Shown piece by piece: positions 1-32,705 of a stretch of DNA of 32,705 nucleotides. The translations under genes were made by a program, and so were the position numbers. How positions within the stretch are numbered: position 1 is the first letter of the stretch; each line of letters starts with the position of its first letter. The notes below the pieces were generated by a model, which was not told where the DNA came from, did no database searches, and saw only the letters and a program-made list of their open reading frames with translations. This DNA is from Candidatus Gastranaerophilales bacterium (lineage in GTDB: Bacteria; Cyanobacteriota; Vampirovibrionia; Gastranaerophilales; Gastranaerophilaceae), in the NCBI GenBank assembly GCA_947628355.1, contig CANQZO010000001.1, positions 1-32,705 on the forward strand. The letters are read 5' to 3'.

Positions 1-141
1 TTTTATGTTGCTCCGGATAAAACCGAAAAAAGATTTTTCCTGACTGCCGCTACTGCTGCCGATGAAGAAAAAATCCTAAGAACTTTATCTAAAGGAAATA
101 CGCTTTATGTTTCTAAATTTAACGGCGGAAAAAGATTTTAA
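1..141 (+). CDS. 3' end of an unidentified gene entering from the left edge (partial)
   Basis: Frame +1 is open from nt 1 to TAA at 139-141 (...AADEEKILRTLSKGNTLYVSKFNGGKRF*). No diagnostic motif. Its stop overlaps the convergent stop of the next gene (TTAA, 138-141). Confidence 0.3.
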   Translation, partial: FYVAPDKTEKRFFLTAATAADEEKILRTLSKGNTLYVSKFNGGKRF

Positions 142-806
142 AATAACTCTTTAAATCCTTTCTTAACAGCTTCTGCAGCTTCTTTTATTGTTATATTTTC
201 GTTAATTTCGTTTATGCATGTTAAAGTTTCGGTATTTACTTTTTCGTTAAATATTTTTTCCAGTAATTCTTTATTATAAGAAAATAATACGGAGCCGTGC
301 TGAAGTATGCAGCCTTGTGTTCTGTATTGGGCTGAGCCTATAAGTTTTTTGCCGTTATAATTCAAGTCAGCACCTGTTGATAATGACATACAGTAATCAA
401 AAGATGTTTTAACTTTACTTCCTCCGCCAATAGTTAAGTCTATTTTTAAATTTTTAAATCCCTCTATTAAGGCATTTGATATTTCTTTATATGAATTTAT
501 TATGCTTTCTCCGTTTTGGAGTATAGAGGCGGGACATATAAAAGCGTAGGTCAATTCATCATCATGAAGCAGTCCTCTGCCTCCCGTAGGACGTTTTACT
601 ATATCTATTCCGTTTTGCAGGCAGTATTGTTTGTTTATATGTTCTTCACTTTGGTTTCTGCCTAGGGATACGCATTTTGGTTTCCAGCCGTATAATCGCA
701 ATATCGCTGACTTTTCCTGCCCGTTTATTGCTTCTTCCAGCAATTTACGGTCAATCTCCATATTCTCTGCACCTTGATATTTTTTATATTCTATTATTTT
801 AATCAT
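138..806 (-). CDS. Lipoate/octanoate-protein ligase family protein (BPL_LplA_LipB catalytic domain only; LplA/LipM-like)
   Basis: 222 aa. The blocks LRLYGW.P..VSLGRNQ, VKRPTGGRGLLHDDELTY and NGKKLIGSAQ (active-site Lys) are the hallmarks of the lipoyl/octanoyl transferase-ligase fold. There is no C-terminal LplA accessory domain. Confidence 0.7.
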   Translation of the reverse strand: MIKIIEYKKYQGAENMEIDRKLLEEAINGQEKSAILRLYGWKPKCVSLGRNQSEEHINKQYCLQNGIDIVKRPTGGRGLLHDDELTYAFICPASILQNGESIINSYKEISNALIEGFKNLKIDLTIGGGSKVKTSFDYCMSLSTGADLNYNGKKLIGSAQYRTQGCILQHGSVLFSYNKELLEKIFNEKVNTETLTCINEINENITIKEAAEAVKKGFKELF

Positions 807-847
807 ATTTATATTTTATAATATAAAATTTATAAGACATAACAGTT

Positions 848-876
848 TTGCAATCGAAAATAAAAGATGTTAACAT
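848..876 (+). promoter_or_regulatory. Candidate sigma70-type promoter of A1
   Basis: TTGCAA (848-853), 17 nt, then TAACAT (871-876). ATG 886 lies 9 nt downstream, so the leader would be very short or absent. Sequence match only, in AT-rich DNA. Confidence 0.3.
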
Positions 877-885
877 TTAGGTATT

Positions 886-1962
886 ATGTATAAAAGTTGC
901 CATTTAATACAACATGGGTTATGTTTTTTTAACGACAATCTGGCGGCGTGCTGTTTTTCGCCCGTTGACCAGATAGACGGACAGCTTCCGCCATTAATTT
1001 ACGAAAAATATTGGGGTGAAATTATACCTGTTGACGAACTTTTTAAACGTATGGATAAATATGCCGATGTGTTTAAAAACGGCGGCTGCCCGAGCGAATG
1101 CAAAAACTGTTATAAAATTGAAGAAAAAGAATGGGGTAATGAACGCTATATCGACCAAATTACAATTACTCATTTTTCTATGTGCAATGCCGATTGTATT
1201 TATTGCACAAATAACCACGAATTATGGGAAAGAACTCCAAATACTTACAGTATTGTTCCCGTTTTAAAATATTTTAAAGAGCAGGGAATTATAAAACATG
1301 GATGTGAACTGCATATCGGCGGCGGTGAGTTTACAATTTACCGTGAATGTGATGAGCTGTTAGAACTTTTTGCAATAAATAACTATGCAAGAGTTTTTGT
1401 TCCGACTAATGCCATTAAATATTCTCATAATCTTTTTAGGGCTATGGATGAAGCAACAACATACATTATTGTTTCACTTGATTGCGGAAGCAGAAAAACT
1501 TACAAAAAAATCAAACGTGTAGACGCCTTTGACCGAGTAATTGACAGCTTAAAAAAATATGCGGCAACGGAAAAATCCCGCGAAGCTATAAGGCTTAAAT
1601 ATATTATTGTTCCAACTTATAATGATAATATCCGCGAATTTAAAAAATTTCTTAAAATCGCAAAAAAACTCGGAATTAGAAATCTTATCATTGACATAGA
1701 CGCAAGATATTCGCGTATAAATAATTATAAAATTGATGATTATTTTGTTAACTTAGCAAAAAAGATGAATGATATTGCCCTTAAACAAAATTTTATAACG
1801 GAATTTTATTCGTTCTTCTTCCAAAATACCAATAATAAAGAGTTTAAAAAGGACAATTTTATAACCAGATTTATAAAATCAATAAAGTTTAAGTATTTTG
1901 ATAAAGAATTAAAAGAATTATACATTCATCACCGCTACGGCGCAAAAAGATTTAAAGATTAA
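886..1962 (+). CDS. Radical SAM enzyme, class A paralogue A1
   Basis: 358 aa. CNADCIYC (nt 1183-1206) is the CxxxCxxC cluster motif. HIGGGE is the GGE SAM-binding block. SLDCGSRKTYKKIKRVDAFD and LKYIIVPTYNDN are shared by all class A copies. N-terminal cysteines C5, C22-C23 and C72xxC75. Confidence 0.9.
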   Translation: MYKSCHLIQHGLCFFNDNLAACCFSPVDQIDGQLPPLIYEKYWGEIIPVDELFKRMDKYADVFKNGGCPSECKNCYKIEEKEWGNERYIDQITITHFSMCNADCIYCTNNHELWERTPNTYSIVPVLKYFKEQGIIKHGCELHIGGGEFTIYRECDELLELFAINNYARVFVPTNAIKYSHNLFRAMDEATTYIIVSLDCGSRKTYKKIKRVDAFDRVIDSLKKYAATEKSREAIRLKYIIVPTYNDNIREFKKFLKIAKKLGIRNLIIDIDARYSRINNYKIDDYFVNLAKKMNDIALKQNFITEFYSFFFQNTNNKEFKKDNFITRFIKSIKFKYFDKELKELYIHHRYGAKRFKD

Positions 1963-2939
1963 TTCAGATTATCATTTAGCCAATTTTTTATGTGAGAATT
2001 AATATTCCCCGAAAAATAAACATTTTTATCCTTTAAAGAGTTAAAGTATTGCAAAACGTCTTTTAAATTTTGTGATATGGGTTTATTAAAATTCTCATTC
2101 ATCCAATAAAATTCAACATTTATTTCAATGGATTTGCAGCCGATTTTAAGCGCTCTTTTTATAAATTCTTTTGCTTCTTTTATATTATCGTTTATTCCGG
2201 GGATTATGATATATTTAATCGTAACTTGAGCATTCGGGTTCTTTTTTTCCGCTTTTATATATTTTTTTAAATTATTCCAGACATTATCAAACCCTTTTAC
2301 GCGTTTAATTGTTTCGTAAGTCTTTTTATAACCCGCGTCAACACTGACTTTTAGTTTTGTTTCACCTTTTTCCAATGCTTTTGTTATTGCATCCGAATAA
2401 GTAATACCCGCAGATAAAAATTCTATTGAACCTTTTATTGAAAAAACAAAATCAATCAGCCATTGAAGTTCCTCTTTCGGATATTCGGCACATTCGCCTC
2501 CTCCGATTATAAAGTGACAGTGCGGTTTAAACATGTTTCTGTCTCTAAGTGAGCTTAAAACAGGTTTTACATCCCATACTTCGCGGGAATTTAATTCTTT
2601 TTTTATTTCACTTTTTCCGCCGCCGGAGATTATACAATATATACAATCACAGCTGCATTTTGTTCTGTTTGATACCGATACATCAATAAATCCCGCTGTT
2701 TCATCCCAATTACGTTCTTCTAATGTCGGGCAGTCTTTGCAGACTTCAGGGTAATCTCCCCTTTTACACTTTTCAATGTATTCTTCTCTGTCTTTTAAAT
2801 ATTTATCAATGTCTACAGGCTCGCCGTGGTAATTTTCCATAAAGGTCAGTTTTTTATCAAAGGACTGACAGCAATATGTTAAGTCCTCAGAATTTATTAC
2901 CAAATGATATAGCGCCCACTCGCAACATTTAAAAATCAT
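1959..2939 (-). CDS. Radical SAM enzyme, class A paralogue A2 (GGGECxEYP subclade)
   Basis: 326 aa. Motifs CSCDCIYC, IIGGGECAEYP, SVDAGYKKTYETIKRVKGFD and KYIIIPGINDN. N-terminal KCC...YCC...CKDC. AAGGA lies 7 nt before the ATG at 2939. Confidence 0.9.
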   Translation of the reverse strand: MIFKCCEWALYHLVINSEDLTYCCQSFDKKLTFMENYHGEPVDIDKYLKDREEYIEKCKRGDYPEVCKDCPTLEERNWDETAGFIDVSVSNRTKCSCDCIYCIISGGGKSEIKKELNSREVWDVKPVLSSLRDRNMFKPHCHFIIGGGECAEYPKEELQWLIDFVFSIKGSIEFLSAGITYSDAITKALEKGETKLKVSVDAGYKKTYETIKRVKGFDNVWNNLKKYIKAEKKNPNAQVTIKYIIIPGINDNIKEAKEFIKRALKIGCKSIEINVEFYWMNENFNKPISQNLKDVLQYFNSLKDKNVYFSGNINSHIKNWLNDNLN

Positions 2940-2975
2940 TGTTTATCCTTTTCAAAAAAAATTCTAACATACTAT

Positions 2976-3004
2976 TTGTAATTAATAAAGAAACATCGTA
3001 TTAT
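2976..3004 (+). promoter_or_regulatory. Candidate sigma70-type promoter of A3, positioned for a leaderless mRNA
   Basis: TTGTAA (2976-2981), exactly 17 nt, then TATTAT (2999-3004). ATG 3011 follows after 6 nt and there is no SD. Confidence 0.4.
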
Positions 3005-3010
3005 TGTTAT

Positions 3011-4027
3011 ATGAGAATATGCAATAATCTAAATACTTCAATTTGCTTTAATTACAAGGAAATAGGTATAACTTGGTGTACTTTAACCAATGCTAATAAC
3101 GGTTTAGGGTGGCCAAAAATTCCGGATGAAATCTTTGACGGTGAAAAAATTGATTGGAATAAATTTTTTGATTTTAGGGCAAAAGAAATTGAGTCGATAA
3201 AAAATTCTACTGCACGTAAGGAATGTGAAAACTGTCAGCAAATTGAAGATAAGGATTTTGTTGATGACAGAAAAATTCGTTATATTCTGCTTTCGCCTTG
3301 GCAGGTTTGTAATTCCGACTGCATATACTGTCTCGGGCATGCTCAGCCGAGAGATAAAAAATCTTCAGGCTATGATGAATTTTATAAAGAATATGTTGAA
3401 CCTTATGATATGCTTGAAATCATTAAGGATATGATTAAAAATAATGTTCTTGCTTCCGATTGCGAGATAGATTTTGCGGGCGGGGAACCGACGTTGTATC
3501 CTAAATTTGATGATATTATTAATTTTTTAGTCGATAACAATTATAAAAACATTATTATTCATACTAATAATATCCAATACTCAAAAGCAATTGAACGGGG
3601 TATTAAAGAAAATGCCATAAGTCTTATGATTTCTATAGATGCCGGTACTAAAAAATGCCATGAACAAGTCAAACGGGTTAAATCTTTTGATAAGGTTTGG
3701 CATAATTTTAAAAAATATTCAAAAGCTAAAAAGAAAGATTATTCAAAAAGGCTGTGTACAAAGTATGTAATAGTTCCTAACGTAAATGATACTAAAAAGG
3801 AACTGGAAGAATTTATTAAACAATCCCGCAAAAACGGAGCTGCTCAGGTCGCTTTAAATGTATATAACCAGCTTTTAAATGAAATGAATTACGAAGATAA
3901 TCTGCTTCGTCACCTTGTTGAATTAGCTGATTTTTGGGCTCAAAAAGCCAAAGAAAATAAACTTTCTTATATGTTTTTCCCGAATATTGAATTTGTTTAT
4001 AAAAAATTAAATTTAGATTTGCCCTAA
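3011..4027 (+). CDS. Radical SAM enzyme, class A paralogue A3
   Basis: Motifs CNSDCIYC, DFAGGEPTLYP, SIDAGTKKCHEQVKRVKSFD and KYVIVPNVNDT. I moved the start to ATG 3011 (MRICNN...). The track's TTG at 2939 adds 24 non-conserved residues and overlaps the A2 start codon. Confidence 0.85.
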   Translation: MRICNNLNTSICFNYKEIGITWCTLTNANNGLGWPKIPDEIFDGEKIDWNKFFDFRAKEIESIKNSTARKECENCQQIEDKDFVDDRKIRYILLSPWQVCNSDCIYCLGHAQPRDKKSSGYDEFYKEYVEPYDMLEIIKDMIKNNVLASDCEIDFAGGEPTLYPKFDDIINFLVDNNYKNIIIHTNNIQYSKAIERGIKENAISLMISIDAGTKKCHEQVKRVKSFDKVWHNFKKYSKAKKKDYSKRLCTKYVIVPNVNDTKKELEEFIKQSRKNGAAQVALNVYNQLLNEMNYEDNLLRHLVELADFWAQKAKENKLSYMFFPNIEFVYKKLNLDLP

Positions 4028-5016
4028 TTAATTAATTTTAAAGCATATTTATTAATTATATATTCTGTTTTATCCCATGTTAACAATTTTATTCCCTTTT
4101 CTTCACATAATTTTTTCATGTGAAGGTACAAACTGCCGTAATGAGCAGGCAATGGTGTTTCATCTAAATTTGTAAACATGACATATTTATTATCAATCAT
4201 AAATTCAATATTGCTTATTCCGATATCAGACATTAAATTTACAAATTTTGTTATTTCTTCAAGATTATCATTTATATGTTCTATAACAATATATTTAACA
4301 ATTATTCTTTTTGAAAATTTACTTTTTGCATATTTTCTTAAATTTTCAACAGAGTCTTTAAATTTATCTACTCTTTTCAGTTTGTAATAAACTTCTGGCT
4401 CGGCGCAGTCAAGTGAGGTTGTGTATGTCGTCAAGTCCTTATCCAATAGCTCTTTTACTATCGGCTGATAAATTATATTATTTGAAAGTATGTAAAATTC
4501 TTTGAGCCCGTTTTTTAAAAATTCTTTTACCATAGGCTTAAATTCTTTTAAAACGGATATATCTCCGCCCTGTATACTGACAAATAAATTATCCCTATCA
4601 AGTAAATCATGTTTATATAACTCTTTTATCAAAGGAACAATATCATAATAATCACTTTTTCTTACTTTAGTTTCTATTTTTCCTTTTGAATGAAACATTC
4701 TTGCGCAATATATACATCCGCAATTGCAGTGAGTCCAGTGGCTTATATTGATTGTTTTAAATTTTGGCAGAATAATATCCGTACTTTTGCGCTCACGCAG
4801 GAAATAACAGCTGCGGCAGGGTGATTTTTCAATATCATCTTCATTTAAAAGTTTAAAAGCATTTGTTTTTACTGCCCGAAAAGCGTCCCAATCTATTTTT
4901 TCTCCGCGGTAATTTTCATAATATATCGGACCTATCTGTCCTGTGCAGCAAGACATTATTCTGTCGTGGAAACAAGATAATACATTATTTAATTCATCAC
5001 AAAAATATTGTTTCAT
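4024..5016 (-). CDS. Radical SAM enzyme, class A paralogue A4 (QGG[DN] subclade)
   Basis: 330 aa. Motifs CNCGCIYC, SIQGGDISVLKEF (GGD instead of GGE), SLDCAEPEVYYKLKRVDKFKD and KYIVIEHINDN. N-terminal C...CC...CRSC. Confidence 0.9.
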   Translation of the reverse strand: MKQYFCDELNNVLSCFHDRIMSCCTGQIGPIYYENYRGEKIDWDAFRAVKTNAFKLLNEDDIEKSPCRSCYFLRERKSTDIILPKFKTINISHWTHCNCGCIYCARMFHSKGKIETKVRKSDYYDIVPLIKELYKHDLLDRDNLFVSIQGGDISVLKEFKPMVKEFLKNGLKEFYILSNNIIYQPIVKELLDKDLTTYTTSLDCAEPEVYYKLKRVDKFKDSVENLRKYAKSKFSKRIIVKYIVIEHINDNLEEITKFVNLMSDIGISNIEFMIDNKYVMFTNLDETPLPAHYGSLYLHMKKLCEEKGIKLLTWDKTEYIINKYALKLIN

Positions 5017-5027
5017 TAAATTCCTGC

Positions 5028-6038
5028 CTATAAATTAAGTACCAGCGCTCTGTCATAAAACTCAAACGCAATTTTTTCCTGCTCGCAGCGGTTTCTTATA
5101 TACCTTAATAAATCTTTTACATATTCCGGCACTTCGCCATTTTGACGAACAAACCATTTTTCCTCTATATCCGCTATTAAATATTTGACTCCCAATTTAT
5201 TTATACAAAGCTCAAGCCATTTATCTATTTCTTCTTTTGTATCGTTTACGTTAGGAATTATTATATATTTTACCCCTAAAGAAGTCGGATGGTATTTTGC
5301 TGCCGATTTTGCATAAGCCTTGATGTTTTTGCAGACATCATTAAACTTATCAACCTTTTTTACTTTTTTAAATACTTTCCGTGTCCCTGCGTCAAGTGAT
5401 ATAACTATATGAATATCAACATCTTTCTCCTCAAGCACTTTTGCAGACATTTTACTGTATTTTATACCGTTTGTATAAAGTGCATAGTGCTTATTTCCGT
5501 ATTTCGCAAAAAGTTTTATTATATCATCAAACTTTTTCAATATTACAGGCTCGCCCATTGCAAAGGAAATGTGAGCTCCCGGAGCCTTTTCCAGATTATA
5601 TATTTTATTATTCAGCATTTCTTTAAATAACGGGAATATATCATATGGCTTGTATGTTCTGTGCTCCAGTATCTCTTGATAAGAAAAACAATATATACAG
5701 TTGGCATTACATTCGTTGGAATGCCCAATCCATATCATATCAATGTAATTATCAAGGTCTGATAAAAATTGTTCTTCTGAATTTTCATCAAATTCCTCAA
5801 TCCAATGACAGCCTTGGCAAAATGGCGGAATTTCACCGTTTCTCATATTTTTTACTAGAGTATTTTTTATTTCAAATACTTTGTTCCAATCCGCTTTATC
5901 TTTCGGCCCGGCATATGGGATTATATAATTATTGTTTCTTTCTTTTGGTGAATGTATTGAAAGATGACAATGCCTGAAACAATCATAATGTATATACAGC
6001 CCATGGGCTAAATATCTGCACCTGTACATCTTTCCCAT
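5028..6038 (-). CDS. Radical SAM enzyme, class A paralogue A5
   Basis: Motifs CNANCIYC, FAMGEP, SLDAGTRKVFKKVKKVDKFND and KYIIIPNVNDT. The start is placed at ATG 6038 (MGKMYRCRYLAHGL) because AAGAGGA sits 5 nt upstream. The track start at 6092 adds 18 unconserved residues. Confidence 0.85.
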   Translation of the reverse strand: MGKMYRCRYLAHGLYIHYDCFRHCHLSIHSPKERNNNYIIPYAGPKDKADWNKVFEIKNTLVKNMRNGEIPPFCQGCHWIEEFDENSEEQFLSDLDNYIDMIWIGHSNECNANCIYCFSYQEILEHRTYKPYDIFPLFKEMLNNKIYNLEKAPGAHISFAMGEPVILKKFDDIIKLFAKYGNKHYALYTNGIKYSKMSAKVLEEKDVDIHIVISLDAGTRKVFKKVKKVDKFNDVCKNIKAYAKSAAKYHPTSLGVKYIIIPNVNDTKEEIDKWLELCINKLGVKYLIADIEEKWFVRQNGEVPEYVKDLLRYIRNRCEQEKIAFEFYDRALVLNL

Positions 6039-6095
6039 AATTATCCTCTTTTTTAGAATTATATCATAATTTATTTTTATGTTATATTTCATTTT

Positions 6096-7631
6096 GTGAG
6101 AAATATTTTACAAAATAGGTTATTTTTCAATTTTGTAAATATTGTTATATTATTGGCAATATTTGTTTTTCTTCTGACCAAATTAAAATATTCCGTTATT
6201 ATTAATGACGATATGATGGATATTATATCCCGAACATTTTTGTTTTCGCATGGTCGCTTTATATCTGAATTATTCGGCATTTTATTAATTAAATTAATTC
6301 CCGATATTCTTGGTATAAATTATCAGGATTTTGCAATTGTTCAAGGTATATTAAAATCTGCAGTTTTTTGCGGTTTGATTTATGTCATTTCCATCGCGCC
6401 TTTTAGATTTAGACAAAAAAATATCAGTATTTGTTGTTATTCTGTTTTGTCCTTTTTTACAATTTTTTCTTCATTGATACAAATGGATTTTGTATGGTGT
6501 TTTGATACTTATCAGTTTTTTTCCGGTTATGTGGGATATTTATTTGTATATATTATTTTTTGGTATAAAATTGCGGATAATTATTTAAAGAATAAATCAC
6601 TTTCAAAAAAAGATTTAATTGTAATCTGCCTGCTTGCTTTTATTACGGCTCAAATTAATGAACTGTTAAGTATTAGTTGTACGCTTTTATTAATCCTTTT
6701 GTTATTTGATTCGTATATATCAAAAATAAAAGATAAAAAATATATAATTTATCCGTTAGTCGTCATTTTATTAACTGATATATTTGTTTATTTTTGTCAA
6801 GGCTCAAAAGAATTATGGGAATCTTATCAACTTTCAAATTATAATTTAATCTCATATTCGGAAATAATAAATTTTATTATTTTATTTTTTAAAAAAATAA
6901 TATTATATAATGCTTTTTTAATTGTTCCGATTTTTTGTTTCTTAGTATTCTTATATAAGATAAAAGAAATTAAAATAATTAGATATTTTATATATTCCAA
7001 TACAGGTTTTTTATTCTTCATACTTGGAACATATTTCCTTCCAAAAACATGTATTTATACTCAGCTTTCGGATAAATGGTGGTTTTTACATCCCGGAATA
7101 ATGATCGGTTATAATATATTTCTGCTTGTGTCGGCTTTATTTTTATTGGGAGTTATAAATGCAAAAACAACAAATGTTATGACAAAAAATTTATTTACTA
7201 TTGCATTGTTTTTATGTTGTTTAATTCATTGTTTTATTAATTTTAATATTGACAGAATAATGTGCCTTCATACATATATGCATACAAAAAGAATGATGTA
7301 TATAAATGATAAACTTTCATTGTTTTATTTAAAAAGAGGAGAAACAATAATATTACCTGCAGGACAACCATTTTATATACTTCCCGATGTCAATCCTTAT
7401 GATTTAGCCATATCAAGAAAATTTCATTCCCAAACTTTTGATAAAAATCGTGCAAGATATTTGATTTATCTGGAAAAAAATTACAATGTTAATGTTGACA
7501 GCGGAGTGACGTTTAAAGATAATAAAACAGCGATGAAAGAATATCTGGGTAAGGGCGGCACTTTTACGAGAGATGAACTTAAAAAATTAAAATTTTCTAA
7601 TATTAAAATGTCCGAGAAAATTTCGCAATAA
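6096..7631 (+). CDS. Polytopic membrane protein P1 (GT-C-like candidate; paralogue of P2 and P3)
   Basis: 511 aa with about a dozen hydrophobic spans by eye. KYSVIINDDMMD (DD at nt 6207-6212) directly follows TM1, then HGRFISE. There is a conserved NE block mid-protein and a conserved roughly 100 aa hydrophilic C-terminus (GG.FT..EL..L.FSNI). GTG start without a clear SD, so the start is uncertain. Confidence 0.75.
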   Translation: MRNILQNRLFFNFVNIVILLAIFVFLLTKLKYSVIINDDMMDIISRTFLFSHGRFISELFGILLIKLIPDILGINYQDFAIVQGILKSAVFCGLIYVISIAPFRFRQKNISICCYSVLSFFTIFSSLIQMDFVWCFDTYQFFSGYVGYLFVYIIFWYKIADNYLKNKSLSKKDLIVICLLAFITAQINELLSISCTLLLILLLFDSYISKIKDKKYIIYPLVVILLTDIFVYFCQGSKELWESYQLSNYNLISYSEIINFIILFFKKIILYNAFLIVPIFCFLVFLYKIKEIKIIRYFIYSNTGFLFFILGTYFLPKTCIYTQLSDKWWFLHPGIMIGYNIFLLVSALFLLGVINAKTTNVMTKNLFTIALFLCCLIHCFINFNIDRIMCLHTYMHTKRMMYINDKLSLFYLKRGETIILPAGQPFYILPDVNPYDLAISRKFHSQTFDKNRARYLIYLEKNYNVNVDSGVTFKDNKTAMKEYLGKGGTFTRDELKKLKFSNIKMSEKISQ

Positions 7632-7649
7632 AAATATAATGGAAGTAAT

Positions 7650-9194
7650 ATGCAAAAAAGATTAGTCATAAAATTTTTTAATGTAACATTATTATTTTCA
7701 ATTTTTAGTTTTTTGATGTATAAATTTCGATATGCTATTGTTATCAATGATGATTTGGTTGATTTAATTGCAGGTCAATATAATTTTTATCATGGTCGTT
7801 ATTTAACGGAATTTATTTCAATTTTATTTATAAAATTAATACCTAAATATTTTAATATTAATATTCAGAATTTTGCAATTGTATCAGAAGGTCTTGTTAA
7901 ATCTTTATTTTTTATATTTTTATTATTTATCTTAAAAAAGACCTTTACCAAAAATTGTAAAATCTCAACTTTATTTGAAATTATTTTGTATCCGTTGTCG
8001 TTTTTTATGATATTTTCGATGTTATTTCAACTTGATTATATTAATGTATTTGATACAATGCAAACCTTTATGGGCTATATTTTTCCGTTTATTTTCTTTA
8101 TACTTTTCTGGTTGAAATTATACGATGTTTATTCAGTTAACAAAAAATCTGAACTTTCTTGTGGCTGGAATAATAAAAACTTAATTTTGCTTATTCTATA
8201 CACAATTATTGTAACTATGGGAAATGAAGAACTCAATTTTGCAGCATTAATTTTACTGTTATTTTTATTATTTAATAAAAGTATGTCCCGAAAATATGTT
8301 ATATGTTCATTAATTGCAATGTTTATAACAGGATTTTGGGTTTATTATTCAAGCGGCTTTTTAAAATTATATAATGATGCATATCATATTCATATAAATT
8401 TTGATTTGTCTTTAAACAATATTTATAAATATTTGGAAATGTTTATTAAATTTATAATTGCAGATAATATATTTTTATGGATACCATATGTTTCATTCAT
8501 TATATTTTTAAAGGCGGATAAAACTAATATAAACAAACAAAAAATTATAAAATATAGTTTTTATTCCGTAACAAGTTTTTTAATATTCTTTTTAAGTTTA
8601 TATTTATTAGGTAAATCTTATGGTTATATGATTGATAATAATTTTAAACTATATGAACCGTATTGGATTTTATATCCTGCATTACTGATAGGGCTTAAAA
8701 TAATCTTATACACTAATATACTTTATTTATTGGGAAATATCTTAACTCCGGACGTAAAAATTTATAAAGAATATATATTATATTTTATATTTTTAATCAG
8801 TTGTTTATTTTTTATATTCCAAAATTACAAGAATATTGAATTATCAGATAAAAACTCTAAAACTGTAATGTATATGACTGATAAAATTGCCGTTGAATAC
8901 TTTAAACAAGGTAAAACAGCAATATTGCCAAAGGATGATATTGAAATAATTATACCCGTAATAAATGATTTAATGCCCTATGATTTATTAACGGAAAATT
9001 ATAAGGGGAAAATATATTACAAAGAACAATATCCATATTTGTGGTACATAAGGATTGTATATAATGTTAATACCAATTACGGTATGATGTTTAAACCATC
9101 CGAGCAAGCGATGGAAGATTTTTATAAAATCGGGGGTGATTTTACAAAAAAAGAATTGGATGTTTTGGATTTTTCTAAATTGAATGTAAATTGA
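7650..9194 (+). CDS. Polytopic membrane protein P2 (GT-C-like candidate)
   Basis: 514 aa. RYAIVINDDLVD (DD at nt 7749-7754) follows TM1, then HGRYLTE and GNEELNF. The C-terminal block YNVNTNYGMMF...GGDFTKKELDVLDFSKLN aligns with P1 and P3. GGAAG lies 5 nt before the ATG. Confidence 0.8.
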   Translation: MQKRLVIKFFNVTLLFSIFSFLMYKFRYAIVINDDLVDLIAGQYNFYHGRYLTEFISILFIKLIPKYFNINIQNFAIVSEGLVKSLFFIFLLFILKKTFTKNCKISTLFEIILYPLSFFMIFSMLFQLDYINVFDTMQTFMGYIFPFIFFILFWLKLYDVYSVNKKSELSCGWNNKNLILLILYTIIVTMGNEELNFAALILLLFLLFNKSMSRKYVICSLIAMFITGFWVYYSSGFLKLYNDAYHIHINFDLSLNNIYKYLEMFIKFIIADNIFLWIPYVSFIIFLKADKTNINKQKIIKYSFYSVTSFLIFFLSLYLLGKSYGYMIDNNFKLYEPYWILYPALLIGLKIILYTNILYLLGNILTPDVKIYKEYILYFIFLISCLFFIFQNYKNIELSDKNSKTVMYMTDKIAVEYFKQGKTAILPKDDIEIIIPVINDLMPYDLLTENYKGKIYYKEQYPYLWYIRIVYNVNTNYGMMFKPSEQAMEDFYKIGGDFTKKELDVLDFSKLNVN

Positions 9195-9214
9195 ATAAAT
9201 GCTAATATTTGTTT

Positions 9215-10600
9215 ATGAAATACAAAAGTTGCAGATTATTAGAACATGGCATTTATATATATCTGGACCCCGGAACAGGACAGTTATGTGCAGGTCACTG
9301 CTGCAATAGCGATCATTTGGATTTTAATGACAGATTATATATATACCCCGATTTAAAAAAAGAAAATTTAAACTGGGATTATGTTTTTTCTGAAAAACGA
9401 AAATTAAAAGAAAACGCGAAACAAGGGATTTATCCTTTTCAATGTGAGGGCTGCTTTGAACTTCAAGAGCGTGATTGGGATGATGAGGATTATATTAATC
9501 ATTTAACGGCAGCTCATATAATGAAATGCAATTCACGCTGTATATATTGTCCTACGGGAAGAATACCGGAATGGCACAATAGGGAACAGGATGTTGACTT
9601 AAAACCGTTAGTTGAAGAATTATTGAACAAAAATTTGTTGAAATTTAACGGCTCGCTAAGATTTGTCGGCGGTGAACCTACTTTAATGAAAGAATTTGAT
9701 TGGCTGGTTGATTTATTTTCGGCTCATAATGTTCCTGAAATATACGTTCCGACTTCCGGAATAAGATTGTCTAAAAGCCTTTGCAATGCATTAGAAAAAG
9801 TTGAAAGTGCAGCAATAGTTGCAAGTATTGACTCAGGGAGTAAAGAAACCTTTGAAAAAATTAAGGGTACTAAGTTTTTTAATCTTGTTATGAAAAATAT
9901 GAAAACATATCTAAATCATGCCCGCTTAAAAAATTTTGTAATATTAAAATATATTCTTCTTACAGGATATAATGACAGTGCAAAAGAAATTGACAGGTGG
10001 CTTAAAAATTGCGCGGATATGGGTATTGTTGAAGTTCAGTTTGACAGTGAGCATTCCGTTTCATCTTCGGAAAATTGTGAAAACAAAAAATACATAAACC
10101 GTACACTAAAAATGCTGAAATACGCTGAGCTAAAAGCGAAAAAATATAATATAAAAGTTACTTCATTTTTAGCATTTATGAACAGAGCACAAAAAATTTA
10201 TGAAAAACAATTGGCATTTTATAATCAAAATCAAAACAAATTTATTGATTTAACTGATTTTGAGATTGATTATAACAAATATTATAAAGACCTTTATATC
10301 AATATTGATAAAGATTTTAATTGTCTGGAGGATATAGATAAACTTATACAAGATGACAGATTTTCACCTTTGCGCAGAGCATTTTTAACTTCTGATTATA
10401 AAGAGATAACAAAATCGCCGAATTTTGAAAAAACTGTTAAGTCTTTATTAAGGCTCGGTTTTGATTTGGATTTTACGACAAGCAAATATACAGATACGAT
10501 TAAAGAAATATTAAAAACAAGTTTTTCGACTGTTAAATTAAAGAGAAATTATTTTAAATTTTTTAGAAGAAAAGACAAGTTTATGGGTAATATGATTTAG
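9215..10600 (+). CDS. Radical SAM enzyme, class A paralogue A6, with a roughly 130 aa C-terminal extension
   Basis: 461 aa from ATG 9215 (MKYKSCRLLEHG). Motifs CNSRCIYC, RFVGGEPTLMKEF, SIDSGSKETFEKIKGTKFF and LKYILLTGYNDS. The region after about nt 10175 has no counterpart in the other class A copies. Confidence 0.85.
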   Translation: MKYKSCRLLEHGIYIYLDPGTGQLCAGHCCNSDHLDFNDRLYIYPDLKKENLNWDYVFSEKRKLKENAKQGIYPFQCEGCFELQERDWDDEDYINHLTAAHIMKCNSRCIYCPTGRIPEWHNREQDVDLKPLVEELLNKNLLKFNGSLRFVGGEPTLMKEFDWLVDLFSAHNVPEIYVPTSGIRLSKSLCNALEKVESAAIVASIDSGSKETFEKIKGTKFFNLVMKNMKTYLNHARLKNFVILKYILLTGYNDSAKEIDRWLKNCADMGIVEVQFDSEHSVSSSENCENKKYINRTLKMLKYAELKAKKYNIKVTSFLAFMNRAQKIYEKQLAFYNQNQNKFIDLTDFEIDYNKYYKDLYINIDKDFNCLEDIDKLIQDDRFSPLRRAFLTSDYKEITKSPNFEKTVKSLLRLGFDLDFTTSKYTDTIKEILKTSFSTVKLKRNYFKFFRRKDKFMGNMI

Positions 10601-10653
10601 AAAAAATTTAGTAAATAAAATAAATCCTAATTTTATTGTGATAAAATTTGTAT

Positions 10654-12225
10654 ATGAAAAATATTTTATCAATGTGGAATAAAAATAAATTTTTTTGTTT
10701 TTTTTGTACTGTATTTACTGTAATTACTTTATCTATATTATTTATAAAAAATATGAATTATGCAGTAGTTTTCGATGATGATATAAAAGACACTTTCGCA
10801 AATCGTTATTCACATTATCGTTATCTTACCACTTGGTTAGTTTTCTTTTTTGTGAAAATATTACCTGCCAATCTTAATATACATATCCAAGAATTTTCTT
10901 TTGTTTCTGAGGTTCTTTTTAAGGTTGTTTTATTTTCATTAATAGTTCTATCTATAACTTTTTCATTTTTTAGATTTAACAAAAATTATATTTTATTTTC
11001 GATTATTTATTCTATTACATTTTTTTTGGCTTATTCGCTGCCAAATTTGGTTTCATATAGGCCCTACTTAGAAGTTAACATATTTTTTATCGGTTATTTT
11101 TTTCCTATCGTTTTTTTTATTTTGTTTTGGTATAAAATGAGTGATTATTATATTGCTTGTGATTTAACTTCAAATAAATTATCTAAAAAAGAAAAATTTA
11201 TATTGTTTTTTTATTCTGTGCTGATTTTTCAAGGGAATGAAATTCTTTTATTTATATCTTCAATTTTTTCTTTCCTTTTATTTATAGATTTATTTATATT
11301 TGAAAAAAATAAAAATTTTGAAAAAAATAAATATGTTTTATTCCCTTTAATATCTTTTTTAATTATTGACATTTTTATATTGTTATTCCCTGGTGATATT
11401 ATTACAGATGTTTATAATATATCTTTTTATATACCAAATATTCATGAAATAAAAACTTTTGCTAATTTATTTTGGATAAAAATTTTTTACGAAAATATGT
11501 ATTTATGGATTTTAAATATAATCGGAATTTTATTATTACTTAAAATTGATGATAAAGGAAATAAACATAGAATTTTAAAATTTTGTTTATTTTCTTACTT
11601 AAGTATTTTAATAATTTGCGTTTCATGTTTATTTTTAGCCCCTAATTGTCCATATACCGAATATAAAATAAAATCATGGATACTTTGCCCTCATATAATA
11701 ATGCAGGTAAAAATGCTTTTATTTTTAATATGTTTATATATCTCCGGAATTTTGACTGTTTCTGAAATTAATATATTTAAAAAACTTCGATATTTTAATT
11801 ATTTTTTAATAACAATTCTTTTGATTAGCTGTATTATTTATTTAATTCCTTTTTTTAAATATACAGAATTAAGAACTTATTATAATCCTCAAATGAAGAA
11901 ATTATTATATATTTCTGATAAAATATCATTATTTTATTTAAAACAAGGAAAGACAATTATTTTTCCGTATAATAAATATATCCAAAATTCAATATTAAAC
12001 GTAAACATTTCGGGTTCATTAGAAAATTATAATAATGAAATTTTTCATAAAACTGATGATGTCGCTTATTTAAAATACCTTGAAATAATATATAAAATTG
12101 ATACTTCACCCGGAATTATGCTTATGGATACCGATAAGGCAATCTCTTTATATTTTAAAAACGGAGGGCGGCTTACAACAAAGGAAATTGAAAATATGGA
12201 TTTTTCTAAATTAAACAATAACTAA
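10654..12225 (+). CDS. Polytopic membrane protein P3 (GT-C-like candidate)
   Basis: About 523 aa from ATG 10654. NYAVVFDDDIKD (nt 10774-10782) follows TM1, then QGNEILLF. The C-terminal block YKIDTSPGIMLM...NGGRLTTKEIENMDFSKLN aligns with P1 and P2. Confidence 0.8.
   Translation: MKNILSMWNKNKFFCFFCTVFTVITLSILFIKNMNYAVVFDDDIKDTFANRYSHYRYLTTWLVFFFVKILPANLNIHIQEFSFVSEVLFKVVLFSLIVLSITFSFFRFNKNYILFSIIYSITFFLAYSLPNLVSYRPYLEVNIFFIGYFFPIVFFILFWYKMSDYYIACDLTSNKLSKKEKFILFFYSVLIFQGNEILLFISSIFSFLLFIDLFIFEKNKNFEKNKYVLFPLISFLIIDIFILLFPGDIITDVYNISFYIPNIHEIKTFANLFWIKIFYENMYLWILNIIGILLLLKIDDKGNKHRILKFCLFSYLSILIICVSCLFLAPNCPYTEYKIKSWILCPHIIMQVKMLLFLICLYISGILTVSEINIFKKLRYFNYFLITILLISCIIYLIPFFKYTELRTYYNPQMKKLLYISDKISLFYLKQGKTIIFPYNKYIQNSILNVNISGSLENYNNEIFHKTDDVAYLKYLEIIYKIDTSPGIMLMDTDKAISLYFKNGGRLTTKEIENMDFSKLNNN
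11299..11334 (+). repeat. In-frame 18-bp tandem duplication inside P3 (FEKNKN/FEKNKY)
   Basis: tttgaaaaaaataaaaat (11299-11316) is followed directly by tttgaaaaaaataaatat (11317-11334), 17/18 identical. Confidence 0.7.
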
Positions 12226-12232
12226 AATGCAA

Positions 12233-13261
12233 CTATTTTTTATTTCCGAAAATAAAATGCAGTTCAGAAAGCAATCTTGTCACAGGTGATACTTTTCTGC
12301 AGTTATAAACTTTATTTTCAATTATGGCGTCAGCCCAGGGCTCTATTTGAAGTTCAAATCCCAGCTTTTTTGCCTGCTGTTCAAAATATGAATACGCTTT
12401 TATAACTGATGATTCTATTACTTGATTTTTTGTTGTATCCATTTTGCTTTCATGGTGGTTAACTGCTCTTGCAACAGTTTTTACTCCTGCAGTTTTGCAG
12501 ACTTCAAAAAAATTATCTATTTCTTTTTTATTATCATTTACGTTCGGGAAAATAATATATTTTAACTTTACTCTGTTTGATTTATCCGCGCTTTCAAAAA
12601 TGTATTTTTTTATTGTTTTAATGACTTCATCAAATTTATCAACTCTTTTAATTCTTTTATAAGTTTCCCGGCAGCCGCAATCAAGCGAGATACAAATGGT
12701 ATTATGATTATCCGCTTTTAACATTTCGCTTATAACGCTTTCATATTTTATTCCGTTAGTTAATACCTCCATTCTGCAGTTTTTAGATAAAAGAAGTTTA
12801 ACAATAGCAGGAAATTCCTCAAGCATAGTCGGTTCCCCGCCCATAAACGCAATAAATGAGTCTTTGTTTAATCGGCCTTGATTTATTAATTTTTCAATAA
12901 TCGGCAGAGAGTCATAATCATCACTCTTTTTTACTCCGTCATGAAAGTCTGAACCTACGGAGCAGTAAAAACATGCTGCATTGCAGTGCTTCCAGTTAAA
13001 TACGGTTATTTTAAATATTTTACCGTCAAATTCTTTCCAATCCTGCTCTTTTAATTCGGGGCATAACTTGCAGCGCTCGGGGATTATTCCCTGTTTCATT
13101 TCTTCAATGATTTTTAATCTTCGCTCTTCATTTTTTTCAAACGCATTTTCCTCGCCGTAGTGGATATACTCGGGTCCCTCCCATACTTCATTACAGTATT
13201 TAAAGCCGTTAAATCCTAAATCTATACTTCCTAATATATGGTTACAGCATTTATATTGCAT
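12233..13261 (-). CDS. Radical SAM enzyme, class A paralogue A7
   Basis: 342 aa. Motifs CNAACFYC, AFMGGEPTMLEEF, SLDCGCRETYKRIKRVDKFDE and KYIIFPNVNDN. N-terminal KCC...YC...CKLC. GGGAG lies 7 nt before the ATG. Confidence 0.9.
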   Translation of the reverse strand: MQYKCCNHILGSIDLGFNGFKYCNEVWEGPEYIHYGEENAFEKNEERRLKIIEEMKQGIIPERCKLCPELKEQDWKEFDGKIFKITVFNWKHCNAACFYCSVGSDFHDGVKKSDDYDSLPIIEKLINQGRLNKDSFIAFMGGEPTMLEEFPAIVKLLLSKNCRMEVLTNGIKYESVISEMLKADNHNTICISLDCGCRETYKRIKRVDKFDEVIKTIKKYIFESADKSNRVKLKYIIFPNVNDNKKEIDNFFEVCKTAGVKTVARAVNHHESKMDTTKNQVIESSVIKAYSYFEQQAKKLGFELQIEPWADAIIENKVYNCRKVSPVTRLLSELHFIFGNKK

Positions 13262-13331
13262 TCTTTACTCCCGTTGTTTACATTATACCAAAATCAAGTA
13301 TTTTATTATATATTTTTATTTAGAGGTATTT

Positions 13332-15263
13332 ATGAGCGAAAATTATGCAATTTGCACGTTTCCTTTTAACGCCGCACAAATAAGCATGCAAGGTGATGTT
13401 TATGTCTGCTGTCCTCCGTGGAGCAGCTCATATTCATTCGGGAATATATACGAGCAGAGTTTTGACGAAATATGGAACGGAGACCGTGCAAGAGAATTTC
13501 GCAGGCAGTTCATTAATAATGATTATAAATATTGTAAACTCGATTTATGCGTTAAAGATTGCGCGCAAAAAATAATTCCGTCAGAAACGGTTGAAAAGCC
13601 TAAAACTTTTATATTCTGCTATGATACCATATGCAACGTGAAATGCATCTTTTGCCGCAGCTGTCACCAAAAGCAGGATTTATCTTATTTTGATGAACAC
13701 ATGGATGAGATAATCTCAAATATGCTTGAAAATGCGCAAAATGTTGTTCTGTCAGGAGTAGGAGAGGCTTTATTCAGTCCGCATTCAAGAAAACTTATAA
13801 AGCGAATATCGGAGATGTTCCCTAATATTAAATTCTCACTTATTTCAAACGGAATTTTATGCGATGAAGAAAATTTAAAAGAACTCGGTATAATTGATAA
13901 ATTGCTTTCAATAACTGTTTCACTCCACGCCGTTAAAAAATCAACTTATGATAAACTTGTTAAAAACGGTGATTTTGACAAGGTTATGGAAAATTTAAAA
14001 TTTCTGTCACAGCTAAAGCAAAAGGGCAAACTCGACAGATTTATTTTAAATTTTGTCGTTACTTCGTGTAATTACCGAGAAATGAGCGATTATATTAAAA
14101 TGGCTGAAAAACTCGGCGCAACTGTTGGTTTTTTGGAACTTTTAAAACTTGAAACTAATGAAGATGTTTATAATGAACTTAACATATTAAATGAAAATCA
14201 TCCTAAGTATAACGATTTTGTAAGGGTTATGAAAAACCCTATATTCCGCTCCTGCAAATGTACAATTAACGATACAATGCTTAATTTAAGACCAATTGAT
14301 AAACCAAATAAAATAGTAAAATATTTTAGCATTTTTATCACTAATATTCTTATAATATTTTTATTATTGTATATATTAAATTTCTTAATTTATTTTAGGA
14401 CATTTAAAAATGATATAAATAACAATAATTTTAATGATTTTCGCTCAATTTTAACTCAATATAAAAATTTTATGTCACAAGATGTTAGTCGTAAAAATAC
14501 TTATGATATTCTTATAAATGATAAAGATAATTGGTATAGAAGAATAGAAAATAAAACTTCCTCAAAACCTTCAATAGTTTTATTTGGCTGTTCTTTTGTA
14601 TGGGGAACAAATTTAGAAGATAATAAAACATTTTCATATCAACTGGGTAAGCTGACAAAGCGTCCTATTTATAACAGAGCCTTAGGGGGTTGGGGTGTTC
14701 AACACATGCTTTATCAACTTCAGCAAGATGAATTTTATAATATCATAACTTCAAAATCCCTCCCCCCTCAATATGTAATTTACACTTTTTTTAGAGGACA
14801 TTATACAAGAATTGTTACCTCAGATGCATTGTATAGTATGCCCTGCTATTTAGTATTTTATAAACACAAAAAAAATGGGGAATTTGTATTAAAAAATAGA
14901 AGTTTTTTTAATTCGAAAATTATAATACATCATTTTATAATTCATGACATTATTATTCCACTAATAGAAAATAAAAAATCATATCAATCCTACATTGATG
15001 AAATTATGTTTGATTATTTAATGGCATCAAAGAAAGAACTTAATAAACACCTTCCAAATACAAAATTTGTAATATTCTTTTATGACGAGCCGTATACACA
15101 AGATATAATTAGAAAATTAGAAGAAAATGGTTTTATTATTATATCTAATAATGATATGGGAATTAATCAGAAGGAATTAAAATATATTTTATCGGATAGA
15201 CATCCCAGTGCATTATATTGGGAGGAAGCGACACCCAAAATTATAAAAAAACTACATTTATAA
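13332..15263 (+). CDS. Fusion protein: class B radical SAM (B1), single TM helix, SGNH/GDSL-like domain (S1)
   Basis: 643 aa. The N-terminus CTFPFNAAQISMQGDVYVCC...FGNIYEQSFDEIWNGDRAREF...CKLDLCVKDC is a twitch/SPASM-like pattern. CNVKCIFC is at nt 13632-13655. The hydrophobic segment YFSIFITNILIIFLLLYILNFLIYF spans about nt 14322-14396. LFGCSFVWG has G-C-S at 14586-14594. ALGGWG and SDRHPSALYW match SGNH blocks II and V. AGAGG SD. Confidence 0.85.
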   Translation: MSENYAICTFPFNAAQISMQGDVYVCCPPWSSSYSFGNIYEQSFDEIWNGDRAREFRRQFINNDYKYCKLDLCVKDCAQKIIPSETVEKPKTFIFCYDTICNVKCIFCRSCHQKQDLSYFDEHMDEIISNMLENAQNVVLSGVGEALFSPHSRKLIKRISEMFPNIKFSLISNGILCDEENLKELGIIDKLLSITVSLHAVKKSTYDKLVKNGDFDKVMENLKFLSQLKQKGKLDRFILNFVVTSCNYREMSDYIKMAEKLGATVGFLELLKLETNEDVYNELNILNENHPKYNDFVRVMKNPIFRSCKCTINDTMLNLRPIDKPNKIVKYFSIFITNILIIFLLLYILNFLIYFRTFKNDINNNNFNDFRSILTQYKNFMSQDVSRKNTYDILINDKDNWYRRIENKTSSKPSIVLFGCSFVWGTNLEDNKTFSYQLGKLTKRPIYNRALGGWGVQHMLYQLQQDEFYNIITSKSLPPQYVIYTFFRGHYTRIVTSDALYSMPCYLVFYKHKKNGEFVLKNRSFFNSKIIIHHFIIHDIIIPLIENKKSYQSYIDEIMFDYLMASKKELNKHLPNTKFVIFFYDEPYTQDIIRKLEENGFIIISNNDMGINQKELKYILSDRHPSALYWEEATPKIIKKLHL

Positions 15264-15308
15264 TTAGTTTATAATATAATATTTTTATAAGAATTTACGA
15301 GGAATATT

Positions 15309-16292
15309 ATGGCATATTTATCATGTGAATTTGTTGAAAACGGAATGTGTTTTATATATGATGCAGCGGTTTTATGTTCATATTCAATGTGCATGAAATT
15401 TGAAGCGATAAAAATAATAGAAGACTATAAAGGGGAATTGTTTGATTGGGATAAAATTAGGCAGATAAAACAGGAATACCGTGACAGATTTGCCAAAAAT
15501 GATATTCCGCCAATCTGCCAAGGCTGCCCGAGTTTAAAAGTTAAAGACTGGGCAGGTGATATGCAGTTAAAGTATATTCTTATCAACCACTGGGAAAACT
15601 GCCCGCTTGATTGCATATATTGCCATACGCATGAACGCAAAAAAGAGCTTAATAAAATGAAACCGTGGAAGATACTTCCTGTTTTAAAAGATGCGCTTAA
15701 AAATAACATGTTAAGCTATGAGGGAAACGTTAATATTACGGGCGGAGAACCTACTGTTTTAAAAGAATTTCCCGATTTAATGAAGTTCTTTCTTGAGAAA
15801 ACAAATATTTTTATTATGATAAATACTGCAGCCGTTGATTATTCCAAGTGGATTAGAAAAGCTATAGAATTAAAACGCTCAGCGCCTACAATATCACTTG
15901 ACGCAGGCACAAGAGAAACTTATAAAAAAATTAAAAATGTTGATTGCTTTAAAAAGGTTATTAAAAATATTAAAAAATATCAAAAAGGTTTAGACCCTAT
16001 TCGTAACAGTTTAATAGGTTTAAAATATATTTTTATTCCCGGATATAACGATACTTTAGAGGAAATTCAAAGCTGGCTTAAAATAGTTGAAGATTTAGGA
16101 ATTACTAATCTTCAATTAGAGCTTGAACATCACTGGTATGAAAAAAATAAATACTGCCCCGATAATGTTAAGGAATATATTGAATTGGTTGTAAAATATG
16201 CCCATCAGCACAAATGCAACCTTTCTTACAGAGAAATTCTTACTACCTGCGGTTACACCGAAGTGATAAGATATATTGATAACGGCAGGTAA
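15309..16292 (+). CDS. Radical SAM enzyme, class A paralogue A8
   Basis: 327 aa. Motifs CPLDCIYC, NITGGEPTVLKEF, SLDAGTRETYKKIKNVDCFKK and LKYIFIPGYNDT. GAGGAA SD. Confidence 0.9.
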   Translation: MAYLSCEFVENGMCFIYDAAVLCSYSMCMKFEAIKIIEDYKGELFDWDKIRQIKQEYRDRFAKNDIPPICQGCPSLKVKDWAGDMQLKYILINHWENCPLDCIYCHTHERKKELNKMKPWKILPVLKDALKNNMLSYEGNVNITGGEPTVLKEFPDLMKFFLEKTNIFIMINTAAVDYSKWIRKAIELKRSAPTISLDAGTRETYKKIKNVDCFKKVIKNIKKYQKGLDPIRNSLIGLKYIFIPGYNDTLEEIQSWLKIVEDLGITNLQLELEHHWYEKNKYCPDNVKEYIELVVKYAHQHKCNLSYREILTTCGYTEVIRYIDNGR

Positions 16293-16293
16293 T

Positions 16294-17319
16294 ATGGCAG
16301 ATAAACACATATATTGCCCCAATCCATATATTTTGGCTGAAATAATGCCGTTTGGTAATGTATATCCTTGCAGCTGCGGCTGGATTAGAGGATATTCTTT
16401 CGGTAATATTTTTGAAAAATCTTATGATGAAATCTGGAACGGGGACAGGGCAAAAGAATTCAGACAAAAACTTTATGATAACGATTTTTCGCTTTGCCCG
16501 GGGTGTCAAAATTTGGAAATTCTGCAAGAAATAAATGACAATGAGCCTAAACTTGTTTCCGCTCCGCCGGAACGTATATTGTTAGGATTAGATGAATATT
16601 GTGATGTTAAATGTATTTTTTGCAGACCGGAAAATTACAAGGTTAATCCTAATCTTATTCCTAAGGATAAAGAGGATAAACTTCTTGAAATACTTACTCC
16701 GTGGCTGAAAAATGCTAAATATGTTAAGACAAATGCGGTAGGCGAGGTTTTTGCAAGTAAAATTTCAAGAGATTTAATTAAAAATATTGCGCTTAACTTC
16801 CCTAACATAAAGTTTGAAATAATTACGAACGGAATACAATGTACAAAAGAAAATATCGAGCAATTAAATCTTACAAACAGAATCTCCATGATGACGGTTT
16901 CTCTGCATGCATTCAAAGAAGAAACATACAATAAAATAGTTAAGGGCGGAAATTATAAAAAAGTAATCGAAAATCTTTATTATCTTTCAGAACTGAAAAA
17001 ATCGGGGCAGATAGAAAGATTTGAGCTCCATTACACTGTTACAAGCATAAACTATAAAGAAATGCCTTTGATGATTAAATTTGCCCGCGAAATCGGCGCT
17101 AATATAAGATTTCTTGGTCTTGACTGTTCAAGGGACTTAGAAGAACTCTATAAAAAAATTAACATTCAAGATAAACATCATCCTAAATACAATGACCTTG
17201 TTAAAGTTGTTCATTCAAAAGAATTTGTGAATGCTAAAGATATTGTTGTTCAAGGCTGGGAATATTTTACAGGCTTGAAAAAAAATTCTTTTTTTACATA
17301 TATAAAAAATAAGTTTTAG
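16294..17319 (+). CDS. Radical SAM enzyme, class B paralogue B2 (N-terminal twitch/SPASM-like domain)
   Basis: Starts at ATG 16294 (MADKHIYCPNPY...), 1 nt after the A8 stop. Motifs CPNPYILAEIMPFGNVYPCSC, FGNIFEKSYDEIWNGDRAKEF, CPGC, CDVKCIFC, NAVGEVF, ITNGIQC and VSLHA. Confidence 0.85.
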   Translation: MADKHIYCPNPYILAEIMPFGNVYPCSCGWIRGYSFGNIFEKSYDEIWNGDRAKEFRQKLYDNDFSLCPGCQNLEILQEINDNEPKLVSAPPERILLGLDEYCDVKCIFCRPENYKVNPNLIPKDKEDKLLEILTPWLKNAKYVKTNAVGEVFASKISRDLIKNIALNFPNIKFEIITNGIQCTKENIEQLNLTNRISMMTVSLHAFKEETYNKIVKGGNYKKVIENLYYLSELKKSGQIERFELHYTVTSINYKEMPLMIKFAREIGANIRFLGLDCSRDLEELYKKINIQDKHHPKYNDLVKVVHSKEFVNAKDIVVQGWEYFTGLKKNSFFTYIKNKF

Positions 17320-17358
17320 TAGTAAAATAATTATATTATAGAAAAGAGGTAAAATATT

Positions 17359-18294
17359 ATGAAAAAGAAAATTTTAAATGTCTTAATTATAGTTGTTTCT
17401 TTAATTGTAATTATACTTTTAATTAATTACGGATTGTATTTATATTTAATTAATACAAATAAAATTGATAAATCGCAAGTTTCTGCTTTTATCAGAAAAA
17501 ATATAACACCTGAAAATATGTTAAACCTTAAATATAGAAATCCAAGCGGATTGAATTATAAAAATAAAAAATCAATAGTAGTTTTTGGCTGCGGGTATGC
17601 TGAAGGTGTTGACTTAAATGATAATCAAACATTTGAAAAAAAATTATCAGATTATTTAAAAGTTCCTGTTTATAATCAAGGAATGGGCGGCGGTTTTATT
17701 CAACATACTATTTTGGCAGTACAAAGCGGTCAGATGAATGATATTATAAAAAAGAGTAATATTGCAGTTTATATTTTGCCGACTCTAAACGATTCCATCA
17801 GATTAAAAGTATTCCCAGACAGAAACTATTTTAGTCCGACATTTTTATACTCAAAAAATTTATATCCTGTTTTTGAAGAAAAAAATGGACAACTGGTTTT
17901 AAGAAATTCTAAATTTCCGTCATTTACAGGAAATACTTTTAACAGACTTTTGACTAAATTATATTTTCAAAAAAAATATTTAAATAAGGGTAATTTACTA
18001 ACTAAATATACAGCTCAGCACTTTGTAAAATTAAATAATGAGTTAAAAGCAATTAACCCTAATATCAAACTTGTTGTAGCAATTTTTTGGGATTTAGAAC
18101 AAAATACCCGTGAATTTAATAAATTAATGCAAGATGAAAATATTTCGATTATACATATTGGTAATATAAGTAAATCAATTAATGTTGATTTAGCAACAGA
18201 TGAATATAGAACGGAACAAAATAAACATCCGAATGAAAAAACTTGGGATGTTTTAACACCTCTGATTGCTAAAGAACTAAAAGCAATAAAATAG
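17359..18294 (+). CDS. Membrane-anchored SGNH/GDSL-like protein S2 (degenerate catalytic motifs)
   Basis: 311 aa with an N-terminal signal-anchor (KKKILNVLIIVVSLIVIILLINYGLYLYLI). VVFGCGYAEG has Gly where the paralogues have Ser. GMGGGF is present. C-terminal NKHPNEKTW lacks the Asp found in the paralogues. AAGAGG SD. Confidence 0.6.
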   Translation: MKKKILNVLIIVVSLIVIILLINYGLYLYLINTNKIDKSQVSAFIRKNITPENMLNLKYRNPSGLNYKNKKSIVVFGCGYAEGVDLNDNQTFEKKLSDYLKVPVYNQGMGGGFIQHTILAVQSGQMNDIIKKSNIAVYILPTLNDSIRLKVFPDRNYFSPTFLYSKNLYPVFEEKNGQLVLRNSKFPSFTGNTFNRLLTKLYFQKKYLNKGNLLTKYTAQHFVKLNNELKAINPNIKLVVAIFWDLEQNTREFNKLMQDENISIIHIGNISKSINVDLATDEYRTEQNKHPNEKTWDVLTPLIAKELKAIK

Positions 18295-18308
18295 TTTTCC
18301 TAAATTTT

Positions 18309-18338
18309 ATCGGCACATTTCTAATGTGCCGATTTTTT
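18309..18338 (+). terminator. Rho-independent terminator closing the + operon (B1-S1, A8, B2, S2)
   Basis: A perfect 11-bp stem, ATCGGCACATT (18309-18319) with AATGTGCCGAT (18323-18333), has a 3-nt loop and is followed by TTTTT. It starts 15 nt after the S2 stop. The hairpin also lies just 3' of the convergent S3 gene, but a minus-strand transcript would have no U-tract. Confidence 0.75.
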
Positions 18339-19260
18339 ATATTTTTGTTAATTCATTTGCTATTGTGGGAATTAAACTATCCCAATATTTTTCATTAGGA
18401 TGAAAATCATTATCAATACACCATTTGCTGCGAGTATTTATATCCATAACTTCAATTTTGGTTAATTTAGGAATATCTATTACATTATAATTTTTTAATA
18501 TGTTATTTTCAAAGTCGAATTCGGATGAAAATTTTACTATTACAAATTTAGAGTTTGGAAATAAAGTTTTTATTTCTTTATCAATTGATAATAAATATAA
18601 ACTGAATAATTGTTCTATGTATTTATTATAACCAATGCTGGTTATATAATTATAAATTAAAAAACTGTAAAAATATGAATTTTCTAATATTAGAGGATTT
18701 TTTTGAAGTAATTTTTTATTTTTAATTTTATAAAATATTTCCATCTCATCTTTAAAAGTAGGTGTTACACGCATAATCATACGTCTTATATGGTCGGGAT
18801 TATAAAAATATAAAATAAATTCGGGTTCTTTTTTTATTGATTGCTTAAATTTACTATATTGGAGAAGGTAATATATTTGATTTAAACCACCTCCTGGATA
18901 TGCAAAATTATATACAGGTCTTTTTAATTTTTTTGATATTTTATATGCAAAAGTTTGATTTTCATTTAATCCTACTCCATACGCCATTGAACATCCAAAT
19001 ACAATTATTGCTTGGGGAGGGGTATTTCTATAGTTTTGACCGTAATATTTGAATGAAAATAAATTTTTGTTATTTAACGGAAAACGAATTGATAAATCTT
19101 TTTCAAAACTCTTTGCTTTATAAAAACTTAAAAATTTGAATGTACTAATTTCACAAGGAAAAATTGTTAATAATTTTTTATATGATACAAATTCAATAAT
19201 AAAAATTACCATAAAAATAAATGTAATATTAACTAAAACTATTGAAAATAAGCGTTTCAC
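18337..19260 (-). CDS. Membrane-anchored SGNH/GDSL-like protein S3
   Basis: 307 aa with an N-terminal anchor (FSIVLVNITFIFMVIFIIEFVSY). Motifs IVFGCSMAYGVG, YPGGGL and DNDFHPNEKYW. GTG start at 19260 with AAGGAG 6 nt upstream, embedded in the last codons of A9. Confidence 0.65.
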   Translation of the reverse strand: MKRLFSIVLVNITFIFMVIFIIEFVSYKKLLTIFPCEISTFKFLSFYKAKSFEKDLSIRFPLNNKNLFSFKYYGQNYRNTPPQAIIVFGCSMAYGVGLNENQTFAYKISKKLKRPVYNFAYPGGGLNQIYYLLQYSKFKQSIKKEPEFILYFYNPDHIRRMIMRVTPTFKDEMEIFYKIKNKKLLQKNPLILENSYFYSFLIYNYITSIGYNKYIEQLFSLYLLSIDKEIKTLFPNSKFVIVKFSSEFDFENNILKNYNVIDIPKLTKIEVMDINTRSKWCIDNDFHPNEKYWDSLIPTIANELTKI

Positions 19261-19261
19261 T

Positions 19262-20257
19262 TTATTCTCCTTGATGTAAGCCTATTCCTACATCTAAATC
19301 CTTCCCTTTTAAAGTTCTGTATTGATTTGCGACACCGTAGAATTGAATATCCAGACCGCGCTGTTTTACCGCAGCAACAATATAATCGTACAAATCATCA
19401 ATATAAGCGGGAATGTTATTTGAATTTCTTGCAAGCCAATCAGCTTCAAAATCAATTATTACTCGTTGAATACCCACCCTTTGAGTTTCATCAAGCCATT
19501 TATTAACGTCTTCTTTTGTGTCATTTACTTTTGGAATAATTATATATTTGGAACGCACCATTTTTTTATTACTGCCCTGAGCTTTTACGTATTTCTTTAA
19601 AGTGTCCATGACCTTATTATAAGCGTCAATTTGCTTTATTTGTTTAAATTTCTGCCTATCCCCGCAATCTACACTTGCAGTTACTGATAATGTATCTGTT
19701 TTAAGTCCATTTAAAACAGATTTAACAGGTTTTATGGCATTAGTATGAACCATTATATTTTTTTCGCCCTTTTTTATAAAGAAGTTTGTTATATCATCAA
19801 ATTCTCTTAAACTTGCAGGCTCGCCTCCGGAGTATGCCAGTTCTCCGGAGTAATCGATTAACCCCATTTTATCAAGTTCTTTTATTATAGGCATTATTTT
19901 ATAGCGTTTTTTTGGTTTTTCAAAATCTGATGCAAGACGGTAGCAGTATGTGCAATTGCAGTTGCATTCTGACCAGTGTGCTATTTGTATCCATTTGAAT
20001 TTTGTATTATCATCCCAGTCTTGTTCTGTCAATGCAAAGCAGCCTGTGCAATGGCTGTCAATTATTCCTTTTTTAAAGTTTTTTCTGATTTCATTAATAT
20101 TGGAAAGAAGTTCATTCCAATTTAATTTTTCACCCCAGTAGTCTTTTTTTATAAATAAAGGCTCGGGGGTATTATTTCCCATAAAACAACAAAGTTTTAT
20201 TGAATTGTATTCAAACCTTAATCCGTTTTGTATGTTTGAACAACTAATATATCTCAA
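19262..20257 (-). CDS. Radical SAM enzyme, class A paralogue A9
   Basis: 331 aa. Motifs CNCNCTYC, AYSGGEPASLREF, SVDCGDRQKFKQIKQIDAYNK and KYIIIPKVNDT. TTG start at 20257 (the (M)RYISC N-terminus matches A1, A6 and A8), with GGAG upstream. Confidence 0.85.
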   Translation of the reverse strand: MRYISCSNIQNGLRFEYNSIKLCCFMGNNTPEPLFIKKDYWGEKLNWNELLSNINEIRKNFKKGIIDSHCTGCFALTEQDWDDNTKFKWIQIAHWSECNCNCTYCYRLASDFEKPKKRYKIMPIIKELDKMGLIDYSGELAYSGGEPASLREFDDITNFFIKKGEKNIMVHTNAIKPVKSVLNGLKTDTLSVTASVDCGDRQKFKQIKQIDAYNKVMDTLKKYVKAQGSNKKMVRSKYIIIPKVNDTKEDVNKWLDETQRVGIQRVIIDFEADWLARNSNNIPAYIDDLYDYIVAAVKQRGLDIQFYGVANQYRTLKGKDLDVGIGLHQGE

Positions 20258-20283
20258 TGTTTTTTCTCCGTATTTACAATATA

Positions 20284-21255
20284 TTATTTTAAAAGTTTTA
20301 ATTTGTCAGTGATTAAATTTGTAATTTCAATCCAACATCTTTCATTAGGGTGCCCGTCATTAGGAATATGATATTGGTCCCACTTTCTTTCTATATCCTT
20401 AATATAATCTTCCACTTCAACAAACATGATATTTTCTTTTTCAAGTTCTTTCCATCTTGGTGAATGTGTAATTAAATCTGTATCGGGTTCATCATGGAAC
20501 GATATTACAATCATTTTTATATTCGGGTTTATTTGCTGCATTTCTTTTTGAATGGTTAAAAGATGCAGTTTTAGATTATCAAACATATAATCTTGAACAT
20601 ATTTATTATTTAATCGTGTAAGTATCTTTGCATACCAAGTTTTTTGAATATATTTATATAAATAAGAACCTTCAAGTACCGGCAGGTATGATTTATGCAA
20701 TATTAATTGTGTATTATTTTTTGTCTTTTTTACATCATACTTTGGCCAAACAAACTGTGTTGCAAATCCGTTAGAATTACTATGAATTCTCCATACATGT
20801 TCTCCGATTAATATATATATAACGTAATCACTTTTTTTGATAATGTCATCTATTTCATGTGAGCGAATACGCATTATCGGAAACTGCGGACTTTGACCGG
20901 AACTTGAAAAATTATATACGGGTCTTTTTAATCGTTTTGATAATTTATAACCAGGTTCTTGCGTAGATGATAATAATGCCCCATATCCATAAGAACATCC
21001 AAACATTATTATAGCATTTTTATTATATTCCAGTCCTGATGGTTTTCTTATTTCATAGTATTTTTTTGATATTTCATAATCCATTAATTTTCTTTTTAAA
21101 GTATATGGATTGTTTTTCAAACTTAACTGAACCGGAACTCTTTCCAGCTTGTTATAAAAATATTTATAAATAACCCAATTTAATAAAAATAATATACCTA
21201 TAGATATAATAATATTCACAAGAATTATTATAAAAATTTTTTTATATTTGTCCAT
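20284..21255 (-). CDS. Membrane-anchored SGNH/GDSL-like protein S4
   Basis: 323 aa with an N-terminal anchor (IFIIILVNIIISIGILFLLNWVIY). Motifs IMFGCSYGYG, SSSGQS and PNDGHPNERCW. Confidence 0.65.
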   Translation of the reverse strand: MDKYKKIFIIILVNIIISIGILFLLNWVIYKYFYNKLERVPVQLSLKNNPYTLKRKLMDYEISKKYYEIRKPSGLEYNKNAIIMFGCSYGYGALLSSTQEPGYKLSKRLKRPVYNFSSSGQSPQFPIMRIRSHEIDDIIKKSDYVIYILIGEHVWRIHSNSNGFATQFVWPKYDVKKTKNNTQLILHKSYLPVLEGSYLYKYIQKTWYAKILTRLNNKYVQDYMFDNLKLHLLTIQKEMQQINPNIKMIVISFHDEPDTDLITHSPRWKELEKENIMFVEVEDYIKDIERKWDQYHIPNDGHPNERCWIEITNLITDKLKLLK

Positions 21256-21272
21256 TAATTATTCTCTTTACT

Positions 21273-21301
21273 TTGATTTAATTACTTTATTATACTAAAA
21301 T
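21273..21301 (+). promoter_or_regulatory. Candidate sigma70-type promoter of B3, positioned for a leaderless mRNA
   Basis: TTGATT (21273-21278), exactly 17 nt, then TAAAAT (21296-21301). The ATG at 21308 follows after 6 nt and there is no SD. Sequence match only, in AT-rich DNA. Confidence 0.4.
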
Positions 21302-21307
21302 TAGTAT

Positions 21308-22327
21308 ATGAAAACAATATGTGCACATCCTTTTAAAAGTATTCAAGTGCAAAATACAGGAGAAATTTATTGCTGCTGCTGTTATTGGACTGATTTTTAT
21401 TCATTCGGCAATATTTTTGAACAGTCTTTTGACGAGATTTGGAACGGGGATAGGGCAAAAGAATTTCGCAGACAGTTTATTGAAAATAATTATAAATTCT
21501 GTAAATTAGATGTTTGTGATCCTGCATATTCTGACATCACACCTGAATTTGAAGCACCGTATCCTAAACGTATTGAATTCAGTTATGACAGGCATTGTAA
21601 TGTACGCTGTATATTCTGCAGAAAAGAGAAAAACAAAGAAGAAGAAAAATTTAACAGACAAAAAGAAAAAAGGATTGAAGATAACTTTGACAGGATTTTT
21701 ACTCCGATTATTGAAAAAGCAGAGATTGTCGAACTTAATTCTGCAGGAGAGCTGTTTGCAAGCAGGCATTCAATTGAAATATTAAAAAAAATTATTAATA
21801 TTAATCCTGATATTAAATTTGGAGTTATATCAAACGGAATATTATTTACTAAGGAAACAACGCAAAAACTGGGACTTGAAGACAGGTTAGATTATGCAAT
21901 AATTTCTATTCACTCTGCGACTGAAAATACATATAATAAACTTGTTGAAAGGGGCAATTTTAAAGCCGTTATTGAAAATGTTAAATATTTATCGGAATTG
22001 AAAAAGCAGGGAAAATTAAAAACATTACAGTTAAATTTTGTTGTTACTTCTTTAAACTATAAAGAAATGAAAGACTTTGTTAAATTTGCTATAGATATGG
22101 ATGGAACCGCATTTTTTATTAACTATCACAGGCAAATTGACTCTGATGAACTTGAAAATAACTTGGATGTGACTTTAGAACACCACCCTAAGCATAATGA
22201 ACTGGTTAAAATCCTTGCTGATCCGATTTTTAACAACGAGCATTGTTTTGTTAATGATTATCTTAAAAATTTAAAGCCCGTTAAACTTTCCTTGTTGCAG
22301 AAAATCAAAAATTTACTTAAAAAATGA
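21308..22327 (+). CDS. Radical SAM enzyme, class B paralogue B3 (N-terminal twitch/SPASM-like domain)
   Basis: 339 aa. Motifs CAHPFKSIQVQNTGEIYCCCC, FGNIFEQSFDEIWNGDRAKEFRRQF, CKLDVC, CNVRCIFC (nt 21596-21619), NSAGELF, ISNGILF and ISIHS. It is the closest paralogue of the rSAM half of the 13332 fusion. Confidence 0.9.
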   Translation: MKTICAHPFKSIQVQNTGEIYCCCCYWTDFYSFGNIFEQSFDEIWNGDRAKEFRRQFIENNYKFCKLDVCDPAYSDITPEFEAPYPKRIEFSYDRHCNVRCIFCRKEKNKEEEKFNRQKEKRIEDNFDRIFTPIIEKAEIVELNSAGELFASRHSIEILKKIININPDIKFGVISNGILFTKETTQKLGLEDRLDYAIISIHSATENTYNKLVERGNFKAVIENVKYLSELKKQGKLKTLQLNFVVTSLNYKEMKDFVKFAIDMDGTAFFINYHRQIDSDELENNLDVTLEHHPKHNELVKILADPIFNNEHCFVNDYLKNLKPVKLSLLQKIKNLLKK

Positions 22328-23305
22328 GCCCTTATCTAAAATTTCTTTTACGTATTCCCAGATATTCGCTTCAATGTTGTATTGCGCACATTTTTCTTTA
22401 TAAAACTTAAATAAATCGTAATAATAATCGGGAATTTTAAATTCTCCCTCAGAAACAAATTCGCTGTCGCATTGGTCTATCATTAATTCAGAGTTTGTAA
22501 TACCGATTTCGTGCATTAGTTCAATATATTTTGTTAGTTCTTCTGTGTTATCATTAACTCCGCGGACTAGTATATATTTTAATCTTAACAGAATCGGCAA
22601 TTTTACGTATTTTTTAAGATTTTCCACTACATCATCAAATTTATCAACGGTTTTAATTTTTTTAAATGTTTCGCGGCACCCCGAATCTATTGAAATATTT
22701 ACGTCCACAAAGGTTTTACCTGCAATCTGTGCAATTTTAGGCAGATATTTTATTCCGTTTGTTGCTATTTCAACCCTTTTCACTCCGTTTTTTATAAAAA
22801 TATCTACAAGCGGTTCAAACTCATCTAAAACAGATACATTTCCGCCCTGAAAATGAACATCAAGCTCTTTTTTATCAATGATATCCTGCCTGTATAATTC
22901 CTCTATTATCGGCAGTAAATCATAATAATCGCTTTTTTTCGATTTTAAAACAATTTTCCTTTGTGATAAATACTGTTCACAGCAATATATGCAAGCACAG
23001 TCGCATTGCTTAAAGTGTTTTACTATTATTAAATTTGCTTTAGGCAGTTTACTAAATCTGCTGATTAATAACGGTTTAGGATTTTCCTGCTCGTGCAAGT
23101 CAAAGCAGTCATTGCATTCGGCAGGGATTTTGCCTTCATCAAGCATTCTTATAAGTGAATTTCTTTTTTTAATAATATCTTTTACCCGCTTTGGTGAGGG
23201 TATATCAATAGATGGCCCTGTTCTTGTTGCACAGCAGTAAAAGACTTTAAGCGCATCAAAATTTAGAGTCTCGTTTAATCTTTTGCAATAGTACCTTTTT
23301 TTCAT
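22313..23305 (-). CDS. Radical SAM enzyme, class A paralogue A10 (QGG[DN] subclade)
   Basis: Motifs CDCACIYC, HFQGGNVSVLDEF, SIDSGCRETFKKIKTVDKFDD and LKYILVRGVNDN. The start is set at ATG 23305 (MKKRYYCKRLNETL) by alignment with the paralogues. The track start at 23386 would overlap A11. Confidence 0.85.
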   Translation of the reverse strand: MKKRYYCKRLNETLNFDALKVFYCCATRTGPSIDIPSPKRVKDIIKKRNSLIRMLDEGKIPAECNDCFDLHEQENPKPLLISRFSKLPKANLIIVKHFKQCDCACIYCCEQYLSQRKIVLKSKKSDYYDLLPIIEELYRQDIIDKKELDVHFQGGNVSVLDEFEPLVDIFIKNGVKRVEIATNGIKYLPKIAQIAGKTFVDVNISIDSGCRETFKKIKTVDKFDDVVENLKKYVKLPILLRLKYILVRGVNDNTEELTKYIELMHEIGITNSELMIDQCDSEFVSEGEFKIPDYYYDLFKFYKEKCAQYNIEANIWEYVKEILDKGSFFK

Positions 23306-23311
23306 AACTTC

Positions 23312-23321
23312 ATTATATAAT
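23312..23321. promoter_or_regulatory. Palindromic ATTATATAAT giving overlapping divergent -10 hexamers for A10 and A11
   Basis: TATAAT on the + strand (23316-23321) lies 6 nt before ATG 23328. TATAAT on the - strand (23312-23317) lies 6 nt before ATG 23305. The whole spacer is only 22 bp and has no SD on either side. Confidence 0.45.
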
Positions 23322-23327
23322 ACTTTT

Positions 23328-24323
23328 ATGAATATTTTAAATCTTTTTAAACCTAAAAAATCATATATGTGCCCGTTATTAAACAATCATTTGCACTTTA
23401 CCTCAAGAGATACATTAGAGCCTTGCTGCAGTGCGAATATAGGGCCTGCTTTAGTCAGTGAATTATCCAAAAAAAATTCCGTGAAAGAATTTATAAAAGC
23501 AAAAAAACACTATATTGAAATATTTAAATCGGGTAAAATCCCTGCTGAGTGCAAGAATTGTGTGCATATTACGGAATACAAAAAGCAAAGTGATTTTAGA
23601 ATTAATAAAATTACTCTTAACCATTATACACAGTGTAACTGCGCTTGTATATACTGCACGCAGGGCAACAGGAATTTTGAAAAAATTAAAGAGGATGAAA
23701 ATAAGCCTGTTTTATACGATGTTTTAAAATTTATTAATGAGCTTTATGATAATAATTTAATTGACCGTGAAAAGTTATATATTGATTTCCAAGGCGGAAA
23801 TATATCATGCTTGAAAAATCACCAAGAGATAATTGATACCTTTTTAAATCGCGGAGCAGGAACTATATATATTCCTACAAATAATATTATTTATATGCCT
23901 GTAATAGAAAAACTTTTAGCTGAAAAAAAAGGAGAACTTTGCACTGCACTTGATTCAGGCTGCAGTGAAACTTATTTAAAAATTAAGCAGGTGGATAAGT
24001 TTGATAAATCGGTAGAGAATTTAAAAAAATATATTGAAAAAGCAGGCGCTGATTCTATTATTATAAAATATATCATTGTGAACGGTTATAACGATAATAT
24101 GGATGAAATCGTTAAATTTATGAATTTAATGATTGAAATAGGTATTAAAATAATCGTTTTAGATATTGATTACAGAGATATAATTGATAAATCTTTCACC
24201 ATACCAAAGCATTATTACGAGATTGCCTCATACGTAAAAAAAACTTGTTTTGAACATAATATGGACTTTGGAATGCCGCCTTATACTAAAAGTGTAATGG
24301 AAAAAGGTTATTCAGAAAAATAA
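23328..24323 (+). CDS. Radical SAM enzyme, class A paralogue A11 (QGG[DN] subclade)
   Basis: 331 aa. Motifs CNCACIYC, DFQGGNISCL (GGN at nt 23793-23801), ALDSGCSETYLKIKQVDKFDK and KYIIVNGYNDN. An alternative start at ATG 23367 cannot be excluded. Confidence 0.85.
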   Translation: MNILNLFKPKKSYMCPLLNNHLHFTSRDTLEPCCSANIGPALVSELSKKNSVKEFIKAKKHYIEIFKSGKIPAECKNCVHITEYKKQSDFRINKITLNHYTQCNCACIYCTQGNRNFEKIKEDENKPVLYDVLKFINELYDNNLIDREKLYIDFQGGNISCLKNHQEIIDTFLNRGAGTIYIPTNNIIYMPVIEKLLAEKKGELCTALDSGCSETYLKIKQVDKFDKSVENLKKYIEKAGADSIIIKYIIVNGYNDNMDEIVKFMNLMIEIGIKIIVLDIDYRDIIDKSFTIPKHYYEIASYVKKTCFEHNMDFGMPPYTKSVMEKGYSEK

Positions 24324-25421
24324 TTATTTATAAGTATCGTGGCTGAATATTGAAATATCATCTTTTGTTTGTTCAAGTTTCATATTTAACTTGGTTCTTG
24401 CAAAATACTTAATTTTATTTTTGATTGAATGCTTTAAGCTGACAGGTTTTAATTCTCTTAAATAATCGGGCAGAAAACAGTGCTGTCTGTCATTAAATAT
24501 CGGGTTTTTAAGCATTTTTACAAAATCATTATAGTTATGGTGATTTTGATAAAACACAGCGTAATTTTCGCGGTTCATTATATATTCGGCATAACCGCCT
24601 ATGCAGGCAGAAAATGCTGCACGGGCATCAAGTTTTTGCGCCAGCTCGACAAACTTTGGCATATCTTTATAATTATCCGCAGTTATAACAAACATAATCT
24701 CAAAATCTTCAAGTTTCCCGCTTTTTTTCAAAGAGCTTATAAATTCAACATTTTTTATTACATCATTAAATTTATCAACCCTAAATATTTTTTTATAGGT
24801 TTCTCTTGTGGCAGCGTGCAAGGATATATGAACTCTAAATATTTTATCAAGCAGGTTATGCTTTTTTAAGTTTTCTTCCGTGCATTTTATACCGTTAGAT
24901 ATGAAATCCACTTTTATATTAGGATTATTTTTAATTATTGCAGAATACATTTTTTGTGTGTGCAGGGAATCAAAAAATTCACCTCGGCAGTTAATAAACA
25001 TATATTTAACATTTTTTGTAATCGGTAAAATGTGTGTTTCAAGTGCGTCTTCCCATTTTTTGCATTCCTCGGGAGGAAGGGCTTGGTGTTCATCTCTGCA
25101 TATTATACACCTTTGAGCGCAGGTATAGTCGTATCCTATATTAATATACTCAGGCAAGGGGGCTATAGTGCTGTCATATTCAAGATTTTCCGTTTTGTTT
25201 CCGTTGCAGTTTTCGTAATTGCAATATGTATATTTTCTCTCCATTACGTCGCGTCTGAAGTTCTGAGCCCGCTCTCCGTTCCAGATTTCTTCAATACTGT
25301 CTTCAAATATATTGCCGATTAAATTAAAATTGGAAAAGCAGGGATTACAGAAAAAACATTTTCCGTCATTATTTAACTCTAAACAATTCCAAGGGTTTTT
25401 ACAATATAAATTTCTATCCAT
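24324..25421 (-). CDS. Radical SAM enzyme, class B paralogue B4 (N-terminal twitch/SPASM-like domain)
   Basis: Starts at ATG 25421 (MDRNLYCKNPW...); the track's TTG at 25439 is also possible. Motifs CKNPWNCLELNNDGKCFFCNPC, GNIFEDSIEEIWNGERAQNF, CNYENC, CAQRCIIC, NCRGEFF, ISNGIKC and ISLHAAT. Confidence 0.85.
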   Translation of the reverse strand: MDRNLYCKNPWNCLELNNDGKCFFCNPCFSNFNLIGNIFEDSIEEIWNGERAQNFRRDVMERKYTYCNYENCNGNKTENLEYDSTIAPLPEYINIGYDYTCAQRCIICRDEHQALPPEECKKWEDALETHILPITKNVKYMFINCRGEFFDSLHTQKMYSAIIKNNPNIKVDFISNGIKCTEENLKKHNLLDKIFRVHISLHAATRETYKKIFRVDKFNDVIKNVEFISSLKKSGKLEDFEIMFVITADNYKDMPKFVELAQKLDARAAFSACIGGYAEYIMNRENYAVFYQNHHNYNDFVKMLKNPIFNDRQHCFLPDYLRELKPVSLKHSIKNKIKYFARTKLNMKLEQTKDDISIFSHDTYK

Positions 25422-25450
25422 AATTTTATGATAGCACAATTTTTAAATAA

Positions 25451-26446
25451 TTAATTTAGAAATTCTTTTAAACTGTTATATTCGCTATATTTCTCGGCAA
25501 TCATAAAATAAACGGGAAGATTTACGTTATATTCTTTTGCAAGCTCAATTACTATGAAAAACAAGAAGTCTATTTCTGATTTTTGACCTATTTTCATATC
25601 ATTTAAAATGGAAGAATAAACATTTGCATCATCACGTTCTTTATATTTTTCAAAATTAGAATAATATTCTTCAAGAAACCCATCTCTTACGTTAATATTT
25701 ATAGCTTTAGCAAGTATTAAAAGTTCACTGCAGAGTTTTTTAAATGTTTCTTCTTTTTCTCCGGTTATTTGATGGGCATTTATATCATAATAAATACAGC
25801 ATGCTTCAAAAGGCGAGCGCGTAATGAGGCGTTCAAACGCAAGCTCTAAAAATTGCTTTTCGGTAATTAAATGAGTATCCATGCCTGTTTGAGTAAAGTC
25901 TTCTTTTATTTGATTAAGAATTTTATTATCAATGTTATTGTGCGGTGCAAATTGAAACTCAACATATTCGCGCTGCTGGAGGTATTCGGCATCATTTCTG
26001 TTATACCAGCGGCATTTGCCTACAAATACGGAATTAAGAACATTAATATTTTTTAATTTTCTGCTTAAAGCATAACCCATACCAAATCCGTTTGCTATAG
26101 AGGTTACAATTGTTTTTTTATGCGAAATACGCTCAATAAACGGCACGGCAGATAAAATATCCGGTGTCCTGATACATAATATTATTACATCAGCTTTGCC
26201 CTTAAACTGTTCTTGAGTTTGTATTTTTACTTTATATCTTTTATCACCTTTTACATTTGAAATTAGTCTAATTCCGCCTTTTTCTTTTGCATTTTTTATA
26301 ACTGACTCATACTTTGAAATTAATGTAACATTTTTTCCCGCTGAATGCAGGAAGCAGGCAAAAGTTGCTCCTGTTGAGCCTGCGCCTATAACTACGTATT
26401 TTAATTTCTTATTAAAAAAATTTATTATACTCATTTTTTTAATCAT
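25451..26446 (-). CDS. ApbA/PanE-family (ketopantoate reductase-like) NAD(P)-dependent oxidoreductase
   Basis: 331 aa. N-terminal Rossmann motif KYVVIGAGSTGATFACFLHSAGKNVTLI, then ADVIILCIRTPD and SIANGFG, as in 2-dehydropantoate 2-reductase family proteins. ATG 26446 overlaps the S5 stop (ATGATTAA); ATG 26434 is an alternative start. Confidence 0.6.
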   Translation of the reverse strand: MIKKMSIINFFNKKLKYVVIGAGSTGATFACFLHSAGKNVTLISKYESVIKNAKEKGGIRLISNVKGDKRYKVKIQTQEQFKGKADVIILCIRTPDILSAVPFIERISHKKTIVTSIANGFGMGYALSRKLKNINVLNSVFVGKCRWYNRNDAEYLQQREYVEFQFAPHNNIDNKILNQIKEDFTQTGMDTHLITEKQFLELAFERLITRSPFEACCIYYDINAHQITGEKEETFKKLCSELLILAKAININVRDGFLEEYYSNFEKYKERDDANVYSSILNDMKIGQKSEIDFLFFIVIELAKEYNVNLPVYFMIAEKYSEYNSLKEFLN

Positions 26447-27350
26447 CTAAATGTTTTATAATATAGGGCAACATTTTATCCCAATAAAGCTCACCGGGAT
26501 GACATTCGTCTTTTGCCAGATATTCTTTTTCAACATCAGGTCTGGCAAATATAAAACCTGATTCTTTTTCCAGATTTATTATTTTGTATTTTGATAAAAA
26601 ATAATTTTGCGGAAAATCTTCAAGCTGAATAATTATAAATTTTGAGTCCGGATATAGTTCTTTTAAACCTTTAGATATGGAGTCTAAATATAAAATTGCG
26701 AAATTGTTGATACGAGTATTTATGAAATTAACAATTTTAAAATGCCCGTATAAATAATTATTTAGGAAATACAGGTTTTTGATATAATCTACAAAATACA
26801 TATATTCAAATATTGAGAATTTTCTTAATTTTAATTTCCCGTGATCATTTTTATAATAAATTTGAAAATGATCATGATTTTGCCAAGATGCATCTTGGTA
26901 CATTCTTCTTTTATGATCATCCATCCAAAAATATAAAATATATTTTGGCGGTATTTTGACATTTTCTTTTATATAACCTGTTTCTAAAATATTATATGTG
27001 TTTGCAAGACCGCCTCCCGGAACTCCAAAGTTATACACAGGCATATTCAGTGCTTTATTTAATTTAGCTGAAATCGTTTGATCATCGTCTAAAGCATAAC
27101 CGTATGCTATAGAACATCCTAAAACAAGAATGGAGTTTTTTTTGTTTTTTGCATCATAAAATTTTGCATTATACATTTTCCAATTATTGTGCGGATAGAA
27201 ATTAAGAAAAGCAAATTTTATATTATTCCCGCTTTTAGTATTAGATTTGACTTTTGTATAAAATGTAACAGTTTCAATAATAAAAATAGCAAAAACAAAT
27301 ATTATAAAATTAACTAGTATAATTAATGAAATCTTTTTTAATTTATTCAT
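26439..27350 (-). CDS. Membrane-anchored SGNH/GDSL-like protein S5
   Basis: 303 aa with an N-terminal anchor (ISLIILVNFIIFVFAIFIIETVTFY). Motifs LVLGCSIAYGYA, VPGGGL and KDECHPGELYW. Confidence 0.65.
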   Translation of the reverse strand: MNKLKKISLIILVNFIIFVFAIFIIETVTFYTKVKSNTKSGNNIKFAFLNFYPHNNWKMYNAKFYDAKNKKNSILVLGCSIAYGYALDDDQTISAKLNKALNMPVYNFGVPGGGLANTYNILETGYIKENVKIPPKYILYFWMDDHKRRMYQDASWQNHDHFQIYYKNDHGKLKLRKFSIFEYMYFVDYIKNLYFLNNYLYGHFKIVNFINTRINNFAILYLDSISKGLKELYPDSKFIIIQLEDFPQNYFLSKYKIINLEKESGFIFARPDVEKEYLAKDECHPGELYWDKMLPYIIKHLDD

Positions 27351-27403
27351 TTTGTCCCCTTTTCATAATTAGTTTATAATATTAAATTTCTTTTTACAAT
27401 AAT

Positions 27404-28483
27404 TTATCCGTTCTCATTTGAGGAAATTTTGTCTTCATATATACCTAAAATGTTTGAATATAATTCAGAGTTTATTCCCTTTTCCTTTGTTTTATTAATG
27501 AAAAACTCTGTCAGATTTTTAATTTTTAATATTAAATCTTGCGAGATTATATTATTTTCAAATACCCTGTTATCCAAATTTAAAATTAATTTATTTATAT
27601 CTATTTGTTTTGATTTTTCAATCCAAAGAGATATTTCTTCAACAGTATCATTAACATTGGGGACTATAACATATTTAGAAATAATTTGTTCCGGAAATTT
27701 TTGAACTTGCATATATTTGATTAAATTTTTCCAAACAAGGTCATAACTTTCAACCCCTTTTACTTTTTTATGAATTTCTTTAGATCCCGCATCTATAGAA
27801 ACTGTTAATGTTACAACACCCTTCTTTATGCCTTCTTCTATTATATTTGAATAATTTATTATATTTGAAAATACATAAACCTTTTTTATTCCGAAATTAA
27901 GGAAAAAGGATAAAGCATCTTCAAATTCTTTGTGCAGTGTTGGCTCTCCTCCGGCAAAATCTATTATTGTTTCCTTTGTTATAATGTTATTTTTTATAAG
28001 TTGTTTTATTATCGGCACAAAGGGATATGTATCACGCCCCTGTGATTTGGTTGTATATTCTCCTGTGGACAGTCGCATGGTATTTTTCCATGAGTCGCAA
28101 TATATACATCTTGAGTTGCAAATTCCGCCTTCCGAAAATTGAACGTATTCCATAAAGTTTTTTAATTTGGTTATATCACTCCTGTAATATTTTTTATCAA
28201 GATTATTACAGCCCTCGCAATTTTTAGGGATTATGCCTTTTGCCAGATTTTTTCTGTTTATTTGTATATGTTTTATTAACTCTTTTACATTAAATTTATT
28301 TTCAAAGTCTGTTAAATCTATATTGTCGTATATACAAGGGAAGACTCTATTTTGAGCAGGGTTGCCCATTGAACAAAAAGCAACTTTTCTTCCGAAAAAT
28401 GTAATATGGGAATTTAGAGCTTCACAAGAAACAAAATTTTCATTATTAATTTTTTGTTTTCTCCAAAACTTTATGTTTAACAT
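27404..28483 (-). CDS. Radical SAM enzyme, class A paralogue A12
   Basis: 359 aa. Motifs CNSRCIYC, DFAGGEPTLHKEF, SIDAGSKEIHKKVKGVESYD and KYVIVPNVNDT (sister of A3). AGGGAG SD 6 nt before the ATG. Confidence 0.9.
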   Translation of the reverse strand: MLNIKFWRKQKINNENFVSCEALNSHITFFGRKVAFCSMGNPAQNRVFPCIYDNIDLTDFENKFNVKELIKHIQINRKNLAKGIIPKNCEGCNNLDKKYYRSDITKLKNFMEYVQFSEGGICNSRCIYCDSWKNTMRLSTGEYTTKSQGRDTYPFVPIIKQLIKNNIITKETIIDFAGGEPTLHKEFEDALSFFLNFGIKKVYVFSNIINYSNIIEEGIKKGVVTLTVSIDAGSKEIHKKVKGVESYDLVWKNLIKYMQVQKFPEQIISKYVIVPNVNDTVEEISLWIEKSKQIDINKLILNLDNRVFENNIISQDLILKIKNLTEFFINKTKEKGINSELYSNILGIYEDKISSNENG

Positions 28484-28500
28484 TTCTTCTCCCTTATATT

Positions 28501-29487
28501 TTAATATGTTCCTTGCTCCATTAAAGCTACGGAAGTTAAATTTTTTCTTAATAATAGTCCCAGCTCTTTTGTTCGCTTTTCTGCATAATCAAAAATTGTA
28601 TAATTGTAATCTTCAACTTTTTGACCTTGTTTAGTATGTATTCCCCAACAGTATTCCATACTTATTTCTACACAGGTTAATCCGTATTTTTTACTTTCCA
28701 AAAGCCATTTTTCAACTTCTTCAATATTATCATTAAACCCTTTTAATATTATGTATTTAGATACAACATTATCAGTGTTATGCGGATTTTCTTTATATTT
28801 TTTAGCGGCCGAAACATATCTTTTTAAATTTTTCATGACCTGAAGATATTTATCTCTTTGTTTGATTTTTTTATATATATTACGGCTTCCGCAGCATACA
28901 GCAACTGTTATTGAACCCTTCCCCTTTTTAAGTAATTTTTCTACTGATTTTAAATATCTTATGCCCGAGCTTTCGCAGGTAGAAAAATTTAAATTGTGTT
29001 TTAAAAATAAATCAACCAGTTTTGGAAATTCTTTAAGAACGCCTATTTCTCCGCCGCCTACATTTACATACAGATAATTTAAGTCTATCTCGTTTAATTT
29101 GTACAGTTCTTTTATGGTTTGATAAATTTTGGGATTTCCGTATTTTATCTTATCACTGAACTCGCCTTTAGTTTCATCTCTATAGGAACAGTAAAAACAA
29201 CCGCAATTGCAGTGATACCAATAGTAAAGGTCTATTCTTTGTATTTTTTCGTTTAATACATTTTCCGTGTTTCTATAAATACAATCTTTACAACCTTCCG
29301 GAATAATATTATTATTTAAGGCATTTTTTATGCGGTTTCTTTGTTCTTTTATTTTATATGCAAGTTCTTTTGGCTTTTCTTCATAGGTTGATATTATTTC
29401 ACCTAATTGTAATGTTGTACAATATCTTACATTTTTTTGATGAAAACTTAATCCGTTAGTTAATAATTTACAATAGTTCTTCTGCAT
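28501..29487 (-). CDS. Radical SAM enzyme, class A paralogue A13
   Basis: 328 aa. Motifs CNCGCFYC, NVGGGEIGVLKEF, AVCCGSRNIYKKIKQRDKY and KYIILKGFNDN. Confidence 0.9.
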   Translation of the reverse strand: MQKNYCKLLTNGLSFHQKNVRYCTTLQLGEIISTYEEKPKELAYKIKEQRNRIKNALNNNIIPEGCKDCIYRNTENVLNEKIQRIDLYYWYHCNCGCFYCSYRDETKGEFSDKIKYGNPKIYQTIKELYKLNEIDLNYLYVNVGGGEIGVLKEFPKLVDLFLKHNLNFSTCESSGIRYLKSVEKLLKKGKGSITVAVCCGSRNIYKKIKQRDKYLQVMKNLKRYVSAAKKYKENPHNTDNVVSKYIILKGFNDNIEEVEKWLLESKKYGLTCVEISMEYCWGIHTKQGQKVEDYNYTIFDYAEKRTKELGLLLRKNLTSVALMEQGTY

Positions 29488-29571
29488 AATAATATCTTTT
29501 AGGATAACATATTGAATGGTAATATTCTACTTTTTATTGTAATATATAAATGTAGAAATTTGGAAGTTAAA

Positions 29572-30633
29572 ATGTCAATTATATGTAAATATTTAGCAGA
29601 AGAAATTCATTTTGCACCGACGAGAATTGTTCCATGCGGTGCTAATGTTTGGGATAGAGTCAGAGATGATATCGATACTTATTTTTTAAAACCTGATATT
29701 GACCAAAAAGGTATTGATTTTGATTTATACTTTAATAAACGAAAAGAATATATTGAACAGTTTAAAAATGGTAAAACACCTGAATTTTGTGTAAATTGTG
29801 AAAAATATACACCTGTTAATTATAATGATGACGAATGTAATGAATTAAAAATAAAAAAGATTAATATATATAACAGAACTATTTGCAGCTGCCGTTGTGT
29901 ATACTGCTGTTTAGCTGCATTTGGGAAAATGGATGCATTTAAGAAAATGAATTCGGATAAAAATTATGATATAAATCCGATTTTAAAGCAAATTGATGAT
30001 TTGCATTTAATAGAAGAAGGTTCTGAAATTGCTATTTTGGGCGGTGAATGCAGTGAATATCCCGATGAGCTTGAAAATGTCGTTAATTGGGGTAAAAAAT
30101 ATAATCCTAAATTTATTATTTTATCTAACGGAATAATTTATAATGATACAATAGCAAGTCTTTTATCTTCGGGGAATATTGAACTTAAAATTTCTTTAGA
30201 TTGCGGTTCTAAAGCGAAACATGAGCAAATTAAAAGAGTTAAAGCATTTGACAGAGTCATTCAAAATTTAGAAAATTACAGTAAAAAAGCCGAAAATAAT
30301 CCGAATGCCCAAATTCAATTAAGATATTTAATACTGCCAAAAATAAATGATAATATACAAGATGTGAAAAATTTTTTAAATATTGCAAGAAAATATAAAA
30401 TAAATACGGTAGTATTAAGCATTGAAAGAGAATGGATGCAGGATAACAACCAAAAGAGAGTTCCTTCTCATCTTAGAAAATTTATAAAATTTTGTGCGTT
30501 TAATAAAGAATATAAAGATATACATATCGGCTTTGATAAAAGTCATATATGGGATTGGTGGCTTGAAAAAGTATTAAACGAAAAAACAATTTTTGATAAA
30601 TTAAAAATGTTTTGGAACAAGAATAATTTTTAG
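29572..30633 (+). CDS. Radical SAM enzyme, class A paralogue A14 (GGGECxEYP subclade)
   Basis: Starts at ATG 29572 (MSIICKYLAEE...) with GGAAG upstream; the track's TTG at 29512 adds 20 unconserved residues. Motifs CSCRCVYC, AILGGECSEYP, SLDCGSKAKHEQIKRVKAFD and RYLILPKINDN. Confidence 0.85.
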   Translation: MSIICKYLAEEIHFAPTRIVPCGANVWDRVRDDIDTYFLKPDIDQKGIDFDLYFNKRKEYIEQFKNGKTPEFCVNCEKYTPVNYNDDECNELKIKKINIYNRTICSCRCVYCCLAAFGKMDAFKKMNSDKNYDINPILKQIDDLHLIEEGSEIAILGGECSEYPDELENVVNWGKKYNPKFIILSNGIIYNDTIASLLSSGNIELKISLDCGSKAKHEQIKRVKAFDRVIQNLENYSKKAENNPNAQIQLRYLILPKINDNIQDVKNFLNIARKYKINTVVLSIEREWMQDNNQKRVPSHLRKFIKFCAFNKEYKDIHIGFDKSHIWDWWLEKVLNEKTIFDKLKMFWNKNNF

Positions 30634-31673
30634 TGGATATTAAAATATCTGTTTACAACGCGAATTTCATCATATTTATATTTATCCCAAACAGGGTCTT
30701 TATATTTTGAAACATTTGATGTGAGCATAATTGAAGCCATATTCCCGACATAAAAATTACAATGCATTACATTAACAACTTTATCTTTTGTTTTGTAAAA
30801 TAAATCAATGATATGAGGGCTGATATTATCTCGGTTCGGCCTGAAATAATGAGCATTGATATCCAGAACTATGTTTTTAACATTTACCTGTCTGCATTTT
30901 TCAAGCCATTTATTTATCTCGTCCTCATTATCGTTATATCCCGGAACTACAATATACTTTACACTTACTAAATCATCATATAAAGCATTTTTATTATATT
31001 TATTAATGTTTCTCCATACTTTATCAAAAGTTTTTACTCTCTTTATCTTCATGTGTACTTCTTTAGAACCTGCATCTACCGAAATGACAATACTGCTTTT
31101 TCCCTGTTTTAATTTTTTTCCTATGGTAGATGAATAATCAACTCCCGAACTGTTCATAACATAAAAATAATTATATTTATCAAGTAATTTAACTATTTTA
31201 TTAAATTCTTTCAAACAGGTAAACTCGCCTCCTGCAAAATTTGCCAGTCCGTTTTTGTCTATAATATCTCTTTCCGCCATTTTCTTTAATATCGGATATA
31301 CACTATACGTTTTTAAAGAATTAAAATATTTTTTATCTTGACCTGTATAACAATAGATACAATTTGAATTACATTTTGTCCAATGCTGTATCATTAAATT
31401 TTTAATTTTTGGTTGATTAATGGGTAAATTATCTTCCTCTTTTAAATCTATACACCCCTCACAATTTTCTGTTTCTTCCCCTTTTAAACATTTTTCATAA
31501 ATTTTATATCTGTTTTCTATTAGTTTATCAATGTCAAAAGTTTTATCCGTTATATTATCAAGTATACAAATTTCCCCACCCCCTTTATGTCCGAGCTGTG
31601 AACACAAATTAATTTTATTTTCATAGAAAAATTGAATACCGTGTTTAATAAATCCGCAACATTTATATTTCAT
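30630..31673 (-). CDS. Radical SAM enzyme, class A paralogue A15
   Basis: 347 aa. Motifs CNSNCIYC, NFAGGEFTCLKEF, SVDAGSKEVHMKIKRVKTFD and KYIVVPGYNDN. GGAG SD 8 nt before the ATG. Confidence 0.9.
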   Translation of the reverse strand: MKYKCCGFIKHGIQFFYENKINLCSQLGHKGGGEICILDNITDKTFDIDKLIENRYKIYEKCLKGEETENCEGCIDLKEEDNLPINQPKIKNLMIQHWTKCNSNCIYCYTGQDKKYFNSLKTYSVYPILKKMAERDIIDKNGLANFAGGEFTCLKEFNKIVKLLDKYNYFYVMNSSGVDYSSTIGKKLKQGKSSIVISVDAGSKEVHMKIKRVKTFDKVWRNINKYNKNALYDDLVSVKYIVVPGYNDNEDEINKWLEKCRQVNVKNIVLDINAHYFRPNRDNISPHIIDLFYKTKDKVVNVMHCNFYVGNMASIMLTSNVSKYKDPVWDKYKYDEIRVVNRYFNIH

Positions 31674-31746
31674 TTATTTGCTCCGTTATAATTTTAATAT
31701 TTACTTGTAACTTTAATATTTTACTATGGTTTTATATGTTTTTAAA

Positions 31747-32705
31747 TCAGTTTTGTTTTGTTAAATATTCTTTTATTTCTTCAGATTCAAATGAAATATT
31801 TAATGGAGTTTTTTTAAAATATTCATATATGCTTTTAATATTTTTTTCTGTAGGTTTATTTTTATTCTTTTCAAACCATAAATATTCTATTGCTATTTCA
31901 ATATTTTTGCAGTTGATTTTTTCTGTATTCTTTAAAAAATTTTCGGCTTCTTTTAAATTATCATTATAAGTTGGTAAAATAATATATTTTACCACTACGG
32001 ATGAATTATTATTTATAATTTTTATATATTCCTCTATATTTTTCCATACCAAATTATATGCCTTTACTCTTTTTATTTTTTCAAAAGTTTCTTTTGTTCC
32101 CGCATCAACAGAAATTTTTAATCGGCATTTTCCCGCCTGCAATACTTTTGCTATGGCGTCAGAGTATATTATTCCGTTAGAAAGTATTTCAAGCCGGCAA
32201 TTTAAAATTAACGCCATATATAAGATAAATTCCAATTCTCCTTTCGGATATTCGCTGCATTCTCCGCCTGCTACGGTAATAACACAGTTATTGTCTATTA
32301 AATTATTATTATACATATCCTTTAAAACCGGAATAATGTCATAAGTATCGCGCGTATTTAGTTCTTCTTTTGTTTGATTGCTTGTTGTAATCAATGAGCA
32401 GTATATGCAGTTGCAGGAACATTTTGTTCTGTTAGTTATTATAATTCTGTTAATTTTATTGCCCTCATCCCATTCCTTTTTTATAAGACGGCTGCAGCCT
32501 TTACAGCTTGCAGGGATATCCCCAGCTTTTAACATGGTTATATATTCATTTCTTTTGTTTAAATATTCATTTATATTAAATTTTTGACCGCTAAAGTTAT
32601 TGATAAACGTACTTTCGTAGTTATTTGTAGGACTGCAGCAGCAGGGAATTACAGAATTCTGTGCAAAAACTATTTCATGCAGTAAATATTCACAACAAGT
32701 AAATT
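31747..32705 (-). CDS. Radical SAM enzyme, class A paralogue A16 (GGGECxEYP subclade), 5'-truncated by the window edge
   Basis: The track starts it at Met 32535. The same frame stays open to nt 32705 and encodes ...FTCCEYLLHEIVFAQNSVIPCCCSPTNNYESTF...NEYITMLKAGDIPASCKGC, which is the class A N-terminal Cys domain (compare MIFKCCEWALYHLVI...YCC of A2). Motifs CSCNCIYC, TVAGGECSEYP and SVDAGTKETFEKIKRVKAYN. Only about 2-3 codons appear to be missing. Confidence 0.85.
   Translation of the reverse strand, partial: FTCCEYLLHEIVFAQNSVIPCCCSPTNNYESTFINNFSGQKFNINEYLNKRNEYITMLKAGDIPASCKGCSRLIKKEWDEGNKINRIIITNRTKCSCNCIYCSLITTSNQTKEELNTRDTYDIIPVLKDMYNNNLIDNNCVITVAGGECSEYPKGELEFILYMALILNCRLEILSNGIIYSDAIAKVLQAGKCRLKISVDAGTKETFEKIKRVKAYNLVWKNIEEYIKIINNNSSVVVKYIILPTYNDNLKEAENFLKNTEKINCKNIEIAIEYLWFEKNKNKPTEKNIKSIYEYFKKTPLNISFESEEIKEYLTKQN

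Follow-up and report, generated by a model that had tools for sequence, protein, structure and literature searches.

The window analysed here is one entire 32.7 kb contig (32,705 nt) from a Candidatus Gastranaerophilales genome; the Gastranaerophilales are gut Melainabacteria, relatives of the cyanobacteria. Radical SAM (rSAM) genes are interleaved throughout with genes for membrane proteins (Table 1). The CxxxCxxC motif is present in 20 ORFs, and all 20 products pass the gathering score of PF04055 (Pfam Radical_SAM), one of them narrowly (24324-25439, 29.9 bits versus a cut-off of 29.5). BLAST clustering divides them into 16 class A and four class B proteins, as a sequence-only reading of the window had proposed. 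That reading also placed three paralogous polytopic membrane proteins (10-12 TM, 511-525 aa), five anchored SGNH-like domains and one PanE-like reductase among them, and these counts hold. Four SGNH-like proteins are N-terminally anchored, a fifth copy is fused to the class B rSAM 13332-15263, and the single PanE/ApbA protein matches both of its Pfam domains. Intergenic gaps reach at most about 80 bp and therefore leave no room for a precursor-sized ORF. In agreement with that reading, the window proteins give no Pfam match to a peptidase, ABC transporter, RRE, B12, GT-A/GT-B or Wzx/Wzy domain. Nor did Pfam detect a nucleotide-sugar synthase, priming phosphoglycosyltransferase, polyprenyl-phosphate GT2, flippase or polymerase in the window. 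Further pathway enzymes such as ligases, synthases, thiolases or methyltransferases are absent as well, and no mobile-element signatures were seen. A literature search found no description of this system, and the rSAM family is undescribed.

Table 1. Genes of the 32,705-nt window, with the evidence for each assignment.
Feature	Position	Strand	Evidence
class A rSAM, N-terminal Cys4 twitch-like domain + rSAM core, 358 aa	886..1962	+	PF04055 58 bits
class A rSAM, 326 aa	1959..2939	-	PF04055 33 bits; dN/dS 0.051
class A rSAM, 362 aa as listed	2939..4027	+	PF04055 59 bits
class A rSAM, 330 aa	4024..5016	-	PF04055 48 bits; dN/dS 0.071
class A rSAM, 354 aa	5028..6092	-	PF04055 57 bits; weak Fer4_12; dN/dS 0.026
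predicted GT-C-fold polytopic membrane protein, paralogue 1, 511 aa	6096..7631	+	10-12 TM; no Pfam match
predicted GT-C-fold polytopic membrane protein, paralogue 2, 514 aa	7650..9194	+	AF2 model + Foldseek
class A rSAM + C-terminal extension, 463 aa	9209..10600	+	PF04055 49 bits
predicted GT-C-fold polytopic membrane protein, paralogue 3, 525 aa	10648..12225	+	28-32% identity to paralogues 1, 2
class A rSAM, 342 aa	12233..13261	-	PF04055 64 bits; dN/dS 0.051
class B rSAM-TM-SGNH-like fusion, 643 aa	13332..15263	+	PF13186 aa 8-69; PF04055 aa 100-232
class A rSAM, 327 aa, AF2-modelled copy	15309..16292	+	PF04055 66 bits
class B rSAM, 347 aa	16276..17319	+	PF13186 aa 14-78; PF04055
membrane-anchored SGNH-like protein, 311 aa	17359..18294	+	TM 5-23; alignment
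membrane-anchored SGNH-like protein, 307 aa	18337..19260	-	TM; NF047474 E 1.2e-4 (sub-threshold)
class A rSAM, 331 aa	19262..20257	-	PF04055 48 bits; dN/dS 0.053
membrane-anchored SGNH-like protein, 323 aa	20284..21255	-	
class B rSAM, 339 aa	21308..22327	+	PF13186 aa 5-66; PF04055; dN/dS 0.067
class A rSAM, 357 aa as listed	22313..23386	-	PF04055 47 bits
class A rSAM, 331 aa	23328..24323	+	PF04055 35 bits; dN/dS 0.050
class B rSAM, 371 aa	24324..25439	-	PF13186 aa 13-79; PF04055 29.9 bits; dN/dS 0.059
PanE/ApbA-family NAD(P)H 2-oxo reductase, 331 aa	25451..26446	-	PF02558 68 bits; PF08546 54 bits
membrane-anchored SGNH-like protein, 303 aa	26439..27350	-	NF047474 E 3.5e-5
class A rSAM, 359 aa	27404..28483	-	PF04055 52 bits; dN/dS 0.099
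class A rSAM, 328 aa	28501..29487	-	PF04055 41 bits
class A rSAM, 373 aa as listed; orthologue 353 aa	29512..30633	+	PF04055 49 bits
class A rSAM, 347 aa	30630..31673	-	PF04055 68.5 bits; dN/dS 0.066
class A rSAM, 5' end beyond contig end	31747..32705	-	frame open to base 32705

In both classes the rSAM core is preceded by a twitch-like Cys4 domain at the N terminus. In class A, C6, C23, and C70xxC73 are invariant upstream of C98xxxCxxC in the alignment (C5..C22/23..C72xxC..C100xxxCxxC in 886-1962). The AF2 model of 15309-16292 (pLDDT 93.5) arranges its N terminus as Cys, β-hairpin, Cys, helix, and CxxC. This is the twitch arrangement described in BtrN (PMC6231123), which the class A domain appears to resemble in the Cys order of the model. 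Class B carries a PF13186 SPASM domain at the N terminus, and the profiles of the two classes align over N-terminal domain and core (hhalign probability 99.1%, E 8e-19). Besides PF04055 and PF13186, a weak Fer4_12 match is found in 5028-6092. Class B 16276-17319 matches NF033640 (N_Twi_rSAM) over profile positions 4-315 at 48 bits, below the cut-off of 170. The GGE-type block assigned to every copy is degenerate in several (GGD, GGN, MGE, GE). The rSAM 9209-10600 has a C-terminal extension of roughly 130 aa that is not assigned to a family; its orthologues in L001 and L005 measure 453-461 aa.

Anti-phage defence, with viperin-like rSAMs making chain-terminating nucleotide analogues, was considered because pVip models (28-51 bits) and the viperin model NF038283 (33-39 bits) match weakly. 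These matches are largely confined to the generic rSAM core, about 110-160 positions from the start of profiles that are 257-262 positions long, although a single paralogue extends to position 226, and they fall far short of the 180 bits required by NF038283. PADLOC matched no further component, mobile-element signatures are absent, and synteny is conserved in the lineage. This explanation is very improbable and is effectively refuted by the failure at family thresholds.

The paralogues are strongly homologous (E 1e-35 to 1e-96 by BLAST among window proteins) at identities of 27-46%, most pairs lying at 27-35%. Sister pairs, previously judged by eye to be about half identical, share 36-46% (best B pair 43.5%; best A pair 45.6%, the value for 1959-2939 and its nearest paralogue 31747-32705). 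Orthologues across genomes are 58-98% identical and thus much closer than paralogues (at most 46%), as exemplified by 886-1962 (97.8% in L005, dN/dS 0.025) and 30630-31673 (98.6%, P0228). For each rSAM paralogue tested against its orthologue, dN/dS is about 0.03-0.10, and every one of them is under strong purifying selection. Since the paralogues are true homologues and selection acts on each one tested, the array is not a product of chance. The low dN/dS and the closeness of orthologues argue that the paralogues are non-redundant.

Several N-terminal extensions among the listed rSAMs are probably start-codon artefacts, because the products of a sister contig (L097) are called shorter. In 2939-4027, a 24-aa overhang precedes 'MRIC' in the paralogue alignment, and translation probably begins at the ATG near position 3011. 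In 22313-23386, an alternative start lies at aa 28; the L097 orthologue is called as 330 aa, and the product is probably 330 aa long from the internal ATG. All 20 rSAM genes had been described as full-length, which applies to 19 of them. The 20th, listed as 31747-32535, stays in frame to the final base 32705, encodes the first Cys motifs and has a full-length orthologue of 320 aa in L097. The contig simply ends inside this gene, which is not itself truncated, so the cluster extends past the window. On the near-identical sister contig the array goes on with about five further rSAMs, a membrane paralogue fused to TPR and, at the true cluster edge, a DegT sugar aminotransferase. The locus thus holds at least 20 distinct rSAM enzymes and probably 25 or more.

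The three polytopic membrane proteins are predicted to take on the GT-C glycosyltransferase fold, which makes them glycosyltransferase candidates. The AF2 model of 7650-9194 (pLDDT 79.8, pTM 0.83) was compared with the PDB by Foldseek, and each of the top ten matches is a GT-C enzyme (probability 0.82-1.0). They include STT3, DPY19, AftA, ArnT, ALG3, AglB, and Pmt1, with PglB at rank 12; TM scores reach 0.46 (ArnT), and E-values are weak (7.6e-3 at best). For 6096-7631 the fold is taken over from this model. An acidic N-D-D located after TM1 is invariant. Pfam GT-C and SGNH models matched none of the window proteins. The earlier statement that glycosyltransferases are missing is correct for Pfam GT-A/GT-B, but misleading because of this fold. 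Paralogue 1 evolves faster than its neighbours (75% amino acid identity, dN/dS 0.24). Paralogue 3 shares 26% identity over 527 aa with a TPR-fused 764-aa homologue in L001, and TPR-fused paralogues also occur in L097 and L099.

The class B fusion 13332-15263 consists of the N-terminal SPASM/twitch domain and core, one TM helix (aa 334-352), and an extracytoplasmic SGNH-like domain that aligns with the four free SGNH-like proteins. L006 retains the fusion (647 aa); in L001 and L002 the two parts are separate. The free proteins display GCS..G and D.HP motifs (FGCS..YG and D.HPNE in 18337-19260) and sub-threshold SGNH/GDSL matches. In 17359-18294, Gly replaces the block-I Ser and Asn the block-V Asp; judged by these residues, this copy is probably catalytically dead.

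Foldseek recovers only generic rSAM cores for class A 15309-16292. Sugar enzymes (BlsE, DesII) are mixed with peptide maturases, including SuiB, SkfB, and CteB-type enzymes, and with anSME and PFL-AE at TM about 0.45-0.5; the best target-normalised TM is that of PFL-AE (0.62). Most SPASM/twitch rSAMs modify peptides or proteins (PMC6231123). The enzymes could accordingly modify one or more proteins encoded elsewhere through cross-links, epimerisation, or Ser/Cys oxidation, with TPR proteins as substrate adaptors and GT-C-TPR proteins as protein O-glycosyltransferases. Consistent with such maturation, the extended cluster contains several TPR proteins, both small and large, the 3-rSAM modules have a conserved tail-anchored protein of about 440 aa encoded immediately upstream, and flagellar export and chemotaxis genes border one array. 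The 440-aa protein, however, has no homologue found in the window, the gaps are too small for a precursor, and neither an RRE, a leader peptidase nor an ABC exporter was found by Pfam. Maturation is therefore considered unlikely, also in view of the relatives discussed next, which lie in sugar rather than RiPP loci.

Full-length distant relatives of class B (23-31% identity) are located among sugar genes in several unrelated contigs, a context that holds for class B only and not for class A. The neighbours are a nucleotidyltransferase/cupin, an NAD epimerase/dehydratase, TylF, and a UDP-Glc/GDP-Man dehydrogenase in L044; DegT, a sugar N-formyltransferase, and two GT2 in L022; GT2 and TylF in L047; and GT4, GT2, and a PMT_2 GT-C in L067. 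On a Paracoccus plasmid, they are GT25, a further glycosyltransferase, and a nucleotide-sugar dehydrogenase. These loci argue for a sugar link of the N-terminal-twitch family.

Among non-rSAM partners, class A is most consistently associated with an NAD(P)H 2-oxo(acid) reductase: PanE within the window, a PanE-class A fusion in another lineage (P0145, 14 members across many contigs), which fits peptide chemistry poorly, and a 2-hydroxyacid dehydrogenase (2-Hacid_dh) adjoining a 3-rSAM module. This would also suit a multi-step small-molecule, lipid or cofactor pathway, in which rSAMs and reductase yield a soluble or lipid metabolite (e.g., a lipid tail of unusual structure or a product derived from a hydroxy acid) and the membrane proteins are only loosely associated. 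rSAM-only arrays in housekeeping contexts point the same way, a class A-MatE (MOP superfamily) fusion could signal small-molecule export, and there are weak matches to Tes, HpnH, and LipS2, all far beneath the family cut-offs. A linear route fits poorly with strain-level presence and absence of paralogues and with a window that lacks ligases, synthases, thiolases, and methyltransferases, and the rSAM-TM-SGNH fusion and GT-C paralogues are found inside all large arrays except one. Such a pathway is thus rather improbable.

The best explanation, put forward tentatively and at somewhat less than an even chance, is a variable glycoconjugate-tailoring island built around an expanded N-terminal-twitch rSAM family. 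Each paralogue would abstract hydrogen at a specific position of an activated sugar, nucleotide-linked or polyprenyl-phosphate-linked, in the cytoplasm. As has been proposed for BtrN and anSME, the second electron may pass to the auxiliary cluster of the twitch-like domain, all of whose ligands are Cys, and the sugar would emerge as a keto, dehydrated or epimerised intermediate. Keto intermediates would be reduced again by the PanE-like NAD(P)H reductase, with net epimerisation or deoxygenation as the outcome; the rSAM/PanE pair is proposed as an anaerobic functional analogue of DprE1/DprE2 or AprD4/AprD3. The GT-C-fold proteins, some of them TPR-fused, would take the tailored sugar from a lipid carrier and attach it to an acceptor outside the cytoplasm, e.g., LPS, another glycan or a protein, and the SGNH-like domains would attach or cleave O-acyl groups extracytoplasmically. 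If true, a gut relative of cyanobacteria makes unusual cell-surface sugars without oxygen.

Glycoconjugate tailoring is favoured by the class B fusion, which suggests coupling across the membrane, by the predicted GT-C fold of the membrane proteins, by the class B sugar loci and the reductase link, by the MatE fusion and DegT edge, and by the non-redundancy and strain variation of the paralogues. Against it stand the lack of a sugar-activating enzyme, priming transferase or flippase in the window, the mixed Foldseek neighbours of class A, and the weak GT-C E-values. Same-family arrays also occur without membrane partners in L002, L015, L101, and L102: no GT-C, SGNH or PanE gene lies within 10 kb in L002 (nine rSAMs) and L101/L102 (three rSAMs), and L015 has neither GT-C nor SGNH but includes the PanE-class A fusion. 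Conversely, the GT-C-like family stands alone, without rSAMs, in housekeeping contexts in L007 and L008. To our knowledge, 25 rSAMs is far above the number used by any known glycan pathway. The sequence-only reading, which coupled radical chemistry to extracytoplasmic transferases or esterases on an envelope glycan or lipid, is thus partly supported and not proven; its lipid substrate lacks specific support.

The switchable diversity also suggested there agrees with the comparison across related genomes. Synteny is kept within the lineage, and relatives differ in gene content, with individual paralogues present or absent between strains. The product of the tailoring island would vary through such gain and loss, and possibly through slipped-strand switching at poly-G tracts. 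Cluster genes of two relatives, but not those of the window, contain G10/C10 tracts (chance expectation 0.002 in 247 kb); these relatives were assembled at about 4x coverage, and the tracts could be homopolymer errors. In L009, a G10 tract runs across the GGGE motif of the rSAM orthologous to 28501-29487. In L097, a G10 tract splits the SGNH gene orthologous to 26439-27350, and its frame is restorable by G9.

Twenty-eight genes fill the array (see the table for coordinates), which lies on a complete contig, the window, with 24-33% G+C and leaves gaps of at most about 80 bp between genes. All 20 radical SAM (rSAM) products carry the CxxxCxxC motif and pass the Pfam model PF04055 (29.9-68.5 bits, cut-off 29.5), and an all-against-all BLAST comparison divides them into 16 class A and four class B proteins. 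They are accompanied by three products of 511-525 aa with 10-12 transmembrane (TM) segments and a mutual identity of 27-35%, by four products of about 305-325 aa in which a single N-terminal TM helix precedes an SGNH-like domain, and by one PanE/ApbA reductase (PF02558 68 bits, PF08546 54 bits, cut-offs about 22). A fifth SGNH-like copy follows a TM helix at the C terminus of a class B gene. The inventory given by the sequence-only reading (20 rSAM, three membrane, five SGNH-like, and one PanE-like protein) is correct by motif, Pfam, BLAST, and TM evidence. Its description of all 20 rSAM proteins as full-length fails for the last one, which is cut by the contig end, since its reading frame is open to the final base; the orthologue on L097, a near-identical sister contig, has 320 aa instead of 262 aa, and a truncation or frameshift is ruled out. 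Sister pairs had been described as about half identical, and BLAST places the paralogue identities at 27-46%. Several long rSAM N termini are probably start-codon artefacts.

In all 20 enzymes the twitch/SPASM domain is located N-terminal to the rSAM core, as opposed to its C-terminal position in the SPASM/twitch subgroup. Class B proteins match PF13186 (SPASM) at their N terminus with 41-57 bits, followed by the core, and class A proteins show no match to PF13186. Across 37 class A sequences C23, C70, C73, and C98xxxC102xxC105 are invariant, and C6 is nearly so. The class A AlphaFold model (pLDDT 93.5) takes on a partial β/α barrel that resembles rSAM structures in Foldseek, and arranges the N-terminal residues in the order C6, β-hairpin, C23, helix, C70xxC73. 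The fully ligated [4Fe-4S] twitch of BtrN has one cysteine before the hairpin, one after it, and two after helix α2 (PMC6231123); twitch clusters have established roles in BtrN and anSME (PMC6231123). The profile-profile alignment of class A with class B (probability 99.1%, E 8e-19) extends over the N-terminal domain as well as the core. Because the class A cysteine layout matches the BtrN twitch and the two profiles align, both classes are, judged by their sequences, N-terminal-twitch rSAM enzymes, with class A as a divergent branch that has no curated model.

The uncharacterised NCBIfam family NF033640 ("N_Twi_rSAM") shares with class B the N-terminal twitch before the core, and class B covers positions 4-315 of its 398-position profile; the architecture is alike in class A through the alignment of the two classes. 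The two class B proteins tested reach 48-53 bits against a cut-off of 170 and are hence non-members, and class A gives no match. BtrN (butirosin 2-deoxy-scyllo-inosamine dehydrogenase), BlsE, DesII, and AprD4 resemble the array enzymes in combining an rSAM core with one auxiliary cluster and a four-cysteine twitch motif. However, in these sugar enzymes of the BtrN type the twitch is C-terminal and a single enzyme is present, whereas the array holds 20-25 paralogues with an N-terminal twitch, TM-scores of 0.45-0.5, and no family match at the sequence level.

Profile searches, which had been proposed as a check, leave every named rSAM family in NCBIfam below its cut-off (MoaA, PFL-AE, viperin, Tes, HpnH, LipS2, anSME, BlsE, DesII, and others, 15-77 bits against 130-850). 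A viperin-like role in defence is rejected on these thresholds as highly improbable: pVip models give 28-51 bits, mostly over the first ~110-160 of 257-262 positions and in one case up to position 226, and NF038283 gives 33-39 bits against a cut-off of 180. The idea of a lipoyl synthase (LipS2), taken from the neighboring LplA-like gene, was dropped, as two class A paralogues reach 27-31 bits against a cut-off of 270; the LplA-like gene is probably a mere neighbor of the array. PDB sequence searches with both classes returned nothing usable, and Foldseek with class A returns generic rSAM cores only (BlsE at the top, with SuiB, SkfB, PFL-AE, anSME, and DesII; TM 0.4-0.5).

SuiB and SkfB among these structural neighbors point to protein or peptide maturation by the rSAM array, and clusters for sactipeptides, streptide, PQQ, and mycofactocin likewise contain rSAMs with auxiliary-cluster domains. 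We consider this explanation unlikely: the window has no precursor ORF, Pfam and NCBIfam searches of it found no RRE, leader peptidase, or ABC exporter, the twitch is N-terminal, and the neighbors are GT-C, SGNH, PanE, and DegT proteins. The earlier observation that the gaps hold no precursor-sized ORF stands, and nothing comparable turned up in the related loci either.

Class A is a large family: among 1.84 billion cluster representatives its profile finds at least 1,564 at E ≤ 1e-30, and at least about 140 near-full-length ones score below 1e-67. None of the 10 class A clusters inspected bears an informative name, and a tblastn search of plasmids with class A gave no match. The dN/dS values against orthologues are 0.03-0.10 for 15 rSAM genes and PanE. 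Orthologues are 58-98% identical between genomes and paralogues at most 46%; therefore, the duplications are old and each copy has been retained. One class A protein has a C-terminal extension of ~130 aa that matches no family and is conserved in its L001 and L005 orthologues (453-461 aa).

The three membrane proteins have no Pfam match even at E = 10, no NCBIfam match, and no PDB sequence match, and the curated GT-C families (PMT_2, ArnT, STT3, EpsG, and others) do not match them. A homologue search with their profile yields nine relatives, all close. In the AlphaFold model of one of them (pLDDT 79.8, pTM 0.83), the ten best PDB neighbors found by Foldseek are all GT-C enzymes (STT3 of OST-A/OST-B, DPY19, AftA, ArnT, ALG3, AglB, and Pmt1), with PglB at rank 12 and noise beyond. 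The matches have probabilities of 0.82-1.0, TMq values up to 0.46, and weak E-values (7.6e-3 to 0.3); despite the latter the list is coherent, and the model argues for GT-C-like proteins. In 11 homologues D34 and D35 are invariant and N33 is nearly invariant, directly after TM1, and the catalytic acidic motif of GT-C enzymes sits at the matching place in the first extracytoplasmic loop. The proteins share with ArnT, AftA/Emb, PglB/STT3, PMT, and DPY19 about 12 TM segments, the acidic motif in the first loop outside the membrane, and a small outer domain at the C terminus, but differ from them in the missing Pfam GT-C match and the weak Foldseek E-values. Because of this resemblance in fold and acidic motif, the earlier listing of glycosyltransferases (GT-A/GT-B) as missing from the window needs revision. 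In related loci, longer relatives (667-764 aa) carry TPR repeats at their C terminus, which recall enzymes of the TMTC/PMT type, and have HD or DHD at the position of the D-D motif. A candidate polyprenyl-P GT2 is absent from the window. The first membrane protein is 73-75% identical to its L005 orthologue with a dN/dS of 0.24, against 92-98% and 0.03-0.07 for the rSAMs upstream of it, which suggests either faster evolution or recombinational replacement of a surface-exposed component.

The five SGNH-like copies have F-G-C-S-x-x-x-G, Y-N-x-x-x-x-G-G, and D-x-H-P-x-E in common, the counterparts of blocks I, II, and V of the SGNH family. G-C-S-x-x-x-G of block I and D-x-H-P of block V are kept in four of the five; in the remaining copy a glycine replaces the block-I serine and an asparagine the block-V aspartate, so that it may serve in binding or as a scaffold. 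These proteins have no Pfam match (E = 10) and no PDB sequence match. Two of them match NF047474 (LA_2486 SGNH/GDSL) over blocks I-II only, with E-values of 3.5e-5 and 1.2e-4 and 21-23 bits against a cut-off of 300. The rSAM-TM-SGNH fusion is kept in the related locus L006 and unfused in L001 and L002; it links a radical enzyme of the cytoplasm with an SGNH-like domain outside the membrane in a single process. For the PanE-family protein, the context argues for a keto substrate other than 2-dehydropantoate. A small-molecule, lipid, or cofactor pathway centered on the rSAMs and this 2-oxo reductase would be a different explanation of the locus; it is compatible with the rSAM-only arrays found elsewhere, leaves aside the GT-C-like and SGNH-like neighbors, and appears improbable to us.

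L097, which is 88-99% identical to the window in the proteins of the shared genes, continues the array past base 32705 with the last rSAM in its complete form, then two class A genes, a TPR protein of 97 aa, and a GT-C-TPR protein of 670 aa. Next come one class B and one class A gene, a TPR protein of 248 aa, another class B gene, a 143-aa protein, and a DegT/DnrJ/EryC1 aminotransferase. The array comprises ~25 rSAM genes in ~42 kb on this contig and adjoins a typical nucleotide-sugar aminotransferase. The 143-aa protein beside DegT looked cupin/FdtA-like by eye and found no Pfam or PDB support. The cross-genome comparison proposed by the sequence-only reading reveals that gene content varies between relatives (see the table). 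The conserved module of L101 and L102 follows a ribosomal protein operon in other Gastranaerophilales-like genomes; its ~440-aa protein is rich in lysine and has no Pfam match. The expanded array may descend from this module as its ancestral core; alternatively, the ~440-aa protein is a possible substrate.

In the left third of the window the proteins share 92-98% identity with those of a contig of a rabbit-gut Candidatus Gastranaerophilales MAG; the exceptions are a membrane protein, with 73%, and the extended class A protein, with 87%. Gastranaerophilales MAGs also contain three further membrane-protein homologues, and one class A homologue is named Gastranaerophilales by NCBI. The order Gastranaerophilales is part of Candidatus Melainabacteria, which are non-photosynthetic and form the sister group of Cyanobacteria. 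Near-identical sequences have been deposited as "uncultured Muribaculaceae" (contig L009, CAZNEN010000004.1) and "Bacilli bacterium" (protein P0008), labels that probably reflect mis-binning or wrong taxonomy of public MAGs.

Features of the array and of related loci. Positions without a handle are those of the window; L001 and similar handles denote related loci or contigs.
Locus	Position	Strand	Feature
Window	138-806	-	LplA/LipB-type lipoate-protein ligase catalytic-domain gene; adjoins the array here and in L005
Window	886-32705		Array
Window	886-6092		rSAM genes compared with L005
Window	1959-1962; 2939; 4024-4027; 22313-22327; 23328-23386		Overlapping or abutting opposite-strand neighbors
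Window	6096-7631	+	First GT-C-like membrane protein
Window	7650-9194		Second GT-C-like membrane protein (AlphaFold model)
Window	9209-10600		Extended class A protein (extension 10200-10600)
Window	10648-12225		Third GT-C-like membrane protein
Window	13332-15263		Class B rSAM-TM-SGNH fusion
Window	17359-18294	+	SGNH-like copy, possibly non-catalytic
Window	18309-18333		Hairpin
Window	18337-19260		Gene convergent with 17359-18294
Window	22313-23386; 23328-24323		Divergent gene pair
Window	24324-25439		Gene whose L009 orthologue is split into two ORFs
Window	26439-27350		Gene whose L097 orthologue carries the tract
Window	28501-29487		Gene whose L009 orthologue carries the tract
L097	14654-14663		G10/C10 tract
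L009	8406-8415		G10/C10 tract
L001			Syntenic with the window; without SGNH genes; extra GT-C-TPR, TM-anchored small rSAM, B12-rSAM
L005			One membrane protein in place of the three of the window
L002			9 rSAMs; GT-C, SGNH, and PanE absent within 10 kb; flanks FHIPEP, CheW, MCP, CheA
L002	2813-3211		Small CxxCxxCC (PF03692) protein
L015			One class A, one class B, PanE-class A fusion, small rSAM
L015	7246-7650		Small CxxCxxCC (PF03692) protein
L099			9 class A, 3 class B, 2 GT-C-TPR; housekeeping genes at the end
L100			Lone class A gene
L101	6615-10957		Conserved module: ~440-aa tail-anchored protein and three class A
L102	6620-11978		The same module with an added D-2-hydroxyacid dehydrogenase
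L007, L008			GT-C-like family by itself, housekeeping contexts
L044			Beside class B relative: nucleotidyltransferase/cupin, NAD epimerase/dehydratase, TylF O-methyltransferase, UDP-Glc/GDP-Man dehydrogenase
L022			Beside class B relative: DegT, sugar N-formyltransferase, two GT2
L047			Beside class B relative: GT2, TylF
L067			Beside class B relative: GT4, B12-rSAM, rSAM-SPASM, GT2, PMT_2 GT-C enzyme
L081			Beside class B relative: methyltransferase, rSAM-SPASM, GT2, rSAM, B12-rSAM
L016 (Paracoccus plasmid)			Beside class B relative: GT25, further glycosyltransferase, nucleotide-sugar dehydrogenase

A metagenome scan with class B as the query shows that full-length relatives of class B, at 23-31% identity, are common in marine samples and elsewhere. 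Wherever their neighbors can be annotated, sugar genes are among them. Class A is linked to sugars indirectly, through co-location with class B and the DegT neighbor in L097; a PanE-class A fusion (14 members, spread over many contigs) and a class A-MatE fusion are further indirect links. On the low-GC marine contigs L044, L045, and L046, class B-like N-twitch rSAMs, often paired, occur in sugar-modification operons, and in L044 thymidylate synthase and DHFR are immediately upstream of them.

The best-supported model is that the locus is a variable glycoconjugate-tailoring island, although we would stop a little short of calling it probable. We observe architecture, fold, fusions, contexts, selection, and variation; the sugar substrate and the chemistry we infer from what twitch clusters do in BtrN and anSME, from the precedents of AprD4/AprD3 and of DprE1/DprE2 with GT-C, and from the gene contexts. 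The N-twitch rSAMs would oxidise, epimerise, or deoxygenate activated sugars in reactions that need no oxygen, and keto intermediates would be handled by the PanE-like reductase. Subsequently, the GT-C proteins would transfer the tailored sugars outside the membrane, and the SGNH-like domains would edit O-acyl groups. The pairing of rSAM and NAD(P)H reductase recalls AprD4/AprD3, and we take the logic of oxidation-reduction tailoring followed by GT-C transfer to be analogous to that of mycobacterial arabinan with DprE1/DprE2 and Aft/Emb. Against the glycan model stand the absence of sugar-activation, priming, and flippase genes from the window, the existence of rSAM-only arrays, and the weak sequence-level support for GT-C; to our knowledge, no known glycan pathway uses so many rSAMs. 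More doubtful is the reading as a distinct "radical glycan-editing" system, in which more than 25 individually conserved N-twitch rSAMs would functionalise C-H bonds of lipid- or nucleotide-linked sugars without oxygen (by oxidation, epimerisation, deoxygenation, and possibly C-C chemistry) and supply a dedicated new GT-C family and new SGNH-type O-acyl enzymes. The switchable combinatorial surface chemistry that it includes, which would arise by paralogue gain and loss and poly-G slippage, we hold to be just as questionable.

The window contains neither high-identity inverted repeats nor a recombinase, and no G/C run longer than 6. Switching by invertible DNA was rejected, as all long direct and inverted repeats are 60-79% identical and reflect paralogous coding conservation, with no recombinase present. 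In two relatives, G10/C10 homopolymers lie within cluster genes, with ~0.002 such tracts expected by chance in the 247 kb examined. The L097 tract lies over Gly-Gly-Gly of SGNH block II and frameshifts the gene, and G9 would restore the frame; the L009 tract is in frame and encodes the GGGE SAM-binding motif. Such tracts would be a signature of slipped-strand contingency genes, with homopolymer error possible at the low coverage. Phase-variable surface-glycan loci with paralogue families, such as the flagellin-glycosylation, capsule, and LOS loci of Campylobacter jejuni, resemble the array in their many paralogues, strain-variable content, and coding poly-G tracts in an AT-rich genome, and the related array L002 adjoins flagellar and chemotaxis genes. 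However, the C. jejuni loci hold Maf/GT paralogue families in place of rSAM paralogues, and the tracts of the array are found in two relatives only and not in the window.

Literature searches on Gastranaerophilales/Melainabacteria rSAMs, N-terminal twitch domains, flagellin glycosylation, and O-antigen with SPASM found no description of this system. Its parts belong to known superfamilies without passing the cut-off of a curated family, and their assembly has no described counterpart. With 20 rSAMs in 32 kb, and no fewer than 25 in ~42 kb on L097, it would be the densest reported single-locus array of distinct, constrained rSAMs, in a small-genome, uncultured gut lineage that is sister to Cyanobacteria. 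All three main families (N-twitch class A/B rSAMs, the GT-C-fold family, and the SGNH-like family) are without a curated model. If the glycan model is true, strict anaerobes diversify their surface sugars by radical chemistry that replaces the NAD-/flavin-dependent toolbox, dozens of carbohydrate-active radical enzymes are new, and host- and phage-facing surface variation in Melainabacteria is explained. Under the "radical glycan-editing" reading, envelope diversity would also arise by an enzymatic route that is new, and the array would be a rich source of new radical carbohydrate chemistry. If the glycan model is wrong, a protein-modification system that lacks precursors or a radical small-molecule pathway of many steps would be equally new. 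The PanE-rSAM and rSAM-TM-SGNH fusions are concrete entry points for biochemistry.

Small CxxCxxCC proteins occur near the rSAM arrays of L002 and L015 in otherwise different contexts. The L002 array itself is placed between the FHIPEP gene of flagellar export and the chemotaxis genes. Rfam and tRNA scans of the window gave no matches, and a consensus promoter scan was uninformative, with 150 sites in this AT-rich DNA where 130 are expected. Some opposite-strand neighbors are arranged head-to-head and almost without spacer, and some of the overlaps are over-long ORF calls. In the divergent pair the starts are ~22 bp apart even after start correction; therefore, the promoters of both genes must be within coding sequence. 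Between two convergent genes, a strong hairpin with an 11-bp stem and flanking T and A runs is likely a bidirectional terminator, the sole convincing one in the first 20 kb scanned.

Follow-up and report, generated by a model that had tools for sequence, protein, structure and literature searches.

Serotype, phage sensitivity and drug resistance are set by GT-C enzymes, which decorate lipopolysaccharide (LPS), teichoic acids, arabinogalactan and proteins. Several of them belong to three-component periplasmic systems, such as GtrA/GtrB/GtrC of Shigella and Salmonella phages, ArnC/ArnE-F/ArnT, CsbB/GtcA/YfhO and PgfS/PgfM1/PgfE/PgfM2, which follow a common logic whereby a GT2 polyprenyl-phosphate sugar synthase draws on a nucleotide sugar, the product is flipped across the membrane, and a variable GT-C transferase acts last. 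Enzymes of the GT-C(A) class are built on a module of TM1-7, in which TM1 is joined to TM2 through two juxtamembrane helices, JM1 and JM2, and the tip of JM1 carries a catalytic Asp (PMC12041299). In AftB this residue is D62 of a DD motif, in a protein of 11 TM helices and a periplasmic C-domain (PMC12041299).

Here we profile three polytopic membrane proteins, P1, P2 and P3, encoded by a Candidatus Gastranaerophilales bacterium within a stretch of 32,705 nucleotides that was analysed as a whole (hereafter, the window). We consider it probable that all three are GT-C(A)-fold integral membrane glycosyltransferases, Gtr/Arn-like and periplasmic, which use a lipid-linked sugar. As in gtr systems, the membrane transferase of this family varies by strain in type and number while the cytoplasmic genes are conserved, and the series ArnA/ArnB/ArnC/ArnT is paralleled in relatives by a cluster of a Gmd-like gene, an aminotransferase, a short GT2 and a GT-C protein. 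Unlike in the three-component systems, a GtrA- or ArnE/F-like flippase was not found, the GT2 lies outside the window, and up to four GT-C paralogues are interleaved with radical SAM (rSAM) genes, a combination not found in the literature searched. To our knowledge, an rSAM neighbourhood is not an established context for GT-C enzymes.

Arrangement and paralogy of P1, P2 and P3

According to the ORF calls, P1, P2, a 463-aa rSAM gene and P3 follow one another on the forward strand with intergenic gaps of 18, 14 and 47 nt, in keeping with an earlier note, made from the sequence alone, that had placed the three paralogues together with an extended rSAM gene. This variable GT-C slot and its conserved borders comprise:

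5028..6092, reverse strand: type-B rSAM, left border of the slot, matched at this position by 81-97% identical orthologues in relatives' loci L001, L004, L005, L007, L008 and L011
6096..7631, forward strand: P1 (511 aa), predicted GT-C(A)-fold polytopic membrane protein of the P1 clade (ORF, AF2 model, Foldseek, hhalign)
7650..9194, forward strand: P2, 514-aa paralogue of the P2 clade, 40% identical to L001_a
9209..10600, forward strand: 463-aa type-B rSAM between P2 and P3, with a C-terminal extension of ~130 aa (Pfam Radical_SAM, E 1e-12)
10648..12225, forward strand: P3 (525 aa), the most divergent paralogue, in which HYRY replaces HGR(F/Y)
12233..13261, reverse strand: type-B rSAM, right border of the slot, with 74-95% identical orthologues

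The same note had proposed three paralogues of roughly 510-525 aa, and P1, P2 and P3 can indeed be aligned end to end as full-length paralogues, with identities of 36% (P1/P2), 28-29% (P1/P3) and 31-32% (P2/P3), and BLASTP E-values of 1e-44 to 1e-80 that lie far past chance. P3 shares at most 32% identity with any other copy seen, and family copy number ranges from one to four per locus. P1, P2 and P3 are old paralogue classes; specificity diversification among them is plausible, and they probably differ in donor, acceptor or linkage. P1 and its L004 orthologue differ at the same dS as P1's neighbours (0.56) with a dN/dS of 0.23, and this signature of purifying selection marks P1 as a working gene.

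Motifs and conservation

Each of the motifs listed earlier was recovered in P1-P3, namely (N/D)DD..D, which immediately follows TM1 in all three proteins, HGR(F/Y)/HYRY (present as HGRF, HGRY and HYRY), (I/G)NE(L/E/I)L, and the C-terminal GG.(F/L)T..E(L/I)....FS. The sites of interest, all on the forward strand, are:

D38-D39 codons, P1 6207..6212 (equivalents in P2, 7749-7754, and P3, 10777-10782): proposed catalytic acidic pair, start of the first juxtamembrane helix
H52-G53-R54-F55 codons, P1 6249..6260 (P2 7791-7802; P3 10813-10824): conserved loop between the two juxtamembrane helices
N188-E189 codons, P1 6657..6662 (P2 8223-8228; P3 11236-11241): second conserved acidic site, outer end of TM5/TM6
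7242..7628, alpha/beta domain at the C-terminus of P1 (residues 383-511): predicted to be extracytoplasmic, more conserved than any other part of the family, and not present in DUF6056 proteins

In an alignment of the wider family (n = 66 members), the D38 position is acidic in 59 members (D in 51, E in 8) and the D39 position in 60 (D in 57, E in 3), while G53 is kept in 55/66 and E189 in 57/66; a degenerate acidic motif, ED or SD, occurs in one paralogue class elsewhere. The most invariant residues across the 66 members lie in the C-terminal domain, namely Y402, K406, Y411, Y458, Y463, A479, G487, G488, E494 and F500. In the P1 clade, sequence is retained more strongly in outside parts than in TM helices or inside loops, such that conservation between P1 and L005 is 76% in EL1, 63% in the C-domain, 49% in TM helices and 31% in inside loops. 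Some distant family members also carry C-terminal TPR repeats, which often bind protein partners.

Predicted structure and fold comparison

The AlphaFold (AF2) model of P1, built on an 11-sequence alignment, reached a pLDDT of 86.9 and a pTM of 0.88, and comprises TM1 (residues 8-29), a helix that starts at D38-D39 (38-45), a second helix (55-72), TM2 (81-99), and in total 11 TM helices with interfacial helices and a C-terminal alpha/beta domain. P1 is polytopic as first suggested, with 11 TM helices in place of the 'about a dozen' hydrophobic spans counted from sequence; likewise, the C-terminal hydrophilic domain is present and conserved, although its soluble part spans ~115-130 aa rather than ~100 aa. 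When K+R are tallied on the model helices, the loops that share the side of the N-terminus have 10 in 36 residues and those on the DD side 9 in 128. This bias puts the N-terminus on the inside, and on the outside the DD motif, E189 and the C-terminal domain, in agreement with the outward-facing DD motif predicted before. Together, the N-terminal TM module, the pair of juxtamembrane helices that separate TM1 from TM2, and the conserved, extracytoplasmic Asp/Glu (by positive-inside tally) at the start of the first of these, reproduce the layout of GT-C(A) enzymes (PMC12041299) and support a GT-C reading, at TM-scores of 0.36-0.45.

When the P1 model was compared with the PDB using Foldseek (157 matches at E <=10, of which the best 50 were listed), ranks 1-12 were all occupied by GT-C enzymes (PglB, AftA, STT3, AftB, OST-A, DPY19, EmbB and ArnT), led by PglB (E 0.02, prob 1.0) and then AftA and STT3. 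These matches are weak (E 0.02-0.4; TM-scores all below 0.5, with TMq up to 0.45), and those below rank 12 are noise (TM ~0.1). No MBOAT, AT3, Wzy, WaaL or SEDS structure was among the best 50 of the 157 matches, and no transporter fold rose above noise among those listed, such that the GT-C reading survives the fold comparison. P1 shares its fold class, its TM1 - JM1 - JM2 - TM2 order and an acidic residue at the JM1 tip with the solved GT-C(A) enzymes AftB (GT89), AftA (GT85), PglB/STT3 (GT66), ArnT (GT83) and DPY19 (GT98), whereas sequence similarity between these enzymes and P1-P3 is undetectable, and the C-terminal domains of PglB and Emb proteins are much larger. Judged by secondary-structure position in the model and by hhalign register with DUF6056, D38 would be the counterpart of the catalytic Asp in solved GT-Cs.

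No Pfam or NCBIfam family model, GT-C or other, reaches P1-P3. Curated GT-C models (PMT, PMT_2, STT3, arabinosyltransferase, GT87, YfhO and similar) returned nothing at E <0.1 for P1-P3 and nothing at E <=1 across the 66 family members; PDB sequence searches gave no match, nor did hhalign against E. coli ArnT. As the family is invisible to these searches, its genes are now unnamed in Gastranaerophilales genomes.

Relation to Pfam DUF6056

Sequence-profile homology to the P1-P3 family was detectable for DUF6056 (PF19528) alone. In a viral-library fold search, the best match to the P1 model was a 445-aa protein of Oenococcus phage phiS13, AHB80411.1 (E 2.5e-4, prob 1.0), which scores 71 bits on the DUF6056 model (cutoff 27) and is thus a member. 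Its gene lies in the attR-proximal accessory region, immediately upstream of one annotated as a 'bactoprenol glucosyl transferase'. Another DUF6056 protein, QYI86532.1 of Enterococcus phage VEsP-1, carries the annotation 'O-antigen conversion protein C'. Comparison by hhalign of the 66-member family profile with three verified DUF6056 proteins yielded a probability of 95.3% (E 2.4e-8) over 203 columns spanning TM1-TM7, in a register that sets DD on DD, and the Glu of N188-E189 on the E of 'GTEQ'. Whereas genuine DUF6056 members score 59-71 bits, P1-P3 do not match the Pfam model (gathering threshold 27 bits), and direct matches are weak and confined to 3 of the 66 family members (best E 0.068). 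DUF6056 proteins (424-456 aa) lack the conserved ~120-aa C-terminal soluble domain of P1-P3, and those examined are carried as accessory genes by temperate phages that infect Firmicutes or archaea, in contrast to the chromosomal paralogue arrays of the P1-P3 family. As judged from these profiles, the latter is an unmodelled distant sister of DUF6056, and a new sequence family within a known fold class. This link provides a testable function for DUF6056, as a GtrC-like partner of a bactoprenol glycosyltransferase. The sole paper that we found on DUF6056 reports that the anti-phage activity of one member was weak to negligible.

Gene neighbourhoods and the rSAM island

The absence of glycan partner genes remarked on in the earlier note holds for the window, in which no GT2, GtrA-like, flippase or sugar-nucleotide gene was found, but does not extend to the lineage. 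In other Gastranaerophilales, close relatives share a cluster with genes for a GDP-mannose-4,6-dehydratase-like enzyme, an aminotransferase and a short polyprenyl-phosphate-type GT2. That of P0007, a 42% identical homologue, holds a Gmd-like gene, the GT-C gene, a B12-rSAM, a WbuC-like cupin, a DegT/LegC-like aminotransferase and a 233-aa GT2 whose best NCBIfam matches include the polyprenyl-phosphate glycosyltransferases AglJ, PgfS, PpgS, ArnC and Dol-P-hexose transferase. This short GT2 and the bactoprenol glucosyltransferase beside the phiS13 DUF6056 gene are indirect signs of a polyprenyl-phosphate-linked sugar donor. Gmd-like genes adjoin GT-C paralogues in L001, L007, L008 and L015, and in L021 the rSAM island, bordered by a GT9 heptosyltransferase gene, is enclosed by a P0007-type sugar-nucleotide cluster. 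P1-clade genes also occur in a plain sugar-nucleotide/GT2 cluster that lacks the type-A/B rSAM block, and in L012-L014 they have no SGNH partners; other family members occupy housekeeping sites adjoining Skp or DgkA, with no rSAM genes nearby.

P1-P3 themselves sit within an island of ~20 rSAM genes and membrane-anchored SGNH proteins, which is a stranger feature than the GT-C paralogues. Sixteen of the rSAM enzymes have an N-terminal Cys4 domain and four an N-terminal twitch/SPASM domain. Orthologues of the 463-aa rSAM (461-478 aa, 68-87% identical) adjoin a P1-clade gene in L001, L004-L008 and L021-L023. The SGNH-type genes of the island are:

13332..15263, forward strand: 643-aa fusion of a type-A rSAM (N-terminal SPASM/twitch), a TM helix (~330-352) and an SGNH-like domain
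17359..18294, forward strand: membrane-anchored SGNH-fold paralogue, block I = G-C-G
18337..19260, reverse strand: membrane-anchored SGNH-fold paralogue
20284..21255, reverse strand: membrane-anchored SGNH-fold paralogue, the modelled copy (AF2 pLDDT 72.6)
26439..27350, reverse strand: membrane-anchored SGNH-fold paralogue

The four single-pass proteins (~310 aa each) and the C-terminal half of the fusion fit the SGNH pattern of an alpha/beta/alpha fold with a block-I nucleophile and a C-terminal Asp/His; block I is G-C-S in four of the five copies, and the His of 'HP' is invariant. Although none of these SGNH regions matches Pfam, the 20284..21255 protein matches the NCBIfam LA_2486 SGNH model (E 9e-4), and its own model matches GDSL esterases in Foldseek (E 9e-7; TesA at TM 0.70-0.74), with 45 matches at E <=1e-3, those listed being all GDSL/SGNH-type esterases, lipases or acyltransferases.

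Proposed function and alternatives

If P1-P3 are Gtr/Arn-like, then a nucleotide sugar would be made and tailored in the cytoplasm, along a pathway which in relatives may start at the GDP-mannose-4,6-dehydratase-like enzyme and include the aminotransferase. A GT2 enzyme would load the sugar on polyprenyl phosphate, and the lipid-linked sugar would be flipped across the membrane and bound by the GT-C protein at the outer face of the cytoplasmic membrane. Transfer would be catalysed by the acidic pair at the tip of the first juxtamembrane helix (D38-D39 in P1) with E189 and the HGR loop, which we propose might bind the donor phosphate, while the conserved C-terminal extracytoplasmic domain would hold the acceptor. 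A lipid-linked donor and a catalytic D38-D39 are what we infer from these comparisons, and for the acceptor we favour, as the most likely candidate in this diderm bacterium, a glycoconjugate of the cell envelope such as LPS or another surface glycan.

A GT-C fold might instead belong to a PglB-, WaaL- or Wzy-like enzyme which passes a preassembled oligosaccharide from polyprenyl-diphosphate to protein, lipid A-core or a growing chain, by transfer or polymerisation, rather than single sugars from polyprenyl-monophosphate. The oligosaccharyltransferase PglB is the best PDB fold match, followed by STT3, some family members bear TPR repeats, and an LPS heptosyltransferase gene borders the island in L021. 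However, we regard this reading as unlikely, given that no WaaL, Wzy or SEDS structure is among the fold matches listed, that the C-terminal domain is far smaller than the periplasmic domain of PglB/STT3, and that the loci examined yielded no gene for an initiating phosphoglycosyltransferase, Wzx or Wzz. Further, DUF6056, nearest to the family by sequence, is paired with a GtrB-type monophosphate-sugar synthase, and the GT2 near P0007 resembles Dol-P and Und-P sugar synthases. Rather improbable, too, is that P1-P3 have kept a GT-C-like fold and act not as glycosyltransferases, but as scaffolds, exporters or receptors for rSAM products such as a modified lipid or small molecule. The surrounding rSAM genes, the constant pairing of the 463-aa rSAM with a P1-clade gene in island loci, the window devoid of glycan genes and the loss of the DD pair in one paralogue class would all fit such a role; yet conservation is highest at the acidic pair, at E189 and in the outside-facing parts, family members persist in sugar-nucleotide/GT2 clusters without the type-A/B block and at housekeeping sites without nearby rSAM genes, and no transporter fold among the matches listed exceeds noise.

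The company of four single-pass SGNH paralogues and an rSAM-TM-SGNH fusion further recalls systems in which acyl groups are passed across the membrane to a partner, as in AlgI/AlgJ, PatA/PatB, DltB/DltD and OatA, and P1-P3 could in principle be MBOAT/AT3 acyltransferases that serve the four SGNH proteins. We disfavour this as very improbable: MBOAT and AT3 structures are absent from the best 50 of the 157 fold matches, of which ranks 1-12 are without exception GT-C; the 66 family members gave no Pfam match to MBOAT or Acyl_transf_3; a conserved membrane-embedded histidine of MBOAT type is lacking, the conserved residues being acidic and outward-facing; and the P1-clade genes of L012-L014 do without SGNH partners.

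Returning to the glycosyltransferase reading, the family expansion (housekeeping copies plus one to four island copies) and the interruption of a sugar-nucleotide cluster by ~20 rSAM genes suggest an unusual envelope glycan in these uncultured gut bacteria, which, if built, would bear on their interactions with host immunity and phages. We tentatively raise the possibility, itself doubtful, of an undescribed envelope-glycan pathway in which the rSAM enzymes tailor GDP- or polyprenyl-linked sugars by radical chemistry, several GT-Cs install the products, and membrane-anchored SGNH enzymes finish the glycan outside. If true, this would constitute a new route to a chemically unusual, strain-variable cell surface in non-photosynthetic relatives of cyanobacteria. 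The rSAM-TM-SGNH fusion recurs in L006, as a 647-aa protein of 69% identity.

P1-P3 and the intervening gene

P1, P2 and P3, three polytopic membrane proteins encoded in the 32.7-kb window (~28% G+C), are probably glycosyltransferases of GT-C(A) architecture, and belong to no curated GT-C family nor, by score, to DUF6056 (Pfam PF19528). Their open reading frames are co-directional with that of a radical SAM (rSAM) protein, and are separated by gaps of 18, 14 and 47 nt:

Open reading frames of the P1-P3 cluster
6096-7631, + strand: P1, 511 aa
7650-9194, + strand: P2, 514 aa
9209-10600, + strand: radical SAM protein between P2 and P3, 463 aa
10648-12225, + strand: P3, 525 aa

The paralogy claimed in an earlier note is borne out by alignment of the three proteins from end to end (BLASTP E 1e-44 to 1e-80; identity 36% for P1/P2, 28-29% for P1/P3 and 31-32% for P2/P3), and by recovery of every motif listed there: (N/D)DD..D immediately past TM1, HGR(F/Y), which is HYRY in P3, (I/G)NE(L/E/I)L, and a conserved C-terminal domain ending in GG..T..E....FS. 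The description of these proteins as polytopic also holds, but the dozen or so hydrophobic spans counted there become 11 membrane-spanning helices plus interfacial helices in the model described below. Scans of P1-P3 against Pfam, NCBIfam and PADLOC returned no match, and PADLOC pVip matches of the neighboring rSAM proteins span the generic rSAM core only.

Predicted fold and topology

The AlphaFold2 model of P1, built from an 11-sequence alignment, is confident (pLDDT 86.9, pTM 0.88), and comprises TM1 (residues 8-29), a short helix (38-45) that starts at D38-D39, a second helix (55-72), ten more TM helices, and, from residue ~395 on, an alpha/beta domain. In a Foldseek comparison with the PDB, ranks 1-12 were all GT-C proteins (PglB, AftA, STT3, AftB, human OST-A, DPY19, EmbB and ArnT), with probabilities of 0.35-1.00 (at least 0.75 except for one DPY19 chain) and TMq of 0.27-0.45; lower ranks were unrelated membrane proteins with TM of ~0.1. 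As the E-values are weak (0.02-0.4), this model-based result speaks for the GT-C fold class rather than for membership of any family. The MBOAT, AT3 and Wzy structures that the earlier note named as counting against GT-C are absent, together with WaaL, from the matches listed. The GT-C(A) architecture has been described as a TM1-7 module in which two juxtamembrane helices, JM1 and JM2, separate TM1 from TM2, and in which the tip of JM1 carries an essential Asp (PMC12041299), a description that the predicted structure of P1 matches helix for helix. Sequence searches of the PDB with two family profiles (A2, and A4, which represents 66 diverse members) gave noise only, and hhalign of the family profile against the single sequence of Escherichia coli ArnT gave nothing, an insensitive test that we do not count against GT-C.

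Using the helices of the P1 model, Lys and Arg number 10 per 36 residues in loops on the N-terminal side of the membrane, and 9 per 128 in loops on the DD side; P2 and P3 follow the same pattern. The predicted topology thus places the N-terminus in the cytoplasm, and the DD pair, E189 and the C-terminal domain outside, in agreement with the outward orientation previously proposed from the positive-inside rule. Within the P1 clade, the parts that face outward show higher conservation than those in the membrane or cytoplasm: relative to the homologue at locus L005, it is 76% in the outward-facing part EL1 and 63% in the C-terminal domain, vs. 49% in TM helices and 31% in inside loops, which fits an active site on the outer face.

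Distribution and conservation of the family

In a scan of one genome per species, relatives were restricted to Candidatus Gastranaerophilales MAGs (Melainabacteria/Vampirovibrionia) from animal guts. A word-indexed protein search found only eight relatives besides P1; 1.84 billion cluster representatives, searched exhaustively with a profile, yielded 425 clusters at E <=1e-3, 55 of them at <=1e-30, with an amino-acid composition typical of low-G+C organisms in all members inspected. A homologue search with the 66-sequence profile recovered only known close relatives, because low-complexity AT-rich words filled its candidate list. The two positions of the DD pair are D or E in 59 and 60 of the 66 members, respectively; G53 is retained by 55 and E189 by 57, and the most invariant positions fall in the C-terminal domain. 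The membrane part has no Pfam match in these members, except for weak matches of three to DUF6056 (best E 0.068). Three long members (P0093, P0100 and P0120; 746-828 aa) carry C-terminal TPR repeats, and have HDH or HDY in place of DD. Distant members, 17-36% identical to P1, occur as single genes at conserved housekeeping sites, adjoining Skp/OmpH, or following YbeY-DgkA or GidB (gene orders RuvC / IF-2B-like / GT-C / Skp; YbeY / DgkA / GT-C; GidB / GT-C), and the P1 family is therefore a lineage-wide expansion.

Distant members at housekeeping sites (relatives' loci)
L016, 10001-11794
L018, 10001-11665
L009, 9944-11488
L010, 6920-8419

Relationship to DUF6056

Among predicted viral structures, the sole significant Foldseek match to P1 was a 445-aa uncharacterized protein of Oenococcus phage phiS13 (E 2.5e-4, probability 1.0). 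The only 445-aa coding sequence in the phiS13 record is AHB80411.1, which lies in an accessory region adjoining attR, is clearly a DUF6056 protein (71 bits against a Pfam cutoff of 27), and is directly followed by a GT2 gene annotated as 'bactoprenol glucosyl transferase':

L024 (phiS13, KF183315), 39615-41921, attR-proximal: DUF6056 gene and bactoprenol glucosyltransferase gene

In Enterococcus phage VEsP-1, a DUF6056 homologue annotated as 'O-antigen conversion protein C' lies between lysin and integrase. Using hhalign, the 66-member profile aligned to the single phage protein with 48% probability, and to an alignment of three verified DUF6056 proteins with 95.3% probability (E 2.4e-8) over 203 columns covering TM1-TM7, in a register that sets DD on DD and also aligns the later Glu. 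Judged by this alignment, P1-P3 are members of an unmodeled sister family of DUF6056, homologous to it at the profile level and set apart by an additional conserved C-terminal domain. The position of the phiS13 gene, attR-proximal and upstream of a bactoprenol glucosyltransferase, suggests that DUF6056 may take the place of GtrC in a serotype-conversion module of Gram-positive phages, a role of which we found no test in the literature on DUF6056. No phage was found to carry a member of the P1 family itself: neither tblastn with P1 as query over 50,697 phage records nor a scan of IMG/VR viral contigs revealed a relative.

Gene neighborhoods in relatives

The earlier observation that partner genes are lacking is correct for the window, but does not extend to relatives, in which P0007 (42% identical to P1) belongs to a six-gene sugar cluster:

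Genes of the P0007 cluster
GDP-mannose-4,6-dehydratase-like (Gmd-like) gene (TIGR01472, 389 bits)
GT-C gene
B12-radical SAM gene
WbuC-like cupin gene
DegT/LegC-like aminotransferase gene
GT2 gene, 233 aa

The best NCBIfam matches of this GT2 are sub-threshold, and are mostly polyprenyl-phosphate glycosyltransferases (AglJ, PgfS, PpgS, ArnC, Dol-P-hexose transferase), the neighbors for which the earlier note advised looking. Loci L012-L014 carry the compact cluster (Gmd, GT-C, B12-rSAM, cupin, DegT, GT2) without an rSAM island. At locus L021, genes 84-95% identical to those of the cluster bracket the rSAM island, with a GT9 heptosyltransferase gene at its edge:

L021, 1073-2062: Gmd-like gene
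L021, 19897-21554: B12-rSAM and cupin genes

Given this bracketing, the island is embedded in a glycan cluster, and as it lies between genes that elsewhere form one compact cluster, with GT9 at its flank, the block of type-A and type-B rSAM genes (described below) looks as though it had been either inserted into an envelope-glycan locus or lost from one. Gmd-like genes also adjoin GT-C paralogues in L001, L007, L008 and L015. Searches on DUF6056, Gastranaerophilales with radical SAM, radical SAM with GT-C, and N-terminal SPASM found no published description of this locus.

The radical SAM island and SGNH-fold proteins

The rSAM/SGNH island that surrounds P1-P3 is more surprising than the three proteins themselves, and merits separate investigation. 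Twenty rSAM genes, some on each strand, are packed into 32 kb with hardly any intergenic sequence (886-32705; the whole window except 138-806). Sixteen, including the 463-aa rSAM, are of type B (otherwise ~330-370 aa), in which a conserved N-terminal Cys4 pattern (C~6, C~23, CxxC~67-70) precedes CX3CX2C, and whose profile matches generic rSAM cores only (SkfB, BlsE, GDGT-MAS, TYW1, MoaA); the remaining four (type A) have an N-terminal domain of the SPASM/twitch kind, for which the BtrN twitch is a match (E 1e-5). Public records name these proteins simply 'radical SAM protein'. The last (31747-32705, - strand) is called as 262 aa only because it leaves the window at its end, and as tblastn shows it in frame to base 32703, the island reaches, and probably continues past, the right contig edge. 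At the boundary with P1, the rSAM gene at 5028-6092 (- strand) is divergent from P1 (6096, + strand), with 3 nt between them as called; its paralogues indicate that translation probably begins 18-21 codons further in (MGKMYRCRY...), which would leave the two promoters ~60 nt to share. We saw no convincing promoter or Shine-Dalgarno signal, and promoter and terminator scans of 5800-12500 did no better than on shuffled sequence in this AT-rich DNA.

The island also encodes SGNH-like domains. A 643-aa protein (13332-15263, + strand) joins a type-A rSAM, a TM helix (~330-352) and an SGNH-like domain, and would put a cytoplasmic Fe-S enzyme on the same chain as an esterase or acyltransferase domain outside the cytoplasm. 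The same fusion occurs at L006 (3733-5676); the rSAM orthologues of L001, L007, L008 and L011 have no SGNH domain, and SGNH-like genes are separate there. Four further paralogues (~310 aa, 24-33% identical, each with one N-terminal TM helix) have no Pfam match:

Single-pass SGNH-fold paralogues
17359-18294, + strand
18337-19260, - strand
20284-21255, - strand
26439-27350, - strand

In a Foldseek comparison, the structural model for this group matched SGNH/GDSL esterases (E 9e-7; TM 0.70-0.74 for TesA). Block I reads G-C-S for G-D-S, with the Cys invariant, and Gly replaces the nucleophile Ser (G-C-G) in 17359-18294; a His lies within an invariant 'HP' near the C-terminus. An ApbA/PanE-type 2-dehydropantoate-reductase-like gene (25451-26446, - strand) also lies within the island, and is conserved at 69-81% identity in L005, L007, L008 and L015.

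Proposed function and alternatives

The GT-C assignment first made from sequence is supported by both the GT-C(A) architecture and profile-level homology to DUF6056. Fold class, homology to DUF6056, conservation of the motifs, the charge tally behind the topology, and the gene neighborhoods are established here; for catalysis, donor and acceptor we infer a scheme in which a nucleotide sugar would be made in the cytoplasm, in relatives by a GDP-mannose dehydratase/aminotransferase route, and maybe further tailored; a GT2 would load it on polyprenyl phosphate for flipping across the cytoplasmic membrane; and P1, P2 or P3 would transfer it, on the outer face of that membrane, to an envelope glycoconjugate. 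D38 and/or D39 at the tip of JM1 would be catalytic, with E189 and the HGR loop (H52-G53-R54-F55) binding donor and the C-terminal domain binding acceptor. Any use of radical SAM products in this scheme is likewise conjectural.

Other roles for P1-P3 appear less plausible. That they act as an en-bloc transferase or ligase seems unlikely to us, and we are a shade more doubtful of a non-enzymatic membrane role in which they would serve the products of the surrounding rSAM enzymes. Proximity to the SGNH proteins raises the further idea of an acyltransferase partner, which we consider highly improbable, an MBOAT/AT3 acyltransferase having been rejected on fold by the Foldseek comparison with the PDB.

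Variation and selection

Between MAGs, rSAM orthologues are collinear, with identities of 65-98%, and in the slot bounded by the 5028-like and 12233-like rSAM genes the number of GT-C genes, which are of differing classes, ranges from one to four:

GT-C classes in the slot
P1 clade, 35-75% identical
P2 clade
Two other clades, in one of which the motif is degenerate (ED or SD)
P3, alone

Clusters at 90% identity have 32-98 members for rSAMs vs. only 1-8 for GT-C proteins. Repeats within the window consist only of diverged paralogous coding sequence; there are no Rfam matches, and as poly-G tracts and long exact repeats are absent, nothing points to phase variation, to invertible segments or to gene conversion in the recent past. 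Between the window and L004, dS is equal across genes (0.50-0.79), and P1 (dN 0.13) has a dN/dS of 0.23, vs. 0.03-0.07 for flanking rSAMs and 0.10 for the 463-aa rSAM. P1 is thus functional and under purifying selection, although its rate of evolution exceeds that of its neighbors. Diversifying selection on P1 was set aside, because most of the surplus change falls within the membrane-spanning helices and the cytoplasmic loops rather than in outward-facing parts. What differs between strains is which paralogue classes are present.

Follow-up and report, generated by a model that had tools for sequence, protein, structure and literature searches.

The open reading frame at 13332..15263 (+) in the analysed stretch of Candidatus Gastranaerophilales DNA (contig CANQZO010000001.1, 32,705 nucleotides, hereafter the window) seems to join a radical-SAM enzyme to an SGNH-like domain through a membrane helix. 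To our knowledge, a radical-SAM enzyme is nearly always a soluble protein of the cytoplasm. The locus raises the question of whether this protein is real, how it arose and whether its two halves are partners across the membrane. The frame, as read from the sequence, is continuous over 643 codons plus a stop codon and does fuse a radical-SAM enzyme, one transmembrane (TM) helix and an SGNH-fold domain in frame. All sequence-level statements of an earlier note on this frame were reproduced, including its composition: residues 6–322 resemble the stand-alone radical-SAM paralogue B3, residues 331–355 form the TM helix and residues 332–641 resemble the stand-alone anchored protein S3. That note knew of no described protein combining the two activities, and our literature search likewise found no published description of the radical-SAM–TM–SGNH architecture.

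Architecture of the fusion protein and its gene

A Shine-Dalgarno-like AGAGG (13322..13326, +) can be read from the sequence 5 nt 5' of the ATG. The 70-nt divergent intergenic region 5' of the gene contains a promoter-like TTTACA-16-TATTTT (13277..13304, +), which matches the consensus at 9 of 12 positions, although such matches are not enriched over shuffled sequences. After a gap of 45 nt, the fusion gene (F) is followed by A4, an A-type radical-SAM gene recognised by Pfam (15309..16292, +), by B2, a stand-alone B-type radical-SAM paralogue recognised by Pfam and by alignment to the fusion (16276..17319, +), and by S2, a stand-alone anchored SGNH-like paralogue (17359..18294, +), whose block I reads G-C-G and lacks the serine. 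A terminator-like hairpin with an 11-bp stem and a subsequent T run is located at 18309..18333 (+). The AGAGG, the short gaps and the strong hairpin after S2 point to a predicted operon F-A4-B2-S2, in which A4 is the second gene. In a PADLOC scan, the A-type genes showed only generic viperin-like radical-SAM similarity.

The radical-SAM half starts with a SPASM/twitch auxiliary Fe-S domain (residues 8–69; 13353..13538, +), which was identified by a match to Pfam PF13186 (E = 3e-15, 56.7 bits against a cut-off of 21.5) and by phmmer similarity of residues 7–82 to the twitch domain of BtrN (residues 168–240, E = 1e-7). The N-terminal position of this domain is atypical for SPASM/twitch proteins. 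The twitch region contains Cys8, Cys26, Cys27, Cys68 and Cys73; Cys77 (nt 13560–13562) lies just outside the Pfam SPASM envelope. The cluster motif C101-x3-C105-x2-C108 (13632..13655, +) is located within a match to PF04055 (residues 100–232, E = 4.5e-12, 46.9 bits against a cut-off of 29.5), which makes the protein a member of the Radical SAM superfamily. Both Pfam calls exceed the gathering scores. The core and its C-terminal extension up to an L-R-P-I motif (residues 100–322; 13629..14297, +) are collinear with the paralogues B2, B3 and B4 and with unfused orthologues of 334–341 aa. Amino acid identity to B3 (21308–22327) is 43.5% over residues 6–322 (E = 3e-96), compared to 41% for B2 and 34% for B4. 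The nucleotide identity to B3 in the EIWNGDRA region, previously estimated by eye at about 75%, was measured as 79.8% over 114 nt.

The earlier label "class B radical SAM", coined in the note itself, is misleading. The fusion has no match to the B12-binding domain PF02310 even at E ≤ 1, whereas the same test detects true B12-dependent radical-SAM genes in related loci (L002, 2701–4092; L008, 19833–20960). We thus reject a cobalamin-dependent class B identity and regard the protein as a radical-SAM enzyme with an N-terminal SPASM/twitch domain. It has the same layout as the N-terminal twitch subfamily NF033640, yet its score of 53 bits and those of B2, B3 and B4 (27–58 bits) are below the curated threshold of 170. 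Members of the B family were also seen fused to an FkbM-type methyltransferase domain.

The nearest solved relatives of the radical-SAM half are BtrN and BlsE (7vob, E = 8e-6). Both are twitch/SPASM enzymes acting on carbohydrates, BtrN as 2-deoxy-scyllo-inosamine dehydrogenase and BlsE as cytosylglucuronate decarboxylase. They share with the fusion a radical-SAM core and a Cys-rich auxiliary-cluster (twitch) domain, but this domain is N-terminal in the fusion and C-terminal in BtrN, and the similarity is partial and low.

At the fusion junction (residues 320–330, RPIDKPNKIVK; 14289..14321, +) no in-frame ATG, GTG or TTG is left; unfused orthologues have a basic amphipathic tail and then a stop codon at this position. 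The single TM helix (residues 331–355, YFSIFITNILIIFLLLYILNFLIYF; 14322..14396, +) is the only strongly hydrophobic stretch of the protein, with Kyte-Doolittle means of 1.7–2.6 over 19 residues, centred on residues 336–350. AF2 predicts a helix spanning residues 2–37 of the C-terminal construct. The TM helix and the signal-anchor found at the N-terminus of stand-alone S proteins are homologous. It includes Asn338, at a position where Asn is conserved in 83% of 170 family members. It is followed by a juxtamembrane linker (residues 356–410; 14397..14561, +), which is helical in the AF2 model and is the fastest-evolving part of the protein (dN/dS of 0.27–0.94 over residues 323–400). The charges flanking the helix (+3 before, +1 after) amount to a weak positive-inside bias. 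The inside-outside arrangement proposed earlier still appears to be the only sensible topology: with N-in/C-out orientation, the Fe-S/SAM half would reside in the cytoplasm, held at the inner face of the membrane, and the SGNH half would be periplasmic.

Pfam, NCBIfam and PADLOC scans yielded no usable family for the S domain. The Pfam GDSL models match neither the fusion nor S2–S5, NCBIfam NF047474 (LA_2486 family) scores S3, S4 and S5 at 18–23 bits (cut-off 300) and does not match the fusion, and the S-family profile has no significant match to PDB sequences (best E = 0.89). Since sequence search was insufficient, the fold was assigned by AF2 and Foldseek, together with residue conservation (residues 411–643; 14562..15260, +). 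The AF2 model (pLDDT 94.5, pTM 0.91) has the three-layer alpha/beta/alpha fold of SGNH proteins, and its 42 PDB matches at E ≤ 1e-3 are all SGNH/GDSL or carbohydrate (CE2/CE3) esterases. Foldseek matches in the PDB include Est2A (4dev, E = 1e-6), TesA (1jrl, TMt 0.71), CE2 enzymes and PAF-AH. The SGNH domain of OafB (6se1) was matched at E = 4e-3. Residues 332–641 align with S3 (E = 8e-26) and residues from about 410 to 641 with S2, S4 and S5 (E = 1e-17 to 4e-18, 26–27% identity). The motifs LFGCSFVWG, GGWG and DRHPS named in the earlier note are present in the fusion.

Conserved residues of the domain are G419-C420-S421, G425, N448...G453, H490, R493, D622-x-H624-P625 and W630. Ser421 (14592..14594, +) is the predicted nucleophile of block I (G419-C420-S421...G425); both the serine and the glycine are 99% conserved among the 170 members. 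Its position equals that of the GDS serine, the Asp of which is replaced by Cys in 95% of the family, and the homologue P0059 carries a canonical LGDSY. In block II, N448-x4-G453 resembles N-x4-G of TesA by eye only (Gly 72% conserved). The block III Asn of G-x-N-D is absent, and the strand ends in F-R-G-H490-Y-T-R493 (family consensus D-H-x-x-R). His624 (15201..15203, +) is the predicted general base of block V, is 98% conserved and precedes an invariant Pro. An acid is found solely at position −2 (D-x-H) in 88 of the 170 members (column frequency 63%), solely at −3 in 37 and at neither position in 13, a pattern that resembles a Ser-His dyad in which the Asp is optional. Predicted catalytic residues thus appear to be kept in both halves of the fusion; the competence of the SGNH half we only infer, because block III is non-canonical (His490/Arg493 instead of Asn) and block V reads DxH instead of DxxH.

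The same deviations separate the domain from CE2 esterases (Est2A, CtCE2) and from E. coli TesA/TAP, with which it shares the fold (TM up to 0.71, normalised to TesA), the block I serine, by eye a block II-like Asn...Gly, and the block V His-Pro: it has G-C-S for G-D-S, His/Arg for the block III Asn and a D-x-H with a poorly conserved acid. These enzymes are soluble, whereas the SGNH domain of the fusion is membrane-anchored. DltD and PatB possess an N-terminal signal-anchor and an extracytoplasmic SGNH-like domain, an overall layout that is also found in the stand-alone S proteins. However, proteins of the DltD/PatB type work with an MBOAT partner, none of which is present in the window, and neither was among the best 50 of 1,018 Foldseek matches (E ≤ 10) or was matched by sequence.

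OatA and OafA/OafB (AT3-SGNH) resemble the fusion in carrying a C-terminal extracytoplasmic SGNH-fold domain on one polypeptide; in these proteins the domain acts on a surface glycan, as may be the case in the fusion. At their N-terminus, a multi-pass AT3 acyltransferase moves an acetyl group across the membrane, whereas the fusion has a soluble radical-SAM enzyme there, followed by one helix. The OatA-like logic suggested earlier therefore fails at the level of mechanism. With just one hydrophobic segment and no Pfam match to Acyl_transf_3 (AT3) or MBOAT, the fusion protein alone would not hand a group across the membrane.

Orthologous loci and origin of the fusion

Three other Gastranaerophilales MAGs contain fused orthologues with 70–94% identity (L001, 637 aa; L002, 642 aa; L003, cut by the contig edge), so that four different fused sequences, including L001/P0001 and the window, are free of stop codons. 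Every fused example comes from a MAG, and one rabbit-gut study series supplied three of them. The exact product of the window has no match in the contig collection. Both halves are under purifying selection, with dN/dS values of 0.03–0.08 (radical-SAM) and 0.13–0.27 (SGNH) at dS values that range from 0.1 to over 2. An artefact in which a lost base or a chimeric contig joins two neighbouring genes would fit the metagenomic nature of all data, the unmatched product and the existence of a natural split version, set apart by a shift of frame within an A/G-rich stretch, but the chance of such an artefact is negligible and we reject it: the three MAGs stem from different samples, many synonymous differences separate the fused alleles, the junction peptide LNL[KR]PIDK[PT]NKI[IV]KYF is conserved in the window, L002 and L003 (the last read from translation), and the window allele has neither an in-frame start for a separate S protein nor an amphipathic tail or stop for a separate radical-SAM enzyme.

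Two further states were found at the same site. In one lineage (L009), the B gene (337 aa) and the S gene (325 aa) are separate and overlap by 29 nt, the latter starting with AAGGAAA-N5-ATG; this split form was reproduced in NCBI, ENA and Logan assemblies (L009/L024–L026). In six loci the radical-SAM gene has no S gene behind it, and its product ends in a basic amphipathic tail. Unfused orthologues that are 93–95% identical end in LKPV and a K-rich tail. Among stand-alone homologues with an LxP[VI]-type motif near the C-terminus (n = 16), all tails have a net charge of +2 to +9, and the hydrophobic moment of the tail ranks within the top 26 of about 350 windows in 15 of the 16 and within the top 6 in 12. 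The fused frame of L001 retains an internal AGGGGA...ATG, whereas this old ribosome-binding site and its ATG were lost in the window allele. The latter is a mosaic, its radical-SAM half being closest to the unfused L004 allele (93–97% nucleotide identity) and its S half to L003 (92–97%). In the related loci whose downstream region is covered, A4 always lies 3' of the B_F orthologue (B_F being the radical-SAM gene at this site) or of the inserted cassette, except in L010, where A_2- and A_7-type radical-SAM genes follow.

The split and the radical-SAM-only forms at one site show that a stand-alone S gene was captured 3' of the radical-SAM gene and then fused to it, in a recent and strain-variable event. 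In some lineages, a stand-alone gene for an anchored SGNH-fold protein is located immediately 3' of the N-twitch radical-SAM gene B_F. Elsewhere, a frame change or the loss of a stop codon has joined the two, and the signal-anchor helix of S takes the place of the basic amphipathic tail. Because the C-terminus of the radical-SAM protein and the N-terminus of S would already be at the cytoplasmic face, such a fusion would be topologically free of cost. We rejected phase variation by a junctional homopolymer, since no long homopolymer occurs at this point in the window and an A5 run is all that the split form offers. We regard it as rather probable that the frame is an evolutionarily young fusion within a hypervariable, surface-glycan-modifying array of gut Gastranaerophilales.

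It is unlikely, though it survives best among the alternatives, that two functionally unrelated neighbours were fused by accident and that the SGNH protein has a housekeeping role in the envelope apart from the radical-SAM chemistry. The loss of a stop codon between overlapping genes would be tolerable given the compatible topology, the linker is near-neutral (dN/dS up to 0.94), and the fusion is restricted to a small clade in which the S cassette is dispensable at this site. Moreover, the S family is vast, with 7,733 clusters at E ≤ 1e-3, and its members are often found among housekeeping genes with no radical-SAM gene nearby. However, one array contains five S domains interleaved with radical-SAM genes in shared predicted operons, the fused state has persisted over substantial divergence (70–94% identity), and with the loss of the internal start codon the S domain of the window would be expressed only as part of the fusion.

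Linkage of B-type and S-type genes

The earlier note had concluded that every B gene has an S partner and that the fusion implies a physical and functional partnership. Read as a Rosetta stone, the fusion would indicate that B-type radical-SAM enzymes and anchored SGNH proteins are obligate partners across the membrane, with one S per B. Within the window, each B indeed has an S within two genes: B2 precedes S2 by 39 nt on the same strand, S4 (−) and B3 (+) diverge from a 52-nt gap, and B4 and S5 belong to a predicted operon S5-K-B4 on the minus strand (8-nt overlap and 11-nt gap). An S gene also directly adjoins the B3 orthologue in L005, L006, L008 and L009 and B2 in L002, L003, L004 and L006. 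The fusion itself, the split adjacent form at the same site and the conserved Asn in the anchor helix of S, which hints at an intramembrane partner, are in line with pairing.

This adjacency is not significant when the 29 genes of the window are shuffled (P = 0.09; 0.53 within the B/S sub-block), and the claim of a partner for every B did not hold up, as the B:S ratio varies between orthologous arrays (4:1 in L006, 3:1 in L008, 4:1 in L010 and 5:2 in L002) and the six loci mentioned above carry a B_F orthologue with no S behind it. The parts do occur separately in other genomes, both in the split form (L009/L024–L026) and as widespread stand-alone B and S genes, but no B-S linkage beyond the fusion-bearing clade was found in the contexts of two distant B homologues and five distant S homologues (P0005, P0017, P0039, P0040, P0041, P0046 and P0047), where B and S are never adjacent. 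The nearest stand-alone relatives of the fused S (P0039–P0041) adjoin GGGtGRT and SNF2-helicase genes, P0047 is part of a tandem of three S genes next to ribosomal genes, P0046 stands by itself, and neither the array of the B homologue P0017 nor the lone P0005 includes an S. Among the best 150 of the 7,733 S-family representatives there is no fused protein. We consider obligate pairing unlikely, slightly more so than an accidental fusion. The fusion argues for a shared pathway and a shared membrane location, and not for an obligate B-S complex.

Glycan context and proposed function

For the array as a whole we infer a role in surface-glycan diversification from three lines of evidence: GT-C-like enzymes in the window, sugar enzymes in a related array, and BtrN and BlsE as nearest solved relatives of the radical-SAM half. 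The window encodes three membrane proteins of 511–525 aa (M), which have a conserved DDxxD after TM1 and for which Pfam, NCBIfam and PADLOC scans yielded no usable family. Their fold appears to be GT-C-like in the AF2 model (pLDDT 82), and Foldseek matches them best to STT3, DPY19, PglB, AglB and AftB; the top seven meaningful matches are all GT-C with a probability of about 1, but with E values of 3e-3 to 0.1 and TM scores of 0.36–0.41. A related array outside this window contains a GDP-mannose 4,6-dehydratase (Gmd) and a GT2. The glycan assignment thus draws on similarity at the level of the fold and on the Gmd and GT2 of a related locus.

In the Gtr (GtrA/B/C) and Arn (ArnC/D/E/F/T) systems, a lipid-linked sugar that has been made or edited at the cytoplasmic face is flipped, after which a GT-C enzyme transfers it. 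GT-C-like membrane transferases are likewise encoded in the window and a GT2 in a related array, and the enzymes of the array appear to be positioned at the cytoplasmic face. The analogy is tentative. No flippase gene was recognised in the window, and we know of no radical-SAM step in the Gtr and Arn pathways. In such a scheme, the radical-SAM half would edit a membrane-bound polyprenyl-phosphate-linked (or nucleotide-activated) sugar at the cytoplasmic face, the sugar or glycan would then be flipped, and the GT-C-like enzymes of the locus would transfer it. Outside, the SGNH half would remove or transfer an acyl group on the same glycan by a Ser421-His624 (± Asp622) mechanism. The two domains would act in sequence on opposite faces of the membrane, with no group passed through the protein, and the main gain of the fusion would be co-expression and a permanent membrane tether.

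The array might instead modify membrane lipids, with an SGNH domain of the TesA/PAF-AH type that serves as lipase or (lyso)phospholipid acyltransferase in the periplasm. Radical-SAM enzymes that modify lipids exist, and amphipathic tails and a TM tether would place such enzymes at the bilayer, where they could act on lipid tails or head groups. In the structural comparison, TesA/lysophospholipase L1 and PAF acetylhydrolase rank near the top (TMt 0.70), and the A-type paralogue at 15309–16292, not the fusion, has a weak NCBIfam match to the tetraether synthase Tes. The GT-C-like transferases of the window and the Gmd and GT2 of the related array are sugar enzymes, however, the nearest solved radical-SAM relatives act on carbohydrates and the top SGNH matches are acetyl-xylan/CE2 esterases. 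We consider the lipid alternative improbable, a little more so than obligate pairing. A cluster in which SPASM/twitch enzymes, classically peptide maturases, modify ribosomal peptides (RiPPs) that the SGNH domain processes outside the cell is most improbable and was rejected, since the weak NCBIfam similarities to sactipeptide and other maturases all score far below the cut-offs, the window is 97% coding with no gap above 79 nt in the array and hence no room for precursor genes, and its frames of at least 100 aa, all assigned to radical-SAM, S, M, ApbA or LplA types, include no peptidase or ABC exporter.

The local adjacency and the fusion together did not generalise once orthologous loci were compared. 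The loci instead show absent, adjacent-overlapping, fused-with-relic-start and fully fused states coexisting in one clade, a series that records the steps by which a bitopic bifunctional enzyme arises. A radical-SAM enzyme that is permanently attached to the membrane in a natural allele represents a new architecture. Taken with the tails of its unfused relatives, which seek the membrane, it suggests that this radical-SAM family works at the bilayer, a location that narrows the search for substrates to lipid-linked intermediates. The array also draws attention to families that each lack a Pfam model, namely the G-C-S anchored SGNH family with its thousands of clusters, the small GT-C-like family and the N-twitch radical-SAM family. 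More tentatively, and with considerable doubt, the strain-variable array may represent an undescribed pathway in which about 20 radical-SAM enzymes, tethered to the cytoplasmic side of the membrane by amphipathic tails or, in the fusion, by a TM helix, would edit polyprenyl-phosphate-linked sugars by oxidation, epimerisation, decarboxylation or C-C chemistry, a new GT-C family would install these on a surface glycan and anchored SGNH enzymes of a new G-C-S family would finish them. If true, such a pathway would provide combinatorial glycan diversity in gut Melainabacteria.

Anatomy of the fusion protein

The fusion gene (13332-15263) is a continuous open frame of 643 codons, as the earlier note had claimed. 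Its N-terminal half is collinear with the stand-alone radical SAM (rSAM) protein B3 (residues 6-322, 43.5% identity, E 3e-96) and also aligns with B2 and B4. For the EIWNGDRA stretch, nucleotide identity had been estimated by eye at about 75%; 79.8% was measured over 114 nt. Pfam places a SPASM domain at residues 8-69 and a Radical_SAM domain at residues 100-232, each above the gathering score, and the CxxxCxxC motif is formed by C101, C105 and C108. Residues 331-355 are the only strongly hydrophobic stretch, in agreement with the single helix proposed. The C-terminal half is homologous to the anchored SGNH-like S proteins: residues 332-641 align with S3 (E 8e-26), including the anchor helix, and residues from about 410 to 641 with S2, S4 and S5. 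The designation of the rSAM half as 'class B' was a private label of the note and is misleading, as a B12-binding domain is absent from the fusion protein; genuine B12-rSAM genes were detectable in related loci with the same domain test.

The C-terminal domain yielded no match among Pfam models, NCBIfam models or PDB sequences. Its AlphaFold2 model, built from a 28-sequence alignment (pLDDT 94.5, pTM 0.91), shows an alpha/beta domain preceded by a long N-terminal helix and a pair of short ones. A Foldseek comparison with the PDB gave 42 matches at E <= 1e-3, which are SGNH/GDSL enzymes without exception. Matches include the acetyl-xylan esterase Est2A (E 1e-6), CE2 esterases, PAF acetylhydrolase and E. 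coli TesA (target-normalised TM 0.70-0.71), with the SGNH domain of the LPS O-acetyltransferase OafB (6se1) further down the list (E 4e-3). Judged by its predicted structure, the domain has an SGNH fold.

Among 170 family members, G419, S421, G425, N448, R493, H624, P625 and W630 (fusion numbering) are 96-99% conserved, C420 is conserved in 95% and His490 in 87%; the fusion keeps all residues of this SGNH set. The acid preceding His624 is variable: most members have it at position -2 (63% of the column), another 37/170 have it at -3, and 13/170 lack it. Because of this conservation, the S family looks like a Ser-His (+/- Asp) SGNH enzyme family whose block I has G-C-S as its hallmark and whose block III is non-canonical. 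In this family, G-C-S replaces G-D-S, His/Arg replaces the block III Asn and a conserved Asn is found within the anchor helix. The latter residue, Asn338, is 83% conserved across the family, which would allow for an intramembrane partner of S. Besides residues 326-643 of the fusion, S proteins are encoded at 17359-18294, 18337-19260, 20284-21255 and 26439-27350. Block I of S2 reads G-C-G, without a serine, and this protein may be inactive or use Cys. The S family is large and unannotated, with 7,733 clusters at E <= 1e-3 (783 at E <= 1e-30); each of the best 150 is a stand-alone anchored protein, of about 300-345 aa and in a few cases up to 428 aa.

Three states of one chromosomal site

Eleven related loci, ten from a scan of genome collections and L001 from a protein search, were annotated against the gene types of the window. 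Three states were found at one chromosomal site downstream of the orthologue of the fusion's rSAM half (B_F): fused, split and without S. The site lies between the B_F and A4 (an A-type rSAM) orthologues wherever the downstream region is covered, except in L010. From these comparisons, this site 3' of B_F, which in most loci is also 5' of A4, seems to be a hot spot for insertions.

The fused state is present in the window, in L003 (94%, cut by the contig end), in L002 (642 aa) and in L001 (P0001; 637 aa, 70% overall). The split state is found in L009 (3604-5566), where an rSAM ORF of 337 aa and an S ORF of 325 aa lie in different frames with a 29-nt overlap. The S ORF begins with MRYLKIFAF and is preceded by a Shine-Dalgarno-like AAGGAAA-N5-ATG; the arrangement is identical in the NCBI, ENA and Logan assemblies (also L024, L025 and L026). 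We regard this pair as the split counterpart of the fusion. In L004, L005, L006, L007, L008 and L010, which are without S at this site, the rSAM orthologue has 334-341 aa, is 79-95% identical and ends in ...CTINDTMLNLKPVNFIKSLKNRFLK before the stop. The slot of the S cassette is taken in L004 (2844-4667, minus strand) by an unrelated 607-aa polytopic membrane protein on the opposite strand, without Pfam match.

In fused alleles, the junction directly follows the family motif L-[KR]-P-[VI], with the S anchor helix in place of an amphipathic tail. L001 (~4720-4760) retains AGGGGA-N9-ATG, in frame, at the former S start, so that this allele might yield a free S protein in addition to the fusion. 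The former start is lost in the window, L002 and L003 (ATA GTA / ATT ATA); there, the S domain can therefore be made solely as part of the fusion.

In pairwise comparisons of fused alleles, dN/dS amounts to 0.03-0.08 in the rSAM part, to 0.13-0.27 in the SGNH part and to 0.27-0.94 in the linker and TM region, at dS values from 0.1 to more than 2 and with zero stops. The frame is likewise continuous in the independent fused assemblies L001, L002 and L003. An assembly artefact is excluded for practical purposes by the fused alleles in other MAGs, the dN/dS values and the lack of stops. The exact 643-aa product has no record in the contig collection outside the window. The rSAM part of the window allele shares 93-97% nucleotide identity with the unfused L004 allele, compared to 88-91% with the fused L003, whereas for its S part the identity to L003 is 92-97%; dS between the window and L003 is accordingly discordant for the two halves (0.61 vs 0.13). 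These values identify the window gene as a recombinant mosaic, in which the S module behaves like a cassette that recombination moves between alleles. As the allele comparison shows, the fusion is genuine and polymorphic and of recent origin; it occurs only in a small clade, and its site can do without it.

Other fusions were also observed (P0002/P0003/P0004, P0009, P0013/P0014), namely tandem B-B proteins of about 672 aa, B with a different rSAM (691 aa) and B with an FkbM-type methyltransferase (730 aa). In a 656-aa protein encoded by L010 (15577-17547), the N-terminal half contains an A-type rSAM module and the C-terminal half matches PF04055.

Inferred membrane location and the question of B-S pairing

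The C-termini of B3 (window ~22270-22324) and of the stand-alone B homologues P0005-P0026 feature a conserved L-K-P-V motif followed by a strongly basic amphipathic tail. In stand-alone homologues with an LxP[VI]-type motif, 16/16 tails carry a net charge of +2 to +9, and the hydrophobic moment of the tail is among the top 26 of about 350 sequence windows in 15/16 and among the top 6 in 12/16; that of B3 ranks 4th of 329. Basic amphipathic helices at the C-terminus are well-established peripheral membrane anchors, for example in MinD and FtsA. The tail of the B family is likely such an anchor, and B enzymes would act at the cytoplasmic face of the membrane; this location would account for their being joined to an N-in signal anchor at no topological cost. 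Fe-S/SAM chemistry places the N-terminal half of the fusion in the cytoplasm, and the SGNH half must therefore be extracytoplasmic. Since these bacteria are regarded as diderm, it should be periplasmic. Charges flanking the helix show a modest positive-inside bias, with +3 on its N-terminal and +1 on its C-terminal side. The proposed analogy to the inside-outside logic of OatA does not extend to the mechanism, since a single helix offers an acyl group no way across the membrane.

Of the three stand-alone B genes in the window, two adjoin an S gene and the third is two genes away. Gene-order shuffling does not bear out the view that every B is paired with an S (P = 0.09 in the window, 0.53 within the B/S sub-block). 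B:S ratios in orthologous arrays are 4:1 (L006), 3:1 (L008), 4:1 (L010) and 5:2 (L002). P0039-P0041 (46-52% identity), the stand-alone proteins most closely related to the fused S, are encoded beside GGGtGRT and SNF2-helicase genes, where nearby rSAMs are A-type only and some kb off. Among further S genes, P0047 is one of three tandem copies adjoining a ribosomal-protein operon and P0046 is a lone gene; S genes are absent around P0017, in a B-containing rSAM array, and P0005, a lone B. The fusion is therefore evidence for a common pathway and membrane, but not for a general one-to-one B-S complex.

The array and its probable function

The window is 97% coding and stems from a low-GC genome whose closest relatives are Candidatus Gastranaerophilales (Melainabacteria) MAGs, for the most part from rabbit gut. 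The array (886-32535) features 20 radical-SAM domains in 32.7 kb: 16 A-type proteins (~330 aa, PF04055 only) and four B-type proteins with an N-terminal SPASM/twitch domain followed by PF04055. In addition, it encodes four stand-alone S proteins (~300-320 aa) with a hydrophobic N-terminal anchor and three paralogous polytopic membrane proteins (M, 511-525 aa). An ApbA/PanE-like reductase is also present, with a lipoate-protein ligase at the left edge. Many genes overlap or abut on alternating strands, and the same array occurs in related MAGs, where genes have been gained and lost.

The fusion gene is apparently the first of an operon F-A4-B2-S2, with an AGAGG Shine-Dalgarno sequence, gaps of <=45 nt and a strong terminator-like hairpin at 18309-18333 between the convergent S2 and S3 (11-bp stem, 5 G-C pairs, T run). 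A divergent rSAM pair (22313-23386, minus strand; 23328-24323, plus strand) overlaps by 59 nt at the 5' ends as listed; the TTG start of the former is probably too far upstream, since orthologues align from residue 28 onward. The ApbA/PanE-like NAD(P)H ketoreductase (25451-26446, minus strand) is conserved beside B4-type rSAM genes in the window, L006 (18275-19246) and the more distant L017 (6532-7527). Speculatively, it could form an oxidise/re-reduce epimerisation pair with a BtrN-like dehydrogenase.

For the M proteins (6096-7631, 7650-9194, 10648-12225), neither Pfam nor NCBIfam gives a match, and their database relatives number only seven. The best PDB matches of an AlphaFold2 model (pLDDT 82) are all GT-C glycosyltransferases, namely STT3, DPY19, PglB, AglB, AftB and AftA (probability ~1, E 3e-3 to 0.4, TM 0.31-0.41), and DDxxD is conserved directly after TM1. 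Based on the model, they probably constitute a new GT-C family. The related L008 array includes a GDP-mannose 4,6-dehydratase and a GT2. Genes of these types and true B12-binding rSAM genes, none of which are in the window, lie at 928-1953, 18854-19846 and 19833-20960 in L008 and at 2701-4092 in L002. Elsewhere, members of the B family occur in fusions with FkbM-type methyltransferase domains, with a further B copy or with a different rSAM. The nearest solved relatives of the rSAM half, BtrN and BlsE, both act on carbohydrates. Precursor-peptide genes were rejected, as the 97%-coding array leaves no room for them, and no peptidase or exporter was assigned among ORFs of at least 100 aa in the window.

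The GT-C-like M proteins, the dehydratase and GT2 of L008, the FkbM fusions, the kinship to BtrN and BlsE and the lack of peptide genes lead us to favour a strain-variable locus for surface-glycan diversification. In such a locus, sugars that are lipid-linked or activated would be edited by rSAMs at the cytoplasmic face and attached outside by GT-C enzymes, with anchored SGNH enzymes adding or removing acyl groups. Radical editing of lipid-linked sugars in particular is a rather doubtful role for the rSAM enzymes. Modification of lipids by the array is a live alternative to glycan diversification, supported by the similarity of the SGNH domain to TesA and PAF acetylhydrolase and by membrane tethering.

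No description of an rSAM-SGNH protein or of this array was found in the literature searched. Since both domains belong to known superfamilies, we conclude that the fusion represents a new architecture rather than a new kind of system. The whole array with its three unannotated families is a more interesting object than the fusion itself.

Follow-up and report, generated by a model that had tools for sequence, protein, structure and literature searches.

A twitch-type domain precedes the radical SAM core in a family of paralogous enzymes from Candidatus Gastranaerophilales

Introduction

The SPASM and twitch domains of radical SAM enzymes are described in reviews as C-terminal extensions (PMC9012708; PMC9477430). 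A contig of a Candidatus Gastranaerophilales bacterium raises the question of whether such a domain can also stand before the core. The window, i.e., the whole stretch of 32,705 nt that was analysed, has a strong AT bias (28.4% GC); 97% of it is coding, and no intergenic gap exceeds 79 nt. Radical SAM paralogs dominate this 32-kb island: it encodes 20 of them, with N-terminal Cys modules, alongside SGNH-like proteins and three polytopic membrane proteins that could not be classified. Its conservation extends across the gut Gastranaerophilales. For its four class B proteins (B1 to B4), a sequence-only reading of this DNA had proposed that an auxiliary domain was relocated to the N-terminus. B3 serves here as the main example, with the following features:

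21308..22327, + strand: B3 gene, a 339-aa ORF with an N-terminal twitch domain, a radical SAM core, and a C-terminal helical extension
21308..21532, + strand: B3 twitch module, residues 1-75 (PF13186 E 5e-13; module profile matches BtrN)
21320-21322 (C5), 21374-21376 (C23), 21500-21502 (C65), and 21515-21517 (C70), + strand: candidate ligand cysteines of B3
21533..21568, + strand: linker from the twitch module to core beta-1, residues 76-87, without secondary structure (pLDDT 71-81), variable in alignments
21569..22147, + strand: radical SAM partial-barrel core, residues ~88-280 (PF04055 at 95-261)
21596..21619, + strand: CxxxCxxC cluster motif (C97, C101, C104), invariant in alignments A1 and A2 as well as in 109/109 representatives
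22148..22324, + strand: C-terminal helical extension, residues 281-339, with conserved H293/N297 in 'HP.(Y/H)N' (alignments A1 and A2)

The three class B paralogs of B3 are:

13332..15263, + strand: B1, 643 aa, with twitch residues 8-69 (13353-13538), core, one transmembrane helix, and an SGNH-like domain (Radical_SAM E 4.5e-12)
16276..17319, + strand: B2, 347 aa, with twitch residues 14-78 (16315-16509), then core; the fourth Cys lies in C-x2-C
24324..25439, - strand: B4, 371 aa, with twitch residues 13-79 (25203-25403), then core (Radical_SAM E 7.7e-7)

Results

A SPASM/twitch signature at the N-terminus

The interval 21308..21619 encodes B3 residues 1-104, and its final codon is that of C104, the third Cys of CxxxCxxC. 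All four class B proteins open with C-x12-G-x4-C, as had been quoted: CAHPFKSIQVQNTGEIYCC in B3, CTFPFNAAQISMQGDVYVCC in B1, CPNPYILAEIMPFGNVYPC in B2, and CKNPWNCLELNNDGKCFFC in B4; the Gly conserved in this CX9-15GX4C signature is G18 in B3. The block behind it had been written with FGNI; GNI(F/Y)E.S..EIWNG.RA..F is present in all four, but B4 reads IGNI. The C-x2/4-C pair reported after the EIWNG block takes the form C-x4-C in B3, B1, and B4, and C-x2-C in B2, while the CxxxCxxC motif, placed about 25 residues further on, is indeed found in B3 at C97/C101/C104, 27 residues past C70. Downstream, the sequence-only reading had seen 0-2 scattered cysteines without a second module, which agrees with B3: beyond C104 its single Cys is C313, which lies in the C-terminal extension and is not conserved, and this extension has no Cys-rich module. 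The count of four conserved cysteines needs amending. C5, C23, C65, and C70 are conserved (in 105, 108, 107, and 104 of n=109 representatives, respectively), but a fifth, C24, is conserved family-wide too (96).

Pfam SPASM (PF13186) matches residues 5-66 of B3 (E 5e-13), 8-69 of B1 (E 3e-15), 14-78 of B2 (E 8.8e-14), and 13-79 of B4 (E 3.1e-10), with scores of 40.6-56.7 bits versus a gathering cut-off of 21.5. This match precedes that of PF04055 (~5-66 versus ~95-261 in B3), and the same order holds in all four proteins. PF04055 itself is matched at E 7e-12 to 8e-7, with scores at least equal to the gathering score; by their CxxxCxxC motif and PF04055-matching core, the class B proteins belong to the radical SAM superfamily. 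Their existing automatic name is 'SPASM domain-containing protein'.

A search with a profile of 39 N-terminal modules gives the twitch domain of BtrN first (residues 166-238, E 2.2e-10), then anSME and SuiB, and a search with the single B3 sequence also reaches the BtrN twitch region. In the profile alignment, C5/G18/C23 of B3 lie opposite C169/G182/C187 of BtrN, and HMMER aligns the last Cys pair of the module to the BtrN pair with a small offset. Class B lacks the latter half of the seven-Cys SPASM motif (CX2CX5CX3C...C), since only C65 and C70 are conserved past the helix. As only the first half of this motif is present, one cluster is expected rather than two, and the B3 module is, judged from its sequence, twitch-like with one predicted cluster.

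The likelihood that all this reflects a chance Cys-rich N-terminus, or a gene that was mis-called or mis-assembled, is negligible. The AT-richness of the window and the TTG starts of the B2 and B4 ORFs could be taken to favour an artefact. Against this stand the SPASM HMM E-values (1e-10 to 1e-15), a layout shared by the 4 paralogs and by >100 independent representatives (50% identity) drawn from many assemblies, and the B3 start itself: position 21308 is the earliest possible start past a stop codon, and the gene upstream of B3 lies divergently on the opposite strand. A chance motif or gene-call artefact is thus ruled out by the HMM E-values, the family-wide domain order, and the Cys conservation.

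Fold of the module

In an AlphaFold2 model of whole B3 (pLDDT 91.1, pTM 0.87; cofactors are absent from AlphaFold models), the module contains strands at residues 11-15 and 19-21 (hairpin 11-21) and helices at 41-58, arranged in the order Cys5, beta-hairpin, Cys23, helix, and Cys65-x4-Cys70. The canonical twitch of BtrN and SkfB consists of Cys, hairpin, Cys, helix, and two Cys (PMC6231123), and the B3 module, as modelled, has this same topology. When the isolated module (residues 1-85) was modelled and searched with Foldseek, BtrN ranked first (TMq 0.60, rmsd 2.9 Å), and 10 of the 12 matches were BtrN, anSME, PqqE, and TigE, at E-values that are modest (0.04) for this 85-residue module. The structural match sought for the N-terminal module was accordingly found by both fold and profile, in the twitch of BtrN and the SPASM domain of anSME.

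Foldseek with the whole model retrieved viperin (6q2p, E 4.5e-9), NifB, DesII, BlsE, MoaA, and SkfB, and also GDGT-MAS; since its alignments follow the order of the sequence, the method covered the core alone and is uninformative on the packing of the N-terminal module. With viperin, NifB, and DesII ranking higher, the core has no specific resemblance to BtrN, and the likeness to BtrN, as far as these comparisons indicate, is specific to the twitch module.

Reversed domain order and its origin

HMMs of canonical SPASM families match B3 in swapped order: their C-terminal SPASM part falls on the N-terminus of B3 (DynA 255-317, anSME 259-343, AlbA 345-381), and their N-terminal core on residues 85-274. 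B3 permuted in silico is collinear with several of these models; its total scores are nearly unchanged, as expected for HMMER, and collinearity alone shifts. The swapped matches and the collinearity restored by permutation support the reading of a relocated twitch, so that the proposal of an auxiliary domain moved to the N-terminus is upheld by HMM, fold, and swapped-order matches alike. Homology to the twitch/SPASM fold extends over B3 residues ~1-75, and the domain order of class B is the reverse of that in canonical SPASM/twitch families.

The same order could have arisen by independent shuffling, i.e., a free-standing SPASM/twitch-like domain was added in front of a radical SAM core and no circular permutation took place; the module then need not sit in the canonical 3D position. 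SPASM-only proteins do exist: TIGR04304, the SPASM domain protein of the GeoRSP system, has a weak match to B2 residues 21-81. Nor have intermediate forms of a permutation been demonstrated. This origin is nevertheless considered unlikely. The core finds its best HMM matches in SPASM-family cores (TIGR04311, TIGR04317, MftC, ScmE, and AhbD), not in unrelated radical SAM groups, tandem B-B genes and predicted B-B fusion proteins (P0069, P0121, P0122, P0124, and P0126) offer starting points from which duplication could yield a permutation, and the whole-protein model reaches a pTM of 0.87.

Spread of the family

At E<=1e-30 the class B family comprises 1,554 50%-identity clusters, with relatives in Gastranaerophilales, Alphaproteobacteria, Planctomycetia/Brocadia, Methanoregula, Cellvibrionaceae, BRC1, Desulfatiglandales, and others. 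The 150 top-scoring representatives are collinear from profile position ~3-6, and nearly all of them share this domain order. The N-terminal-twitch arrangement is fixed across a large, phylum-spanning family.

Class A paralogs of the island also carry a four-Cys N-terminal module, with a spacing similar to that of class B, and the contrast between classes A and B may therefore be less sharp than the sequence-only reading had stated. In hhalign, full-length class A and class B are collinear from the first Cys (probability 98.3%); the two modules by themselves align over the hairpin only (E 8e-4 to 2e-3), and the class A module alone found no match in the PDB. Homology of the class A N-terminal module to twitch is, on these alignments, only suggested.

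SGNH-like partners

Class B proteins are both fused to and syntenic with SGNH-like proteins. The stand-alone forms in the window, here called S proteins, are:

17359..18294, + strand: S protein with an N-terminal membrane anchor and an SGNH/GDSL-like domain; class B partner family
18337-19260, 20284-21255, and 26439-27350, - strand: further S copies

The S family alignment contains conserved 'FGCS' and 'D..HP' blocks. The SGNH/GDSL esterase family NF047474 gives weak collinear matches to the copies at 18337-19260, 20284-21255, and 26439-27350, and none to the copy at 17359-18294 or to the C-terminal domain of B1. In B1 all domains reside in one polypeptide, with a C-terminal half that can be aligned to the stand-alone S proteins. 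This B-S fusion recurs in two further loci (L002 and L016) and is limited to Gastranaerophilales B1 orthologs; an S-family HMM detected no S-like domain in class B representatives of 640-860 aa. S genes are syntenic with B genes in Gastranaerophilales loci.

Discussion

Proposed role of the auxiliary cluster

Taken together, B1-B4 are likely SPASM/twitch-subgroup radical SAM enzymes in which a BtrN-like twitch has moved before the barrel, a reading that includes a putative cluster role and substrate. C5, C23, C65, and C70 would together hold a single auxiliary [4Fe-4S] cluster, fully coordinated by Cys like that of BtrN. The module would dock on the side of the partial barrel, holding the cluster within electron-transfer distance of the active site, where it may accept or relay the electron of the substrate radical after H-abstraction by 5'-deoxyadenosyl. 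The same acceptor/relay role is proposed for the auxiliary clusters of BtrN and anSME. A front-mounted twitch would also free the C-terminus for the helical extension and, in B1, for the membrane anchor and the extracytoplasmic SGNH-like domain.

Alternatively, the twitch fold might hold no catalytic [4Fe-4S] cluster and instead a [2Fe-2S] cluster (as in SkfB and PqqE Aux I) or, at a Cys4 site, a single Fe/Zn ion; its role would be mainly structural, or it would dock partner proteins such as the S family. GDGT-MAS, which has an N-terminal rubredoxin-like Fe site and a surface N-terminal auxiliary-cluster domain (PMC9433317), provides a parallel, and BtrN differs in two respects, the C-x4-C spacing and C24 as an additional conserved Cys. 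The nearest solved homolog is BtrN all the same (E 2.2e-10), with an identical C-x12-G-x4-C spacing and a [4Fe-4S] auxiliary cluster ligated by all four Cys (PMC6231123). The four ligand positions are >95% conserved (n=109 representatives), and the fold matches SPASM/twitch, with no rubredoxin or zinc-ribbon folds in the Foldseek search of the module. A centre of another kind is thus quite improbable, and a BtrN-type [4Fe-4S] cluster is preferred.

Substrate

The substrate is probably a small sugar, a nucleotide-sugar, or an envelope glycan/lipid intermediate and not a peptide, which is the weakest step of the reading. The nearest structural matches of the core (viperin, DesII, BlsE, and MoaA) act on nucleotides or sugars, and relatives in Planctomycetia and Cellvibrionaceae are flanked by glycosyltransferase, methyltransferase, and sulfotransferase genes; the fusion to and synteny with SGNH-like proteins point the same way. 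Outside Gastranaerophilales, Planctomycetia, and Cellvibrionaceae the gene context is heterogeneous (mnmG/bamB, amidase/beta-lactamase, nrdD), which makes the glycan-tailoring inference weak. A uniform function read from distant gene context was rejected, as glycan-biosynthesis neighbours occur in two lineages and unrelated neighbours elsewhere.

Many of the top-scoring HMMs are peptide maturases (MftC, ScmE, AlbA, StsB, and DynA), which would suit class B proteins being RiPP maturases whose N-terminal region aids peptide recognition. This is very improbable and was rejected. The N-terminus is wholly taken up by the twitch module, no RRE or other peptide-binding domain was detected in class B proteins, and the coding density and small gaps of the window leave no room for precursor-peptide genes; moreover, the neighbours encode SGNH-like and polytopic membrane proteins, and the structural neighbours of the core work on small molecules.

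A more far-reaching idea, which is speculative and doubtful at this stage, extends the relocated-twitch reading to the B1 fusion. The move of the twitch to the N-terminus might be an adaptation by which the freed C-terminus spans the membrane and tethers cytoplasmic radical SAM chemistry to an SGNH acyl-transferase/esterase outside the cytoplasm, as in the conserved B1 fusion, and the island might be an undescribed surface glycan/lipid diversification system of gut Melainabacteria. If true, each radical SAM paralog would install its own radical-mediated modification.

Implications

Class B could show whether the position of the auxiliary cluster relative to the active site survives permutation. 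It could also show which chemistry these enzymes perform and how twitch permutations arise, the latter because tandem B-B fusions are predicted to exist. Pipelines that expect SPASM behind the barrel may mis-describe class B proteins. The surrounding radical SAM island may be a more rewarding target than the class B layout.

Comparison with known systems

Neither a paper nor a solved structure was found for the class B family. Literature searches on N-terminal twitch/SPASM, NF033640, Gastranaerophilales radical SAM, and SPASM with polysaccharide glycosyltransferases returned nothing relevant, and no papers mentioning NF033640 were found.

The canonical SPASM/twitch enzymes (anSME, PqqE, MftC, AlbA, SuiB, and SkfB; PF13186 plus PF04055; SFLD subgroup 17) share both homologous modules with class B. 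They differ in that class B has the reverse order, one predicted cluster, and neither an RRE nor a precursor peptide. To our knowledge, all solved SPASM/twitch examples carry the domain C-terminal to the barrel.

BtrN, the butirosin 2-deoxy-scyllo-inosamine dehydrogenase (PDB 4M7S/4M7T), is the prototype twitch enzyme, and its substrate is small and sugar-like. A dehydrogenase of this type oxidises a sugar/cyclitol hydroxyl by two electrons, with the auxiliary cluster as the proposed electron acceptor. Among solved structures, BtrN is the nearest homolog of the class B module and likewise has four Cys, two of them past the helix. However, in BtrN the twitch, at residues 166-238 of ~250, comes after the core, whereas that of class B precedes it; its last Cys pair is C-x2-C, whereas in class B this is mostly C-x4-C (three of the four paralogs); and only class B has a C-terminal extension of ~60 residues.

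Precedents for an N-terminal auxiliary site are GDGT-MAS/Tes (PDB 7TOM), LipA, MiaB/RimO, and TYW1 (PMC9433317). Their N-terminal domains are not twitch/SPASM folds, whereas the class B module is twitch-type; GDGT-MAS, for instance, combines a 3Cys+His cluster with a rubredoxin-like site.

The closest counterpart in layout is the NCBIfam model NF033640 ('N_Twi_rSAM', twitch domain-containing radical SAM protein), in which a twitch motif at profile positions ~2-62 is followed by the radical SAM core. Class B is collinear with this model: B3 2-62 aligns to profile 2-62, B2 13-290 to 4-315, and B4 12-327 to 4-349, and distant class B relatives from six phyla give collinear matches as well. The scores of the class B proteins (58.2, 53.0, 48.1, and 27.5 bits) lie far under the 170-bit cut-off, as do those of the distant relatives (44-96 bits). 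The layout itself is already catalogued in NF033640, and class B is a distinct, unmodelled family of this known layout.

Island structure and class B genes

Radical SAM paralogs make up 20 of the 29 genes of the window (island at 886..32705; 28.4% GC), namely 16 of class A and four of class B, and the island also encodes four SGNH-like S proteins and three polytopic membrane proteins of ~515 aa. The order of these genes is conserved between many Candidatus Gastranaerophilales MAGs (loci L002-L021). The class B genes are:

13332..15263, + strand, B1
16276..17319, + strand, B2
21308..22327, + strand, B3, an ORF of 339 aa
24324..25439, - strand, B4

B3 opens at the first start codon available past a stop, with a spacer of 52 nt between it and a divergent gene, and the other class B proteins are 39-44% identical to B3. 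On the left, the island is bordered by a lipoate-protein ligase A/B catalytic-domain protein (138..806, - strand; PF21948, E 1.6e-34). The last class A gene (31747..32705, - strand) is open in frame to the window edge, N-terminal Cys region included, so that its 262-aa ORF either is cut off by the window or begins at an internal start, and the island runs past the window.

The N-terminal module of class B proteins

In class B proteins, the SPASM-family radical SAM core is immediately preceded by a twitch-type module, in which four Cys, plus a fifth, are conserved. The C-x12-G-x4-C motif and the peptide strings quoted in the sequence-only reading were found in all four proteins, as was the subsequent GNI(F/Y)E.S..EIWNG.RA..F block, of which the proposed FGNI opening is not universal (IGNI in B4). 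Next comes C-x4-C in B3, B1 and B4, and C-x2-C in B2. CxxxCxxC (B3 C97/C101/C104) follows 27 residues past this last pair, close to the ~25 estimated before. The interval 21308..21619 covers B3 residues 1-104, with the start codon at one end and the final Cys of this motif at the other. Downstream, B3 has C313 alone, in line with the few C-terminal Cys noted earlier, and no C-terminal Cys module is present in class B.

Four lines of evidence, i.e., Pfam, single sequence, module profile and structure, identify the module as a SPASM/twitch domain beyond chance. Pfam places PF13186 (SPASM) at residues 5-66 of B3 (E 5e-13), 8-69 of B1 (E 3e-15), 14-78 of B2 (E 9e-14) and 13-79 of B4 (E 3e-10), with scores of 40.6-56.7 bits (gathering cut-off, 21.5), and in each case upstream of PF04055 (Radical_SAM, ~95-261). 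With the single B3 sequence, BtrN was the sole PDB match (B3 10-73 vs BtrN 174-235, E 0.084), and a profile built from 39 N-terminal modules of family representatives (A5) matched BtrN residues 166-238 at E 2.2e-10, followed by anSME (0.006) and SuiB (0.016), with module C5/G18/C23 paired with BtrN C169/G182/C187. In an AlphaFold2 model of B3 built on a 35-sequence alignment (pLDDT 91.1, pTM 0.87), a beta-hairpin (11-15/19-21) is followed by helices 41-46 and 48-58, C65 and C70 lie in the loop after the helices, and core beta-1 covers 88-92. This agrees with the canonical twitch topology as described, with a Cys on either side of the hairpin and two more past the helix (PMC6231123). Residues 1-85 modelled alone (pLDDT 85.7) gave BtrN as top PDB match (E 0.04, TMq 0.60, rmsd 2.9 A, 70 columns), then anSMEcpe, PqqE and TigE, and 10 of the 12 matches were SPASM/twitch enzymes.

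Four conserved Cys had been proposed for the module; five were found instead. Among 109 single-domain family representatives, C5 is kept in 105, C23 in 108, C24 in 96, C65 in 107 and C70 in 104, and the radical SAM triad in all 109. C24 (window 21377..21379) and its equivalents form a CC doublet beside the post-hairpin ligand, outside the four-Cys twitch model, and could be an alternative ligand or catalytic thiol.

Class A paralogs

Examples of class A genes are:

886..1962, + strand
19262..20257, - strand
27404..28483, - strand

C6, C23, C70 and C73 are invariant in all 15 aligned class A proteins, ahead of CxxxCxxC (C98/C102/C105), and their spacing closely resembles that in BtrN and the class B twitch. 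In hhalign, class A and class B align collinearly, beginning with the first Cys (probability 98.3%). Some class A proteins have a weak, collinear NF033640 match (48.5 bits at most), and some match the N-terminal region of the model of tetraether synthase Tes. Twitch homology of class A is nevertheless unproven, because its N-terminal module alone had no match in the PDB and matched the class B module weakly, at the level of the hairpin alone. Class A homologs were found in Gastranaerophilales only, with PF04055 as sole domain. One paralog (9209..10600, + strand) has a ~130-aa C-terminal extension absent from the other class A copies.

Membrane-associated proteins of the island

The S proteins, all membrane-anchored, are encoded at:

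17359..18294, + strand
18337..19260, - strand
20284..21255, - strand
26439..27350, - strand

The four share the blocks 'FGCS' and 'D..HP(N)E' and gave no Pfam match; the latter three have weak collinear NCBIfam matches to NF047474 (LA_2486 SGNH/GDSL esterase family), and 17359..18294 has none. Their homologs were seen solely within Gastranaerophilales islands. In B1, a twitch, the radical SAM core, one transmembrane helix and an SGNH-like domain homologous to the four stand-alone S proteins adjoining B genes form one polypeptide, and such fusions occur in two further genomes (L002, 2-1624; L016, 3715-5673). Such a layout implies an intracellular radical SAM activity that is tethered to an extracytoplasmic hydrolase/acyltransferase-like domain.

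The polytopic membrane proteins are paralogs:

6096..7631, + strand
7650..9194, + strand
10648..12225, + strand

They comprise ~511-525 aa with a common soluble C-terminal tail, 'GG.(F/L)T..E...(L/M).FS..N', have no Pfam or NCBIfam match, and have homologs in the related islands L012, L015, L016, L020 and L023. The sole conventional soluble redox enzyme within the island is a ketopantoate reductase/ApbA-family NAD(P) oxidoreductase (25451..26446, - strand), located between B4 and an S gene.

Family distribution and putative function

When 1.84 billion cluster representatives were searched exhaustively with a profile, 1,554 proteins matched at E<=1e-30. About 130 of the best 150 relatives are collinear from profile position ~3-6, N-terminal module included, with C-x9-15-G-x4-C ~95-100 residues upstream of CxxxCxxC, and the remainder either are incomplete or align from a later profile position. 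Most genomic matches come from gut Melainabacteria, Candidatus Gastranaerophilales, whose genomes have many paralogs each, and others are from Alphaproteobacteria MAGs, Planctomycetia/Brocadia, Methanoregula, Cellvibrionaceae, BRC1/Sumerlaeia, Desulfatiglandales, Halobacteriovorax, Bacilli and Clostridia.

By analogy with BtrN and anSME (PMC6231123, PMC9012708), the class B module would bind one auxiliary [4Fe-4S] cluster via four Cys ligands and pack beside the barrel, and this cluster may act as electron acceptor or relay for the substrate radical. The structures nearest to the B3 core are viperin, NifB, DesII, BlsE and MoaA. No RRE domain was detected by Pfam in class B proteins, and the window is 97% coding (largest gap 79 nt). 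Planctomycetia and Cellvibrionaceae relatives neighbour GT2, GT4 and GT61 glycosyltransferases, FkbM methyltransferases and a sulfotransferase. Together with the fusion of B1 to an SGNH-like domain and the S genes adjoining B genes, this context hints at a small molecule or envelope intermediate as putative substrate, not a peptide, a tentative suggestion because gene context elsewhere is unrelated. In two Alphaproteobacteria MAG loci (L041, L057), the single class B ortholog occupies a conserved site immediately downstream of mnmG/gidA, beside a bamB-like gene, a housekeeping context unlike the islands and glycan clusters of other lineages.

Domain order compared with known enzymes

Reviews describe SPASM and twitch domains as C-terminal extensions (PMC9012708), and the RadicalSAM.org paper reports some SPASM/twitch megacluster members with conserved Cys N-terminal to the barrel, without structures (PMC9477430). 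The domain order of class B is swapped relative to known enzymes. Canonical SPASM-family HMMs match native B proteins in two pieces in reversed order: the core part at the N-terminus of the models (e.g., TIGR04311 positions 1-186) matches residues ~85-274, and their C-terminal SPASM part, as in DynA (255-317), anSME (259-343), AlbA (345-381), TIGR04347 (298-354) and spiro-SPASM (448-500), matches the N-terminal ~10-80 residues. When B3 residues 1-78 were placed after the core in silico, single collinear stretches matched spiro-SPASM (residues 9-271 vs profile 231-503), ScmE (8-327 vs 2-315), MftC (6-309 vs 11-285) and AlbA (4-331 vs 108-402), and the NF033640 match was no longer collinear. The earlier observation is confirmed, and its interpretation as a relocated auxiliary domain supported.

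Tandem B-B gene pairs (L024-L030, L061) and apparent B-B fusion proteins (P0069, P0121, P0122, P0124, P0126; 528-1188 aa, two B-type matches each) were also seen; circular permutation by duplication may have passed through such forms, and the fusions could also be gene-calling merges.

Fold and profile searches against the PDB gave no solved structure with a twitch-before-core order, and no publication on NF033640, or on twitch or SPASM domains in N-terminal position, came up in a literature search. At the database level, the layout is already known: NCBIfam lists NF033640 as 'N_Twi_rSAM, twitch domain-containing radical SAM protein', and close class B homologs carry the automatic name 'SPASM domain-containing protein' with the Pfam order PF13186 -> PF04055. 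The architecture is catalogued but unstudied. Class B is collinear with NF033640 (B3 2-62 vs profile 2-62; B2 13-290 vs 4-315) but scores 27-58 bits, below the cut-off of 170, and all distant relatives tested are likewise collinear and under this cut-off. Class B has the NF033640 architecture, yet is no member of NF033640, and constitutes a large family of this catalogued N-terminal-twitch layout, both new and unmodelled.
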